Source: a virus
Taxonomy: Duplodnaviria > Caudoviricetes
Virus record (IMG/VR): IMGVR_UViG_3300013426_000029
Coordinates: 27,134 to 91,133 of that record
Strand: one strand, 5' to 3'
DNA length: 64,000 nucleotides
How positions within the stretch are numbered: the first letter of the stretch is position 1; every line of letters starts with the position of its first letter. The notes below the pieces were generated by a model. The model had not been told where the DNA came from, did not search any database, and saw nothing but the letters and a program-made list of their open reading frames with translations. Both the position numbers and the translations under genes were made by a program. Shown one piece after another: positions 1 through 64,000 of this stretch.

Positions 1-1
1 C

Positions 2-115
2 TGGTTCACAAAGCAAGTAATTGAAGGAGAGAAGGTTGCATTTGATGCTACTTATACTCCTTCTAAGAATACTCATCCTGGTAAGTATCTTGTATTTGGC
101 ATCGATAAAGACTAA
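2..115 (+). CDS. 3' end of a gene entering the window (…WFTKQVIEGEKVAFDATYTPSKNTHPGKYLVFGIDKD*)
   Basis: Open frame from window edge to TAA 113-115, followed by a terminator hairpin. Confidence 0.7.
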   Translation, partial: WFTKQVIEGEKVAFDATYTPSKNTHPGKYLVFGIDKD

Positions 116-138
116 TATTATTTTTAAAATTTAACTTT

Positions 139-180
139 AAATGGAGGTAACTTAGAAATAAGTTATCTCCATTTATTTTT
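139..180 (+). terminator. Intrinsic terminator
   Basis: AAATGGAGGTAACTTA-GAAA-TAAGTTATCTCCATTT stem with GAAA tetraloop, then T-rich tail. Confidence 0.8.
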
Positions 181-211
181 ATAAACGTAACTGTAATTTA
201 AAACCGAAAGG

Positions 212-1726
212 ATGAAATCAGAAACTATTAATAAATTAATTAAACATTTAAAAGCAATTAAAGCCGCTGATATTACAATTAATCAGTATGAAAAAATAAA
301 CAACTTAAGTTCTACATTTATTAAAAATAAAATATATAGTATTAAAGTTGCCCATGAAGATGAAACAATTTCTGACGAAGATTATAATACTATAATGAAT
401 TTATATGAATCTGTTAAACAAAAACATAGCAGAAATTCTGATATTGAAGACACTGATAATCGTTCTGAAGTAACTTTAGATAGAGATGACAATGGAAGAA
501 TAACTCAATACAATTTTAGTGTTAGTATAAGAGATAAAGTCCCTCTTACTGGACATTTTACTAGAGATGAAATGAGTCTTATTTATAGACTTTATTCTAG
601 TTATGGTAGTAATATTACTCAGAGGGAAGTATCTAGATTTTTTCCAGAATATTCTCTTTGTGATTTTAAAAGAATATTGAGAACTTTTAATATCACTAAA
701 GCATCTGCCCCATTTCCTCAACATATTATAGAGGAGAATGATAAATCAACTCTTCTTGATATGCAATTTAGAGAAAAAGAAAACGATTTCCTTAAATCTT
801 ATGAAGCTGATAAAGTTAGACAAATGGATCTGCAACTTAAGAAATACATGAAGGAAAATTATGATTTAAAGAATCAAATCCAATCATTTTCTAATATTAA
901 TCTAAATCTTACAGGCGGAATATCTGTAACACCTAAGCCAAGTAATTCTAAGAAAGATTTATTTATTTATCTTTCTGATATGCATATTGGAGCAAGTGTA
1001 GGAGAAAATTCTCTTTATAATAATACTTATGATGCTAAAGAAGTTCAGAATAGATTAAATAAAATATATAATACTGTATATAATGCCGATGGTTATGATT
1101 CTATAATTGTATGTAATATAGGAGATTCATTAGATGGGGAATATAATCAAACTACCAGAGGAGGACATTATCTTCCTCAAAATATGGATGAAAAGCAACA
1201 AATTAAATGTTTCTTAGAATCTATGTATGGGTTCTTCACTAATTTATCTACTATACCTCATAATGAAATTAAATATTATGCTGTAGGAGAATCTAATCAT
1301 GGTGGAGTATATGAATATGCAAGTCAAATCGCACTAAGTAAAGTATTAGATACAATTAATGTTAAAAGTACAGTATGGGATAAGTTTATAGGTCATTTTA
1401 TACATAAGGGGCATACCTATATATGCTCTCATGGAAAAGATAATAAAGATATGTTTAAAAATTGGCCTCTTACTCTCAACGATAAAACTGAAGGCATTAT
1501 CAACGAATATATGGATATAAATAATATTTCAACAGCTACTGTAATTAAAGGAGATTTACATCAATCTGCAATTACGTATGGTAAAAGATTTGTTTATAGG
1601 TCTGTAGGTTCATTATTTGGAAGTAGTGGTTGGATTATGAAGAATTTTGGTAATACTCATGCTGCTTGTGATTATTCTATTGTTGATGAAAATCAATCAT
1701 TAGATGGAAGAGTAATACTTAACTAG
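212..1726 (+). CDS. Calcineurin-like metallophosphoesterase with N-terminal coiled-coil/unknown domain
   Basis: Motifs DMHIG, GDSLDG, GESNH, SHG, GDLH in the C-terminal half. Ends in TAG; read-through would reach TAA at 1751-1753. Confidence 0.8.
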   Translation: MKSETINKLIKHLKAIKAADITINQYEKINNLSSTFIKNKIYSIKVAHEDETISDEDYNTIMNLYESVKQKHSRNSDIEDTDNRSEVTLDRDDNGRITQYNFSVSIRDKVPLTGHFTRDEMSLIYRLYSSYGSNITQREVSRFFPEYSLCDFKRILRTFNITKASAPFPQHIIEENDKSTLLDMQFREKENDFLKSYEADKVRQMDLQLKKYMKENYDLKNQIQSFSNINLNLTGGISVTPKPSNSKKDLFIYLSDMHIGASVGENSLYNNTYDAKEVQNRLNKIYNTVYNADGYDSIIVCNIGDSLDGEYNQTTRGGHYLPQNMDEKQQIKCFLESMYGFFTNLSTIPHNEIKYYAVGESNHGGVYEYASQIALSKVLDTINVKSTVWDKFIGHFIHKGHTYICSHGKDNKDMFKNWPLTLNDKTEGIINEYMDINNISTATVIKGDLHQSAITYGKRFVYRSVGSLFGSSGWIMKNFGNTHAACDYSIVDENQSLDGRVILN

Positions 1727-1728
1727 AA

Positions 1729-1854
1729 ATGGAATTATTATTTATAGATGTAAAAAACGAAAAGATTCTTGGTAAATTGTTTATTGATTGTTCAAAAATC
1801 TTTCAAGAAAAAGAGTTAGATAAACTAAAAGAAAATTTAAAAAAATTAATATAA
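1729..1854 (+). CDS. Small hypothetical protein (MELLFIDVKNEK…, 41 aa)
   Basis: ATG to TAA ORF filling the gap between genes; below the ORF-track cut-off. Confidence 0.4.
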   Translation: MELLFIDVKNEKILGKLFIDCSKIFQEKELDKLKENLKKLI

Positions 1855-1867
1855 TAATTAAAGAAAA

Positions 1868-2029
1868 ATGAGAAAGTCTGATTATGCATTTGGTAAGTAT
1901 AAACCAAACAAAAACGCAGTTAAAGTAACTTATAAAGGTACAGAGTATCTTTCTAAAGCACAATGTATGGCTCTTGAAGGAATTACAAGAAAACAATTAG
2001 ATGAATATCTTATTCTTAATAAACAATAA
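1868..2029 (+). CDS. Small hypothetical protein (MRKSDYAFGKYKPN…, 53 aa)
   Basis: ATG to TAA ORF tiling the operon. Confidence 0.55.
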   Translation: MRKSDYAFGKYKPNKNAVKVTYKGTEYLSKAQCMALEGITRKQLDEYLILNKQ

Positions 2030-2035
2030 TAAATT

Positions 2036-2800
2036 ATGGAATTAAATCTCGAACAAGTACTTGCAGGAAAAGACACTCAAATTAAAGGTAAATCATATTT
2101 TAGTACCGATGCTTATGTATCTCCTTTTATAGAGAAGATGTCTAAGTATACTGATAACTTTATTTATAATGGTATAATGCCAGATCAAATAACTTTATCT
2201 GAAGGTAGTACAGATGTTACATGGAACCGAATGTGGATTCAAGCAGTAATGCCAGATGAAAATGGATTTGATAATCATAGCCGTGTAGTAGGAATGGTAT
2301 ATGGACTTGATATTCGTAAACCGGTAGTTAAATTTTATGTAGGAGGCCTTAATATGGCATGTTGTAATCTTTGTGTGTTTTCTCCTTCATTCTTAGATGT
2401 ACAAGAACTTGAACCAGATTCAGCTATAAATTATAAACCAGTTGATAGACTTCTTGAACAGGTAGATAACGTTAGGGTTACTCTAGAAAAATTACGTAAT
2501 ACTACAGTTGATTATAATGAAGTTCTTATTAATGAGAATCTTGGAGATTGGGTTCGTAAAACTTTAAATAGTACTTATTCTAATCAATATTCTAAAGTAA
2601 AGCTTGCAACATCTACTGCGATTGATGCTTATAAACTACTTTATGAAAATGAAGATTCTCCTTATTATGTACCTAAAGATACAAGTACTGATATGTTTAA
2701 TATCTATAATGCTTGGACTCAAGTAATTACTAACGATAAGAGAGATATTATAAATAAAGCTGAAAAAACTTTGTTAATTGGTAATATTCTAGGAATTTAA
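2036..2800 (+). CDS. Conserved phage protein, DUF932-like
   Basis: 254-aa ORF; GGLNMACCNLCVF and FNIYNAWTQ resemble DUF932-family motifs. Confidence 0.55.
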   Translation: MELNLEQVLAGKDTQIKGKSYFSTDAYVSPFIEKMSKYTDNFIYNGIMPDQITLSEGSTDVTWNRMWIQAVMPDENGFDNHSRVVGMVYGLDIRKPVVKFYVGGLNMACCNLCVFSPSFLDVQELEPDSAINYKPVDRLLEQVDNVRVTLEKLRNTTVDYNEVLINENLGDWVRKTLNSTYSNQYSKVKLATSTAIDAYKLLYENEDSPYYVPKDTSTDMFNIYNAWTQVITNDKRDIINKAEKTLLIGNILGI

Positions 2801-2802
2801 AT

Positions 2803-3009
2803 ATGTGGATATTTAAAGTAATATTAATTTTATATGCTTTAATTTATATTTTACTTGGAATCATTGTTAAATATAACATAGGTAATTCTCAATATATATT
2901 AAAAGAATATATTTCTAATGATAATTATATTAGCAATAATTTACCTATTAATTGCATTAATAATGGTTTCTTTTTATTAATAATTATTTGGTTAGCATTA
3001 TTTAGTTGA
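2803..3009 (+). CDS. Small membrane protein
   Basis: Hydrophobic segments at both ends. Confidence 0.55.
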   Translation: MWIFKVILILYALIYILLGIIVKYNIGNSQYILKEYISNDNYISNNLPINCINNGFFLLIIIWLALFS

Positions 3010-3011
3010 AT

Positions 3012-3209
3012 ATGGAACTAGCTATAATGGATTATTCAAATGGTACTTTACATATTTATCCAGTACCTAAATTAAATATGGAAGAATCTGAAATATTAGA
3101 CTATATAGAAGATCTGGGATTTAAATTAAGTCAGGTAGATTGGATGCTTGCATCTCATAAAATTGATGTATTTGATTATGGAGTTAGCGATCGTATACAA
3201 CAGCGATAA
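3012..3209 (+). CDS. Hypothetical protein (MELAIMDYSNG…)
   Basis: ATG 3012 preferred over TTG 3006; resembles ORF 14869-15048. Confidence 0.6.
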   Translation: MELAIMDYSNGTLHIYPVPKLNMEESEILDYIEDLGFKLSQVDWMLASHKIDVFDYGVSDRIQQR

Positions 3210-3456
3210 GCATAAAGACTTTTATAATTCTTTAATAAATTATTTATTACAAAATAATATTAAGAATAGTAGCTTTGATGCTAAATATACTAAAGAAAGA
3301 AAGAAAAGTTATAGAGTTAAAGGAGCATTTAGTGCTAGATTAGATCCCTTTGTAGGAATATATGAGAATAATAATCCTATAAAAGGATTTTATTCAGAAG
3401 CTAATGAATGTACTTTAGATAATATTATAAACTATATTAAAACTAATAATATATGA
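3178..3456 (+). CDS. Hypothetical protein (MELAIVYNSD…)
   Basis: Track ORF 3148-3456, ATG 3178 more likely; stop overlaps dUTPase start (ATGA). Confidence 0.65.
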   Translation: MELAIVYNSDKHKDFYNSLINYLLQNNIKNSSFDAKYTKERKKSYRVKGAFSARLDPFVGIYENNNPIKGFYSEANECTLDNIINYIKTNNI

Positions 3457-3962
3457 GAGTAAATGTAATTAATAATTCTGAAAATCCACTTCCTAAATAT
3501 GAATCTGAGTATGCTGCAGGTTTAGATTTACGTGCTTCTTTTAAATATATTACTCCTGAGAATCCATTAAAGCTTTACGGAGAAGGAGAAATTGTATTTG
3601 CTGGAGAACATCACGCTAAGACTATGTTACGGCTTGAACCTGGAAGTAGAGCAATTATTCCTACTGATATGTTTGTGTCTATCCCAAGCGGACATTTTGC
3701 AGCAATATATCCAAGAAGTGGTCTTAGTATTAAAAAAGGTTTGGGTTTATGTAACTCTGTTGGGGTTATAGATGCAGATTATAGGGGAAATATCGGTATT
3801 CCTGTAATTAATAATGGTTTAGAAACTATTTGGATAGAAGATGGTGAACGTATTGCTCAACTTATTCTTCAACCATATATTACAGTAGATTGGAATCAAG
3901 TAACTAGTCTTGATGAAACTAAAAGAGGAGAAGGTGGTTTTAATTCAACAGGAACAAAATGA
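3453..3962 (+). CDS. dut: Trimeric dUTPase
   Basis: AAGLDL, PRSG, GVIDADYRG, ERIAQL, RGEGGFNSTG motifs. Confidence 0.95.
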   Translation: MRVNVINNSENPLPKYESEYAAGLDLRASFKYITPENPLKLYGEGEIVFAGEHHAKTMLRLEPGSRAIIPTDMFVSIPSGHFAAIYPRSGLSIKKGLGLCNSVGVIDADYRGNIGIPVINNGLETIWIEDGERIAQLILQPYITVDWNQVTSLDETKRGEGGFNSTGTK

Positions 3963-4123
3963 CAACACAGGCACAGAATTCAATTAATCTATATAAAGGT
4001 AATAATCCTAGTAAAATTAAAATAGGATTATCTTTACAGAAACCATCAGTAGTTAAAGAACTTATGGATTATTTTAAAGTAGATAGCAAAGACAAATTAG
4101 CACTTAAATTATCACAATTATAA
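3959..4123 (+). CDS. Small hypothetical protein (MTTQAQNSINLYKG…, 54 aa)
   Basis: ATGA overlap with dut stop and TAATG overlap with next gene. Confidence 0.6.
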   Translation: MTTQAQNSINLYKGNNPSKIKIGLSLQKPSVVKELMDYFKVDSKDKLALKLSQL

Positions 4124-4476
4124 TGGGACTTGATATTAGTTTTAGAAAAGTAAAAAGAACTGATTTATCTTATTTTCGTAAGGTTAATTTTTTAGTTAAA
4201 TTCTTTAATGATAAATACCCAGAATTAAAAAATTGTTATCCTATAGATATAACTAAAGAAGATTTATTTGATCTTAAAAATCGATGTGAAGAAGTATTGC
4301 ACGATCATACTAAAGCAGATAAATTGCTTCCAACACAAGATGGATTTTTCTTTGGGTCTGTAGATTATGATGATGATTATTATAAAGATGTACAAGATGT
4401 ATTAAATGCTGTAGCTGATATGTTATCAATAGATTTAGCTAATAATGAAAATATAGAATTTGAAATTTGGTATTAA
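4123..4476 (+). CDS. Conserved phage hypothetical protein
   Basis: MGLD start, YFRKVN and LLPTQDGFFFGS..YD motifs typical of a widespread phage family. Confidence 0.7.
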   Translation: MGLDISFRKVKRTDLSYFRKVNFLVKFFNDKYPELKNCYPIDITKEDLFDLKNRCEEVLHDHTKADKLLPTQDGFFFGSVDYDDDYYKDVQDVLNAVADMLSIDLANNENIEFEIWY

Positions 4477-4497
4477 TTGTTTTATAAACGATGTGTG

Positions 4498-4752
4498 ATG
4501 ATTAAACAAGATTTCATTAAAATAATCCAAAGTCAACTTGATTGGGATGATAAAATAACTAAATTAGAAAATATTCTTCAAACAGAATTATATATGTCAG
4601 ATATGTATTCTCATCCTACGTTTTTATTTGAGTATATTATTAGGGATAAATTTACCAAAGACGGGGAAGATATTATCTATACCTATATTTATGAAGAAGG
4701 AGAACGAGATCTAGAATATTTATGGAATAAAGTAAAAGATTATAGAAAATAA
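4498..4752 (+). CDS. Hypothetical protein (MIKQDFIKII…)
   Basis: Track ORF 4477-4752, ATG 4498 likely; resembles 4942-5253. Confidence 0.6.
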   Translation: MIKQDFIKIIQSQLDWDDKITKLENILQTELYMSDMYSHPTFLFEYIIRDKFTKDGEDIIYTYIYEEGERDLEYLWNKVKDYRK

Positions 4753-4955
4753 TGGAATTTAATAAATTAAATTCAGTAACTGATAAACTAGGAAAATACT
4801 TTTATACTAGTAATGATGATTATATTACTGTTACTAAATGGAGTAATGGAGAAGGATATGATATAGATTTAAATGGAAAACTTGTTCAACTTCATGAATG
4901 TGAATTAGATGCTATTAATTATTTAGTTCAAACATTACGATATGAAGAAAAGTGA
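4752..4955 (+). CDS. Hypothetical protein
   Basis: ORF translationally coupled to both neighbours. Confidence 0.65.
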   Translation: MEFNKLNSVTDKLGKYFYTSNDDYITVTKWSNGEGYDIDLNGKLVQLHECELDAINYLVQTLRYEEK

Positions 4956-5253
4956 TTTTTGTAAAGTAGCTACAACAATATTAACAATAGAAGATTTCTT
5001 TGATAAATCTTTTAAGTTAAATATAGATTTAATATCTTCTTCGGTTTCAGACTATTATGTTATTTCAAGTATCTTATTTGAAACTAATTACGGTATTAAA
5101 GGTAAAGAATTCCTTGATTGGTGGTTTTATGAAAGAGATACAAACAAATCCACAAAAGAACAATTATGGGATGAAAATGGAGCTCCTATAGATGTAGACT
5201 CTATTTTATCTTTATATCAATATATGGAAGATAATTATAGAAATAATTGTTAA
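4942..5253 (+). CDS. Hypothetical protein
   Basis: 103-aa ORF in operon. Confidence 0.65.
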   Translation: MKKSDFCKVATTILTIEDFFDKSFKLNIDLISSSVSDYYVISSILFETNYGIKGKEFLDWWFYERDTNKSTKEQLWDENGAPIDVDSILSLYQYMEDNYRNNC

Positions 5254-5265
5254 ATTAAATAATTT

Positions 5266-5590
5266 ATAGTATATTTGACTTTGACGTAGTGCTTCTTTGC
5301 AGATCAGTTCTAGCACATAATAAACATTAGAACCGTGCGTGTATTCGCTTGTCAAAGCTAACTGCCCTAGGAATCCCGCTCTGTCTTTGGCCCTGACAAC
5401 GAGTGCTGGTATAAATCGGGGCGTGCCCAGCATCACAGTGTGTATACATTGGTTAGTAGCGATGACTCCTTAGTGAAAGTCTCAGACTTTTAACGAAAAT
5501 AGTACCTAAGAAGGGGAAGGAGTTCAAGTTGGCATATATCAATAGAGTAAAAATTGATATTACCAGCATAGGGGGCCCTATATACTATTG
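5266..5590 (+). ncRNA. Candidate structured non-coding RNA (about 320 nt), family unknown
   Basis: GC-rich intergenic island with complementary segments: 5266-5274/5580-5588, 5279-5285/5351-5357, 5307-5312/5328-5333, 5404-5411/5561-5568, 5465-5471/5517-5523, hairpins 5476-5490 and 5536-5560; followed by a terminator. Confidence 0.65.
5270..5277 (+). promoter_or_regulatory. Bacteroidota-type -7 promoter element (TAnnTTTG)
   Basis: TATATTTG at the 5' edge of the GC-rich island; ATTG about 20 nt upstream could be the -33 element. Confidence 0.4.
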
Positions 5591-5597
5591 TTAATTC

Positions 5598-5637
5598 AGA
5601 TAAGTCCTAAGTATTTTCTTAGGACTTATCTTTTTTT
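5598..5637 (+). terminator. Intrinsic terminator
   Basis: AGATAAGTCCTAAG-TATTTT-CTTAGGACTTATCT perfect stem followed by a T run. Confidence 0.85.
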
Positions 5638-5645
5638 ATCTATTT

Positions 5646-6863
5646 ATGATTGAATATTTATTAGGAAAAAGTTCTGCTGGTAAATTTAGATTTGCCGTTA
5701 TTGAATGTAACGAACAATGGAGTGAACCCGATAAAGGCTATGTTATTCAACGTAGTTATGGGCAAGTAGGCGGTAAAACAACTTTATCTCCTAAGATTAT
5801 TGTAGATAGAACTAAACAGAAAAGAAATTGGAAGGAACAATATACTTTACAATTTAATTCGGAATTAAAGAAATTTCTAGATAAGGGTTATATCAAAGTA
5901 TCTAAGCATCCTAATGAGTATACAAATGAAGAACTTAATTCTATCTTCGGTGAAGTTAAAACTAATCAATATGGAGTAATTAAACCTATGCTAGCTAAGC
6001 AAGCCGATAAAGTTACTAATAAAAAGATATTTGATAATGTTTGGATAGCTTCAAAAAAATTAGATGGCGTAAGATGTCTTATGTACTATAAAGATGGAGA
6101 AATACTTACTGCTTCTAGAGGTGGAGAAACATATCAACCATCTACAGTACATATTCGTAATGATGAACGGTTATTAAATTACTTTAAAAATAATCCAACT
6201 CATATTTTAGATGGGGAATTATTTAAAAGATTTAAGAGCCTTCAGCAAATTAGTGGTGCTGCTAGATTAGAAAAGAATGCTTATGATTGTGAATGGCTTC
6301 AATACTGGATATACGATGTATATGATACTTCTAATCATGATTGGAAAGCTGAAGATAGAATAAAACATCTTCTTAATAGTTCAATTACTTATAATATTCC
6401 ATTATATGCAGATACTTCCATGGATGAAGAAGATAGTAATATATTTATATTAATGCAAGAATCTGTTTCTGGTTGGGATAATATAGATAAATTACACGAT
6501 CAATTTGTAAATGAAGGATTTGAAGGTGTAGTAATTAGAAATCCAGATAAACCTTACAAACCAGGAGGTCGTACAAATGATATGATTAAAGTAAAGAAAT
6601 ATAAATCTGAAGATTTTAAAGTAATAGGATATAAACTAGGTCTTAGAGGTTCTGAAGATATGACTTTTACTTGTGAATTAGAAGATGGTAGAACATTTGA
6701 AGCAATGCCTTGTGGAACAAGAGAACAGAAAGTAGAATATGTTAAGAATTTTGATTCTAAATATAAAGGACATAAAGCAGAATGTACTTTCTTTAATTAT
6801 TCAGATGATGGAATTCCTACTCAACCTAAATTAAGAATCTTTAGATTTGACTTAGAGAAATGA
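5646..6863 (+). CDS. lig: ATP-dependent DNA ligase
   Basis: KPMLA, KLDGVR (adenylated Lys), LDGE, EGVVIR, MIKVK motifs plus C-terminal OB fold. Confidence 0.93.
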   Translation: MIEYLLGKSSAGKFRFAVIECNEQWSEPDKGYVIQRSYGQVGGKTTLSPKIIVDRTKQKRNWKEQYTLQFNSELKKFLDKGYIKVSKHPNEYTNEELNSIFGEVKTNQYGVIKPMLAKQADKVTNKKIFDNVWIASKKLDGVRCLMYYKDGEILTASRGGETYQPSTVHIRNDERLLNYFKNNPTHILDGELFKRFKSLQQISGAARLEKNAYDCEWLQYWIYDVYDTSNHDWKAEDRIKHLLNSSITYNIPLYADTSMDEEDSNIFILMQESVSGWDNIDKLHDQFVNEGFEGVVIRNPDKPYKPGGRTNDMIKVKKYKSEDFKVIGYKLGLRGSEDMTFTCELEDGRTFEAMPCGTREQKVEYVKNFDSKYKGHKAECTFFNYSDDGIPTQPKLRIFRFDLEK

Positions 6864-8749
6864 TAATTAAAAACAATATAGTATTTGTTTATGATATAGA
6901 AATATTTCCTAATTTATTTCATTGTACTATAAAAGATACAGAATCTAAACAATTATATTTCTTTGAAATATCTGCGAGAAAGAAACAGGCAAAAGAGCTT
7001 GTTTCTTTCTTTTTGACTAAAGGTAGATTATTTTGTGGATATAATAATATACATTATGACAATCCAATTATTAATTTTTTAATTGATAAAAAAAATTCTT
7101 TAGATAGTATCTCTTGGTATCATATGTGTAATGTATTATTTCAATTAAGTAATTTAATTATAAATAGTGAACCAGGAAAATATAACAAATGGAGTAAGTG
7201 GAAGTATGCTAATAATTATCCTACACTTGATTTATTAACTATGTTATATTCTTCTAAACTAAGAGTTGGTTTAAAAGAAATGCAAATAACAATGAAATTT
7301 CATAATGTTCAAGAGTATGATGGAGATTTTAGTAAACCATTACCTATATCGGAAATAGATCATCTAATACAATATAATATTAATGATGTAGAAAGTACTG
7401 AAGAATTACTATATAGATGTAAAGCAGATATAGATTTAAGATTAGGTATTGAACAAGAATACGGAGTTGATGTTCTATCTAAAGATGGAATGACAATTGG
7501 TATGGAGATTATTAAACAGAAGTATCTTGAAAGAACTGGAAAAGAATGGAAAGATATTAAAGATCTAAGAGATGCTTGTGATTTAATTCCATTAAAAGAT
7601 GTTATATTTAATAATATACATTTTAAAACTAAACAATTACAAGATATTCTATCTTGGTTAAAAACATTAACTGTAGACCCAGGTAGAAAAGGATTAGAAA
7701 AACATTTCTTATTAGATAATCTTGAAATATCTTTAGGTGTAGGTGGTGTTCACTCTGTTAATACTCCTACTATATTTAAAGAAGATGATACTTGGAGTAT
7801 TAGTGATGTGGATGTTGCTTCGCTATATCCAAGTTTAATTTGTAGTTATAATCTATATCCACCACAATTAGGAGAAGCGTTTCTTGATGTTTATTCAGGT
7901 ATTAGAAAAGAAAGATTAGAAGCTAAAAAGAATGGAGATACTGTAAAGAATCTTACATTAAAGTTAAGTCTTAACGGTCTTTCTGGAAATCTTCAAAATG
8001 CATATAATTTTTGTTATTCACCACGAACTGTTATGAAAATCCGAATGAATGGTCAACTAATGCTATTAATGTTGGCTGAAAGATTACTTGGGATAGGATG
8101 TAAGCTAATTCAATTAAATACTGATGGTATATTCTTGAAATGGCCTAAAGATAAAAGAAAGGACTTTGAACAAGTAATGAAGGATTGGGAAAAAGAAACT
8201 AAATTAACTCTTGAGGAAGATCAATATGAAGCATTTTATCAATTTGCAATTAATGATTATTTAGCTATATCAAGAGGATATTCGGAATCTAAAAACCCTA
8301 AATTACTTAAAAAGAAAGGATTATTTATAGATACAGTACATCTTGGTAAAGGTATGCAACCAATGATAATACCTAAAGCTATAAATAATTATTTTGCTAA
8401 TAATATTCCAGTTGAAGAAACAGTATACAATGATAAAGATATTAATAACTTTATTACTTATCAAAAGGTGGCTAAAAAATTTAGAATAGAATATAACGGA
8501 GAGTTAATAACTAATACAAATAGATATTATATCTCTATCAATGCTCCTTATTTATTTAAATGTGAAGTAGATACTAATGGCGCAAGAAGTAGATATATTA
8601 ATATGCTTAAAGGGCATGGTGTAATTATAGTCAATAATTTAGATGAAATTAAAGAATTTCCTAAAAATATTGATTATAAATATTATATAGCAGAAGCTAA
8701 TAAGATTATACAAAAATTTAAATGTGTACAATTGAGCTTGTTTGAATGA
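6860..8749 (+). CDS. Family B DNA polymerase with 3'-5' exonuclease
   Basis: YDIE, GYN..YD, YNINDV exonuclease motifs; DVASLYP, KLSLNGLSG, NTDG polymerase motifs. Confidence 0.92.
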   Translation: MIIKNNIVFVYDIEIFPNLFHCTIKDTESKQLYFFEISARKKQAKELVSFFLTKGRLFCGYNNIHYDNPIINFLIDKKNSLDSISWYHMCNVLFQLSNLIINSEPGKYNKWSKWKYANNYPTLDLLTMLYSSKLRVGLKEMQITMKFHNVQEYDGDFSKPLPISEIDHLIQYNINDVESTEELLYRCKADIDLRLGIEQEYGVDVLSKDGMTIGMEIIKQKYLERTGKEWKDIKDLRDACDLIPLKDVIFNNIHFKTKQLQDILSWLKTLTVDPGRKGLEKHFLLDNLEISLGVGGVHSVNTPTIFKEDDTWSISDVDVASLYPSLICSYNLYPPQLGEAFLDVYSGIRKERLEAKKNGDTVKNLTLKLSLNGLSGNLQNAYNFCYSPRTVMKIRMNGQLMLLMLAERLLGIGCKLIQLNTDGIFLKWPKDKRKDFEQVMKDWEKETKLTLEEDQYEAFYQFAINDYLAISRGYSESKNPKLLKKKGLFIDTVHLGKGMQPMIIPKAINNYFANNIPVEETVYNDKDINNFITYQKVAKKFRIEYNGELITNTNRYYISINAPYLFKCEVDTNGARSRYINMLKGHGVIIVNNLDEIKEFPKNIDYKYYIAEANKIIQKFKCVQLSLFE

Positions 8750-9600
8750 AGGCATATACTATTACTAAAAGTATTACTAATAGAGATAATAATGCATTAC
8801 GTATTTATTTTAAAGATATAAATAAACATTCATTATTATCTAAAGAAGAAGAATTAGATATTGTTAAAAAAATAAAATCTGGAGATGAACAAGCTAAGAA
8901 TAAATTAATTACTTCTAATTTAAGATTTGTTATTTCTATTGCTAAAAAGTATCAAAATAATGGTTTAGATTTAAATGATTTAATTCAAGAAGGTAGTCTT
9001 GGATTAATAAACGCAGTTAATTTCTTTGATGAATCTAAAGGATATAAATTTATATCATTTGCAGTTTGGTATATACGACAAGCAATTACTAAAGCATTAA
9101 CAGATACTTGTAGAGTAGTAAGAGTTCCTTTAAATCAAATTACAAATGTAAATAAAGTTAAACGTGCTATTAATAAAGTAGAATGCCAAACAGGTAAGAA
9201 AGCTTCTATTGAAGAAATATCTAAATTAACTAATCTTTCTTCTTCTAAAATTAATAATACTGAAACCGCTATAAAAACTTCAGTATCTTTAGATACACCT
9301 ATTTCTGATTCTGAAGGAGATTGTTTAATTAATATTATTCCAGATAAAGAAACGCAAGAGACAGATTATTTAGTAGAAAAAGACGATAAAAATAAAGCAG
9401 TTGAATATATATTATCCAAATTATCTCCTAGAAAAAGAGATATAATTAGAATGTCATTTGGTATAGGAATGTATCCTATGCTAAATGATGATATTGCTAA
9501 TTATTTTGGAATAGGTAGTGAAAGAGTTAGACAAATAGAAAAAGAAACAATTGCCTTTTTACAAAAGAAATATAAAAACAAACTTAAAGACTTATTATGA
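8746..9600 (+). CDS. RNA polymerase sigma-70 family factor (RpoD/RpoS-like regions 1.2-4)
   Basis: NLRFVISIAKKY, DLIQEGSLGL, KFISFAVWYIRQ, SLDTP, ERVRQIE motifs. Confidence 0.92.
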   Translation: MKAYTITKSITNRDNNALRIYFKDINKHSLLSKEEELDIVKKIKSGDEQAKNKLITSNLRFVISIAKKYQNNGLDLNDLIQEGSLGLINAVNFFDESKGYKFISFAVWYIRQAITKALTDTCRVVRVPLNQITNVNKVKRAINKVECQTGKKASIEEISKLTNLSSSKINNTETAIKTSVSLDTPISDSEGDCLINIIPDKETQETDYLVEKDDKNKAVEYILSKLSPRKRDIIRMSFGIGMYPMLNDDIANYFGIGSERVRQIEKETIAFLQKKYKNKLKDLL

Positions 9601-12600
9601 ATATAACTAAACGAGACGGATCGATTGAAAAATTTGATATTAATAAAATTATTAATGCTGTAAGTAAAGCATATAAATCAGAAGGATATACTATTAATGA
9701 TGATATTATAGATGAATTAAAAAATCTTACTACTACATATATTTCAGATAATATTTCAGTAGAAAAAATACAAGATGAAGTAGAGCAAATTTTAATGGAT
9801 AATGCTCCTTTTGATGTAACTAAAGCATATATTACATATAGAGAAAAACATAAACAATCAAGACTTATTAGAGAAAGAATTGATTATATGAATAAATATA
9901 GTCAATCAAACGATAATGCTGCATCTTCTAGTGAAACTGATGGTAATTCTAATGTTACCATTAAAAATGTAGCTAATCTTGAAGGGGAAGTATATAAAAC
10001 TACTAATAGAATCATTCAAAGACAACGAATGAAAGATAAGTTAAATGAAATGTTTCCAGAAGTAGCTAAACAATATGAAGAAGATTTAAATCATCATATT
10101 ATATATACGCACGATGAAGCTAGTACTCCTGTTTTAAAGAATTATTGTATGGCAGTATCTTTATATCCTTTAATAGAATATGGTACTTCTACAATGGATG
10201 GATTAAAGGCTTCTGCTCCTAAAAACTTAGATAGCTTTTGTGGCCAATTTGTTAATCTTGTATTCTTATTAAGTTCTCAATGTAAAGGAGCTGTTGGGTT
10301 TGGAGAGTTCTTTAATTTCTTTGATTATTATTGTGCTAAAGAATGGGGGCCTAATTATCATCTTAAAGAAGATATAATTGTAGATACAGATTATGTAGTT
10401 AATCCAAAAACTATTGGTCAAAAAATAGAACAATATTTTCAACAAGTGGTCTATTCATTAAATCAACCAGCAGGTAATAGATCATATCAATCCCCATTTA
10501 CTAACTTTAATTATTTTGACAGTAATTATTGGCATAGTTTATTTGATGATTTCTGTTTTCCTGATGGTAGTAAACCTGTATGGGAAAGAGTAGATTTTCT
10601 TCAAAGAAAATTTATGAATTGGTTTAATGAGGAAAGAACTAAAACTTTACTTACATATCCTGTAGAATCTATGTGTTTATTACATGATGGTAAAGATGTA
10701 ATTGATAAATCATATAAAGATTTAGCTGCTGAAATGTGGTCTAAAGGGCATAGTTTCTTTGTGTACTTATCTGATAATCCAGATGCGGTTGCAAGTTGCT
10801 GTTTTAGCAAGGATACTAAATTTTTATGGAAATCTTCTACAAGTGGGGTTCATATTAGTACCTTTAAAGAATTTCTTGATCTTCCCTATAAACAAACGAA
10901 AGAAAATTTTAAAGTATTTCATAATGGTTCATGGATAAAAGGTAAAATAATTTCTCTTCCAAATAGACAAATGTATAAAGTTATCACTTATAATAATAAA
11001 GAATTTATTATGAGTGATAATCATATTAATGTTACGTATGATGGAGAAAAAAGAACAAAAGATTTAACAACAGATGATTATCTTATGTTCAATACTTCGA
11101 CACTTTCACCTGTTACAGAAAATAACGAACATTTAACTTATGAACAAGGTTTGTTAATAGGGTTATTCTTAGGTGATGGAACCTTTGGAAATTATGTATG
11201 TCTTGATGGTAGTGTTCATAGTTTTCAACTCTCTCTAAATAAAGAAAAATGGGAAAAAGTACAAAACCATTTATCAAAAATTGGAGATTTTAGATTAGGT
11301 ACTATATATAATAATGTATATCCTATTCATTGTTATAATAAAGAATTAACTACATTTATAGCGAAATGGACTGGTAATGAACCTAATAAGACTTCTGCTT
11401 TAAATAAATCTTTAAATCTAGATTGTTTTTTACAGTCAGTAGAATTTAGGAGAGGTATTCTTGATGGTTGGTATATTACAGATGGAGGTAATTCAAATAG
11501 ATGCTATACTATAAGCAAACATTTGGTTGAAAGAATGGAAGCTTTATGTACTACATTAGGGTTGCAAACTATACTTAATATATCAGATAGGACAGATGAA
11601 GCTGTAATTATTAGAGGCCAAGAATTTAACAGAAATTACCCATTATATTGTCTTAGATGGTATGTTGATGCTAATCATAGATGCAATAAAACTAAAGATA
11701 AATCTTGGAAGAAAAAGAATAATAGTATATATTGGAAAATTAAATCCATAGAGCCAATAGAATATAAAGATAATATATATTGTGTTCAATGTGATAATCA
11801 AGATGAACCCTATTTTACATTACCTAATGGGTTAATTACTCATAACTGTAGATTGAGGAATGAAGTAGTTAATAATACTTTTAGTTCAACTACTGGACTT
11901 ACGGGTGTACAAACAGGTTCAGTTAATGTAATTACTCTTAACTTAAATAGAATAGTACAAGATTGGTATAAAGAATATAATAAATCAAAAGATAAGTTTG
12001 ATTTAGATACTTTGAAACCCAGTTTTAAAGCTTATTTATTAAAGATTCTTGAAAGAGTTTATAAATATCAAGTAGCTTATAAAACAATGTTGTTTGAACT
12101 TGAGAAACAAGGTATGCTTACTGCTTCAAAGGCTGGATATATTTCAATGAAGAAACTATTTTCTACTATTGGTGTAAATGGTTTTAATGAAATGGCGCAG
12201 TTTATGGGGTTAAAAGTAAGTAATAATGAACAATATAAAGACTTTATTGCTTATGTATTTAACATTATATCTACTTTTTGTAAAGAAAAATCTACAAAGG
12301 ATTATCTCTTTAATCTAGAAGTAGTGCCAGCAGAAAGCTTAGGTTCAAAAAATTATAATTGGGATAAGAAAGATGGTTATATTGTGCCAAATAATGAAGT
12401 ATTGTATAATTCTTATATATACGATGCACACGATCCTAATACTTCTGTTCTAGATAAGTTTGTATTACAAGGAGGTAAAGTAGCAAAAGCATCATCTGGA
12501 GGACAAGCACTTCATTGTAATCTAGAAGACCATTTAAGCAAAGAGCAATATCTTAAACTTATAGACTTTGCTATACAGAAAGGTACATCATATTTCACTT

Positions 12601-12791
12601 TTAATATTCCAAATAGTCAATGTGATAATTGTGGTTTTATTACTAAGCACCCAATAAAAAAATGCCCTATGTGTGGTAGTAATAATATTACTCAGTGGAC
12701 AAGGACAATTGGATACTTAAGACCAATTAAAGCTATGGATTATTATAGACAAATAGAAGCAAATAACAGAGTATACAGTAAAACAATTTAA
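9597..12791 (+). CDS. nrdD: Anaerobic (class III) ribonucleoside-triphosphate reductase with ATP cone; contains an intein
   Basis: ITKRDG ATP cone, IYTHD, SCCR after splicing, PAES, CxxC..CxxC Zn site, RTIGYL glycyl-radical motif. Confidence 0.95.
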   Translation: MNITKRDGSIEKFDINKIINAVSKAYKSEGYTINDDIIDELKNLTTTYISDNISVEKIQDEVEQILMDNAPFDVTKAYITYREKHKQSRLIRERIDYMNKYSQSNDNAASSSETDGNSNVTIKNVANLEGEVYKTTNRIIQRQRMKDKLNEMFPEVAKQYEEDLNHHIIYTHDEASTPVLKNYCMAVSLYPLIEYGTSTMDGLKASAPKNLDSFCGQFVNLVFLLSSQCKGAVGFGEFFNFFDYYCAKEWGPNYHLKEDIIVDTDYVVNPKTIGQKIEQYFQQVVYSLNQPAGNRSYQSPFTNFNYFDSNYWHSLFDDFCFPDGSKPVWERVDFLQRKFMNWFNEERTKTLLTYPVESMCLLHDGKDVIDKSYKDLAAEMWSKGHSFFVYLSDNPDAVASCCFSKDTKFLWKSSTSGVHISTFKEFLDLPYKQTKENFKVFHNGSWIKGKIISLPNRQMYKVITYNNKEFIMSDNHINVTYDGEKRTKDLTTDDYLMFNTSTLSPVTENNEHLTYEQGLLIGLFLGDGTFGNYVCLDGSVHSFQLSLNKEKWEKVQNHLSKIGDFRLGTIYNNVYPIHCYNKELTTFIAKWTGNEPNKTSALNKSLNLDCFLQSVEFRRGILDGWYITDGGNSNRCYTISKHLVERMEALCTTLGLQTILNISDRTDEAVIIRGQEFNRNYPLYCLRWYVDANHRCNKTKDKSWKKKNNSIYWKIKSIEPIEYKDNIYCVQCDNQDEPYFTLPNGLITHNCRLRNEVVNNTFSSTTGLTGVQTGSVNVITLNLNRIVQDWYKEYNKSKDKFDLDTLKPSFKAYLLKILERVYKYQVAYKTMLFELEKQGMLTASKAGYISMKKLFSTIGVNGFNEMAQFMGLKVSNNEQYKDFIAYVFNIISTFCKEKSTKDYLFNLEVVPAESLGSKNYNWDKKDGYIVPNNEVLYNSYIYDAHDPNTSVLDKFVLQGGKVAKASSGGQALHCNLEDHLSKEQYLKLIDFAIQKGTSYFTFNIPNSQCDNCGFITKHPIKKCPMCGSNNITQWTRTIGYLRPIKAMDYYRQIEANNRVYSKTI
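10800..11846 (+). mobile_element. Intein (349 aa) with LAGLIDADG homing endonuclease
   Basis: Starts CFSKDT, ends GLITHN followed by Cys(+1); internal LIGLFLGDG and ILDGWYITDG motifs. Confidence 0.93.
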
Positions 12792-12797
12792 TAACTT

Positions 12798-12818
12798 AGG
12801 TCTGATATCAGACCTTTT
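12798..12818 (+). terminator. 18-bp palindrome after nrdD, possible weak terminator
   Basis: AGGTCTGATATCAGACCT perfect palindrome followed by TTT. Confidence 0.4.
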
Positions 12819-13058
12819 ATGTTATATATGATAGATATTATATTAACTTATTCTGATTGTGTAATAAAATTATACAATGCAGATATAATAGCTATAGAAG
12901 ATAATAAAGTTTATATAACTACTTCTGTAAATGTAGCGTTTAAGAATAGTATTACAGAAGAATTTAAAGAATATAAATTAAATGAATTAGATCAATGTAA
13001 AAAGATTTATGAAGATGAATATTTATTTAATTATCCTATTAGAATTCAAATACTTTAA
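12819..13058 (+). CDS. Hypothetical protein
   Basis: ORF in operon. Confidence 0.55.
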   Translation: MLYMIDIILTYSDCVIKLYNADIIAIEDNKVYITTSVNVAFKNSITEEFKEYKLNELDQCKKIYEDEYLFNYPIRIQIL

Positions 13059-13061
13059 TTT

Positions 13062-13625
13062 ATGATATTTTATCAAGTAAATAGTGACTATCGTATTTTT
13101 GATTATCTTATTAATAATGGTATTACTAAGTATGTATTTATTGATAAAGAATCAAAAGATTATGAAACTAGGATGATTTTTAAAGAATATAATAAGAATA
13201 TAAATTCTTATATATTTGAATCAGACAATGAAAAAGTAAGTATTCCTAAAGAAGAAATTAATAAAAGAGTTCCTTGTGGTAGACTTATTGTAAAAATACC
13301 TATACTTTGTTTGGGTGATTGGATTGCAGTTAAGAAAGATAAAGGAGTTGTATATACAAGAATAGATACTCCAAAAGATATTAATTTTTATTCTAATTCC
13401 GTTAATTGGAGAGTTCTTACAGATAAAGAACTTGAAGATTGTAGAAAATCTTGGAGAGTAAATACTATAATGTGTAAGACTATTGGAGACTTTAGAAATC
13501 TTAGAACTTATACAGATTTATTTACTAATGATATTCCTGTTAAAGTAGAAATAGAAGGTAAAGAATATGAAATATCTTCAGTTACACTTACAGAAAATGA
13601 TATTACAATCAAAGTTAATCAATAA
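13062..13625 (+). CDS. Hypothetical protein
   Basis: 187-aa ORF, TAATG coupling to next gene. Confidence 0.7.
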   Translation: MIFYQVNSDYRIFDYLINNGITKYVFIDKESKDYETRMIFKEYNKNINSYIFESDNEKVSIPKEEINKRVPCGRLIVKIPILCLGDWIAVKKDKGVVYTRIDTPKDINFYSNSVNWRVLTDKELEDCRKSWRVNTIMCKTIGDFRNLRTYTDLFTNDIPVKVEIEGKEYEISSVTLTENDITIKVNQ

Positions 13626-13945
13626 TGAAATTATTTGATATAGAAACTACAGAAGAAAATCTCCTATCTTTATATCCAAAAATAGGAGATTGTTATAAAT
13701 CTACTGATGGTAGTAAACATTATATTAAAGTACTTAATATATATGATAAAATAATAGAATATCAATGGATTACTATCTGGAAAGATTCTAACTCTATAAG
13801 TATTGAAGTAAGTCAAACTCGAAGATTATTTATGGAAAAAGATAATCCAAATAGTTTTGTATATCCTATTATTTGTAATTTAGTAGAATATATTCCTACT
13901 GAAGAATATGATAAAATATATAATAAAATTAAAGCTTTGTGTTAA
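13625..13945 (+). CDS. Hypothetical protein
   Basis: 106-aa ORF. Confidence 0.65.
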   Translation: MKLFDIETTEENLLSLYPKIGDCYKSTDGSKHYIKVLNIYDKIIEYQWITIWKDSNSISIEVSQTRRLFMEKDNPNSFVYPIICNLVEYIPTEEYDKIYNKIKALC

Positions 13946-14058
13946 TACTTATTTATAGTATAATTATAATAAAAGATACTGATATTTATAATACATTATT
14001 TAGCTTTTTAGAATAAGCACAAAAAATATATAAACAGCAGGGAAAAGATAAACTTATT

Positions 14059-14250
14059 ATGTTTGCTAGTCATATTAGAGATTATAATCTGCTTCCTAAT
14101 ACTAAAGAGTTCTTCAATACTTACTCTACAGAGTCTTTAATAGAGTATAGAAATGCTCTATTAGATATAAAAATGTGTTTAGATAAGTATCTTGATGATA
14201 ATAAACTATACAATTTTAATCATGTTAAAAACAACAGTAAAAACAACTAA
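14059..14250 (+). CDS. Hypothetical protein, possibly 5'-truncated
   Basis: Frame stays open upstream except one TAA at 14014-14016. Confidence 0.45.
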   Translation: MFASHIRDYNLLPNTKEFFNTYSTESLIEYRNALLDIKMCLDKYLDDNKLYNFNHVKNNSKNN

Positions 14251-14392
14251 GAAAGCTTCTTTAGATTTATTAAATAGAATTAATACATATCTATTTGAGC
14301 AGGAATATGATGAATTATCTGGAGTTAAACAAACAGATATTAAAAAACTTAAAGATGCTGCTAAAGTATTAGTTAATATTATAAAGAAGTAA
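14222..14392 (+). CDS. Small hypothetical protein (MLKTTVKTTKK…)
   Basis: Track ORF 14192-14392; ATG 14222 likely. Confidence 0.55.
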   Translation: MLKTTVKTTKKASLDLLNRINTYLFEQEYDELSGVKQTDIKKLKDAAKVLVNIIKK

Positions 14393-14410
14393 ATGTTACT
14401 AACCATTTCT

Positions 14411-14458
14411 ACCATATTATTCTCAATATTTTTATTGGGAGTAATATGGTTTTGTTTT
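14411..14458 (+). terminator. Possible intrinsic terminator
   Basis: TTATTCTCAAT/ATTGGGAGTAA stem with G-U pairs and a T-rich tail in an intergenic gap. Confidence 0.4.
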
Positions 14459-14462
14459 AATA

Positions 14463-14876
14463 ATGAAGACTAAAAAATTAATTCTTAAAAATACTTTTAG
14501 TACAGGTAATCATGGTTGGGGTAATGGGTATGTAGCTGTACCTCCAGAACATCCTTTATATGGTAAATCATATACGGATGAAGATTATCCCGATTTTAAT
14601 GTACATGGTGGTATTACATTTACAGAACCTGTTATTTACAATGAAATTACCTTTGTAAGTAAAACTAAAATTAGAGAGAAATATATAGGTAAGAGAGCAT
14701 ATCAACTACAATATGGTATTAGTCTTGATGGTGAAATACCTGATAATTGGTGGCTAATAGGATTTGATACTTGTCATAGTAATGATACTAATCTTAATTG
14801 GCCTAAAGAAAGAGTTATTAATGAAACTAATTATTTACAAAAAAGAATAAATAATTTATTTAATAAAAATGAATAG
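14463..14876 (+). CDS. Conserved phage hypothetical protein
   Basis: GYVAVPPEHPLYG, VHGGITF, WLIGFDTCH motifs of a widespread phage family; ends in TAG with TGA two codons later. Confidence 0.75.
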   Translation: MKTKKLILKNTFSTGNHGWGNGYVAVPPEHPLYGKSYTDEDYPDFNVHGGITFTEPVIYNEITFVSKTKIREKYIGKRAYQLQYGISLDGEIPDNWWLIGFDTCHSNDTNLNWPKERVINETNYLQKRINNLFNKNE

Positions 14877-15048
14877 TACTGAAGAATTAGTTATAATGGA
14901 TTACAATACAGGGAGTATTATTATTTGTAAAAACCCACCAGAAGATAAAAATACAGAAGAAATTCTAAAACATTTAGGCTTAGATATTAATAATTGTACT
15001 GTTATGTTCTGTAATAACCCAAAAATTAATTACGTGAACTATGATTAA
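14869..15048 (+). CDS. Small hypothetical protein (MNSTEELVIMDYNTG…, 59 aa)
   Basis: ATG to TAA ORF missing from the track; resembles 3012-3209. Confidence 0.6.
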   Translation: MNSTEELVIMDYNTGSIIICKNPPEDKNTEEILKHLGLDINNCTVMFCNNPKINYVNYD

Positions 15049-15057
15049 TATAAAATT

Positions 15058-15348
15058 ATGGATATAAAAGATAACATTAAAGAATTTATCCAGAAAAGGA
15101 AAGATAGAAAACTATATAACAAAATAGCTAAATTTGATAAGAATAATATAAAAGAAATAATTCTTGAACAAATTGAAGATATTTGTGCAGATAGCTATGA
15201 CGATGGTTATGAAGAAGGTTTTATGAAAGGTATGGAAATTGTAGCTCAATATATAGATTCACTATATGATACAAAGGATTCTTCTAAATCTGATATTATA
15301 TTAAAAGAATTAAAAAACCTCCTAAAAAAATTAAACAATAATGAATAA
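15058..15348 (+). CDS. Hypothetical protein
   Basis: ORF in operon. Confidence 0.65.
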   Translation: MDIKDNIKEFIQKRKDRKLYNKIAKFDKNNIKEIILEQIEDICADSYDDGYEEGFMKGMEIVAQYIDSLYDTKDSSKSDIILKELKNLLKKLNNNE

Positions 15349-15574
15349 TATAGAGTTCAGTAAAACCGATTCTGAAGCATATAATTGGATTGTAAATAAT
15401 CTTGATAAGCTTTCAGATAAAGACTTTACAAAAGTTCAAAATATAATGACCAGACTTTATAATATCGATTCTAGATTATCAATGCTTAAAGCATTAGAAT
15501 ACAATCTATCCCATAGTGCAATTAAAGTATTAGTTAATCTTAAAAACGAATATAATAATTTAAAGAATAAATGA
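15341..15574 (+). CDS. Hypothetical protein
   Basis: ORF overlapping neighbours. Confidence 0.6.
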   Translation: MNNIEFSKTDSEAYNWIVNNLDKLSDKDFTKVQNIMTRLYNIDSRLSMLKALEYNLSHSAIKVLVNLKNEYNNLKNK

Positions 15575-15951
15575 GCATAGACGAACAAATTAAGATTTTA
15601 CAAGCCTATAAGAACGGCAAGCTAATTGAAATAGAAGTCTTTGATAATGGATATTATTTATGGATAACATTGAATTCTGATAAAGATTATACCTTTGATT
15701 TCAGGAATAATAACTATCGTATTAAGCAAAAACCTAAAATTCGTCCTTATAAAGATGCTAAAGAATTCTTAGAAGCAAGTAAGGAACATGGGCTATTCAT
15801 TGATACCTCTCCCCTTCAGTTGAGCAACTGCTACAACTTACCTATTTATGTAAGTCCTGACGGTGTGAGGTTTGTTCATAGAGCATATTCGTTTTCAGAG
15901 ATAAAGAAATATCATTGGCAAGATGGTACGCCCTGTGGAATTGTTGAATAA
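15571..15951 (+). CDS. Conserved phage hypothetical protein
   Basis: IKILQAYKNGK..E, FDF...YRIK, DGTPCG motifs as seen in Bacteroidota phage proteins. Confidence 0.7.
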   Translation: MSIDEQIKILQAYKNGKLIEIEVFDNGYYLWITLNSDKDYTFDFRNNNYRIKQKPKIRPYKDAKEFLEASKEHGLFIDTSPLQLSNCYNLPIYVSPDGVRFVHRAYSFSEIKKYHWQDGTPCGIVE

Positions 15952-16210
15952 TAAATTAATTAAAGATGGTTATAAACTATTATTAGATACTCCTACTATA
16001 CATATTTATTATAAGTGGTTTGATAATCTTAAAGTAGAAATTATAATAGAAGATGAAACTGAAGAATGTGCAAAAGATATTAGATGTCATATTGATGATG
16101 ATAAAGGTATATCTTTAGGAGATTTAACAGTTAATAACTATAAAGAATGTAAGAGATTTATTAAATTTGTATCTGAACTAATTAAAGATAGAAATGCTGA
16201 AATACACTGA
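15923..16210 (+). CDS. Hypothetical protein (start uncertain)
   Basis: ORF in operon. Confidence 0.55.
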   Translation: MVRPVELLNNKLIKDGYKLLLDTPTIHIYYKWFDNLKVEIIIEDETEECAKDIRCHIDDDKGISLGDLTVNNYKECKRFIKFVSELIKDRNAEIH

Positions 16211-16667
16211 TAGTCAAGTTACATTTAGCGAAGTACCAGATGAAATATCTTTATGTATTAATATAAGTAATTGTCCTAATAATTGTCCAGGATGCCACTC
16301 TAGCTACTTAAAGAATGATATTGGTACTTTATTAAGTAAAGAAGAATTATCTCGTCTTATAGAAACTAATCAAGGAATTAGTTGTGTCTGTATTATGGGA
16401 GGAGATTCAGAGCCTAAAGAAGTAAATAACATAGCTAAATTTATTAGAGATAAATATAAGCTTAAAACTACTTGGTATAGTGGCAATACTGAATTAAGTA
16501 AAGATATAGATATTAGTAATTTCGATTTTATTAAGATTGGGCCTTATGATAGAAATAAAGGCCCATTGAATAATCCTAATACTAATCAAAAGTTTTATGA
16601 AGTAGTTACTATGTCTACTGGTAAACAAAAACTTCATGATATAACATTTAAATTTTGGAGAAAATGA
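16194..16667 (+). CDS. nrdG: Anaerobic RNR activating enzyme (radical SAM)
   Basis: CPNNCPGCH (CxxxCxxC), MGG, KIGPY, TNQ motifs; nrdD in the same arm. Confidence 0.92.
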   Translation: MLKYTDSQVTFSEVPDEISLCINISNCPNNCPGCHSSYLKNDIGTLLSKEELSRLIETNQGISCVCIMGGDSEPKEVNNIAKFIRDKYKLKTTWYSGNTELSKDIDISNFDFIKIGPYDRNKGPLNNPNTNQKFYEVVTMSTGKQKLHDITFKFWRK

Positions 16668-16807
16668 CATTTATAATTCATTTTAAAGACGGTCATAGAG
16701 AGCAATATTCTAATCGATATGATGAGGATGATGAACAAGAAAGAGATGCTGCATGGGATGATGTATATATGACATTCCCAGAAGCTGATTATATTGAATC
16801 TTTTTAA
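16664..16807 (+). CDS. Small acidic hypothetical protein (MTFIIHFKDGHREQ…, 47 aa)
   Basis: ATGA overlap with nrdG stop; TAA at 16805-16807. Confidence 0.6.
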   Translation: MTFIIHFKDGHREQYSNRYDEDDEQERDAAWDDVYMTFPEADYIESF

Positions 16808-16809
16808 TT

Positions 16810-17022
16810 ATGATAGAGATTAAAAGACTTGATGGTTGGAAATTAAATCCTAATGATAGAGTAGTTAATGCTATTCTGCGTAGAGCTGAAAAGAATAATG
16901 GAATCTGTCCTTGTATTCATACTACACCAGAATATAAAGGTAAAGATTTACATTGTCCTTGTACAGATTATACAGAAAGAAATAATTGTATTTGTGGTTT
17001 ATATATAAAAGATGGGAACTAA
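16810..17022 (+). CDS. Ferredoxin:thioredoxin reductase catalytic-subunit-like [4Fe-4S] protein
   Basis: LNP, CPC…CPC…CICGLY cysteine pattern of the FTR catalytic chain. Confidence 0.8.
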   Translation: MIEIKRLDGWKLNPNDRVVNAILRRAEKNNGICPCIHTTPEYKGKDLHCPCTDYTERNNCICGLYIKDGN

Positions 17023-17485
17023 TTTTTATTTAAAAAGAAAAATAAACGAATCTACTAAAAAAGTTCTTAAAGATTGTATTGATAAAGATGATATAGATAC
17101 AGTAAGAAGTATTCTTAATGATTATAAAGATATTCATATAGGTAAAAGAAGTGCTGGTTGGAAATTCTTATGGGATGCTCATTATTTTAAATATTTTGAA
17201 CCAAATAAAGATAGTATTTTAAGATGGTTAATGTCTGGAATAATTTATGACGAATACGGAAGAACATTTGATATAAATGACTTTCTTTATAAAGAATTAG
17301 ATGGCTTTATAGATAAAGGATATGATATAGAAAGCTTTTATAATAAAGAAACTCCTAATTATAGTTTAGATTCAAATATAAAGGAATTTAAAAGAAGGGT
17401 TAGTGATAAATATCCTGCTATAAATAAGTATGGAGAATTTTATATTGATAATTTAAGGTTTACTGTAAATGAAGATTTTTCTTAA
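17012..17485 (+). CDS. Conserved phage hypothetical protein
   Basis: MGTNFY, HIGKRSAGWKF, IYDEYG motifs. Confidence 0.7.
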   Translation: MGTNFYLKRKINESTKKVLKDCIDKDDIDTVRSILNDYKDIHIGKRSAGWKFLWDAHYFKYFEPNKDSILRWLMSGIIYDEYGRTFDINDFLYKELDGFIDKGYDIESFYNKETPNYSLDSNIKEFKRRVSDKYPAINKYGEFYIDNLRFTVNEDFS

Positions 17486-17487
17486 AT

Positions 17488-17730
17488 ATGAAAACTAAAT
17501 TAGTAAATATTAAAGTAACTGTACCTATTGATACAGATTTCTATATAGAAGTTTCTGAAAAAGAAACTAAAGAAAATATAATTGAACGTGCTAAGCAAGA
17601 AGTAAAATTTCCAACAGAATATCCTTTTATATTAGATAAGTATCTTAAAAGAAGAGGTATTAATATTGTTGGATTGGATAGTATGTTAAAATCTTGGAAT
17701 CTTGGGGAAGTAAAGTATGAAGTCATTTAA
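17488..17730 (+). CDS. Hypothetical protein
   Basis: ORF in operon. Confidence 0.6.
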   Translation: MKTKLVNIKVTVPIDTDFYIEVSEKETKENIIERAKQEVKFPTEYPFILDKYLKRRGINIVGLDSMLKSWNLGEVKYEVI

Positions 17731-18018
17731 TATTATTATAGAAGATAATGGGATATTCAAATCATACAATATAATTCCTACTTTATTAAAAGTATGTAAG
17801 AATATAAAGATTTAAAGGTAAAGTAGAAAAAAAGATTGATGTATATGATCAAGTGATAATGAATCTTGATATAATTGTTGATATATTAAAAGAAGAGCTT
17901 AATGAATGAATTTCAATATTATGTTTAATAATATTTATATTCTTTCTAGATTATAGAGTTGAAAGAAGAATTAAGTTTTTAGAAAATGATATTGAAGAAC
18001 TTAAAGAAAAAATAAATA

Positions 18019-18354
18019 ATGAAGATAAACTTTAATTATAAATTTAAAATTAAGAATCCTGTAGTAATATGTTATATAAGTATTGCTAGTTCTAGATTTT
18101 ATCTTACTGCTAGAGCAAAAGCATTTTGTTCTGAACATGATTCTTTTAATATTGAAAAAGGTAAAGAACTAGCTTTAGCTAGAGCTAAAGAATTAGTAAT
18201 AAAGAAAAGCATCAAAAAACTTCACAGGGATAGAATTAAACTTAATAAATCTAGATTTACGTTAGATTCAGATATATTAGATATGTATCGTATGTCTGAC
18301 TCTATCAATAAACACAGAACTAATATTGAACATAATTATGGGTTGGAGTACTGA
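18019..18354 (+). CDS. Hypothetical protein
   Basis: A.A.CS.HD.FN.EKGK.LA..RA motif common in phage proteins. Confidence 0.65.
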   Translation: MKINFNYKFKIKNPVVICYISIASSRFYLTARAKAFCSEHDSFNIEKGKELALARAKELVIKKSIKKLHRDRIKLNKSRFTLDSDILDMYRMSDSINKHRTNIEHNYGLEY

Positions 18355-18748
18355 ATTATTTTGTAATATATCCTTTAATAAGGAAACTTTTAGTAGTAAG
18401 TTTGAAGTAGAAGATAAAATTGATGAAATCAAACAATATATACAAACTTGTAAAGATACATTACGGGATTTAGCAATAATGACCGAACCTGAAAAGATGT
18501 TTAATAAAACAGAAGATAAACCAATTTATTATTGTGTATCAGATGAGTTTGAATCTCAATTTAGTCTGCTCCAAGAATATTATGTAGATTTATACAAATT
18601 AGAATTACTTTTAGATAATTGGGATAATTGTCATACTAAGGATGGTTTAGCAATAGATCCTCCAGATAATATTCATTGGGACACAGCTTATCTTAGCGGT
18701 GATTTTATTAAAAGTGCAAAATATCCTAATAGATCTGATAAGTTTTAA
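18338..18748 (+). CDS. Hypothetical protein (MGWSTELF…)
   Basis: Track ORF 18326-18748; ATG 18338 likely. Confidence 0.65.
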   Translation: MGWSTELFCNISFNKETFSSKFEVEDKIDEIKQYIQTCKDTLRDLAIMTEPEKMFNKTEDKPIYYCVSDEFESQFSLLQEYYVDLYKLELLLDNWDNCHTKDGLAIDPPDNIHWDTAYLSGDFIKSAKYPNRSDKF

Positions 18749-18788
18749 TAGATTATATTGATTTTTACTTTTTAAATATTTTTTAATT

Positions 18789-19007
18789 ATGAACAAGAAT
18801 TTGATTGATATTGAAGACGTAATTGATGATGTAACAATTATAGATGATGAAAATATAATTGACGATTACGAGGATATTCCTGATGGTTTAGAACCAGATT
18901 TGATTGGCGATGAAAATTATGACCCTGAAGATGTTAATGAATATCTTATAAATAAGGTAGAACAAGAAGAACTTATTAATTCTTCAAGGAATGATATAGA
19001 TTTCTAA
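18789..19007 (+). CDS. Highly acidic small protein
   Basis: 26 of 72 residues are D/E and only 3 are K/R. Confidence 0.65.
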   Translation: MNKNLIDIEDVIDDVTIIDDENIIDDYEDIPDGLEPDLIGDENYDPEDVNEYLINKVEQEELINSSRNDIDF

Positions 19008-19012
19008 TAAAA

Positions 19013-20634
19013 ATGATATTAGATTCAAATAAAGTGGGTATTTGGTTTACTTCAGATACCCATTTTTATCATAAAAACATTATTAAGTTTGCTAATAGAC
19101 CTTGGAATACAGTAGAAGAAATGAATAATACATTAATTAACAATTGGAATGAAGTTGTTAAACCTAATGATACGGTATTTCATTTAGGAGACTTTGCTTT
19201 TACTTCTAATGGTAATTGGAAAAAACTTATTAATGAATTAAATGGAAAAATCTATCTTATATTAGGAAATCATAAAATTTACGAATTTTAACAAGGAAAC
19301 CTGAGGAAACCTAATTATATTTGTGCTGTAATAAATTTATTATTTTATGAGACAGCACAAATTAAACATTGATTATTTTAATGAGATTAATTCTCATGAG
19401 AAGGCGTATGTATTAGGTTTCTTATATACAGATGGATCAAATAGGGGAGATGGTATAATATTTTCACAGAATGTTGAAAGAATAAATATTCTTGAGAAGA
19501 TAAAGAAGGCTTTAGATTCTGAAGCTCCTATTAGAGAACGAGTTTCAGGACTTTTTGTTCTTGAACTGTTTAGCAAAAAAATGGTTAAGGACGTTGAACG
19601 GCTAGGTGTTGTTAGAAACAAGTCCCTAATATTACAATTTCCAACTAAAGAGTTGGTTCCAGAGGAGTTTATGTCTTCTTTTATTCTCGGATATTTTGAC
19701 GGAGATGGATACATTTGGAACGGTAAGAGAAAGAAAATGATAGTTAAAGATTCTTCACGCAAAGAAGGATTTAGAGAAAGGATAGTATATAATGTAAAAT
19801 TTACTTTTACTGGATGTGTATCCTTTATTGCTCCTCTACAAGAGTATTTGGTTAAGGTAGGTATAGTAAAGAGAAAAACTAAATTAAACTACTCCAAAGC
19901 AAAGAATACAAATAATTCTACTTGTGACAAAGTGTGTACTATGGAGTACTCCGGCAGAGGACAGATAAAGAATCTCTATGAGTATATGTATTCAAAAGCC
20001 CCTATTTGGTGCAATGAAAAGAAGTTAAAATTTGAAAAAATATTTTGTGCTTCAGATGAGAAATCACCTGTAGAAACTGTGTTAACTGAGGAAACGGCTG
20101 AGAGGCTAATCCTCAACCAAGCCTCTAATGTGGAGGAAGGCTCATCGACTATCCCTGAGATGGGAGTAGGACCAAGTGGTCCGAAATACACAGCCCCTAA
20201 CGAGCAAAGTCGAGGGTGTGAGATAGTCAGTTCTCATATGAATAAAGAAGTATGAGCTATGGGTATGAGATACCCTATCGGTACTAGTCTAACGAACTAG
20301 TATAAACACCAAGGACGAATTACATAGTCCGGGTAAATATGTATTAGATTTATTTGAAGGGGTATACAATCAATTGTTAATTAAAATTGATAATAGAAAA
20401 GTATATTTAAATCATTATCCTTTTCTTTGTTATGCTGGAACATATAGAGGTAAAGATTATAATACAATACAATTATTTGGACATGTACATAGTAATAAAG
20501 AAAATACTCATGGTAAAGATAAAGATAGATTAAAATATTTATTTCCTACTCAATATGATGTAGGAGTAGATAATAATAATTATTATCCAGTATCTTGGAA
20601 TCAAATATTAGAAATTATAAATAAATATGGCTAA
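19013..20634 (+). CDS. Calcineurin-like phosphoesterase, join(19013..19273,20314..20634), interrupted by a group I intron
   Basis: Exon 1 has SDTH, LGDF, GNH; exon 2 resumes D-ELHS… with NHYP, FGHVH, DVGVD; splicing restores GNHD in frame. Confidence 0.88.
19316..19323 (+). promoter_or_regulatory. Intron-internal Bacteroidota-type -7 element for the homing endonuclease
   Basis: TATATTTG about 24 nt upstream of the ATG, preceded by AGGAAACCT twice. Confidence 0.45.
19347..20255 (+). CDS. Intron-encoded double-motif LAGLIDADG homing endonuclease
   Basis: AYVLGFLYTDG and SFILGYFDGDG motifs; C-terminal codons run through the ribozyme core. Confidence 0.9.
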   Translation: MRQHKLNIDYFNEINSHEKAYVLGFLYTDGSNRGDGIIFSQNVERINILEKIKKALDSEAPIRERVSGLFVLELFSKKMVKDVERLGVVRNKSLILQFPTKELVPEEFMSSFILGYFDGDGYIWNGKRKKMIVKDSSRKEGFRERIVYNVKFTFTGCVSFIAPLQEYLVKVGIVKRKTKLNYSKAKNTNNSTCDKVCTMEYSGRGQIKNLYEYMYSKAPIWCNEKKLKFEKIFCASDEKSPVETVLTEETAERLILNQASNVEEGSSTIPEMGVGPSGPKYTAPNEQSRGCEIVSSHMNKEV

Positions 20635-20926
20635 CGTTTGTAATAATACACTTAAAGTATATTCTGATAATGAAAAGAATTTAGATTATGTATGTAAATT
20701 CTTTGATAATCCAAATATCAATTCAATTAGAGAGTGGGTAGATAATAACGAAATAGAATTTTATTTTGATTCAAAATGGATATTTCCAGAAGAATTAATG
20801 AATAAATTATATGAAGGATTACCAGATAAAAGTGATATTGATATGACCTGTTTATCAGTAGAACAAATTAATTTATATTGTGAATTTCATACTTGTGATG
20901 AAGAAGGTTGGCATTCAATAAGGTAA
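20627..20926 (+). CDS. Hypothetical protein, YubB/DUF1281 ferredoxin-like
   Basis: MAN.C.N.L and FDSKW..P motifs. Confidence 0.55.
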   Translation: MANVCNNTLKVYSDNEKNLDYVCKFFDNPNINSIREWVDNNEIEFYFDSKWIFPEELMNKLYEGLPDKSDIDMTCLSVEQINLYCEFHTCDEEGWHSIR

Positions 20927-20929
20927 TTT

Positions 20930-21172
20930 ATGAAAATAGTTTATAGTACTGGTTGCATTTCAGAAGGAATTACAATTGATAATAAAAATTATAATTCTTA
21001 TTCTAAAGAGGAAATAAAAAAGATTCTTCATAAAATGTTAGATAAGGTAGATAATATCGCAGACTTACAAGAAATTATGAGTAATCTATGTGAGATAGTA
21101 GGTTATTGTAAAGATCTTGGGCAATGCGAACAATGCGGAGATTGGGTGTATGATTATACTGTAGAATTATGA
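20930..21172 (+). CDS. Hypothetical protein with CEQC
   Basis: ORF in operon; possible metal-binding cysteines. Confidence 0.6.
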   Translation: MKIVYSTGCISEGITIDNKNYNSYSKEEIKKILHKMLDKVDNIADLQEIMSNLCEIVGYCKDLGQCEQCGDWVYDYTVEL

Positions 21173-21363
21173 AAAAAATATTATTATTAAGTTTACTTGG
21201 ATTATGTAGTTGTGATATAGTACTTACAGAAGAACCTATAACTGTAAGATATTATCCACAACCATATTATTATATTCCAGCTAAACCAATTCATCATCCT
21301 CCTAGGGTTTATCCATTAGATCCTCCAGGAAGATATTATCATTCTAAACCTCATAGACGATGA
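21169..21363 (+). CDS. Putative lipoprotein with Pro/Tyr/His-rich tail
   Basis: MKK, hydrophobic stretch and LCSC lipobox-like signal. Confidence 0.6.
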   Translation: MKKILLLSLLGLCSCDIVLTEEPITVRYYPQPYYYIPAKPIHHPPRVYPLDPPGRYYHSKPHRR

Positions 21364-21821
21364 TTGATATTAATAAACTTATTAGGGAAGCAATGAAATC
21401 TAATGATAGAGATGCATTGCGAACTTATCAAAACTTAAAAGCAGAAATACAATTAGTAAAAACTGCTAAAAATGCTAAAGAATATACAGAAGCTGTTGAG
21501 ATACAACTGTTGAGTAAAATGTGTAAAAAATTAGAAGATGCAATTATAAGCTTCTCAGACGCTGGTAGAGACGATTTAGTTTCTTCTTATACAATTGAAT
21601 TACATATACTACAAAAGTTGCTTCCTAAGCCTGTATCAGAGTCAGAGATATGTTCTGCTATTATATTATGGTGTGCTAAAAATGGGTATTGTGATGGTGT
21701 TACTGCTGATTGTTCAATCCCAAAAAAGGAAATGGGAATAACTATAAAAGCCATTAAAGATAAATATCCTAATGCCGATGGTAAATTAATTGCTAAAATT
21801 GTAAAATCTTATGTTGTATAA
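21360..21821 (+). CDS. YqeY/GatB domain protein
   Basis: I.EAMK..D, AGRDDL, E..IL..LLP, KEMG, ADGK motifs. Confidence 0.8.
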   Translation: MIDINKLIREAMKSNDRDALRTYQNLKAEIQLVKTAKNAKEYTEAVEIQLLSKMCKKLEDAIISFSDAGRDDLVSSYTIELHILQKLLPKPVSESEICSAIILWCAKNGYCDGVTADCSIPKKEMGITIKAIKDKYPNADGKLIAKIVKSYVV

Positions 21822-22293
21822 ATTTATATCTGAGGAACCTTTTTATTATTATGGTTCAAAGTTTGCTGAAAAGGGGAATATTTTAGAAACAAAAGGTAGA
21901 GATACAATTATTAATTTAGATACAGGTTGTAAAATAGAAGGACTCGATGAAGTCATTGGACAACTTGTAGACAGTTGTGAATTTTATCCAGAAGATATAC
22001 ATTCAATAGTAAGTAAATCGGGTGAAACTACAGCTACAATAGACAATGTTAATCATCCTAAACATTACACATGGTTAAAAGATAAGTGTGGAATTGAGGT
22101 AATTGATATAGTAAGACACATGAACTTCAATTTAGGACAAATATTAAAATATATTCTAAGATTAGGGCATAAAAATGATAATAACTTTAGTAACTATGAG
22201 AAGATATTATCTGATTTGCATAAAGCTGAATATTATTTAAAAATGGAAATTAATAGGGTAGATAAATTATGCAAGAACAATGGAAATCATTGA
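21811..22293 (+). CDS. DUF3310 domain protein
   Basis: DNVNHPKHY, EVID, FNLG..LKY..R.G.K, DL.KA.YY. Confidence 0.8.
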   Translation: MLYKFISEEPFYYYGSKFAEKGNILETKGRDTIINLDTGCKIEGLDEVIGQLVDSCEFYPEDIHSIVSKSGETTATIDNVNHPKHYTWLKDKCGIEVIDIVRHMNFNLGQILKYILRLGHKNDNNFSNYEKILSDLHKAEYYLKMEINRVDKLCKNNGNH

Positions 22294-23030
22294 GTAAATA
22301 CAAGGGTTTAATAGAAGTTAGTACTCTTGGTAGAGTTAGAAGATTACATAGAAAATCAGATATATTGAAACCTAAACTGGATAAAAGAGGATACTTATGT
22401 GTTCATATACGAATATCTAAATTGGGGATAAATAAAATGGTTAAAATACATAGGTTAGTAGCCGAAGCTTTTATACCTAATCCAAATAATTTACCTATTG
22501 TAAATCATAAAAATGAAATAAAAACAGATAATAGAGTAGGAAATCTTGAATGGTGTACCCATAAATATAATGTAAATTATGGAACAGGATTAAAAAGAAG
22601 AGCTTATAATTCTAGAAATCAAGTACACAAAAGTTGTCCTATATTACAATATTCATTAAATGGAGAGTTTATACAAGAGTTTCCTTCATTTAAGGAAGTA
22701 CAAAGGTATTTAGGTAAATCATATAGTAATGTTTGGAATGTATGCAATGGTAGGGGGATTAGTGCTTATGGATATAAATGGAGTTATAAATACATAGAAG
22801 GTAAAAAAATAGAAATTCCTAATTCCTATACTTGGTTTAAAAAGAATTATGGTTTAGATTTATCAATAATTTTACAAGACTTATCATTTGATATAGCTTG
22901 TGCCATTAAGTATATTCTTAGGTCAGGCCATAAGTCTGAGCAAGATGTACCTGATAAAGCTAAAGAAATAGAAGATCTTAAGAAAGCTATTTGGTATATT
23001 AATGATAGAATTAAAGAACTAGAACAGTGA
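22269..23030 (+). CDS. NUMOD4-HNH-NUMOD1 homing endonuclease fused to a C-terminal DUF3310-like domain
   Basis: EQWK..VSTLGRVR, HRLVAEAF, VNHKNE.K.DN…NLEWCT…N, QYSLNGEFI; tail AIKYILRSGHK…EDLKKAIWYI. Confidence 0.85.
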   Translation: MQEQWKSLSKYKGLIEVSTLGRVRRLHRKSDILKPKLDKRGYLCVHIRISKLGINKMVKIHRLVAEAFIPNPNNLPIVNHKNEIKTDNRVGNLEWCTHKYNVNYGTGLKRRAYNSRNQVHKSCPILQYSLNGEFIQEFPSFKEVQRYLGKSYSNVWNVCNGRGISAYGYKWSYKYIEGKKIEIPNSYTWFKKNYGLDLSIILQDLSFDIACAIKYILRSGHKSEQDVPDKAKEIEDLKKAIWYINDRIKELEQ

Positions 23031-23287
23031 AAGATATTATTATTAAAGGAAGATATAATACAGAACATTTATTAAAGTATATAGAAGATAATTTATATAG
23101 TTTAGAAAATTGTTTATATTTTAGAACTATATTAGATAATGATAATAATATTATTGCAGTAGATCCAGATAGCGGACCATTTATGCAAGTAGGTGATAAT
23201 ATATCTAACTTTATAGAAAATTCTACAGATAAAATTATAGAATCAATAGAATATAAAAATAAGAAAACTTTAATCAAATTAAAATAA
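23027..23287 (+). CDS. Hypothetical protein
   Basis: GTG start overlapping previous stop; AVDPDSGPF motif. Confidence 0.6.
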   Translation: MKDIIIKGRYNTEHLLKYIEDNLYSLENCLYFRTILDNDNNIIAVDPDSGPFMQVGDNISNFIENSTDKIIESIEYKNKKTLIKLK

Positions 23288-23289
23288 TT

Positions 23290-23640
23290 ATGGACAATGG
23301 TTATCCTATGGGTGCTGAATTTGATCCAAATGCACCTTATAATCAAGAAGTAAACGAACCGAAAACAATTAATGTAGTTATTGATTTATGTATTAGTAAA
23401 TCAGTACCTATTGAAGTTACTGATTATACTGTAGATGAAGATGGTAATCCTGATTTTTATTCTTGTGATTTATATGATGCAGTAAGTAATCAGATATATC
23501 TTCCTACGGAATTATCTGAAACAATTACCAAGTCTCTTGATTCAGTAAAAGATTTAAAAGAATTTAAGCACTATAATAAGAACGCTCTTATAGATGGATC
23601 AGATTGGGATATTGATGACTATACAATTACAGTAGAATGA
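23290..23640 (+). CDS. Acidic hypothetical protein
   Basis: YPMGA..DPNAPYNQ N-terminal motif common in phage proteins. Confidence 0.7.
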   Translation: MDNGYPMGAEFDPNAPYNQEVNEPKTINVVIDLCISKSVPIEVTDYTVDEDGNPDFYSCDLYDAVSNQIYLPTELSETITKSLDSVKDLKEFKHYNKNALIDGSDWDIDDYTITVE

Positions 23641-23894
23641 AATTAATTAAATTTGGTGCGGATTGGTGTAATCCTTGTAAAATACAAAATTCAGAATTTG
23701 AAAAGAATCCTCCTAAAGTAGAACTACAAATAGTAGATGTTGATGAAGATACCGATAATCTAGCTTCTAAATATCATGTAAGAAATATTCCAGTTATTGT
23801 TCTATTAGATAATGATAAAGAAATACATCGTTGGACAGGATTTACTAAAACATATCAGATAAATGATTATATTGATAATTTAAAGAAACAATGA
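23637..23894 (+). CDS. trxA: Thioredoxin
   Basis: FGADWCNPCK active site, VDVD, VRNIP. Confidence 0.9.
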   Translation: MKLIKFGADWCNPCKIQNSEFEKNPPKVELQIVDVDEDTDNLASKYHVRNIPVIVLLDNDKEIHRWTGFTKTYQINDYIDNLKKQ

Positions 23895-24715
23895 AATTAA
23901 TAAATCAATCTGTAAAGCAACTTAATCAAGAACTTACTCTAGAAGGGGCTATGAAGGCGGCTGAATATGCTGGAAGAGTATGCTATAATTCCACAGATAA
24001 GATTACTGAAGATAGCTATAAAGGATTTATTAAAGGATTAGTAGCTAGAGGACACATGAGTCCTCTAGCTCATGGTATTATTTATTTTGATTTTCCTAAG
24101 GACTTTAATAATACTTATCTAACTATATTAAAGCATAATAATTTTAGTTATACTATTAGTTCTAAAACTAGGGTATTTGTAGCTACTAATCTACGAGTAT
24201 TGTATGAAAATTTTAATCAGAAAGAAATAAATACAATGCTCCCATATATTACTAATGATGATAAGGGAATTAAATATAGTTCATTTGAAGTCATTACTTC
24301 TATAGGAGTAAGTAGAGAATTAAATAGGCATGCAGTTTCTTTAGTTATATGTGAACAATCTACTAGATTCTGTAATTTTAGTAAAGATAAATTTAATAGA
24401 GAGATTACTTTTATAAAACCAGAATGGTACTATAAGTGTAAGGATTATGTACAAAAAGAATTTGTTTCTACTTTAGGTCTTCTCGAAACTAATTATATGA
24501 ACTGGTTAAACCTTGGATTAAAACCAGAACAAGCTAGAGCAATATTACCTTTAGAAACCGCAACAAGAGTTATATATACGGGTTTAAATATAGATTGGTT
24601 ACATGTATTACTTCTTAGAAGTTCTAATATGGGGGCTAAAAATGTACACCCAGAATGTGCCGAGATAGCCAATTTGATTGCAAATAAATTTGATTTTAAT
24701 ATAAAAGACGTATGA
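23891..24715 (+). CDS. thyX: FAD-dependent thymidylate synthase
   Basis: AGRVCY, GH.SP, SRELNRH, EQSTRF, EQARAILP, HPE motifs. Confidence 0.92.
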   Translation: MKLINQSVKQLNQELTLEGAMKAAEYAGRVCYNSTDKITEDSYKGFIKGLVARGHMSPLAHGIIYFDFPKDFNNTYLTILKHNNFSYTISSKTRVFVATNLRVLYENFNQKEINTMLPYITNDDKGIKYSSFEVITSIGVSRELNRHAVSLVICEQSTRFCNFSKDKFNREITFIKPEWYYKCKDYVQKEFVSTLGLLETNYMNWLNLGLKPEQARAILPLETATRVIYTGLNIDWLHVLLLRSSNMGAKNVHPECAEIANLIANKFDFNIKDV

Positions 24716-24924
24716 TAGTTCTTTGGTTTATTGCTGGAAGTATTCAGATTGCTCTTATTATAATGTTTATTAATATGACTCTTAATATTGGTAATATTAA
24801 TCAAGTATTAATGAAAATATCTAAATCTGTATGTAAAGAAGAAAAAGCCGATATTGTAAAAGATAACAAAATACAATCTACGACAAATACTGTGAAAGAA
24901 GATAGTATACTACTGTGGCATTAA
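24712..24924 (+). CDS. Small membrane protein
   Basis: N-terminal hydrophobic helix. Confidence 0.55.
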   Translation: MIVLWFIAGSIQIALIIMFINMTLNIGNINQVLMKISKSVCKEEKADIVKDNKIQSTTNTVKEDSILLWH

Positions 24925-24933
24925 TTATTAGTT

Positions 24934-25089
24934 ATGGATAATAAAAAATTTAAAAATATAGTTTTTATCTGGTTATTAGTACTCACATTGTTTATAGTAG
25001 GAATGATAATGTGTTTTGGAGATATATATTCTAGATTTAAAGTATTAGATGAGGTATTTAAAACAATTCAAAACTCCTTAGCTTATTAA
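24934..25089 (+). CDS. Small membrane protein (MDNKKFKNIVFIWLLVL…, 51 aa)
   Basis: ATG to TAA ORF with one TM segment; not in the track. Confidence 0.5.
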   Translation: MDNKKFKNIVFIWLLVLTLFIVGMIMCFGDIYSRFKVLDEVFKTIQNSLAY

Positions 25090-25091
25090 TT

Positions 25092-25277
25092 ATGAAAGAA
25101 AATCAAGTAAGTACATTGGAGAAAGTTTTATCTTTCTTATTTCCTATTATAGGTATTATTCTATATTTTATTAATAAAAATAATGTAAAAGATAGTTCAG
25201 AATATCTTAAGTGGTCAGGAATAGGATTTTTAATCGGTGTAATTTGTCAATTAATATTAATATCAGTTATAAGTTAA
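25092..25277 (+). CDS. Two-TM small membrane protein
   Basis: LSFLFPIIGIILYF and a second hydrophobic helix. Confidence 0.65.
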   Translation: MKENQVSTLEKVLSFLFPIIGIILYFINKNNVKDSSEYLKWSGIGFLIGVICQLILISVIS

Positions 25278-25660
25278 TGAAGAAATTATTATTTATTTTA
25301 ATAGCTTTAATTGGATTTAGTACTTCTATTTATGCAGGTACTTATGCCACTACTTTTAAAAGTAATTCAGTAGGAATTTGTTATTATATGGAATATGAGG
25401 ATGCGTATGATTAATGGTGGGCAGTTGCTTGGAAGAATTCAGATACGGTTCTTATTGAAGGGACTGACTTGCTTTTTAATAAACAATACACTATTGAAAT
25501 AGTATCACGTACTTATAAATCTTATATCCGCTCTATTGCAATTTGGGGTAAAAAACATCCGAATGCAACACATTTTCCCGATAGATATGTAGAAAAAATT
25601 ATGTATTTCTGTAAATTAGTGAGTTGTAGAAAATTATCGAATCTTTCTAATGATTATTAA
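25277..25660 (+). pseudogene. Secreted protein gene with one in-frame TAA (25412-25414)
   Basis: MKKLLFILIALIGFSTSIYA signal peptide; frame continues past the TAA into track ORF 25469-25660. Confidence 0.6.
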
Positions 25661-25824
25661 TAATTATGATATATGAAACTATTGGTGTAATTATAATAGG
25701 TATTATAATTATTTATATTTTAGCTTGGTTATTCGGAGCAACTGAATGATTATACTATTAAGAACTTTGGTATGTATACTTATACTTTATGTATTTGTAT
25801 ACATACCTTTATTTATATTTTATT

Positions 25825-26325
25825 ATGCAGACGACAAAATTTACACAGAACGATATAAACGAAGGAATAGAAAATCTTAAAGTAGGAATTTGTAATATAA
25901 TTAATTCTTTAGCAAATAATAAAATATCTGAATTTACTTTAGAATTTCCATTTCCTACTACAGTAATGTATGAAATGATAATTAAATTTACTAATGGTGT
26001 TAAAGTAATTGATTATAATGCAGTAACAATTAAATTAAGAATACATAATTCTGTTAATATTTTAATTACTAAAGTTGGAAATAAGTATCATTTTGAATCT
26101 AATTTAATTAATCCTATTAAAGATAATCGAATAGTTAGTGATAAAACGTTTGCTACAAGATTAATTAGATTTCTAGAACAAGTTGAAGTTCAAGATATGA
26201 TTAGTGAGGAAGAACAAAAATATCTACTTTCTGTAGCTAATAAATTAAGAAATTATCAATACTTAACTAGAACAGAAGAAGAAGATGTTTATTTTAAGAA
26301 TATAAGATTTCCTAATAAAAATTAA
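25825..26325 (+). CDS. Hypothetical protein (MQTTKFTQND…)
   Basis: Track ORF 25789-26325; ATG 25825 likely. Confidence 0.65.
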   Translation: MQTTKFTQNDINEGIENLKVGICNIINSLANNKISEFTLEFPFPTTVMYEMIIKFTNGVKVIDYNAVTIKLRIHNSVNILITKVGNKYHFESNLINPIKDNRIVSDKTFATRLIRFLEQVEVQDMISEEEQKYLLSVANKLRNYQYLTRTEEEDVYFKNIRFPNKN

Positions 26326-26442
26326 GATATAATCTAATTTATATAATCTAATTCTTTCTACTCTGATATATTAATTTGTAAAATTGATATTTAATTAGTA
26401 AATTTATATTTTCGTACTGCGCATAATTAAGAAAGGACAAAT

Positions 26443-26847
26443 ATGAAAACATTTTTCAAAATGCTAACAATTTTAATTGTTGCGCTCATTTTTAGTAATG
26501 CACAAGCCCAGACCGCAAATCCTAGAGCTACTTATTATTATTGTGGTTCGCATGGAATGGGTTGGGGTGTAGCAGGAGGTGAACGACTAACTCCTCAAAA
26601 AGCAAAAGTCGTTAGATACATTGCAGTATCAAGAGATTTAGAAAGAAGAGGATTTAAATTAGGTATGTACGTAAAGGTTACAAGTAAATATTATCCGCAC
26701 CTAAATGGTGTATGGAAGATAATGGACCGAATGTCTAGCAGAGTACATAATAGTATTGATTTTCTATTACAGAACAAAAGCGATAGAAAGAAAATGACAA
26801 TGCCAAGACGAGTAGAAATTGAATTATTAACCAGTAGTACGAAATAA
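26443..26847 (+). CDS. Secreted 3D/RlpA-like double-psi beta-barrel protein
   Basis: Signal peptide; ATYY, IAVSRDL, IMDRM, SIDF pattern of the 3D domain. Confidence 0.65.
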   Translation: MKTFFKMLTILIVALIFSNAQAQTANPRATYYYCGSHGMGWGVAGGERLTPQKAKVVRYIAVSRDLERRGFKLGMYVKVTSKYYPHLNGVWKIMDRMSSRVHNSIDFLLQNKSDRKKMTMPRRVEIELLTSSTK

Positions 26848-26851
26848 ACAT

Positions 26852-26899
26852 AATAAGGGGAAGAATGGCTATAGCAGCTATTCTTCCCCTTATTTTTTT
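26852..26899. terminator. Terminator at the convergence of the two arms, probably bidirectional
   Basis: AATAAGGGGAAGAATGGCT-ATAGC-AGCTATTCTTCCCCTTATT stem with T tract, between convergent stop codons. Confidence 0.88.
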
Positions 26900-29800
26900 A
26901 CTATTGCGATTTAAAATATGCGTTTGCTGTATCTTTTATTGATCTAGTAAGACCTGTATTATTAAGCAACAAATATTTCCAAGATTTATCTCCAAACAAT
27001 GATTGCCCTGTCTATTTAACTATCTAAACCGGAGCGGTATAATATGGAGGATTCATATTTTCTCCAAAGAACTATATTACATTAATTGGACCTTTAAACT
27101 AATCAAAAGACCTTGAAGAAGACTTATAAAGTATTTCTGTAAAAAAATTTTTTAACATAGGATTATCTTTTGCTGTCTTTTTAAATTCTGTATATTTCGG
27201 GCCTAATATTAACTAATAAAGTAAACCCAATAATAACGCAGACAATGCATCACTACTTAATTTATACATATTAGCTTTAACCATTGGATTTCCTTTTATA
27301 TAAGCAAGTCCAGCCTTTAAACCATCTTCTTTACAAAGACTTATAATAGAACCAATAGAAGGAAATATACCCTATACAATAATAGGTATATCTTTATATA
27401 CAGGACTACCAGTATCTTCTGTAGTTATATTACCAACTTCATCAAAAAATAGTTTATTACCTTTTTCATCTGTTTCCTATTCAGATGTTAACTATGATAC
27501 TCCATTTTTCTAAGTTGACATAAAATAATTATTCACAATACCATTCATCCAAGTAGAGAATGAACCAAATAAAAAACCATATGCTCTATGCTCAGCCATA
27601 GCTTTTTTACTTGTATCATAAGAACCATATATATTATCGCCCAATGCTCTTATCGCATTAATTTCACGTTTAGAATATGGTTCTGGAAGATTATCGGTCA
27701 TATTAATTGGCGCATCTAAATGGTCTTCATTATATTTTTTTACTTGAGAAAAATATAAAGCCCTAGCTTTTAAATATTCTTTAGAACCTTTAGCTCCATA
27801 TTTAAATGCTTTAAATCTTTCATCCTTAGTCCAATCATATTTTAAATTACCGTTTTGATCTAAACTAAAAGCTTCCCATGAACCATCATGCATACATTTA
27901 GCTACAAATAAAGTCATACGATTTAAAAAGTCTGGACCTCTTAATGTACTATACATAAATGTTTCTCCATTAAGAATACCACTACGTCCAGTTTTTGCTC
28001 TTTCTGCAATACGCCCAATATCTGTATTTGAAATTCTATATTTTAAACAAAGTTTACTTAATAAATTCTAAGCCATTGGGTTTGCTGTAGAATATTTAAA
28101 TACATATGCATATGCTTTTCTTACATTTTCTGGTTCTATATCAGTATTTAATTTTATAAACGAGCGCATAAAATTTTGTTCAGCACCTTCAAATGTATCA
28201 CGTAATGAACCAATAATATTACCACCTAAAAGCATGTGTGTTACAATTCTTTTTATTGGAGAAATTACCCCGATTATTTTCTATTCTGTTTTAGACATAA
28301 TAGAAGTATGAAATACATTTACTTTTAGATAATCTTGCATATATTTAATTTCTTTTTCTACTACTGATTTATTACCATTATAATTCCCTGTAAGGTATAA
28401 TTGAAGCATTAAAGCTTTGGAACAAACTAATAATTTATTTAATTGAGTTGTTGAAATATGTTTAGCTAAGAAATCAATTAATAAATTTTCAACATTGGTT
28501 TCAAAAAATGGAGTACCATATTTTTCAATCCAACGTTTTCTTTCTTGTAATGCACTATTATAATTATTAGTACTTGTTACCATAGTAGTACTAAATGGAT
28601 TTACTAAATGCATTCTATAAAAGTTTTCTGAATCTCTTGACATCATTTCTCTTTCTTCTTCAGTAATACCTTCAACAAATTCATCAAATGCAGTAGATGC
28701 GTCTCTAATTTTTCTTACAAAGTTTTTCATACCAGTTACTATGCCAGCAGCACTTGAGCGTTGTGTTCCTTTAGAAGCTCTTTCAAGTGGAACCCATAGA
28801 TATTCTGGATGCCTTTTTATATACTCTTTGATTTTAGGATCTTCTGGAGATGTAAATATTGAATTTCCGTTTCTAGAAATACACTATATTTGATAAAGAA
28901 CTTTCTTTAAAAGAGTTCTTTCTTCAGAATCCAAATCATTACTTTCGTCATATGGATTTTTAAACGACATGGCATCAGAATCAGGATCGTATAAATTACG
29001 ATATACTGATGCCTAATTACCTATAATCATATTCTAAGCAGAAGTATAATTTTTATATTTATAAAAATCATCAAACATACCTCTAATCTTAGAATCATAA
29101 TACTTTAAGAATTCTTCTGATACAGTATCATAAGTAATTAATAAATTATTTACTACTGTTCTAATATTTTCATCATCTACTGTTGCAGCAGTAAAGAAAT
29201 TTAAGTTAATACTACTTAAACTGTTTTTATTTATAGCAGTTTCTCCTCTTAACGTAAGTAATGCATTTACTGACATTACATATAGTGTAGCCAAGTTTTT
29301 ATTAAATTTACTACTTCCCTCTAATGCTCTAGCTACTTTTTCTGGGTCTCCAAAATCTGGGCGAATTGTTTGAATTTTAGTAATAATATCGGTTAATGCT
29401 TGAATCTAAGTTACTTTTGTTTTAGCGTCTTTTAAAGTTTCAAAACCATAACGTTCATATTCTTTAGTTAAACTTAAATTTGCACCATCAGTAACTTTAT
29501 TATATTCATTGAATATTTCTTCAATTGGGTCTGTAAAAGTAGTATTTAAAAAATTATTATTAATTTTATTATCTGGATTTGCTTCATTAACTATAGAAAG
29601 AATTTTCTAGAAATAATTCTTATTAAATTCTCCAATATTAAAAGCTCTATACGCACCATTACCACAAGAACTAACCACTCCAAGTGTTCCTAATATAATA
29701 TTATCTCCTAATTCTGGCAACATTTCATTAATAAGTTCCATAGTTCTTACAGCTTCAACATTACCATAATCAGATTCAAGATCATTATATTCTGTATCTT

Positions 29801-31445
29801 GCTTATAAAAGCCTAATATGTTATTTCTATTTCTTCTTATATTAGCGTGCTATTTAATATTAAAATTAGATAGAGTAATTACATCAATAACTCCGTCTTT
29901 ACTTTTAAAAATTAAAATTCCAGCATCAATTAAATCATCAAGTAATTTCCAATTGTGATTAATTACTTCTTTACCATTTACTTCCTCTTTTGTATAATCT
30001 AATAAATATTTACTAAATATACTTTCTAACTATTGAGATATAGTAGCCAAACCTGTAACTTTTTCAAAAGAAAGAAAACCTTTTTCATAAGCATTTTTAA
30101 CTGCATCTTTTATTTTCTAAACTGTATAACCTTTATTATCATCTAATTTATCAAGATGTTTTGTTATAAGTTCTTTAATTTCTTTATTCTTATTTTTATC
30201 AGTTTTTTCTTTAATGTCATACTATTTTCCATCAATAATTACTTCATACATATGATCAAGTTCATTGACTTTCTTAATTATAATTGGTTCTATACCAGTT
30301 GGATCTTCAGATGGGGCATATTTAATCCAAGATTCTGCAGTTTGACCCAATCCATCTTCACGGAGATTCATAGTTGGAAATATTAATTTACAATTATCAG
30401 TAGCTTTAACTATTACGTTTGAAGAAATAGTAATTGGAGTTGAATTATTTTCTATAAAATAAGATGCATTCTTTACATACTTATGCATAGCAAAACCAGA
30501 ATCTGATTTACGTGTACTATAATTTATAGTACCATGAACTTTAGCTTTAAGTAGATTACCATTCTATCCATATTGAAGCTATACTGGAATTACGCTTAAC
30601 TAAATATTTTTTGTATTAACTCCATTATATTCTAATATAGATTTTAAAAAAGCTAACTAATATTTAATACGTTCTTTTTTAACTTGAGGCCATTCATTTG
30701 GATTAGAAGCAGTAGTTTTTATAACATATAATCTGATTGTACCATCATCACCAATAGTTATCCAATCAAAGTGTCCATAAATATCTTCTCCACTTGATTT
30801 TATTTTAGCTTTTAAATTTACACCTCGTATAGTCTATTTTTCAGAATTTAATTCACCAGTTTCGGATATAAATGTTTTTCTTAATGCATCCTATACTACT
30901 GCTAAATTAGGAATTTTTTCTTCAGAAATTCCTTTATTTTTTAATGCACCCTATACTTTAGCTCCATCCTATTCAAATAATATTTTAGAACCAGCAATCA
31001 TATGAACATATTTTGCATCCTTTTTAATTAATTCATTCTATTGCTTTTCTGTTTTTAAATGCTAATCTATCTATTCATCATTCCAGCCTTTAGCTGCTAA
31101 TTCCTATTTTACCTTAGCATCATAATTTCCATCTTCATAAGTTGGAACTAGTAAATGATCATTAATATTAAATGCTGAAGAATTAATAAATAACTAAACA
31201 TTTAAACCACCTTCTGGGGCAGGAGAAGGGTCATTTGGGTCAACGGATTCTACTAATTTAAGATCCTTAACATTATTCTATTTTATTTTATCTATCTAAC
31301 TTTTTTGTCTATCTTTACTAAATACAATATCAGTAATATCTGAAGCAAGTTCTTTATCCCTTAAATAATTCATTAATTCAGTATAATTACCAAAGTTCTA
31401 AAAAACTTCACCATTTAATATAATTGCATAATTACAATAATTCAT
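26898..31445 (-). CDS. Giant virion/ejected protein A (1515 aa, TAG=Gln) with a degenerate PD-(D/E)xK nuclease-like domain
   Basis: ATG 31445 to TAA 26898; four track fragments share this frame, separated by TAG; GHFD…YVIKT…YQLAF at about 30620-30790. Confidence 0.82.
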
Positions 31446-31446
31446 A

Positions 31447-33798
31447 TTAACAATCCTCCCTTATTCCATTCTTCTAATCTTTATTATATTCACTAATCTA
31501 TTGATTGATATAATTAGAAATACGTCTAGACTATTGTGTACTACCAAAATCTAAATCTTTTCTTGACATTAATTTAGCTACTTCTTTATTAAATTTATTA
31601 AATATGACAGTTAATTTAGAGCCATAAAAACTATTAATATTTTCTATTTTAGTATCAAAAATAGTTTCTGTAATGTTTTTTAATGTTTTATCATTAGTAT
31701 CAAATACTTCTTTAGTTTCTAAATTAACATTACCACGTATATAATTACTAAACAAATTAGCAAAGACTTCTTCTCTAAGATCCATCTCAGAAATTCCTGG
31801 ATAAGATTCTTTTATTTTTTTATACATACGTCTTCCTTCATTAGTATTAATTACTAAATTAAGAAGATTTTCATAGTTATTACCTAAGTCTGGATTTGAT
31901 TTAATCATACCAAGAATTAAGTGTACATGTTCGTGTAATAAATCAGAAGGTCTTGCTATTGTACTATTAACATATACTTTACCATTATAAATAAAAGCTT
32001 TATCTATATTCGGATCAAATAAATTACCTCCTATTTCTTTATTTAAACTTTCAATTTCACTTGCATTAATTAATTCAACATCAACATTAAACTAAGATTT
32101 TAATACATCAGAAATAGTAGTCATCCAAGTAATCATTGGAGTAGATTTTTTTTTAGTCTATTCCTTTACACTATCGTCTGGAACTGGAATAACTTGATAA
32201 ACAATATTTTTATTATATTTATATTTTTCATCAAATTCTCTACTTTCAATATAATACTTTTTAGTTTTAGCTTTATCTATTTTATTAGCAATAGTATCCA
32301 TACTTTTACCATTTCTATTTGAAGTACCTAATTCTTCATTCATTTTATAAATAAATAAAGCTACTTTTTCTGGAGTATTAATCTTCTATAGAATATTTTC
32401 TCTATACTTTTTTTGAATACCTACTTCTTTTATATATTCTCTAAATGTCTACATATTAAAGTTTGGATTAGTAACAAACTAATCTTCACCACCTCTAATA
32501 TCTGTTTTTACATCAACAGGAATATCTATAGATTCTATAATTTGTCCAGGTTGATAAGAAGTTTTACTGATTATTTTTTCGTTAACAAAACTTTGATATA
32601 CTTTTTTACCATCTATAATTTCAACAGGTCTATATTTAAATTCTATTGCTGAATTACTGATAATAGGTTGTGCTTCTATTCTTTCGGCAATAGCATTATG
32701 AGCATCTTCTAATGAATCATATCTTGTTCCAAAAGCCGATGAAAGTAATGTACCTCTTGAGATATAAAATTTATCATTATCTTTATAAACATTATATCCA
32801 AGATACTTGCTTACTTTTAATGTATTAATAGTATCCTAAGTAATACCATATTTAGTTTCAATAGGTATTGCCTTAGATTTTAATATAATTCCATTTTCTG
32901 TTTCTTTTAAATAACCATATCCAAAATCTGGAACTAATAAACGTTCTAAATAATCTTTACTTTTACCAGATTCTTGCAATTGTCTATAGCCTCTAATGTT
33001 TGCATCTTCTAATTCTTTTGGATGTTTTAATTTTAAAGCTTGATATAAATCATTATAAGTAATAAGAATTTTAAAATCACCTAATGTTCTTTTTCTATAA
33101 TTTAATTCTGTAGAAAATGGATCATCAAATTCTTTAATCTAATTCCAATTTCTTAAATTTCTTACAAATTTTTCTAATATCTAAATGTTAGATACACCAT
33201 CAGTAGAAGTGTTTCTATAATTCTTTTTATTCTAAAGATAATCAATAATCAAATCTTCAAAATTATCAAAGCCTTTATTCTTTCTAATTTTATTTAAAGG
33301 TTTATAATATTCAGAAGATTTATCAATATTTAAACCATAATCTCGGATTTCTTTTCTAATTTTTAAAAATCTTGCTAAACTTTGTAAATCGTATTTATTG
33401 TTTTTAAGAATAAATAATTCTTCTCCGTTGTTTTGAACAATTCTCTATTGAATTGTTTTACCTTCTAATTTAAGTTCATCTACTAAAAATATATTAACAT
33501 TTTCTTCTGGAAAATCAATATCACTATATTGTGACATACCTCTAAGTTCAGCTAATGAATAATTTCCTTGTAAACCATCAAGTCCAACTTTTTCTATATT
33601 GGATACTGTAATAGTTCTTTTTTTAATTTCTGATTTTTTTTCTTTTAATAAAGGAATTAATTGTTTGTAAACAAGGTCTTTATTATTTACTAAAGCTGAA
33701 TATAAATCCGCTTCTTCAATATTGGTAGAGGGCGCTGAACTCTCATAATTCAGCACCACTTTCTTACCATTAATTAATATTATAATGTTACAATCCAT
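31447..33798 (-). CDS. Large virion protein B (783 aa, TAG=Gln) with a zincin-like metallopeptidase motif
   Basis: ATG 33798 to TAA 31447; three track fragments in frame; LLHEHVHLILG and downstream EEVFA. Confidence 0.82.
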
Positions 33799-36700
33799 TA
33801 CTTACATATTTTATTTATTTGTGTAATAGTTCCCTCTTTTAAGAACTACTTAAAATAAGATATGATTTTTTCAATATCTTCTTCTGAAGCATTTGTTTCT
33901 AAACTTTGTTTTATAGTATTAATTATATTTTCAAAGTAATCAGAATACTTGCTTCCTAATACAAAATATCTTCTTATATTATTTACTCTTTCAAATAAAT
34001 CATTTTCAGATTCACCTGGTTCTTGTATAATAAATGATTCATCATTCTTACCTTTCATTACAATAACAGGAATAGAATTAGATTCCAGTTTAATAATACA
34101 AGGATCTTGATTACCAGAAGTACTTCGTACAATTCTTGCTGAATCTATTAAAACGTCTTGATAATTAAAGTAAAGAGGAATTTGATTTGATTCTAATTTT
34201 ACATCTTTAGTTCCTTCTAATATTGGCACTCCATACCAATCTAAATTAGCTTCATAATCAAAGAAATTACGAAGCATAGGGATATCTCTTAAATAAGAAT
34301 TAAATAAACTAGTAATTCTATTCTTGCCATATTGGTTTCTATTTATAATAATATTATAAAGAACAAAAGCATCAGCTAATGTCATATTGTCAGTTATATA
34401 AATCTTATTTAAATCTCCAATTCCTTTTTTATAATTCTAGAATTTTTTCTAAGATTCAGAACTATCTTCAATTGTCTACATATTTAAAGATACTTTATAG
34501 AATGGAATGTCTTTTTCTATTGCTTTAATTAAAGCAGCAATAAATGGATTCTATGATAACCCTTTTACTTGTTCAGTAATAATATTTCCATCTTTATCTA
34601 CTTTAGTAACTTTACCCTATTTTAATTCGGGAATAATCTTATTTTCAAATATATATTTGAAAGAACCAATATTTGCTTTAGAATTTAAATTTAGTAAACC
34701 ATCTTTTTCAAATGTATTTACTCTACCATTAATATCCAAATATTTAGTTCCTTTAGAAACAGGGAAAGAAATATTTTTACTTAAGATAAAATTATTGCAA
34801 ATAATTTTATCAATAGATGTTAACACCCTAGCTTGGTATTGTTCTGGAATATAACTAAACTACTAAGACATTTCTGAATATACTACATCGAATGCTTTTG
34901 ATTTAAATGAAATATTATCATCTACTTCAAGTACGGTAGAAAATAATTTTCTAATTGCATCAAACTAAGGTATCTTAGTAAATGCATCAAATACATTTAC
35001 ACACTTCTTTACTAGGTCGTATTCTCTAGCAATTTTTTCTCTGTAGTCTTCATCTATAGTCCAACGTTTAACATCTAAATCTTTAATATTATTAATAGCT
35101 TCTAATTCTGAAGTTGTTTTACTTGAATCTTTTAAAGCATTCTTTTTAGCAGTAGCTAATATATTCTTCAACTGTATTACTTTTGCTTGTAAGTCAACTT
35201 TATTAGTAGGTATTCCCTAATTAAATCCATAAAGTCTACCAAGATTACTAAATTCATTAGCTGCTTGTAACACATTTAAGAATTCATTACAATCTGCTTG
35301 TAATTCTGCTTTATCCATAGTAGTTAAACCTAATCTTTCTTTTAATGCCTATGTTTGAAAATTATACAATGAAATAGGTTTTCCATCTTCATCATATAAT
35401 TTAGTTTCACTTCTTGCTTGTTTAACTGCATTTTCTAATGTAATTTGTTCCTAACCAGAATATATATTTTCTTCTGTTAATTCGTAAACGAATCTAGCAA
35501 CAGGAGATGTCATAAATGATACAATATCGTTAATATTATATCCCATTGTAATTAAGAATAAATACATTTTAGCAAGCTTAGATCCACAATTAATCTAACC
35601 TAATATAAGCTCTTTTGCATTCAATTTTATTATTCTCATACTTTCATATAAGTTTAGACTATATCTTAATTCAATATATTTTGAATTCTCAGCACTTCGG
35701 ATTTTTAAATCCTATTTTATTAAAATAGTCGTTGCACCATTGTATGGCTCAGAGATTACCCCAACCTTAAATCTTATTACTATAGTAAGGTAATTACTCT
35801 TACAAGTAATTTAAGTTTTTAACAGGGCTTTTCCTGAATTCACTGAGTATTTTATCCAACTGACTCTGCTTTATATATTTATTTTGGATCAGTTGCTGCA
35901 GAAAGCACCTAACTTATCATTAAGTCAACCTATAGGTTTCCTGTACTTCGTTTAGAGAAACTTTCAGCTATTTTTGGATCTACTCCTTCAAAATTCATCT
36001 AAGGTAATCCATTAAGTGTTAATGTTTTTGGATTATTCTTTGCTCTACCAGCAATTCTCTAAGTAGTAAAAGCAAATGTAGCATGTTCTATATTCTAAGT
36101 TCTTATAGCATCGTTTAAATAGTAATGCCAAAGGAATGATGCCTTTTCTGCATTAGCTGCAATACCAATCACATTCTTACCAACCATGTTAATATACTAC
36201 ATTGTAAATTTAGTAATTGGATCTAATAAAGTAAGTTTAGAATTTTCTTCAGCTCCATTACCATATTTATTAGAAGCATTTCTAATTACATCCATATCAA
36301 TTGGAGAATATGCAGTAATCATATTTCTTAAACTTTGAATAGTATTCTAAATATGAGAAGAAATAAAATTCTTACTTATTTCCTATGAAAGTTTTGCAGG
36401 AATTTCTGTCTATTCGTGAGTTATTAAATTCTATAATACTTTATTTCCATACTTATTATGATATGAAACATTTATATTATTTTTACCACCATGCTCATAA
36501 GGTTTAACTTTATACAATTTGTTTAAAAGATTAGCATAAAGTTCTATTCTTTTTGCTTTTAATTTATTATTTTCTGGATCTTTCTTTATTAGATTATCGA
36601 CCTTTTCTATATTATTTACGTCAATATTAATATCTACAATATTATTTAATGATTCTAATAAAGTTGGATCAGTATTACTGCTAGTTAAACTAGCTCTAAG

Positions 36701-39700
36701 TTTAGCTTCATTACTAATAAAATTATATACTAAATGCTTTGGTTGAGGTAATTTTTCAGAAGCTTCTAATGTTTCAATAGAAGAAATATCAAATAAATTA
36801 CTCCAACCTATATAACGCCCATTATCATCAAAACTTAAACCCATGATATATGCTTTATCAATATCCGATTTATCTCATGTCTTTCAACACAAGTCCGACT
36901 ATATCATCATTATATTAAAATATAATGTCTCGCACTTCGGAACCTGACTCCTGCAATTTTATAAATTCTTCCTTAGTTAAATCCTTTCTTATTTTATATA
37001 GAAAAGATGGAACTTGCTCTATATATGGTTTTACTATTTTAATAAACTTTTCGCAATCTAGTTCAGAACTAGACGCTATAGAATAAGTACCTTTTCCTTC
37101 TTTAAAAGGTCTGAAGTGTATACCCCATACTTCATCAAAGTAACTTATTATTGTTTTAATAGTGGTTTCATCAACACATGTAGCTATCTTAATAGTGTGT
37201 TGAATAGAGCTTCTTTGCTTTGATGTGTTAACATTAATACATCCATCGTCCATATACCAGATGGCTAAACCTAGAGGATTTAACCATTCTAATAGTTTTC
37301 TAGTAATAGTTTTCTTTGGAACGTAAACAGACCTACGCAGTGCTTTTATAGTTGGGATAAGAGACATCTGTGAGTACAACACTTCTTTTCCAGTATTATA
37401 TCCGCACTTGGATATATATTCTTTTACCCCATTATTCTTAATTCCATAAGTGTTTAATAAGTTAACTTTCCACTCTAAATACTCTCTCTGCAGGGTAGAA
37501 TGAGATAGTTTAAACACATAATTACTAGATATAGTTCCATCTCCTATTAGAAGAGCTATTAATAGACTCTTCTGTTCCTTACTAAGTCGAATAAATTTTC
37601 TTTTTGTCATACCTCGTTTAATAAAGTTAGTTTATTTAAACGAAGGTTCCTACTCCCTCTCGGGATAGTCTGTGAACCTTCATCCTTATAAATATACAAG
37701 AAATTTTGTCAATTAACAAGTCCTTCCTGTAAATATTTATCTAGGACGCTTGGCTGCGGATTGTCCAATCCTACATGCTTTTTACTATGTCAGCAATAGT
37801 TAGTTGCTGCCTTTAGATGTATTCCTACTCTAAATTAGTACATATAGGCTCTAAGAAGTTCCCCGCAATTTACGAGATTTAAAGACTACAACTCTGTTTA
37901 TAGTCTGAACCCTGTAACCATGTCTACCATGCAGTTACAAAACATTGTCCAGTTTTTACTCCAGTATAACCTACAGTTTTCATTTTCATAAACGATTGTA
38001 GTGTTTGTGCTGGAATACGAGAAGCTGTAACGTATAATGATTTAAGAAATGATGTATATAAATTAGTCTATAATGAATCTTGATAATTATTTAATGCATC
38101 TTCTAACCCTTTAATATTAAATTTATCTTTTTCTATTTTAGCTTTTTTAAATAAAGGAATTACATTGTTTATATAATCATATAAATTTTTATCATACTTT
38201 ATATTATTAGCAAAAGAAGTAAGTGCTTTCTAAACAGATTTACCAGATTGTAAAGTCATTTTTCTATTAAACTAAACTCCGCTATAAATATCAGCTTTAT
38301 ATATTTTAGATAATATTGTCCCAATAGCCTTATCAATTTCTTGCTCGAATCGCTAATTCTAAGTTAATACTTTTACTTTTTCTTCTCCCTTGTCATAATA
38401 AGTTTGAGTTAAATCTTCTTGAGTAAAATTTCTTTTTTCTAAAACTCTTCTAAGATTTGTTCTATTTATATTATAAAGATTATATCCTATTTGTGTATCT
38501 CCATTCTATGTTTCTGTAACTTTATGTTTAGAAATAAATTCAATATATTCTAACACTCGTCCATCATCTACTCTGAAGTTCTTTTGATTTTTAACTGGAA
38601 CTCCATTCTACATAAATTTATTAGTTTCTTTATTATAAGTTACATCGTTGTTTACTATTTCTCTACCTATTTCAAATAAAGGAATATTATCATTCGTAAC
38701 GAAATATACTCTATTTACAATTTCTGGAGAATCAGGAGATATATCATTATACTATGTTTTATATTTACGTTTACTTATATTACTCCACTCTCTATAAAAA
38801 GATTCACAATTTTCATTATTTTTCTATAATGGTTTTAATGTAATATACAAATGCTCTCCGTTTCTTTTAGTAAACGTAATATCATAATTTTCTGAATCTA
38901 AAGTAGATTTTGGAATCTAGAAATAATCCTTTCCTTCTTTCATAATATCTACTAATGAATCTCCCTCAGATATACCAAATTTAGATGTATATAAGTTAGA
39001 CATTATAATTTCAGCAGAATCATTTTTTAAATTATGAACTTTATATTTTTCTTTATTTTCAGCTGTAAATATCCCTTCTTCAACTTCTTTAAAGGCTTGG
39101 TCAATATCATATTTTGCACGAATTTCTTTTATTCTTGCTTCTAGTGTATCATCATCTAAATTCTATTTAGATAATTGATGTATTTCTTTAATTTGACCTT
39201 TAACTCTCCAGTGATTAAATATATTTGTATGATGAGTTACTTTATTTTCATCAACATAATCCCATTCTATTCTTACAGGAGCTAGATTCCTAGGAACTGT
39301 TATATCTTTCTAAAAAGAGATTTGAATATCATTATTATATACTGGAATTTTTATTCTTCTATTAGTAGCCTTGTTTATAACATCCCTCTTTTCTACTTCT
39401 GTAAATCCGAGTTTTGCAAATCTTCCTATACCATGAATACCACCTTTAGTTAGTTCTCCATAAGTTGATAATTTATGATTTTCAGGGATTATTAAAGCAC
39501 AAGCTTTAAATAGTTTTTCTTTCTATTCTGGGGTAAAAATATTTTCTCCACCTTTTGGCTTAAAATGAATAGCCCAACTATCTACTTCTTTATTTGTAAA
39601 AGGATCAATATCATGAACTAATTCAAAATAACTATCTGGATCTCCTAAAGAAACACGATATGTATTATTAACTTTAGTTTCATCACCTTTCCAAGGTTTC

Positions 39701-42700
39701 TTAACTTCGGTTACTGTTACTCCAAATAACTTTTTTGCTAAATAAATTCTTGGATTTTCGGTAAAGTTATAATAATCATCAACCCCATTTAAAGAAATAT
39801 GTAGATTTGTTTCCTAACCTAATATATTTATTTTACATAGTATATTATCAGTGGGAATAAATACATCTGGACTTTTATATGATTTTTGTTTCTACTGTAA
39901 AGAATTTAAATGTTGTTTTACAATATCTCTATTAGCTTTAGTAATGTCTAATTCTTTAGAAGAAAATCCTTCTTCTTGAGCTTCCTTTAATACATCCTCA
40001 AACTAATAAGTTTTATATCCGTTTTCAGAAGGTATATCATAGATCATAGACATATCATAAGAAGGAACCATTACTGTACCTAAACCAGGGTATTGTCTCT
40101 TAATAGATTTTTTGTTTATATTAGAAACAAACTAACTAAGAATATTACTATAAATATTTGGATCACTAAATGGAATCTTTATTTTATCTTCTTCGTGATT
40201 AATGTTTAGATTAAAATCATCTTTTAAAGACTTAACTATTGATTCAGCTAATCCTATATTATTCTTACCAGATTTAATATTATTTATAATAATTCTACCA
40301 ACGGCTTCATATAAATCAGAAATATTATTATTTTTTCTAAATTCTTCAATTGCATTTAATTCAATATCAGATAAATCTAATGCAATCTAACCAAGTTGTT
40401 CATAAATTTGTTTAACGTAATCGTGATAAAAGCCATTAGCATCAAGAGAACTAATAACCTAACTAAACTCAGTCATTTTAGCTTCATCAGCAGTATGATC
40501 TGAATCCTACTGAATACCATACATATTAGATTTTACTTTAACAAAACTAAATTCTTCATCATCATACCAAGTATTTCTTTTATTAATATTTCCTGCTCCT
40601 TCCTTAACAGCACTATCATTTACTAATTTATGAATCATTGCTTGTTTTAATGGCTATTGATATTTACCAGATTCTGTTTTATTTGCAACAGCGTTTACAT
40701 ATTTAGTTACTGCCATTAATGAATTCTCAGAATATACAAACGTGTTCCCATCAAATGATTGAGACCAGATTCCACCTAATGATGAATGTAATTCAAATAA
40801 TGAATCAATAGTATGTAAATTCTATTTCTGTTTCTAATTTGGATTTAATATTTTATCACTATATATATGATCACCATTCTCATTAAAGTAATGATATACT
40901 TTTACTTCATCTCCAACATCATTACCAAATATATCAACTTCTACTTCTACTGTATAATAGTCATTATTTTTAGCTCTACCAAAATCTCGAATTTCATAAG
41001 TACTATCACCTTTTTTATAGTATAATTTATTATTAGGTTTTATATCCTATTCAAGAATATCGGTTTGAAAATCTATTTGATGATCGCTTTTATATTCACA
41101 ACCGTTAATTAAATCAACTTTTCCAAATCTCCAATTACCATTAGAATCATGCCATCTTTTATGATGCATCTTTTTAAATACATTATAAAGATCCACGCCA
41201 TGTCCGTCTTCATTTAAATTATTACCAATGGATTCACGCATCCATTTGTTGGTTATTGCAGCAGTTGCATATTTAAATAAAGTAGATGTTCCATATCTAC
41301 TATTAAAATCATGAAGAATTGGTTTCTTAATTGTGCCAACCTCATTGCAACCTAATGACATATTTTCTAGATTAGACATAATAGGACTTTCAAGAGCAGA
41401 ACCGTCGTGTGCTTCTATAGACTTCTAATCTCCAGAAAAATTAAATACAGGTGCTTTAATATCTTCTATATATGTAACGTTTATACTTTCTGGAATACCT
41501 TGTAAACTTGGTTCAATTTTAGTCATAGTACCAGACATAATTACATTACGTTTAAACTATGCATTTTCACCAAGATTTTCCATTAAATATATCTAATTAT
41601 CATATACAGATTTTATAGAATTTAGTACTTTCTAATAATCATCATCAATACTATAATTTTGATTTAATTTAATTTGTTTACTTAAATCATAAAAACTAAG
41701 ATTATTAGTATCTCCAAAAATCTACGACAATGTTTTACTAATAAACTCTTCAGATAATCCCTATTTTTTAGCAGTTTTTACAATCTAATTTCTAAGATTT
41801 AATTTAGATAAAGCTTTTATTCTATGATTTATCTCAGAACCAGTAGTCTAAAATCTTAAATTATTTCCAATAACGTTATCAATATAAAAAAATCCATTTA
41901 ATGCTGGATTGAGTTCTATATCATCATCTAGATTTATGTTTTGATATAATATATTTTCTTTATGCAATTTTCCATCTTCTCCAATAATTGTTCGTTTTGC
42001 AAGAACCATATAAGTATTAGTACCTACAGATTCAGTCCATTCATCTGTACTTGCTCCAAATTTTTTAATTACACTATAGATAGAATCATTCATTGGGAAA
42101 GCTACTCTTTGCTAAATTAAAGTACGTAAGAATTTTTTCTTTTCGTAATTTAATCTTTCATTAAGAGTTATTTCATCGGCATATAATTCTTTTGAGAAAT
42201 GATAGAGTAATTCATTAATAGTTAATTTACCTCCAGATATCTTTCTATAATGTAAATCACTATATAAAACTAAATCATCATTAAACTATTTATTATGGTC
42301 TTTTACTAATTTAAGTAATTCGTCTTCAGTAATAGTTTGTAATTTTTCAGCAACATCTTCTATTGTTTTAACTTCAGGTAATATTTTTTTGTAATCTTCA
42401 ACTATATTATTTAAAACCTACTTATAATAAGCTCCAATAGTATCCATCATCTATTTAGTCATAAAATTATTAAAATTATTACTACTATAAATTGAATCAG
42501 GAAATATATCACTAAGTCTTATTTTATTCATTATAAACTTAGTTTTGTCTGACTAGGTTGTACTCTATGTATAAATAAATCCTTGATTAATTGGAATAAA
42601 GAATTTACTCATAATAGCATCTTGATATAATTCTGCTTTAGTGAAATTCTTAACTTGTTTAATTTTAAAATCACTGGTTTTTATTTCTGAATTTATAGTT

Positions 42701-45084
42701 ACCTATTCTATAGTTGTTGGATACTTTGAAAATAATAATCTACCTGTAGCTTGATTATTAGATTCTTTTATTTGCCTACTTATTTCGGCACTTAAAAACG
42801 TAGGACTATAATTAGGAATATGATTAAAAGAAAAATCACTAATTACAGCTTTAGATGTATCTCTTTCAAGTAATGCTCTTGTTTTGGCTAACTATTTAAT
42901 CCATATTTCATTACCCTAAATTACATATAACTAATCTCCATTATAATAAGTTTTAAAATATTCTCTTTTATTCGTTTCTGCATCTTTAGCAAATGTGTCA
43001 GTTACAAATTTAACAAGATTAAAACTATTATATTCTTTATTTTCTACAGCCTTTCTAAAATCTTTATAAATGTTTAAAGATTTTAAGTTACGTGCTGCAG
43101 CTAAAAATATATTTTTATAAAAGCTAGTATTATATTTTTGAGAAATTAAAAATTCGTTTAAACCTTGAATATTTTTACTAAATTGTGTTTGAAACATATT
43201 ATCTATGAATACTAATGTATCCATAAATTTCTATTCTTCAGAAGATAAATTTTCTTGAGCTATTAAAGCTACACGGTTATCTAATGTATTATTTGGAACA
43301 TGTGGTAAATTAATTTTAAAATCGTCTTGATTCATACTTTTAGAAAGTATGTTTTTACCATTTTTTTCAATAATAATAAAAATACTATTTCCGTTAATAT
43401 TTATTTGATAATCTTTATTATTACTTCCTATTTTTGATGGATAAACATCTATAATAGATGTATCCATTGTATATATATTTTCATTAACTGACTAAATTAC
43501 TTCAAACTTTCTACTATCAATTGAATATTTTTCTTTAACTTTAGTATCATAATTTTTAGATTCTGGATTATATGCAGTCTAAAGATAATTTAAAGATGTA
43601 TTAGAATTAATAACCCCTTTTAAAGTTTGAATTAAATTATATCTTGATTTAAATCCTTTTTCTTTAAGATAATTCTATTCTATTTTATTCCAAGATTTTT
43701 TATTATCTGGATCAAATACAATTCTATAAACAGAATAAAGTACATTAATATCATTACCATCAAATTCCAATGTACTCATTTCTCGTATTACGCTTAATCC
43801 TCCACTTTTAAAAAACTTTTTAAAAATTGTCTAAATAGAATTATCAAAGTCAGAATTTAAATTTATAATTGCATTTCGTAAATCAACATCTGAAATTTGA
43901 TTTGCTAACGATTTTAATTTAGTAAAAGTACCAACAAAATCTTTTACACTAAGTTTACCAAATTCTTCATGCTTTCCAAAATAATCATATAAAGGAATTC
44001 GTTCTATTAAAAACTAAGAAAATTTAGACATTGTTTTTACAGCATCTGGATTTTCATCACCCCACGTTTTAATAGCATTACTATTGCCTATAGATAATGA
44101 ATATTTATATTCATAGTTAGAAAACCCAAAATCATCTTCAACTTGTATAATTGGATTTACCTAATTTTTAATATCAATAAATTTATCTAATGAAGTTTTA
44201 AGAATAGTATCAAAATAGTCTAAATTTACAAAAGCACTAACCGCTCTATATAAATCTCTTTCCTTTGATGTAACTCCATCTAATTCTGAATTCCATCCTT
44301 TTTCAATATTGTTTAAAAAAGTACCATCATGCTTTAGTTTAGCAATAATGTTATACATTGCTGTAAATACATTATAATAACCTGTGGATTTTCTTTTAAG
44401 TTCATCATTTACTTCTGATTCTATATATAATATTTTAGGAAATAATTTATCATTTATACGTTCATCAGAAAAATAATTTTCAATTAAGAAATTTCTTACT
44501 ATTTGATATTGCTTTTCTTGATAATCAATTATATTAGAATTGAATGTATAATCATTATCAATTATCTCTCCTGTTTCTGGATTTATAATAGATAATGTCA
44601 TCATTTCATCTTGAAATTTAGTTTGGCGTAAATAATCTATTGCTGGATTAGTTGTACCAAATACGTCAGATATCATATCTTTATATCTTATTTTCTAAAC
44701 TTCTTCTTCACTTATAAGGTCAGTTCCTTTTATAACTGCAGAAATAGATTTTTCTAAATCAGAAGGAGGTGTATTCTCTAACAGTTTAGATTTTACTTTA
44801 TCTAAAATTTTTTCTTTATCGTCATCTTCTATATTATTATTCTTTTCTAATCTTTCTTCAATCTAACTTATTAATTCATTTACATTCTTTAAATACTAAT
44901 CTTGATTTAAAGAATTATCTAGACTAGTACTGAAGTCTTTTGACTCCAGTACTTTCTAGATTTCTTCTGAAACGAAGTTAGGAACATCCTGTACATTTTC
45001 TTCAGGCTTTATATCTTGGATGAAATATAAAGATCCAGAATCTTCGTTTTTTGAATAATTACTTTTCTTACATTTTTTTGCCAT
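33798..45084 (-). CDS. Virion DNA-directed RNA polymerase (crAss-type, about 3328 aa, TAG=Gln), complement(join(33798..35621,35888..36865,37900..45084))
   Basis: Splicing restores QGSDY|DIDK (DxDxD catalytic motif) and SAATD|NAKE; RIPAQ motif upstream; all track fragments are in frame within their exons. Confidence 0.9.
35622..35887 (-). mobile_element. ORF-less group I intron (266 nt) in the RNAP gene
   Basis: Exon ends CAACTGAT pairing with internal guide GTCAGTTG (U-G at splice site); P GAATTCAGGAAA, Q AATCTCTGAGC, R GTGCAACGACTA, S AAGATATAGTC; terminal G. Confidence 0.9.
36915..37610 (-). CDS. Intron-encoded LAGLIDADG homing endonuclease (I-SceI-like)
   Basis: LIALLIGDG and LAIWYMDDG motifs; no in-frame TAG. 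Confidence 0.9.
   Translation of the reverse strand: MTKRKFIRLSKEQKSLLIALLIGDGTISSNYVFKLSHSTLQREYLEWKVNLLNTYGIKNNGVKEYISKCGYNTGKEVLYSQMSLIPTIKALRRSVYVPKKTITRKLLEWLNPLGLAIWYMDDGCINVNTSKQRSSIQHTIKIATCVDETTIKTIISYFDEVWGIHFRPFKEGKGTYSIASSSELDCEKFIKIVKPYIEQVPSFLYKIRKDLTKEEFIKLQESGSEVRDIIF
37685..37712 (-). promoter_or_regulatory. Sigma-70-like internal promoter for the intron endonuclease
   Basis: TTGACA-16 nt-TATAAG about 75 nt upstream of the ATG. Confidence 0.4.
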
Positions 45085-45093
45085 TGAATATTA

Positions 45094-48000
45094 TTATTTT
45101 AAGAAACAACTATCACTAGAATTATTAAATTCATCTAATTGTTCATATAATGATTTTAGATAGTTTTCTTTACTTTCGTCCGAATCATCTATCTTACTTT
45201 CCAATTTAGTTTGTATTGCTTTTATTATAGCTTTAGCACTATTTTTAGATAAAGCCTAATTTGGATTTCTTACTAAATTATTAATTCGTTTATCATTTAA
45301 TTCGGATAAAACTTCTTTAATTATTGGAGTATTAGCAAAATCTCCAATTGTTTTAATTTCATTAATTGGTTTTGATTCTTCTTCTATATTAGATATTTTA
45401 GTTTCTTGAGCTTTTTGTTCTTGAGTAGGATTAAGAATTTTTGCGGTATATTGTTTACTTTTTACAAAATTTGTATTCTCTCCATCAATTAATTTTATGG
45501 AAAGATTACCAGAATTTTGATATTGAAGATTATATACATTTCCATTATCGAAAGTAATTTGTAAACCTTTACCTGTTTTCTTAATTTTACTTATATTTTG
45601 TTCTCCATAACCATCAAATAAATTTTTTAATGTATAAATAAATCCATTATCGTCTATTTTTATAGGAGTTCTATCTATGTCTTCTATAGATTTTATCTTC
45701 TATAACATTTTAAATTTATTTTTATTAAAACGATTCTATAATGATTTAATATATTCTTCTTTAGAACTACTATCTTCAAGTCCTTCAGTAAAAGCTTCTC
45801 CAAGTTTTTCTGTCATTTCGTTATGAAGTTTTATAACTTCGTCTATTTGATTTAATGCTGGTTTTGAAGATTTAGTTTCTTTTTTAACCTTTTTTTTAGC
45901 TGTCTCTGGATTAAATTCATTTATATTTATTTTAAAATAACTTCCAGATGCAACCATATCAGTTTTAAAGAAATTAGATTTAGTAGCTGAATAATCAGAA
46001 ATATTATCATCTGATTTATTCTTTCTTTCAATTAATACAGGATCTGAGAATATACCGTATTTAAATTCTGCAAAAGATGCTCTAATAAATGGTTGTTCAA
46101 AATCATTTTCTTTTTCAATAGATACTACACCATGAAACATTAAATTAAATAAATCTTCAATTACTGTTCCAATGTTTTCATCGTTTGGTGCACCATCTTG
46201 ATCAATTTGCTTTAGTATGTCTTCATATTCAATTCTAAATGATTCATCATTACCATTTGTATCACTCTTATAATTTATTACATAAGGTGTAGTTTCTTTA
46301 TCTGGATTATTATCTTTATTTAAAAATACATTTAATCCTAATTCATAATTAGAACCAATATTAAGATAATGCGCAGCTTTTATTAAAAGAATAGGCATTG
46401 CTTCTAACTTAGATAATTTATCTACAGTTATTTGTCCAGAGTCTTCTTTAGTTCCGTCTGTAAAATCAATTTCAATTCTACCTGTCTCTTTTAATTTATC
46501 AACCCAAGTATTTTTAGTTCCAGAATCTTCATATGTAGTTAAATCTTTTAATTTAGTAGTAACATATACTTTTTTATTATCTGATATAGGACTAATTAAT
46601 TTATCTATTAATACATCAAATAATTTATCAATGGCTTTATATTGTGTATTTGCTATTTCTGGATCAATATAAATTCCAACTACATTACTTGTATCTTTAT
46701 AGAATTTTTCATCAGTCTTAGTTAATTTACGAAGATATGCACCATGCTTCTAAGCATATCCAAGTCTAAATTCCCGAACATATGAAGTAACTGTATCACT
46801 ATCATTAAAGTTCCAAATTAACTATAACTAATCTTTTACATTCTGCGATATATTCTAATTATTTTGAACCCAATTTCTATAGTTAGATTCAGAAAGTTCT
46901 TTAGAATCACTTCTTGCTTCTTCAAAGTATATTCTATCTTGTTTACAAATGTCTCTAACCTAATCATCAGTTAGGTTATTATCCTACTTAAATTGATTAT
47001 ATCTTTCTAAGAAACGACCTAATCCAGCACGATAATTCCACATTGCAATATAAGAACGAATTGCAAATGGTTTTAATTCCATTGGAGTAGTAAGTTTAGC
47101 CCCATTCTTTATAATAGTATAAATCTATTTCCATTGTTTCTAATATAAAGAAGCAAACGAAACTCCAACATTGTTAAGACATACCATTCTTACATCTTTT
47201 CTACCTGTTTGTGTTTGAGACATATAAATCTTTTTCAACTAACTAGGAGGTAGTAATAAATTACTTGTCACAAACATTACAGGCTTACCTCTCATTGAAG
47301 GTTTAATTCCTGGAATTTCTTCTGGTTTTAAAAGAATTTCTGGCTATGATGTAATCTATATAGGAGATACTTTTTCATACGGTGAATATTTTCCATCTGG
47401 TGAAAGTAATCTATAGCTAGAATTCATATGCCTTAAATAAGTATATGATGTAAACTTAGGTGGATTAATCTAAAACTCATATTCACCTTTAGCACACCAA
47501 GAATCAACTCTATTTTTATACTCATTTATTATATCATCATAGTTATCTATAATTGACTATAATTCTGGTTTATTTTCTTTCTTTAATGCTTCTTTAATTT
47601 TAAGACTATTTATTTGCCAAGTATCTGGACTATTTAATGCTCCTAAACTTAAAGAATAAGTAACTCCATCATTACCTTTAATTTTAACAATTATTTTAAT
47701 TATTTTACCATTATAGCCACGTTTTTCATTTTCAACGCCAGTAGATTTAGTTGCACCAATATATCTATTACTATCATTAATATCTTCAACTCTAATAAAA
47801 TATTTAGCATTTTCTAAATTTTCTTTACTAAATATTTCTCTTATTTCTTGTGGAAGATCATCATATCTATTTAAAGAATCAAATGTAAATATACATTTTA
47901 ATTTTAATAAATTAGTAATTAAAACTCCTTTGTTACCAGGAGTAACTTTCTAACTGGGTTTTACTAATATACCTAAATCAGTAGTACTATTATTATCATT

Positions 48001-51000
48001 AACCCACGTATCTTGTGAAGTATTTATTCCACTATAATGTAAATTGCTAAAGCAAGTTACTAAATTACAACTAAAGAAATCATCCAAATTAGGAGTATCA
48101 ACTTTTGGAGTTTCTACATCGACAGATTCATCTTTATCGTCTTTTGTTTCTTCTTCTGTGTCTCCTTTAATTTCTGGATTATTTTCTTGTGTTAATTGTT
48201 CCTATGTAACTACATCAGTTCCAATCTATATAGTAGTTGCTCCGTTATTCTAAGTAGGTGGATTCTACTATTGCGTAGTTTGCTAATCAGTATTTTCTGG
48301 CTCTGGATTTTGATTTTCTGTAGTCTACTATTGTGTAGCCTACTATGGAGGTTGTTGTGTGGTCTACTATTGAGCAGGCTGCTAAGTCTGTTGTTGAGTA
48401 GGATGTTGTTTTATTTCTTGATAAAAATCTTTACAATCTTCTAATGCTTTATCAATTTCTGGAATTCTTATTTTTCTAAAGTTTTCAATAGATTTAGAAA
48501 AATCAGAATAACCTCCATCGTATTGTGCTTCAGTCTAAGATATAAACTTACTTAAACCGTTATCAATCAATATAGTTCCCTATCTACTTCTAGTAATAAT
48601 AGTATATAAATCCCTAGAAAAAGCTACTGGATTATTTCCATTTAATGTTATATCTGTAAATACATAATCATATTCACGACCTTGTATTTGTTTAATTTGC
48701 ATTGGATCTGTAACATCAAATCCAGCATCTTTTAACTATTTATATAATTTAGAAGTATTATCTCCAATAAAACCTATAGTTTTATCTTTAGGTATTTTAG
48801 CAAGTAATTCATTACTAACTTCTTTAGTAATAAAATCTCCAGTAAAATGATCTCCATTATAATAAGAGAATTGTACCTTCTTTAATAATTCAGGAGCTTG
48901 TTCAATTGTATTTGAACGAGTACCTGCATCAATTATTTTAATTAATCCATTCTAACTTATAGTTTTTAATGAATTATCATTACGTAATGATAAATATAAA
49001 TCTGGAGTAAACCAACCAATAAAATCACTTCTGAGAATATTATTACCATCATTATCTATGTTACTAGATTGATGATTGTCTCCTAATAATAAAAGATTTA
49101 TATTATTTAATTTACACCACTTAGAAATAAGTAATATTTGAGCAGTAGATAAGTGAGTAGCTTCATCAATTATTAAAGATTTAGGAGGGTTCTAAATTTG
49201 TTTTAAATCTACCCCATCCTTTAAGGCGATATTTCCTTTATTGTTTAGCTTAACGTATGTATCTTCTAATTTAGGTGAGTTTCCACCAAACATAATTTTA
49301 AATAATTCGTCTAATGGCTTACCTTCACCTTTAGTAAGACTTTTCTATAGAGTATCAATTTGGAACTAAGTTGGTCCACTTAACCAACAATTTTCTCCTT
49401 CTCCTAAATTAAATTTAGTAGTTCCAAATGTTTTACCACTACCACCAACACCTCTACATATTGTTGTATTTTCGCATACGTCTAATTTACTATCACTATT
49501 TTTCTTTATCCAGTTTAATGCTTTATTTATTAATTCTGGATTTTTATTTTGAGCATATACAATAAATGAAGGAACTTCTTGCGAAGTTATTGGAGCTATA
49601 TTTTTATTTGCTTCAATAAATTCTTTTAAGTGTTTATAATATTCAAAATTACTTACAGCAAGTGAAGATACAACTAATTGAAAATTATCAACATTTGTTA
49701 ATTTAGAATAATCTAATTTTTCATTAAGTTCTGCAGAAAGCTATCCTAGATAATATTTTGCATTAATTAATCCATTATTAGCTAAACCATCTAATACTTC
49801 TTCTATAGACAAACCTGATTTTCTATAATTATTATATAGTAATTCTCTAACTTTTAATAAAGAAGATAAAGAATCGTCTAATTCTAAATCATCATAGCCA
49901 TCAAGTAAATCAACCCTTGGATTAATTTTAAATGCTTTTCTATTTAAATTAAAGAATTGTAAATATGTTTTTTGTACAACTTCTTTTGTTTTAATAAATT
50001 TAATATCTCTCTATCCAGAATTAATATCTGATTTTTCAATCCATTCGTTTATTTCTCTTTCATATGCTCCTATCTCACCTAATAAAACAGCAGCGTCTTT
50101 TATTTCAGGAAGTTCTTTGTATTCTTTAAATACATCTTTATGATTTGCTACATATTGATTCATCATTTTATTATGACCTACTGGCAAACCATTAGATGTA
50201 TTAGAAGATGCTCCCCAAATAAATATTTTAGCAATTTCAAAATTTTTAAGAATTTGTTTTAATTGATTCTTTTCAGAATCTGTTAAAATAAATTCTCCAT
50301 CCGTATTATGTTTTTTATAATTCTAATAAATATTATTTAATAAGGTTTCTACTTCTGGAGTTCCTTCAGTAAATGTAGAAATTTTATTTAATAAAGAAAT
50401 TAATGGATTTTTTGTAATTACTGCATTCTCTAAATCGTTTAATGTTTTAATTCTCTGTTCTGTATTTACTTTATCTATAAAATTATCTAATGATTTATTA
50501 AAAGTATTTCCAATATTTTCTTCATAATCTTTAGTTAATTTTGCTACTACTTTTGGATTATAACTTAATGGAAGATTAGCTAAAGATAAAAAGATTGCAG
50601 CTTCTTCTTCTGGTATATTACTATCTTTTCCATCTATTAGATTATTAAATTGTTCAGGATTTTGCTTATATAATTTTTCAAATTGAAGATATGATTCTTT
50701 CTATTCGGGTGTAAGAGAAATTGATAAAAAATTTAATGTTTTATCTAAGGCAGTTTCTTCTCCAGTTTCACTAAAAGTAGAATTTTGATCAAGATCATCA
50801 GGCATTTCTTGTTTTAACATATTGACAAATTGATAGAAATCATACATTGTTAATACGTTTTCATTAAATTTATGATCTGGATTCATGCCTAATTTTTCTT
50901 TTTTAAATGCCTCGTCTCTATATTTTTCAAAGAAACTATTATTATCTGGAGTCTGAAGCATTGCATAATTCATAGTTGGATATATATTTCCAATAGCTTT

Positions 51001-54000
51001 AGAAACTTCAACTGCAATTAAATTATTAATTTTTTTATGTAAGTCTTCTTTATCCTAAATACCTTTATTTAAAACTAATTCTCTTAATTTTTTATTTAGT
51101 TCTTGAAGAGGAGAAAGTAATCTTTCATCAAGACCATTAAACAATAAAGTTAATGGTTTCTATCCTTGTTTGTTGGTAGATTCTAGAAATGCTTTTAGTA
51201 ATTCTTGTCTTAATGCTCTAACCTTAGCTGAAAAATAACGTAAATCAGAAGTGGTAATTGGATGCTTAGCATATTCTTGAATCCATTTAAATTGAGAATC
51301 AATATTATGTTTTTTAATTGCATCTTCGTGTTTTTTTCTTCTTTCCTAAAATTCTTCTTCTGTTTCATTTTCTTTCTTTTCAAATAATGAATCAAATTCT
51401 TCTTGTGTTTCAGAATCTAATTTATCATTTACAGTTAAAGTTTTATTTGCTGGATCATCTGCTCTTAATTTAATTAATTCATCAAAATTTAAATCAGATA
51501 ATTTTTTTAATTCGGGTTCTAACTAAGCTTGCATTTCTTTATACTTCTTAAAACCCTAATCTACATTTTGCTTAATATTTCCAGAATATTCTTTATATTT
51601 TTCCTACAAAGTACTTAATTCAGTAGGAGTTAACTATTTAACAGATTTACCAGTTTGCTCTCTAACAAATTGATTAAAGTTAATAGTTACAAATTGCCCA
51701 CTAAGTTTAGTATCCATTGCCCAAAGGGTTTTTTCGACATAACCTAACGAACCTTCTCCAAATAAATATTCTTTTTTCTTTATTAAATCTTCTTTTTTCT
51801 TTCTTAATTCTTCTAATTTTTCTTTATACTTTTCATTATTTCTTTTAGATGGATCGGTAACAGAATTGATATATTGTTGTATAGCATTATCAGCATCAAC
51901 AATCTAATTACTTAAATCCTAAAAATCTTCTTGATATCTAGATATATAAGAAACATCTTTTATTTTTTCAACATCATCACCTTTTAAGAAATCTGTTAAT
52001 GCATTAGCTCTATATTCACCTTGAACCATTTTATCAAATAATTCATCATCTGTTAAATGAAGCTAATTATCATTTAATATCATATCCAACTAATTAACCA
52101 TTCTAGTTAATTGTTCATAGTTAGTTTCTGCCTATGATTTATGTTTTTCGTCAGCTGTTAAATATGTAATATTACCATCTTCATCAGTAGTTGAATCATA
52201 AGATAAGTCTTTGCTTCCTAATCCACCTTTATCCTTTATATTTCGTATTTCAGATAGAATTTCATCTTTTTTACCTTGTCTAAGTAAGTAAGATAATTCT
52301 GTCTAAGATTTTTTCTATGTATTATTTCTGTTATTCCATGCATCTATACCTCCAAATAATGCACCACCAAGAGAACCTCCTAAGAAAGACATTCCATAAC
52401 GTTCTCCCATATTATCCCATGCGCCATAATCTGTTTGTGAGAAATAACCAAGTTTACCAGCAAGTTCACCAAGATTTTTAGTAAGATCAGTAACAAGCTC
52501 TTCTGCCATTTCTTCAGTACCCTCACCCAATGCTTTACCCATTAAATTTAGATTACCATTCTAGTATTTATCCATAAAGTTATTAACTATTTTTTTACCT
52601 AAATTAATACCTTTATTAATTGTATTAATAATACCTTTTTTAGTATCTAAATTTTCAATCTTTTTAGCATTCTTCATAAACAAATTAGTAGTATCTTTAG
52701 CAGACTATCTTAATGCCAATTTAGCTGGATCTTTTTCAAAGAACATTTCACCTAAACCAAGATATCTATCAACGCCAAACATACCTAAAGAACTACCAAA
52801 TGCTAAAGCAGCAGCTTCTCTTGGCGTACCACCTTTTTCTAATATAGAATCGTATACATCTGTATTAGAAATTAATGACATATACACTAATGATAAATTT
52901 TGAGCTAACTACTATCTATTCTAGAATGCTTTTTCAGCAGCTGGCATAAATTTATTTAATGACGCTTTACCAAGTGCAGTTTCAGTCCATTTTCCATTTT
53001 CAAATAATTTCTCAACATTAAAAGGATCATCAGTTCCTAAATAAGAAGATAATTGAGCTTTGCTTATCTTACCTTCTAATGCTTCTTGTAAATATTGATT
53101 AGACTTTTTAGAATATTCTCCTGCTGCTTTTGCAGTAGCTGTATTTAGTATATTCTATCCGCCTCCTGTTAATTTGTTGTATGCATCTACAATAAACTTC
53201 TATTGTCCCCACTATAATGCAGTATCGGACATCATATTACCAATATTTTCTAAGGCTAACGTATGTTCTTGTGCATAATCAGAAGTAGAACTAGAAAACT
53301 TCTAACCAAATCCAGCAAGCGTATTCATTAATTCATTATTTGGTTTTTCATCGCTAACTAACGAAGTAACCATGCCATATGCCATTGGTAATGTTTTCGC
53401 TAATTCTCTTGCTACCAATAATCCAGAATAAGCAGTTTGTAAATACGGAATACCTAATGGTAACATAGGTAATACTGAAACTAAATTTTTAACTATGGTT
53501 CCAGTTGCTGATTTATCTAAACCATCAGAATCCATAAAGTCGTACTTATTAATAGCTGAATTTTCACTAGTAACATAATCTTCAACAGAAACTACAGTTT
53601 TATTATTTAATGGTCTACCATTTAATTTTTCAGTATAGTATTCACCATCATCGTTTACTTTCCATTCTCCAGCTTTATGTACTACTTTTTTACCTGTTTC
53701 TGGATCTATTTCTACTGTGTCTTTATCGTAAGTTGCATATACTAATGGATCATCGAACAATGATGAAATATATGCTACAGGGTTTTCAAATAATGATATA
53801 TCGTTTACAGAATGATCTAGAAACTTACCTGTTTTTGGATCAAATATTTTACTATTTTGCGCTAACTCTCTTCTAGATTTATCTGATAACGAAGTCTAGT
53901 TAATACCAGTAACACCAATAGAATAATGATCTGGATTTTTTACAGTAGTTATACTAAAATTTGGATTACGTACTCTACCATTAGTAGGTCTATTAGGATC

Positions 54001-54276
54001 AAATAAATCATATTCATAATTATCTATTGAATCTTCTGTACTAAAATCTCGGAAACTGCTTGCTATAGTATTATAATACCTAGTAAATTTAGCATCAGAA
54101 AATTTTCCATTTGGATCTTGAAATACTTTCTACTTCTAAACAAAAGGAGTTTTTTCATATGCTTCTTTTGATAAAAACTAAGTATTCTATAAATTCATTC
54201 CAATTACGTCTTTAAAATCCTAAGGTGTAAAGTCAGGATTATTAAAAGACGCCATTAACCAATCATTTTGTTTCAT
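45094..54276 (-). CDS. Giant virion protein D (3060 aa, TAG=Gln) with an SF1 helicase-like domain
   Basis: ATG 54276 to TAA 45094; five track fragments in frame; GVGGSGKT, LIIDEATH, LGDNHQ, QIQGREYD, YTIITRSR. Confidence 0.85.
48250..48410 (-). repeat. Gln/Thr/Pro-rich low-complexity linker (TQQQT-like units)
   Basis: Units ACT CAA CAA CAG ACT, GCT CAA TAG TAG ACC, ACA CAA TAG TAG ACT. Confidence 0.8.
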
Positions 54277-56201
54277 TTATATAAACCTTCTTCTCCGTAA
54301 TTATTTGCTTTTTCTCTCTTGTATATCACTTGTTGCTGATATTGTCTTGCTTTAGACTCACCATAAGATATCTTATTTTCATCTGCATTTGCACCATTAA
54401 TAATATTATTGTTTATAGGAATATAAATATTAGCTCTATAAAGTTTATTATTATTAAACGAAACCCAATTATGATCTAATTCATATTTTTCATATTTATT
54501 ACTTTTTGAGTTCTTACTAGATAATGCATCTTCAACTCTTGTATATAATTCATCATCAGAAGAAACGTCTTTAACAAAATCAGAATTGTGTAATTGTTCT
54601 TTTTTACCAAGTGTTAAATTATATGCCTTATCGCTTGAAACACCTTCAAGTACTAAGAATGCTCCAAAGTATTTAGGATTAGGTAATCCGTTACTTCCAA
54701 CTAAATATCCAAGTCCTATTTTCTTTAATAAATATGCTTTCTTAATTTCATAATCTTTTGTTCCTTGTTTAACTCCTAACTATTTAAGTTTAGTAACAAC
54801 TTTACTATATTGATTCATTATATCAAAGTTAACTCTACCGTCAGAAGTTTTAGGAAGGATTACACGAATAGCTCCAGCATTAGGATTAATCATTACATCT
54901 TTAAAGCTTTGTGGATCAATTGCCTAATCACCAAATGTAATCCCTTTAGCATTTTTCATAATATATCCAATATTAGAATCGTGAATATAGCTAGATAATG
55001 ATTTATCTTCATCAAGGCCAGGAGTAGTCCCGTAATAATTACCATCTACCTACATAGAAGTACGTCCAACTAATACAGTATTTGTTTGTATATCTCCACC
55101 TTGCCCAGTTTGCATTTGTTCCCAAAATCCAACTTTACTTTTATCATGAGCGTCTAAAGCTTCGCTTGATGAACTCCCACTTTTAGTTAATTTATTATCT
55201 GTACCAAGATATTTAACTTTATAAGCACTATCTTGTTTTAATTGTCCAGACAAATAATCAATAACTAATTTCTATGTAGCTGCTTCTGGATCTATAATAC
55301 CAGTTTTAATAGCTGCCCAAGTTTTTACATTTGCTGGAAGAGTTTCTCTTAAATAATTAACATAAGCTTTAATTTGTTCTCCGTTAGAATCTGTTTTAGT
55401 GCTATATGCATATTTACCAGGAAGTGCAGCCTAAAGATATTTTATCTAATCTTCTTTACTAAGTTTCTAAAATGTTTGTAGTCCTTGTAATGCTTCAGCT
55501 CCACCCAATCCCTATTCTTCATACTTATAACTACCTAAACTTATATTAGCATCTTTAAGCATCTTTGTAAAAGACGTAAATCCAACTCCACTTTGAATTG
55601 TATCTGTTAAAATATCAGATTTAGGGAATGTAGTACTATTAGAATACTATCTTAGCCAAGCAAGATTAGAATTAGTTAATAAATTATAACTGCTTTTATT
55701 CTAAATATATTGTTCAAGAGTTAATTCTGTTATCTTTCCTTTTTCATCCTAAGCTAATAAATTACCAGTTGAAGTAATAGCAACTTCTCCAAAACTTCCA
55801 TTATCTTTTGCAGTTTTTATTGCGTCAGAAAATTTCTCTTTATTAGCTTTTGCTATTTTTATTTTATAAAGATTATTTAAATAAGTTAATGCAATATTAT
55901 CATAATCTTGTCCAATTAAGTTAGCAGTACTTAAATCTTCCTATAAATTACGTACAATTGATTTCATTTCATTTGGTAATGCATCAACATCTTTAAGCAT
56001 ATTAAATAAATCTTTTTCTGTCAACTTTCCTTTATCTGAATCATCTTTCTGCTATTTTGAATCTTTTAATGTAATAGAATCAGATTCACTATTAATAGTA
56101 CGTGTAGGAGTATTCTCTCCTATAATAGGAGTCTGAATTGCATTAAAAGTGGTGAAAAAGGAGCTAACTCCTCCACCTGCTAATTTTGGTATTATTTTCA
56201 T
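54273..56201 (-). CDS. Putative virion cargo protein E (642 aa, TAG=Gln)
   Basis: MKIIPKLAGGG start; ATGA overlaps with both neighbours; fragment 55050-55253 in frame. Confidence 0.8.
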
Positions 56202-59068
56202 TTGATAGTTTTCTTTATCATTTGTAATGAAGAATAACTAAGCTTACCTCCATTTTTAAGTAATGGATTGTTTTTTCTTAACTGTGCTAAATAATCAAAT
56301 TGCGCCTATATTGCTTCAGATTCTAATTTTTGTTGATCTTCATAATATTTCCATTGTAAATCTTTTATTTTTTGTAAATAATCTTTATACCAATCAGTAT
56401 TAGTATATAAAGCATCTTCTCCATTTATCTTCCTATAATTGGCTTTATTATTTTCAAATTCATTAGATACTCTTTGCATTTCAAATTTAAAATCATTTTC
56501 TAATTTTTTTCTTTTAATATCCCAAGGACGCTAAAATTGTTCATTAGATAAAGTTAATTTGGTAGCCTTATATCTTTTTTCTTCATTTCGTTTATCTGCT
56601 TCAGCCAATGCCTGTTTTTGTCTTAATTCAGCCTCTTTGGTAGCAATTAATGAATTACTAGAATCTAAATTAGTTTTTTGTCTATTGGCTTCAATTTCTG
56701 CTGTTTTTGCTATTGCGTTATTTATTTCTTTAATGTTATTAGTAGCTACAGCATTACGTAATGCTATATTTTTTTCTTGTCTTGCTAATGCTTCTTTAGC
56801 TGTTTCAGAAATAATTTCATTATCTTTTAATGCTCCTTGCATTCTTACATCTGCAGCATTAATACTTCCATTTGCTGATTTTAATGCATTAAGCATTGCA
56901 TCAGATGTTTCTACAGTATTTGCATTTCTTTGTATATTAGCCGCCTACTAATTATATGCTTGTTTAGTACCAAACGCGCCAACAACAGGAGAATATAATT
57001 CGTATGGATTTATTAAATCTGGATGTACTGCATCTTTTAATGAATCAGCAATTCTATTATTAGTAGCTATAGTATTTGCATATCTAGCTATACTTAAAGC
57101 ATCTGGAACGAATTCTTTTAATTTATTAGGATCAAAAGGTGTTTTCTTTTTTCCTTCTGTTCTATTAACATCAGAACCTTCTCCAAAACTTGTAGGTGTA
57201 ATTTCGTAATCAGACCAATTTGTATTTCCTATAGTTGTAGTTGTAGCCGCATCTGAAACTTTATATTTATTTCTATCAAAATTATCTGCAACATAATGTT
57301 TTACTCCATTAGCATCTTTATAATAATAACGAATACCTTTTCTCATAAAATCATTATGCCTATTACCAAGTAATTGATCGTTTCTTATTGCTTGAACATA
57401 TGCAGCAAGATTTTTATAAGGACTTTTTGTCGATTTTCTACCATACGCATCTTTATTATTTAAAGTCCAAGAAGTTCTTAAATTACCATCTTTATCAAAA
57501 AATGAAGCTTTACTTCCAGTTGGTAAACTTGAATCAACTTTTTTTGCCCATTGATAGAATAAATTATTCTACATTGTGTTTTTATCTGATGCATTCATAT
57601 ATTCTGCAGCAGAAGCAACTAATGCGTTTGTAAAGTCTCTATATGCTTGATTTGCTTCAACAGCGGTAGCATAATTTTTCCCTTTAGTAGAATAATCTGA
57701 ATAATTTTTATCAGTTTTATAACGAGATGAAATACTTCCTGCTCCGTTGTTTCCATAAGCAGTTCCATATACACCTTTATCGTTTATACCATAAATGTTA
57801 GTAAAATCCCAGTTAGATTTATATTGAGTATTTGGATCATTATATTCTAATAATCCTTCATATGGATTATAAACTTTAGAACCATCTGCAAATTTTAAAA
57901 CTCCACCTTGTTTATTACTAGTTACTTGTTGTTTTTTTTTATTTATTATATATGGAATTTTATCAGAACTTACTTCTGTAATTGTATTATTACTTCTATC
58001 CCATATCCAACTTGTACCGTATTTAGTATTTAACCCGGGAATATATAATAAATTAGGGTGCTTATCATCAGCTACTCTTAAATGACCCTATCTATATAAA
58101 GCGTTTAATGTTGCCGTTAAACCTAATTTTGTATTTACATTAGTTTTAAAGATTTTAACAATTCTTGGATCTTTTCCAAAACGATAATTTCTATTATATA
58201 AACTATTTCTAAGAATATTAATAAGTCCAGTTGAAGGAACTTTCTGCATTACTGTAGATACTTTGTTTATTATATCCTAATTAAAAGTATTTGCTAAAGA
58301 TGCAGATTTAAATTTATAATTCTATGTTCCCTCTCCATTTACAGAACCATCAGATGTAATTCCAGATGTAGTTCCAGATGCTGTAGTATCAGAATTTGTT
58401 TTAGATGTACCTACTGTACTTAACAAAGTTCTAAAATCAACTCCGTTTGCAGCATTACTTAATGCAAGATAATCACCATTATCTATTTTACCGTCACTAA
58501 TTGCATTAATTGCAGTATTCAATAATGTAGTATAACGTTGTTTATCTTGTTCAGTATAACCTTGAAATTTATTATCAAAGTTAGTTAATATATCGTTTAA
58601 TGCGTTTTTTAAATATGTTGCTCTATTAGTAAGCTCTCGTTTACCGTCTTTATCTGTATCTAAATCTAAGAAATCCTATAATTTTACAGTATCAGAATTA
58701 AATAATTCATTATATAAAGCTTTTCTAATACTATCCTAATCCCATTTAATTTTAGATTTATCTACTGGTTTTTCTATTTCTTTAGACTATCCCATTTTAC
58801 CATAGATATAATTTGCCATTATACCATAATAATCTTTATTTTTCTTATCTGAATTTTTATATCTTCCTTTACTATCGTGAAATCTACCGTCTGTTACTAT
58901 AATAGAACCATCTTTAATTCCAGACATTAAATCATTATAAGCATTCTAAAATTCAGTATAATCTGAATCACCTCTCTTTATAGTATTTAAATAACTCATT
59001 AATCCTGCATCTGCGTCTCTTGCAAGATCGTTGTAGTCATACTGTTTATCATAAAATGTATATGCCAT
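56198..59068 (-). CDS. Putative virion cargo protein F (956 aa, TAG=Gln), coiled-coil C-terminal part
   Basis: MAYTFYDKQ start to TGA 56198; three track fragments in frame; KQGGVLKFADG and KNGGKL motifs. Confidence 0.8.
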
Positions 59069-59080
59069 ATATTTATATAA

Positions 59081-59123
59081 GAAAAAAGAGGAAGAGGAGT
59101 TGATTTATCTCCACTTCCTCTTT
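59081..59123 (-). terminator. Intrinsic terminator after gene G
   Basis: Minus strand AAAGAGGAAGTGGAG-loop-CTCCTCTTCCTCTTT then T run. Confidence 0.8.
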
Positions 59124-59137
59124 AGTGAGTAAAAATA

Positions 59138-59473
59138 TTATTTTCTAATTCTATATGCTAATTTACCGCCCTTTCTAAAAACAGGTTCTCCTTGTTGGGG
59201 CTAACTACCGCCACCTTGTTGCTGCAAGAGTTGCAAGAACATTTGTGCACCCTGTGCTAATGCCTAACAGTCTTGGTTTTGAAGACCTTGAGAAAAGATT
59301 TGAGCTATTTGCATAAGTGGATCACCCCCACCTTGATCTTGAGGTACTTCTTCTTGAGGTACTTCTTCTTGAGGTACTTCTTCTTGTTGAGCTTGCTGGT
59401 CGGGAGCTTGCATTTCTCCACCTTCCTAAAATTTTCTAAAATTACGTCTTGCGTTTTTGTAAGTAATATTCAT
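59138..59473 (-). CDS. Small Gln-rich putative virion protein G (111 aa, TAG=Gln)
   Basis: MNITYKNARRNFRKFQEGG…(QEEVP)3…PVFRKGGKLAYRIRK*; three in-frame TAG. Confidence 0.82.
59341..59385. repeat. 15-bp tandem repeat x3 (encodes QEEVP)
   Basis: GAGGTACTTCTTCTT three times. Confidence 0.95.
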
Positions 59474-59545
59474 AATTAATTTAATTAAATTAAACGTTAA
59501 TATAGATAAATATAGATAAATAAAATATATATTCAAAGTAAATAA

Positions 59546-60121
59546 TTACTACTCTGCGTTTTTATTAGTTACGTATTCTGGTTTTCGGTTATCTTGTTTA
59601 TCAATTTCTTTAAACATTTTCTTACCAAGTCTTATATATATTTTATTTTGCTTTTCAGAATCATCTTGATTTTCCTCTGCTTTTTTTGCCCATCTTATTA
59701 TCTATTTAGTAAAGGCACGTCTAAATATACGTTCTCCTCCATATAAATCCATCTATGTACTTCCATCTGGAGCTAAAACTTTCATTACTGGACCTTCTGT
59801 TAATTCTACTTCATCTCCTTTTTTAATTCCAGAATTTATATTTACTTCTAAAACATATTCTGAATTTGGACAATTAACTAACATTTCATCATTAGGCTCA
59901 GCATGATATACTTTAATTACTTTCATATCATCATTAATAAAGACAATATCTAATGGAATTAAAGTATCTTTCATCCAAAACGATTCCTTATCTGAATCTA
60001 AATAAAATAACATTCCTTCATCTTTAGGAAGTTCTTTTATTTCCTATAAACCTTTTTTCTTTTCTTCAAGAGTTTTAGCTTCTTTTACTTTATATTCTTT
60101 ATTGTTTATTTTTACTACCAT
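59546..60121 (-). CDS. DUF192 domain protein (191 aa, TAG=Gln)
   Basis: A.T.EE..KGL, GMLF, FWMKDTLIPLDIVFI, YVLEVN motifs, contiguous only if TAG is sense. Confidence 0.85.
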
Positions 60122-61203
60122 TGATCAGCAGAAAATAAATCATTGTCGTAATCAGAATTGTTAGTATTATAAGATGCATTTGCCTGATCTTCAGAATAAT
60201 CATTAACTGCACCTTGATAAATACCTTGATCTCCAACTTGCTAATTTATTTGTTCCTCTGATGGCATATCAGATAAATTTAATCCTGCAAACGGATCGTC
60301 AGGATTTGTCTAATTACCATTTTGAGCATTAGCCTAGGTTCTTATAAAATTACCATTATCGTCCCAAGCACCATAAATTTTAGTACCATCTGGCATTGTT
60401 ATAAATGTTCCATTTTGATCCTATGAAGAAGTAGCAGACTATTGTTGTGTGTCATCGCTAAACGGATCCGCTGTATATATGTGCCAAAGATTCTTACCAA
60501 TACTTCTACCAGTTCCCGATAAAGCACCAGCTCCGAGTAATAAAGTCATACCAGGATTCTTATTTGCTTTGTCTTTAATGTATTTAAGATAATTTCCTAA
60601 AGTTTTCGCTTTAGTTATTTCTTCGGCAGTTTTTGTTACAGCTTCTGTTGCAGCTTTTTGTTCTTTGGCCGCATCTTCCATTTTCTTTAAAGCTTCGGCA
60701 CGTTTATCATTAATACCATACATTTTTTGAGATTTATTAATACTTCCAACTAAAGAATTAATTTCTTTCTCTCTTAAAGATTTAGGATTAGTTATCGTTT
60801 TACCAGATTTAGCCAATTCTAATGCACGATTAATACTTCTTTCAGAAACGTTTTTAGGATTAGTGATAGTTTTGTTAGTTCTTGCTAATTCTAAAGCTCT
60901 ACTTTTCAAAGCGTTCTTTCTTAAACTAGATGCGTAATTTGCTAATTTGTTTATTTGTTTTGAAGTTAATTTGTAATTTGTTGGATCTGTGAAAGATTTT
61001 GTTAATTTTGAAAAAAGATTCTATGCTTCTTTTCCAGCACCTGCTTTTTTCATTAAACTATTAAATAACTTTCCAACAGCTTCTGCACCTTCACTTACAG
61101 CTTTCTTTCCGACGTTACTTTCCATAAATCTTGAAACGATTTTGTATACGACACCACCGTTAAGATATTTTGGAATTTCCTAATAATTCTAATAATTATA
61201 CAT
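60112..61203 (-). CDS. Putative virion cargo protein I (363 aa, TAG=Gln)
   Basis: MYNYQNYQEIPKYLNGG start to TAA 60112; fragment 60439-60909 in frame; internal 24-aa duplication. Confidence 0.78.
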
Positions 61204-61208
61204 ATAAA

Positions 61209-62924
61209 TTAATTGTTAATATTATCAATTAAATTTGTTCTATCATCTGTATTGTGTAATAATTCGTATGTAAGAAGTTTACCAGCTTCTAGCGCATACT
61301 TATCATCATTGGTATCTTTGAATTTCTTTTTATATTCTTCTAATTTTTCAGTTACTTCTAATCTTAAGATTACTTCATTTTTTTCTATTTCCGCCTATTG
61401 TTCAATCTTACCATTTTCTTTTTCTGAAACTACAGGAATACCTTTATTAGTAATTCCTTTAATTTCCATATTATGCTTACGAGCGTGTAACGCACCCTCT
61501 GGAATTACATTAATAGCACCTCCATTTTGAAATTCAGGAATAGGTTCAACTAAGTTGATAATACTTTCTTCAATTGGATTAATTAAACAGATAGTAGTTT
61601 CTTTAGTTATAGCACCTCCATTTTGAAATTCAGGAATAGGTTCTGTTAAATTAATATCTGTAGCCTTATTTAACTACATACCTTGTTTTCCATAAGTAAC
61701 TGCACTTTGGTCATAACCTCCTTGTAAAGCAATATTCCTTCTAATATTATTAAATCCTGAAGTTCCAGATTTAGCATCCATTATATCTTCAGTAGTGTTA
61801 GCTATTTGTGATATAAGATTCTATTGTTGTCTAGCGTTTCCAATTTGTGCATTAAATTTGTTTAAAGCACCTCCGCTTAATAGACCAATCTTTTTATTAG
61901 CTAATGCTAGTGTATTATCAATAAATGAATTAGACCCTGTATAAGAAGCACCTACTTTAGAAAATGCATCCCTGTTTTTAGTAATAGAGTCGGTTTTTCT
62001 TCCACCCCAACCGTTAATCCAAGATAATGGAGTAAAGCTAAGAAAACTACTTCCAAGTATTGAATCGGCTTTTGTCATACCATCAGTACTAGCTCCAGTA
62101 AAACCCATTGCTTTACCAAGTAATCCAGCTGCTCCTAATCCAAACTATACAACAGGTCCAACTACTGGAATTACACCTGCAGCTTGTCTTACCGTGTCAT
62201 ATGTTTTATCTAATGTCTCAGTAATCTTTCCATATTTACCTTGATATTCAGATCTATTAGGAATTAAAGGAGAGGCAAAATCAACTATTTGATTTCCAAT
62301 ACCTGCTATATTCTATGCTTTAGTACTTTTTAATCCAGTAGCGTTTTTATTAATAGTAGTTTGTTTCTTTAATGTTTTAGCTATTCCTCCTATTGTGTTT
62401 ATTGCACTACTAGTGATATCAAAAAGTTTATTACTATTATTTTTCTAAGCTTGATTTTTAGCATAAGTGTTATAGCTATCATCATATTTAAAATCAGGTA
62501 ATTTAGTCTATAGCTTAGCATTAAGCCCAGAATCAGTAATATCTACATTAAAATCAGGTAGTTTATACTAATTTGTTAAATTCTAATTAGATTTATCTTG
62601 CCAGGTTTGTCTAAAAAAATTAGGGCCTTTCTAAGTTTTTATACCTATATTATTAGCATATTGACTAGAACTTTGACTTTTAGTATTTACTGTATCATAT
62701 GAAAGCTAATTTGTATTTAAACTATTAGGAAACCAATCATAGATATCATTATACATAGAACTAAAACTGTCTTTAGTTCTATTATTATATGGTCCAACTA
62801 AATTATATATATTCTAATCTGAGATCTACAATGATGGGATATTTAAATTAGAATCAAACTAATTATTTCCATAATTAAACGAACTTGTTGCATTATAGGA
62901 ATTTTGTTTTGTTAAATCTGCCAT
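61209..62924 (-). CDS. Putative virion cargo protein J (571 aa, TAG=Gln)
   Basis: MADLTKQ start to TAA 61209; Gly/Ala-rich hydrophobic segment, EFQNGG twice, VIPEGALHARKH…GIPV…AEIE..EVI. Confidence 0.8.
61513..61643. repeat. 35-bp perfect direct repeat (61513-61547 and 61609-61643)
   Basis: ATAGCACCTCCATTTTGAAATTCAGGAATAGGTTC twice, 96 bp apart, encoding EPIPEFQNGGAI. Confidence 0.92.
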
Positions 62925-64000
62925 TATGAATAACTTATTGAATATAATGCTATAATTGCATGTATTGTTGTTAGTTTTTTACCACTATATCTAATTCTTA
63001 CTTTTAACCATTTATCCTTGATTTTTACTTCTTTATTTTGAGATTCTTCCCAATTCCAAGTAATAACATTACGATCTTTTAAATCGTCAGGTTTTTCATA
63101 GTTATTTAAAGCAGAACCAGCTAAAGGATTCTATCCAATTTCAATTGGAACCAATTCATTTTCCCAATCAGCATTTTTTAATCCAGAACGTGAATCCGTT
63201 TCATTTTTCTAAACAAAGTTAATAGGATTTATTTGAACATACCATTTATCTTCTCTGTAATGCATATTACCTCTAAGTCTATTTGTTTTTGTTAAATCAA
63301 CAGCTTGAGCATGATTCCAGATTCGGTATTCATCAAGTTTTTTATATCTAACTATTTCAGCTCCTGCTAAATTAGAAAAATTTTTAGTATTAATATCATC
63401 TTTTGCATGATAATAATCTTCTATTTCGTTGATAGAATCTTGTCTAGAATAATATAATGGAAATAAAGTTGATTTATCATATAAATCAATTTTATTTGTT
63501 CCATCGTATATCATTCTATGTTTTTCTTTTAGCTTTATGTAATCTTTATCGTATAATATATCTGAACCATTATATTGATAAAGTTCTTTGGTTGCTTCTT
63601 GTCTAATATACATATTTTTTTTATCATCTTTAAAATCAAAGCAATCTCCAATTATTTCATAATGAAATGATTCTGGCTCAGAATTATTGCTAAGTATTTG
63701 TAAAGAATCAAATATTTTATGAACAGAAGAATCATCATTTATATAGAATTCAATTTCAAACGGATGCTATTTATCATACCATTTTGTAGGTTCTATTTCG
63801 TCCTATTCGTCTATTATTCCAGTATGTCCATGTTTCCAAAAATTAGTAGTTAAAAACTACATATTATATTTTGGAATTATAGCAATAGTAGATTTATAAT
63901 AAGATTCATTAGTAGTCATATAATTATTAAAATTATTTTCATATGCTTCTTTTAATGTCTCATTTGTAACATTATACACTGCTTCTACTTTTGCTGATAC
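62924..64000 (-). CDS. C-terminal part of a tail stabilisation-like protein (TAG=Gln); start outside window
   Basis: KIFDSLQILSNNSEPESFHY, REDKWYVQI, KIKDKWLKVRIRYSG as in crAss-like tail proteins; TAATG coupling to gene J. Confidence 0.6.

Follow-up and report, generated by a model that had tools for sequence, protein, structure and literature searches.

A GC-rich stretch without an evident gene stands just upstream of the DNA ligase gene of a large crAss-like phage and ends in a strong terminator. What is made from it: a protein, an RNA of a known kind, a leader for the replication genes that follow, or an RNA with a role of its own? We examined this locus in the window, by which we mean the whole 64,000-nt stretch of DNA analysed, and in related phage records. 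crAss-like phages are among the most abundant gut viruses and their regulation is poorly known. A GC-rich island in an AT-rich genome is a classic route to the discovery of large ornate RNAs, and complex, strongly conserved RNAs of the size described here are rare, several of the known ones being ribozymes, riboswitches or large RNA assemblies.

A GC-rich gap between two complete genes

The non-coding gap measures 392 nt (5254-5645) and separates a 103-aa ORF (4942-5253, + strand) from the ligase ORF (5646-6863, + strand). The initial annotation had singled it out as much richer in GC than its flanks, and this was borne out: GC was 0.455 at 5300-5499 and 0.405 at 5400-5599, compared with 0.22-0.28 on either side. 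At the scale of the 91-kb record, the two top 150-nt GC peaks are the element in the gap (0.51) and window 20021-20338 (0.52). The gap had also been described as the largest of the early arm. This holds for the first ~13 kb of the window, in which no larger stretch is free of ORFs of at least 80 aa, but further on it is exceeded by a gap of 517 nt (13946-14462).

The genes around the gap were assigned by Pfam and PHROGs, and the assignments agree with the earlier placement of the element ahead of ligase, polymerase and sigma genes. The first gene after the element encodes an ATP-dependent DNA ligase (Pfam DNA_ligase_A_M, E 7.7e-20); 3' of it follow a DNA polymerase (6860-8746, PHROGs), a sigma factor (8746-9597, sigma-70 regions in Pfam) and NrdD (9597-12788, PHROGs). 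The neighbouring DNA polymerase gene shows 65-72% nucleotide identity to crAss-like phage records. The 103-aa ORF had no match in Pfam or PHROG; it aligns with 102-116-aa ORFs of relatives. The proteins on both sides, the ligase included, are complete and could be aligned end to end with their relatives, and no interrupted gene with rejoining exons, as expected of a group I intron, was found at the element.

The element matches no gene and no catalogued RNA

None of the reading frames of the element was consistently open in table 11, with TAG read as Gln, or in table 4, and coding under TAG=Q or TGA=W was dropped for want of a frame. An antisense ORF of 74 aa (5212-5436, - strand), whose conservation and coding would have spoken against an RNA according to the initial annotation, was judged to be no gene. 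It belonged to no Pfam or PHROG family and had no tblastn match in GenBank phages; antisense ORFs of at least 60 aa were absent from the RNA region of G028 and G006, two of the three other lineages described below; and, by reading, both of the substitutions between two near-identical haplotypes that fall within it are non-synonymous.

Searching window 5000-5900 with the 4227 models of Rfam 15 at E<=10 returned just three chance-level matches (E 6.4-9), with RNase P and the group I and group II introns absent from the families hit, and nothing in the whole window reached a gathering score. The RNA region of the three other lineages gave no match at E<=10. ARAGORN reported 0 tRNA and 0 tmRNA in the 64-kb window. 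With the group I model RF00028 we detected no signal in the element at E<=10, while the same model picked up the phage's own intron. These results leave standing the earlier remark that the element bears no tRNA, tmRNA, RNase P or group I/II signature, and the Rfam comparison that had been proposed as a check now covers four lineages with no credible family match. Two side observations were made in these searches: the group I intron of this phage lies at window 20017-20248 (RF00028, 32.1 bits against a gathering score of 50, E 5.1e-6), and the 91-kb record contains four tRNAs, every one upstream of the window.

In the literature searched we found no description of the RNA. A 25-mer of the core did not occur in the searched supplements of two catalogues of candidate RNAs, PMC10690425 and PMC8040213 (Fremin and Bhatt 2021), which represent partial coverage and are compatible with an earlier listing elsewhere in these two papers; nor did the names of four contigs occur in the searched, again partial, supplements of PMC10690425 (Fremin 2023). 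The portion of Yutin 2021 (PMC7886860) covered contained no mention of non-coding elements, ligase or sigma factor. The novelty claimed here is that of the RNA family, which matches nothing catalogued and is, as the following sections describe, a real structured family.

Diverged copies are present in four phage lineages

A ligase-based search of viral contigs provided 28 loci; one is on a 4.6-kb fragment and the others are on records of ~75-225 kb. In BLAST searches of these loci, of 27 whole related records and of GenBank phages, the element found near-identical copies at most; among the 28 ligase loci the element was found only in L001 (record G001), 99.2% identical. Two exact 16-mers, searched in viral contigs, returned G001's own record and chance matches (25 in high-GC phages; L068). 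An 18-mer recovered one near-identical copy, L069, from metagenome contigs together with 2 chance matches, and one identical copy, L075, from species genomes together with 17 chance matches. L069 carries G001's three substitutions and has one T fewer in the U-run. L075 lies on a 17-kb contig that had been assigned to a MAG with the label Ca. Melainabacteria, a binning that does not constitute host evidence; it was also the sole bacterial match, and the element was not retained as a host-derived fragment.

Diverged copies came to light with structure-aware searches. R1, a covariance model covering the 5' domain, scored 31.4 bits on a 43-nt hairpin located between genes in G006, and a full-length diverged copy was recognised by reading around this match; a model built on a single lineage (R2) missed G006. 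A conserved-hairpin pattern added records G028 and G029, and the same four records came up again with a second, independent gapped pattern taken from the centre and the 3' part. With two looser patterns 7 more loci turned up; neither R1 nor R2 matched any of them. Finally, a five-sequence model (R3) separated five of the 30 records, all at E<=1.4e-33, from the remaining 25, none of which scored better than E 0.126. The element is no orphan: it occurs in 5 of 30 records of related large crAss-like phages, in four lineages and with one copy per record. In every carrier the RNA copy has a GC content of 0.41-0.44, against 0.27-0.30 genome-wide.

Compensatory changes point to a conserved multi-helix fold

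Five sequences from the four lineages were aligned with MAFFT, and the consensus structure was derived from the same alignment that was used for the pair counts. RNAalifold proposed 74 pairs in 15 helices; 93.0% of 370 cells were paired, and G.U cells made up 48 of the 370 paired cells. The initial annotation had called for a test of covariation among homologs, and this test was positive: both sides had changed in 23 of the 74 pairs, compared with 8.0±2.2 in column shuffles (0/500). The 5' 163 nt alone gave 8 both-side-changed pairs compared with 2.7±1.2 (0/500), with 95.9% of cells paired. The family is small, and kinship could inflate shuffle tests, a point in favour of a decaying remnant whose resemblances would show shared ancestry; against a remnant, both-side changes concentrate in the predicted pairs and fell to 3-7 when partners were slid by 1-3 columns, a control that keeps relatedness. 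The fold thus appears, on the evidence of the alignment, to be maintained through compensatory changes.

Folding energies were compared on both strands. The element as it stands in the window was more stable than shuffled sequences on the + strand (z -2.98, 0/100 as stable) and on the - strand (z -3.91); the consensus energy was -49.85 kcal/mol with 74 pairs in the forward direction and -40.72 with 56 pairs for the reverse complement; and the 5' domain gave z -2.43 on + and +0.23 on -. The structured RNA is on the + strand, the same strand as the flanking genes.

The conserved core extends over ~288 nt (5287-5574, + strand) in the five-sequence alignment and is closed by helix P1 (5292-5300/5566-5574). 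The initial annotation had instead drawn a closing stem between 5266 and 5588 and had noted that it overlaps the promoter element. A 9-bp inverted repeat does exist there (5266-5274/5580-5588), but by eye it is not conserved, and with P1 as the closing helix the clash with the promoter element disappears. Within P1, the first hairpin, P2 (5307-13/5327-33), consists of a 7-bp stem and a 13-nt loop, CACAUAAUAAACA. Its loop is nearly invariant, with one or two positions differing among lineages, and its closing pair is G-C in four sequences and U-A in G006.

A central multi-branch domain follows (5351-5463), composed of P4 (5351-53/5461-63), P5 (5357-63/5451-57) and P6 (5364-68/5418-22) plus the inner helices P7-P10; pairs changed on both sides number two in P4, three in P9 and two in P10. 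For the inner part (5375-5436) there are two competing models, one with P7 and P8 and the other with a hairpin formed by TGCTGG and CCAGCA. The latter sequences are those that had earlier been proposed to pair either locally or at long range, as in a pseudoknot or switch, and TGCTGG at 5404, CCAGCA at 5427 and TACCAGCA at 5561 are all present. G006 matches neither inner model well; by eye, CUGG in the other sequences corresponds to CCAG in G006 at related sites, and vice versa.

The third domain, P11-P14 (5464-5524), is built on an 8-bp P11 stem (5464-71/5517-24) with a nested hairpin at 5474-5492, and contains the invariant sequence ACCUAAGAAGGG, which holds a mini-hairpin (5505-07/5512-14). 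Both-side changes were counted in three pairs of P11, two of P12 and three of P13. The 3' hairpin, P15 (5530-5565; stem 5530-35/5560-65), varies in length, with ~60 additional nt in G028, and four of its six pairs have changed on both sides.

Of the three substitutions between the near-identical haplotypes, two improve predicted pairs. A5402G turns a C.A into a C-G pair in P8, T5463C turns a G.U into a G-C pair in P4, and the third substitution falls in a loop.

A promoter-like box and differing terminators bracket the core

Conservation sets in sharply at TAGT(G/C)C, at window position 5287. In all four lineages a TATATT hexamer (5270-5275 in the window, + strand) ends 10-12 nt 5' of this motif, in surroundings that differ from lineage to lineage; the background frequency of the hexamer is ~0.002 per position per strand. 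This conserved position gives comparative support to a -10-like promoter element, whose activity we infer, and would place the transcription start at about 5281-5285. The initial annotation had pointed to a TAnnTTTG element at the 5' edge of the gap. It is indeed present (5270-5277), yet only its TATATT part is kept in the homologs, and the motif by itself carries no evidence, since it occurs 79 times in the window where 109 occurrences are expected. Scans with promoter consensus sequences performed at chance level, with 7 sites against 7.0 expected, TTGTTA-17-TATATT at 5247-5275 being one of them, and the -35-like hexamers seen by eye in the lineages are inconsistently spaced.

On the 3' side, the perfect terminator reported earlier was confirmed at 5598-5638 (+ strand). 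Its hairpin (5598-5631) has 14 perfect base pairs and a 6-nt loop and is followed by T7. No other terminator-like site lies in 4800-6000, where shuffled sequences give 0.4. A strong hairpin with a U-run lies 22-60 nt past P1 in three of the four lineages (window, G028 and G029). The terminators of G028 and G029 occupy the same place as that of the window and have another sequence; they share a common inner stem and have unlike outer stems. On its 3' side G006 has only a weak hairpin. The diverged homologs, the compensatory changes, the -10-like box and the differing terminators together argue in favour of the original description of the element as an unassigned structured + strand RNA with a putative promoter at its 5' end and a terminator at its 3' end.

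The core is found at different junctions in different phages

The genes that border the element differ among carriers. It stands between the 103-aa gene and the DNA ligase gene in the window and in G001, between a 104-aa homolog and a divergent ATP-dependent ligase in G028, between a 264-aa gene of unassigned function and NrdD in G029, and between a deoxyribonucleotidase-like gene and an exonuclease VIII-like gene in G006. In all four lineages it is co-oriented with the downstream gene, which is weak evidence for a leader because nearly all genes of the module are on one strand.

The ligase junction itself is empty in 18 of the 28 loci, where the 102-116-aa ORF and the start of the ligase gene share 1 or 4 nt (homology of this ORF was checked in 7 loci). 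G006 belongs to the phages with an empty ligase junction, its RNA sitting at another one. Other inserts were seen at the same junction, namely one of 940 nt in L019, homing-endonuclease-like with in-frame TAG codons, and one of 168 nt in L026; in L023, L024 and L028 an insert containing a LAGLIDADG ORF interrupts the ligase gene.

Sequence identities of the core and of the neighbouring proteins do not run in parallel. Among the window, G001, G028 and G029 the RNA core is 79-84% identical. Between the window and G028 the core reaches 83% identity, as against 41% for the ligase and 28% for the small upstream protein, whereas between the window and G006 the ligase is 68% identical and the RNA 53%. 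Since the core is better conserved than the flanking proteins, and since RNA and ligase similarities disagree, the RNA is the selected unit and has been shuffled among phages and junctions. With three junctions occupied and the ligase junction empty in 18 of 28 loci, the element behaves as a shuffled, moron-like cassette of promoter, RNA and terminator.

A discrete RNA is tentatively favoured over a cis-acting gate

We tentatively read the element as a gene-like cassette that yields a discrete folded non-coding RNA, an accessory "RNA moron" of a few large crAss-like phages. Transcription would begin a few bases after TATATT, and most transcripts would stop at the hairpin and U-run of 5598-5638, yielding a discrete RNA of ~355 nt. 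The effect of such an RNA would depend on its shape, with neither coding nor long antisense pairing involved; it might, for instance, serve a protein or RNA polymerase as a scaffold, or bind one of them as a decoy. The downstream genes would be supplied by leak-through of the terminator. A few sites of 11-12 nt complementary to the P2 loop were found per genome, in no common gene and within chance for AT-rich DNA. A comparison of G001 and three other carriers with four non-carriers for a co-distributed protein partner produced nothing convincing: three small ORFs, one of them homing-endonuclease-fragment-like and one apparently a spurious frame.

The term moron comes from the lambdoid-phage literature. 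Like a moron, the element lies between genes that are adjacent in relatives, has a promoter-like box and a terminator of its own, is patchily distributed and deviates in composition (GC 0.43 against ~0.27 in the flanks). It differs from one in that its product would be a folded RNA and no protein, and in that its promoter is putative. What counts against a discrete RNA is that its start, its stop and its abundance are all deduced from sequence features, and the RNA may equally be the leader of the downstream genes. In the window the U-run is 8 nt away from the ligase ATG. This leaves ligase, polymerase, sigma factor and NrdD without room for a promoter of their own, and they must be read through the terminator, a forced read-through with which a cis-acting leader agrees no less well than a discrete RNA.

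A cis-acting leader or gate, in which the folded 5' RNA would decide whether polymerase passes the terminator into the ligase, NrdD or exonuclease genes, is accordingly a serious contender, with something like a one-in-three standing in our judgement. It could work by modifying the polymerase, as in processive antitermination, or by sensing a ligand, a tRNA or a protein in the manner of a riboswitch or T-box. The order of parts suits such a device: across the four lineages the box, the P1-closed fold, a spacer of 22-60 nt, the terminator and a start codon 8 to ~46 nt on succeed one another, and the downstream genes, different as they are (which is itself a point against a gate), all serve DNA replication, repair or nucleotide supply. 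In G006, which lacks a strong terminator, the RNA would have to be a 5' UTR. A cassette equipped with a terminator and with its own means of read-through would also explain how the terminator is tolerated before essential genes, which in relatives show translational coupling. Several observations weigh on the other side. By eye we saw no conserved antiterminator pairing; a complementarity of 76% in the window (5496-5512/5616-5632) is, by eye, not matched in G028 or G029. The stems of the terminators, 14 perfect pairs long in the window, are very strong and lie outside the conserved core, which exceeds known riboswitch aptamers in size. Moreover, strong terminator hairpins also occur immediately ahead of genes that have no such RNA (138-175, and 14411-14450, ~12 nt before the next ORF), which suggests that read-through is general in the window. 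We slightly favour the discrete RNA over the gate, and regard the two as nearly tied.

Far less probable in our view is a selfish mobile element, for example an ORF-less intron relic, a MITE-like or a ribozyme-based element, that inserts at junctions and serves no phage function. Its attraction lies in the three different junctions occupied, each of which is empty in other phages, in the incongruence of the RNA and ligase trees, and in a phage group rich in mobile elements, including the LAGLIDADG inserts in the ligase gene, the L019 insert and the group I intron. The window also carries an 8-nt direct repeat, ATTGTTAA, at 5246 and 5587 besides the 9-bp inverted repeat, but by eye neither is seen at the ends of the homologs, and both were dropped as transposon ends. 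Unlike a MITE or another transposon, the element is single-copy. Searches for group I or II introns gave no signal in it at E<=10, and it is placed between complete genes, not within one; an endonuclease, a transposase or a reverse transcriptase adjoins it in none of the four contexts, and the conserved box and terminators indicate expression as a unit.

Least probable of all, a replication element acting as DNA or primed by RNA (an origin with a primer transcript), or else the decaying remnant considered above, could draw on the location in the replication module beside ligase and polymerase and on G-rich purine tracts within the element such as AAGAAGGGGAAGGAG at 5508-5522, but an origin is hard to reconcile with absence from 25 of 30 related records, and a core far better conserved than its flanking genes is the opposite of decay.

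Relation to known RNAs

The HK022 put RNAs and the EAR RNA are processive antitermination RNAs, and the present element is ~4 times larger. It resembles them in being structured, in its place within a long operon or at its start with terminators following, and in preceding delayed replication and recombination genes; it differs in having no sequence or structure match in Rfam, and an action on polymerase is conjectural in its case. Riboswitches and T-boxes share with it a fold closed by a terminal helix and a terminator shortly before a start codon, strong in three of the four lineages, and the element, too, precedes genes that differ but belong to a single functional area. No conserved antiterminator is visible in it, its terminators are outside the core, and it matches no known aptamer family. 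A role as a gate on transcription would make the RNA a new portable device for timing, and an action in trans would make it a new phage accessory RNA, perhaps directed against a host factor.

GOLLD, ROOL and OLE, large ornate RNAs associated with phages and bacteria, measure ~500-800 nt. As far as the part of PMC12286853 covered allows the comparison, the element is like them a multi-helix, highly conserved phage non-coding RNA. With a core of ~288 nt it is much shorter; it has no Rfam match and no tRNA accompanies it in the 64-kb window. Some 15 helices and long invariant single-stranded blocks within ~290 nt go beyond what a simple regulatory hairpin needs. Such complexity leaves room for a bolder proposal, which we consider unlikely, that the element is the first representative of a new class of large phage RNAs, one that reprograms polymerase to pass the strong terminators that guard replication genes or that constitutes a new ribozyme or RNA-only assembly. 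Were polymerase reprogramming to prove true, the element would be a portable timing cassette, terminator plus antiterminator. In any of these roles, what appears to travel among the replication genes of crAss-like phages is a compact promoter-RNA-terminator cassette.

The group I introns of the same phages are, like the element, GC-rich structured islands. The element is set apart from them by its intergenic position, by the lack of an RF00028 signal and by its own 5' and 3' ends, which pair together.

Apparent exchange of the polymerase region downstream of the ligase gene

The window and G001, the record carrying a near-identical copy of the structured RNA at its ligase locus (L001), share about 99% identity until position ~6800 of the window, beyond which the two sequences diverge completely (window 6800-9860 compared with L001 4200-7212). 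The gene order differs: in the window, the ligase gene (5646-6863) is followed by a polymerase of phrog_1252 and then by sigma, whereas in G001 sigma comes directly after ligase and precedes a phrog_17 polymerase (DNA polymerase I-like). A passage of PMC7886860 describes DNA-polymerase switching in crAss-like phages, and the difference between the window and G001 looks like such a switch, with its breakpoint just 3' of the ligase gene.

Endonuclease-like inserts and a putative group I intron

Inserts were also found at ligase loci of related phages. In three of these loci (L023, L024 and L028), about 1.1 kb of inserted sequence containing a LAGLIDADG-type ORF interrupts the ligase gene; a search of these inserts against Rfam gave no group I match at gathering score. 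In a fourth, L019, an endonuclease-like insert (2061-2997) in which KYDYS motifs recur occupies the junction 5' of the ligase gene at which the RNA lies in the window. TAG codons occur in frame within the L019 insert. In G001, several ORFs at 20062-23967 resemble, as judged by eye, partial GIY-YIG/NUMOD-type homing endonucleases; these homing-endonuclease-like ORFs are common to the RNA-carrying genomes and present in few non-carriers.

A second GC-rich island of the window (19347-20350, GC 0.52) is probably a group I intron. The Rfam model RF00028 matched positions 20017-20248 with 32.1 bits (E = 5.1e-6), below its gathering score of 50. A 302-aa ORF (19347-20255), which may encode the endonuclease of the putative intron, overlaps this match at its 3' end.

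Coding of the late half of the window

Crass-like phages are known to reassign stop codons in their late genes. Because the stretch from ~29000 to 64000 contains many gaps of 1-3.4 kb free of ORFs of at least 80 aa under the standard code, such reassignment is suggested for the late genes of the window.

Other contigs and terminator-like hairpins

Among the contigs met in k-mer searches, L075 (17 kb), assigned by binning to a bacterial MAG labelled Ca. Melainabacteria, matches the element at 100% identity throughout its 392 nt. This contig is probably a phage sequence that was drawn into the MAG bin, and provides no evidence of host. L068 is an unrelated viral contig, matched by chance; at 690-990 it contains a tandem array of five or more copies of a GC-rich 59-nt unit, adjoining a non-coding stretch.

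Long-stem terminator-like hairpins were located on the + strand of the window at 138-175, 12798-12815 and 14411-14450. Two of the three lie just 12-37 nt 5' of the next gene start, a closeness resembling that of the terminator after the RNA (5598-5638).

Follow-up and report, generated by a model that had tools for sequence, protein, structure and literature searches.

Cysteines at facing protein ends suggest a head-to-tail thread of cargo proteins in crAss-like phages

The window, the whole stretch of 64,000 nucleotides analysed here, belongs to a crAss-like phage in which TAG is recoded to Q. Four large genes for virion cargo proteins, D, RNAP, B and A in order of transcription, lie on its minus strand with the following features (negative residue positions are counted from the C-end):

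45094..54276, minus strand: D, the first link, 3060 aa, with a free N-end (MKQNDW..) and a central SF1-helicase-like region
45106-45108, minus strand: codon of the Cys at -4 in the D C-end (..SCFLK*)
33798-45084, minus strand: RNAP, whole gene, in three coding pieces
45070-45072, minus strand: codon of Cys5 in the RNAP N-end (MAKKC..)
37900..45084, minus strand: RNAP coding piece 1, ending inside the catalytic motif at ..GSDY
36866..37899, minus strand: interruption 1, a putative intron splitting the catalytic D[FY]DxD motif; boundaries approximate
36915-37610, within interruption 1: ORF of a LAGLIDADG homing endonuclease (PF03161, Pfam E 5.9e-24)
35888..36865, minus strand: RNAP coding piece 2, resuming at ..DIDKAYIMG..
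35667..35887, minus strand: interruption 2, a putative small intron with a frame change; boundaries approximate
33798..35666, minus strand: RNAP coding piece 3, ending ..INKICK*
33804-33806, minus strand: codon of the Cys at -2 in the RNAP C-end (..INKICK*)
31447..33798, minus strand: B, a zincin-motif protein, 783 aa
33790-33792, minus strand: codon of Cys3 in the B N-end (MDC..)
31921-31935, minus strand: HEHVH motif of B, residues 622-626
31450-31452, minus strand: codon of Cys783, the last residue of B (..REDC*)
26898..31445, minus strand: A, the last link, 1515 aa, with a free C-end (..YFKSQQ)
31434-31436, minus strand: codon of Cys4 in the A N-end (MNYC..)

Neighbouring ORFs meet or overlap at the junctions, separated by 0-9 bases and without a spare domain; the RNAP stop overlaps the B start by one base. 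This arrangement, together with the lack of any Pfam match on the termini, led us to reject a split intein or other form of protein trans-splicing.

The RNAP gene is recovered by tiling against an uninterrupted relative (45078-37900, 36865-35888 and 35666-33801). D[FY]DxD, the catalytic motif of the two-barrel crAss-like virion RNA polymerases, is absent from every single ORF of the window: the ..GSDY of piece 1 and the DIDK.. of piece 2 rebuild GSDYDIDK, a string also present in the uninterrupted relative L005. Because Rfam matched no intron model at E <= 0.1 in positions 26000-64000, both introns are ones that we infer from the sequence; the LAGLIDADG ORF in interruption 1 is a feature expected of a self-splicing group I intron with a homing endonuclease. 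The ORF carrying the first exon ends in ..QSCSL*, and this end was rejected as a protein terminus since it lies inside the intron. BLASTP of the window RNAP against the phi14:2 vRNAP and crAss001 gp50 returned nothing at E <= 0.01; the connection is indirect, running from the window RNAP to the RNAP of the related locus L070 (1e-64), and from there to crAss001 gp50 (5e-7) and phi14:2 gp077 (4e-5).

The zincin signature of B combines the HEHVH motif with a downstream Glu: across 115 sequences E623, H626 and E677 never vary, and at least 90% retain H622. B matched no Pfam family at E <= 0.01, and its profile comparison with the zincin region of crAss001 gp47 is weak (E 0.004, probability 8%). 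D matches AAA_30 (23.4 bits, cut-off 27) and UvrD_C_2 (20.9, cut-off 27.4), both below the curated Pfam cut-offs, and most of its homologues carry a precomputed PF13604 match. Homology between the window proteins and those of the cultured crassviruses is weak or indirect.

An earlier note on this DNA had claimed that a Cys stands at all six termini facing a neighbour in the series D, RNAP, B, A, and at neither the start of D nor the end of A; the termini read exactly so. With the codons checked, a Cys lies within 5 residues of the end at 6/6 facing termini and at 0/2 free ends. Cysteine is otherwise scarce in these proteins (0.26-0.98% of residues), and two virion proteins encoded upstream (54273-56201 and 56198-59068) have none at all. 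Of the window's 53 other ORFs with 60 aa or more, a Cys occurs in residues 2-6 of one and in the last 5 residues of three, a background of 4/106 termini against the 6/6 at the junctions (Fisher p = 8.8e-8). The other overlapping gene junctions of the window have no Cys codons.

These cysteines are deeply conserved among homologues. The B alignment (115 sequences) has a mean column identity of 13%, and its invariant columns are C3, E623, H626, Y642, E677 and C783: the terminal cysteines vary no more than the zincin active site does. Full-length B representatives have a Cys at both ends in 114/117 cases, and at the C-end in 117/117. A homologues have one at positions 3-6 in 98/101, the other three being shorter gene calls, and none (0/101) in the last 12 residues; C4 is invariant across 94 aligned sequences. 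Among the matches listed for D, 119/120 show a Cys in the last 5 residues and 0/120 in the first 10. Every one of the 59 IMG/VR loci whose A gene is complete, which together give 32 distinct junction sequences, has a Cys at all four visible facing termini and none at the A C-end; nine loci contain an extra link of 333 aa with two Cys, one by each end. The motifs around the cysteines are junction-specific, the RNAP tail and B head differing from the B tail and A head.

The pattern extends to phages in which the same module is divided differently. Across 14 genomes examined at the DNA level, whose chains have 2, 3, 4 or 5 links, a Cys lies within 6 residues at 50/52 facing termini and at 0/28 free ends; the rule is seen in crAss001, phi14:2, DAC15, p-crAssphage, crAss002, a Flavobacterium phage and four other crassviruses. 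The clearest case is phi14:2, whose three proteins total 5,398 residues with 4 Cys, every one at a facing end (p about 1e-10). The position drifts between -1 and -9, the latter in crAss001 gp50, and the crAss002 gp33 N-end conforms only on the assumption that translation really starts at an internal Met with Ser-Cys after it. The D gene is split in MT835492 and in 11/11 related contigs (12 contigs), exactly where relatives read ..AFKINPRVDLL.., and each new end has a Cys within 5 residues, which in D1 is the protein's only one. Fused genes appear to lack the Cys pair at the equivalent domain boundaries: Fpv1 gp33 (4,401 aa) has a single Cys, at -2, and the other fused proteins hold a few internal Cys. 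The expectation in the earlier note that terminal Cys would mark facing ends alone and vanish on fusion is thus borne out across crAss-like phages, with a Cys at both new ends of the split gene besides. Its wording that the proteins join in gene order does not generalise: in crAss001, DAC15 and p-crAssphage the cysteines follow the breaks in the chain regardless of strand or domain order.

The proposed C-to-N docking was modelled for one junction, using homologues of B (P0116, 49% identical) and A (P0001, 60% identical). Their complex scored 0.76, against 0.23 for the best of three controls, which did not include a non-cognate pair. The 0.76 mark was reached by 58/80 solved complexes and 2/110 mismatched pairs, counts that are rough since our own alignments were used. 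Between runs at least 72% of contacts agree, with a partner pLDDT of 81 or more. The best contacts pair B 293-297 with A 9-4 in antiparallel fashion, the last residues of B on the first of A; by register, B Cys298 of the homologue would adjoin A Cys4, the model giving no atom distances. Of the docking that the earlier note envisaged at every junction, it is the B-to-A part that is supported, by this one model of homologues set against controls.

We consider it reasonably probable (about 0.6) that a head-to-tail linkage joins D, RNAP, B and A, with a Cys pair, most likely as a disulfide, closing each junction. The C-terminal strand of each protein would dock, in antiparallel orientation, on the strand at the N-terminus of its successor, and the single conserved Cys of each strand would close the pair; the junction would mimic a β-hairpin in which an S-S bond replaces the turn, and the product would topologically be one polypeptide of about 8,700 residues. 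The same linkage appears, judging by sequence, to hold in crAss-like phages generally, where fewer but longer proteins would make up the chain and peptide bonds would stand in for the Cys pairs. The cytoplasm in which the phages assemble is reducing, and the gut that most of them inhabit is anaerobic; therefore, any oxidation would have to come late. We further infer the covalent bond itself and the union of all links in one chain within the capsid; the proteins would be packaged together in a fixed ratio and pass out through the tail as a single, partly unfolded string. Their separation in the host could come about by thiol reduction and/or the zincin domain, which lies just upstream of a junction in every architecture read. 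The broadest formulation is tentative, and we hold it at somewhat worse than even odds: every crAss-like phage, the Flavobacterium Fpv phages among them, would package its polymerase module in the form of a single covalent hetero-polymer of 5,000-9,000 residues, whose genes may be freely cut and fused, each cut being mended after translation by a terminal disulfide replacing a hairpin turn; the string would leave N-end first as a single thread, to be dismantled in the host by thiol reduction and the zincin domain.

Other readings of the cysteines have to be weighed against this linkage. The termini might dock as modelled with the two Cys sharing a metal ion (e.g. Zn or Fe, with the conserved Glu of the B tail or other nearby side chains) instead of a disulfide. 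Such a bridge, for which the earlier note had also allowed, could form in the reducing cytoplasm, and the near-invariant E781 stands two residues before Cys783 in B; yet there is just one Cys per terminus, with no conserved His or second Cys adjoining, and the Glu is peculiar to the B tail, being absent from the D and RNAP tails. We regard the metal bridge as unlikely. The cysteines might also pair differently: N- and C-terminal Cys within the same protein for RNAP and B, with the D C-end joined to the A N-end, or else in homodimers. B and RNAP do each have a Cys at both ends, B and A resemble each other in their N-terminal strands, and symmetric inter-subunit disulfides are reported for crAss001 gp57. 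Nevertheless, in two-link phages (p-crAssphage, cr11_1, Fpv1, cr50_1, cr1_1 and cr52_1) the sole Cys pair sits on two different proteins, and homodimers give no reason for the absence of Cys in fused forms or its gain on both sides of a split. The junction-specific motifs of tails and heads, and the docking of the B tail on the A head in a model that left out B's own N-end, likewise make these pairings very unlikely.

That the terminal Cys serve not to join the cargo proteins but to anchor each one to the portal, the inside of the capsid, a further virion protein or a cofactor, or else signal packaging or ejection, draws on two exceptions. In p-crAssphage gp47 (857 aa) a lone Cys stands at -2 while the next protein lacks a partner Cys, and therefore a terminal Cys can serve other ends too; small Intestiviridae proteins have C-terminal Cys-Gly-Gly tails, again with no facing partner. 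This reading, which we judge distinctly unlikely, leaves unexplained why the first N-end and last C-end never have a Cys, why the terminal Cys number twice the junctions in every architecture, and why the model pairs tail with head. As for chance, a gene-calling artefact or a Cys-encoding nucleotide signal at the junctions (translational coupling), many junctions are indeed alike in DNA (..TGTTAATG..TGT), and one database set of RNAP N-termini seemingly has no Cys. The latter set is a truncated gene call, with a start MKKC.. 16 codons upstream in the DNA of 3/3 loci inspected. In crAss001 and DAC15 the gene of the first link (gp47 and gp078, respectively) lies on the strand opposite its partners, yet its product keeps the C-terminal Cys, so that a nucleotide junction motif is ruled out; the D tail, moreover, has its Cys 3-6 residues from the stop, followed by a spacer, and the Cys-free overlapping junctions elsewhere in the window speak against it as well. 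With chance opposed by the p-values for the window and phi14:2, this last group is for practical purposes refuted.

Crassviruses are the most abundant human gut phages. Their ejection proteins remain to be resolved, according to a 2026 paper on phage N4 (PMC13434306). The presence of Cys at the ends that face the next protein suggests, at the level of sequence, a head-to-tail thread, an arrangement apparently new to the literature: we found no description in print of head-to-tail Cys-linked cargo proteins. As an order-wide sequence rule, it predicts which protein ends touch and hence the order of proteins in the chain; it explains the tolerance of gene fusions and fissions and the near-absence of other cysteines in the cargo proteins; and it aids annotation by marking the true starts and ends of giant genes obscured by recoding, introns and gene callers. 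The prediction is directly testable in cultured systems, such as phi14:2 with its four cysteines.

The closest known system is the cargo of the cultured crassviruses (crAss001 gp47, gp50 and gp49; the phi14:2 virion RNAP and its two neighbours): it is the same module of giant Cys-poor proteins and obeys the same terminal-Cys rule, whereas a zincin protein of its own, B, and D with its helicase-like region are additions in the window phage. This cargo is virion-packed around a D[FY]DxD RNA polymerase and thought to be ejected partly unfolded (PMC10172136; bioRxiv 10.1101/2020.03.07.982082). The portions of the crAss001 (PMC10172136) and phi14:2 (bioRxiv 10.1101/2020.03.07.982082) accounts available to us describe no link between the cargo proteins, and the main text of the phi14:2 preprint has zero occurrences of 'cysteine' or 'disulfide'. 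Inter-subunit disulfides are present in crAss001 virions, of which gp47, gp49 and gp50 are the unresolved capsid cargo (Bayfield 2023, PMC10172136). Those at the tail and portal vertex show that disulfides do form in crassvirus particles, but they fix symmetric rings and hubs, whereas the proposed links would join different cargo proteins end to end. The fused 'polyprotein' forms, Fpv1 gp33, cr50_1 gp059 (4,774 aa) and p-crAssphage gp44 (4,070 aa), hold the same domains in one chain but owe their continuity to peptide bonds; the phi14:2 preprint mentions fusions and guesses at cleavage (bioRxiv 10.1101/2020.03.07.982082). The giant N4-type virion RNA polymerase, described as 'beads on a string', is a single chain of about 3,500 residues that is kept in the head and travels, probably unfolded, through a narrow tail; its fold is unrelated to the crassvirus one (PMC13434306). 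A Cys-stapled crassvirus chain would have the same string-like topology, although in N4 a single gene provides peptide bonds throughout, whereas several crassvirus gene products would be joined after translation. In two-chain protein toxins, one disulfide keeps the chains together and is reduced once the cytosol has been entered. The principle is alike, a partly unfolded protein being translocated and a single S-S bond opened by the reducing interior of the target; the proteins are nonetheless unrelated, and the toxin chains, two as against up to five, come from one cleaved precursor.

The window comes from an IMG/VR virus record of 91 kb, and its TAG recoding is strand- or stage-specific. The genes on the + strand (1-26847) are left open by the standard code and have no in-frame TAG; those on the - strand (26898-64000) are open only with TAG read as a residue, each late gene having 10-70 in-frame TAG codons. 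ARAGORN found no tRNA genes of any kind in the window; hence, a suppressor tRNA, if any, would lie elsewhere in the genome. Gene starts are at the first ATG that follows the previous stop, and neighbouring genes abut or share a single base. In order of transcription, the - strand encodes two Cys-free virion proteins followed by four giant virion cargo proteins, D, RNAP, B and A:

Late virion-protein genes of the window (TAG=Q translation)
56198-59068, - strand: virion protein without Cys
54273-56201, - strand: virion protein without Cys
45094-54276, - strand: D, 3060 aa, with weak SF1-helicase Pfam matches
33798-45084, - strand: RNAP, giant RNA polymerase, gene interrupted twice
31447-33798, - strand: B, 783 aa, with an HExxH motif
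26898-31445, - strand: A, 1515 aa

In D a long Gln/Thr/Pro-rich low-complexity stretch (residues ~1935-2010) follows the helicase-like region. Tiling on an uninterrupted relative resolves RNAP into three coding pieces: 45078-37900, 36865-35888 and 35666-33801. The first gap contains a LAGLIDADG endonuclease ORF. This interruption (36866-37899, flanks 37900/36865 approximate) splits a catalytic motif, with piece 1 ending in GSDY and piece 2 starting with DIDK; the uninterrupted relative L005 has GSDYDIDK at this site, and the insertion site is common to the window, MT835470 and the locus L009. The two introns claimed earlier thus stand as interruptions, while their splicing is only inferred because Rfam recognised no intron RNA at either.

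The ends of D, RNAP, B and A that are turned toward a neighbour in the chain proposed by the earlier note (facing termini) are characterized by a Cys among the five terminal residues: all six read as that note had written them, and the two free ends (the D N-terminus and the A C-terminus) are without Cys, as it had also stated. Among the 53 other ORFs of the window, Cys is found in residues 2-6 in one and in the final five residues in three; 6/6 junction termini against 4/106 other termini gives p = 8.8e-8 (Fisher's test). The remaining seven late ORFs together have four Cys in 3,165 residues.

The phage collection has few relatives of the window phage: megablast of the window against phages gave no match, and tblastn with B, A and the pieces of RNAP against phages had MT835470, MT835492 and one fragment as its sole matches; B alone had no match in IMG/VR. 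MT835470 (standard code) and MT835492 (TAG=Q), which are unannotated and 24-37% identical, have the same terminal-Cys pattern. In MT835470 the sole Cys of the 2,967 residues of D is at -5 (counted from the C-terminus), and the sole Cys of the 1,523 residues of A is at position 3. Across homologues of A (29-60% identical) the first Cys is at residue 3-6 in 98/101, the three misses being shorter calls, and none of the 101 has a Cys in the final 12 residues. The D homologues listed have Cys in the final five residues in 119/120, the lone exception being without the C-terminal part, and in the first ten residues in 0/120. For B the set was the best 150 of 299 representatives with E <= 0.001: all 117 of these with 700-1000 aa have a Cys in the final five residues, and 114 have another within the first eight. 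The only invariant columns in an alignment of 115 B sequences (13% mean column identity) are C3, E623, H626, Y642, E677 and C783; hence, conservation of the terminal Cys is as strict as that of the zincin site.

An IMG/VR profile search with A gave 61 loci, 59 with a complete A gene and, among these, 32 distinct junction sequences. In all 59, A has a Cys at 3-6 and none at the C-end; the protein directly upstream of A has Cys at 3-4 and in the final three residues; and the second protein upstream has Cys within four residues of the C-end. Full-length forms of RNAP end in VCE or VCK. A set of ~100 near-identical RNAP database entries (P0252-P0353), which start MINLSK and have no early Cys, was dismissed as a counter-example: the DNA of three loci has an MKKC start 16 codons upstream, which identifies the Cys-less N-ends as a gene-calling artefact. 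Many of these entries also stop inside the intron (QNCSL). Gene calls for the recoded, intron-bearing RNAP genes are unreliable at both ends.

Beyond this clade, the giant genes of cultured and reference crassviruses were read from their records. Direct homology of the window A and B to crAss001 gp49 and gp47 was set aside, as BLASTP gave no match and the profile matches are weak (E 0.013 and 0.004).

Cys of the giant proteins in two crassviruses
crAss001: gp47, one Cys, at -3; gp50 (RNAP), Cys5 and a Cys at -9; gp49, one Cys, Cys5
phi14:2: gp078, one Cys, the last residue; gp077 (polymerase), Cys at 3 and -2; gp076, one Cys, at 3

The phi14:2 proteins thus have four Cys in 5,398 residues, each at a facing end (p ~1e-10 under uniform placement), and the giant proteins of DAC15 have the same pattern. 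In p-crAssphage, gp45 has a Cys at -2 that faces Cys3 of gp44, in which RNAP is fused to an A-like part. Fused genes retain one junction and one Cys pair in p-crAssphage, cr11_1, cr50_1, cr1_1, cr52_1 and Flavobacterium phage Fpv1, whose fused protein of 4,401 aa has its sole Cys at -2. crAss002 conforms if gp33 truly starts at an internal Met-Ser-Cys, residue 33 of the protein as annotated. Across 14 genomes read from DNA, a Cys lies within six residues at 50/52 facing termini, the two misses being crAss001 gp50 (-9) and the annotated crAss002 start, and at 0/28 free ends. The restriction of terminal Cys to internal junctions is thereby confirmed and extended, at the level of sequence, to the whole crAss-like group. 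The part of the claim that tied the chain to gene order does not hold in general, the first link (chain protein) being encoded on the opposite strand in crAss001 and DAC15. The zincin position varies by family as well: in crAss001 and p-crAssphage it forms the end of the first protein, and in the window phage it comes past the polymerase. The rule therefore tracks the chain breaks, and not particular domains, gene order or a DNA motif. A nucleotide-level junction signal was rejected: the junction DNA is alike, yet the Cys persists across strands and at varying distance from the stop codon.

Smaller virion proteins of the Intestiviridae have another, distinct kind of terminal-Cys motif, namely a lone Cys near the C-end, in many cases within Cys-Gly-Gly with basic residues after it (p-crAssphage gp47 and gp48, crAss002 gp30, cr11_1 gp62); the next protein is without a facing Cys.

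New chain breaks are also accompanied by Cys. In MT835492, D is encoded by two overlapping ORFs with the break between window D residues 1450 and 1455, where unsplit relatives have AFKINPRVDLL and the split form has NNFEACKVIA (stop) and MQSNCVNLL; the Cys of the new end is the sole Cys of the first half. The same split is present in 11/11 related IMG/VR contigs, which rules out an assembly error; a programmed frameshift may rejoin the two halves. In nine IMG/VR loci of a distant group (L070-L076, L079, L080; standard code; identity of A 23%) the arrangement has five parts: an additional protein of 333 aa lies between the polymerase and a zincin protein of 549 aa, and these two have exactly two Cys apiece, one close to each end. 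The 333-aa protein has no match to the B profile; hence, it is termed an extra link rather than the N-terminal part of a split B.

The B-to-A junction was modelled with homologues: the final 239 residues of P0116 (49% identical to B) and the first 345 of P0001 (60% identical to A), both nearly identical to genes of one phage group and each modelled with its own alignment. The pair scored 0.76, the best of its three controls 0.23; the mark is attained by 58/80 solved complexes and 2/110 mismatched pairs, a calibration that is approximate as the alignments were self-supplied. At least 72% of contacts agree between runs, and the partner pLDDT is at least 81. The best-defined predicted contacts pair B 293-297 with A 9-4 in antiparallel fashion, which by register places the final residue of B, Cys298, beside A Cys4, so that the modelled junction looks like a hairpin without its turn. 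The predicted interface also takes in the HExxH residues of B and A residues 17-50, the zincin active-site residues contacting the head of the next protein. The model supports binding of the B tail to the A head. Covariation between the two, with Glu(-2) accompanying Tyr(+2) in 24/32 junction types and one type lacking both, was discounted for too few independent changes.

In proteins with a C-terminal Cys, HExxH, wherever one was found, lies ~155-220 residues before the C-end (window B, 31921-31935; p-crAssphage gp45; crAss002 gp32; cr11_1 gp65; L004 gp47; L014 gp33; and the loci L070, L078 and L047), and in fused Suoliviridae proteins the polymerase comes after the zincin. The zincin is therefore always just upstream of a chain junction. 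A 'cysteine switch' on the zincin zinc was rejected as a general cause, since the D and RNAP tails in the window's clade bear Cys without a zincin of their own.

The docking and lock that the earlier note proposed are supported by comparative evidence together with the one B-A homologue model. Each tail strand would dock on the head strand of the next protein, and the two Cys would lock the docked pair, most likely by a disulfide. A covalent or metal lock is favoured over plain docking because one Cys is strictly kept per side, because the chain proteins are almost without other Cys, because the pair is present at every gene break and not at free ends, the gene split having brought a new pair, and because inter-subunit disulfides are known in crAss001 particles (PMC10172136). 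A metal shared by the two Cys in place of the S-S bond is an unlikely alternative. The two-link phages and the D fission speak against another alternative, pairing inside one protein or in homodimers. Alternatively, each terminal Cys might fasten its protein to something else, and the lone C-terminal Cys of p-crAssphage gp47 indicates that not every terminal Cys faces a partner; the lack of Cys at the free ends speaks against this alternative. A split intein with trans-splicing was rejected as intein domains are absent, and lipidation because signal peptide and lipobox are both absent and no CaaX is conserved in the tails.

The early/middle block of the window encodes a thioredoxin-family protein of 85 aa (23637-23894, + strand; PF00085, 48 bits, above the cut-off), which might help to form or open the proposed disulfides; the p-crAssphage annotation also has thioredoxins (gp39, gp37).

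Full-text searches of the literature, covering main texts, found no mention of terminal Cys or of a covalent chain of crassvirus cargo proteins, and neither 'cysteine' nor 'disulfide' appears in the main texts of the phi14:2 preprint (bioRxiv 10.1101/2020.03.07.982082), the epsilon-crAss paper, Yutin 2021 and the Crassvirales review. A disulfide table and mass spectrometry of 'R and NR samples' in the extended data of PMC10172136 may be relevant to the chain. Disulfides between chains and giant virion polymerases made of a single chain have precedents; for separate cargo proteins joined head to tail, these searches found none. Such a chain might serve to fix ratios and allow joint packaging. 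By analogy with the N4 polymerase, which is single-chain, we infer that the linked crassvirus proteins would likewise exit as one string, to come apart inside the host.
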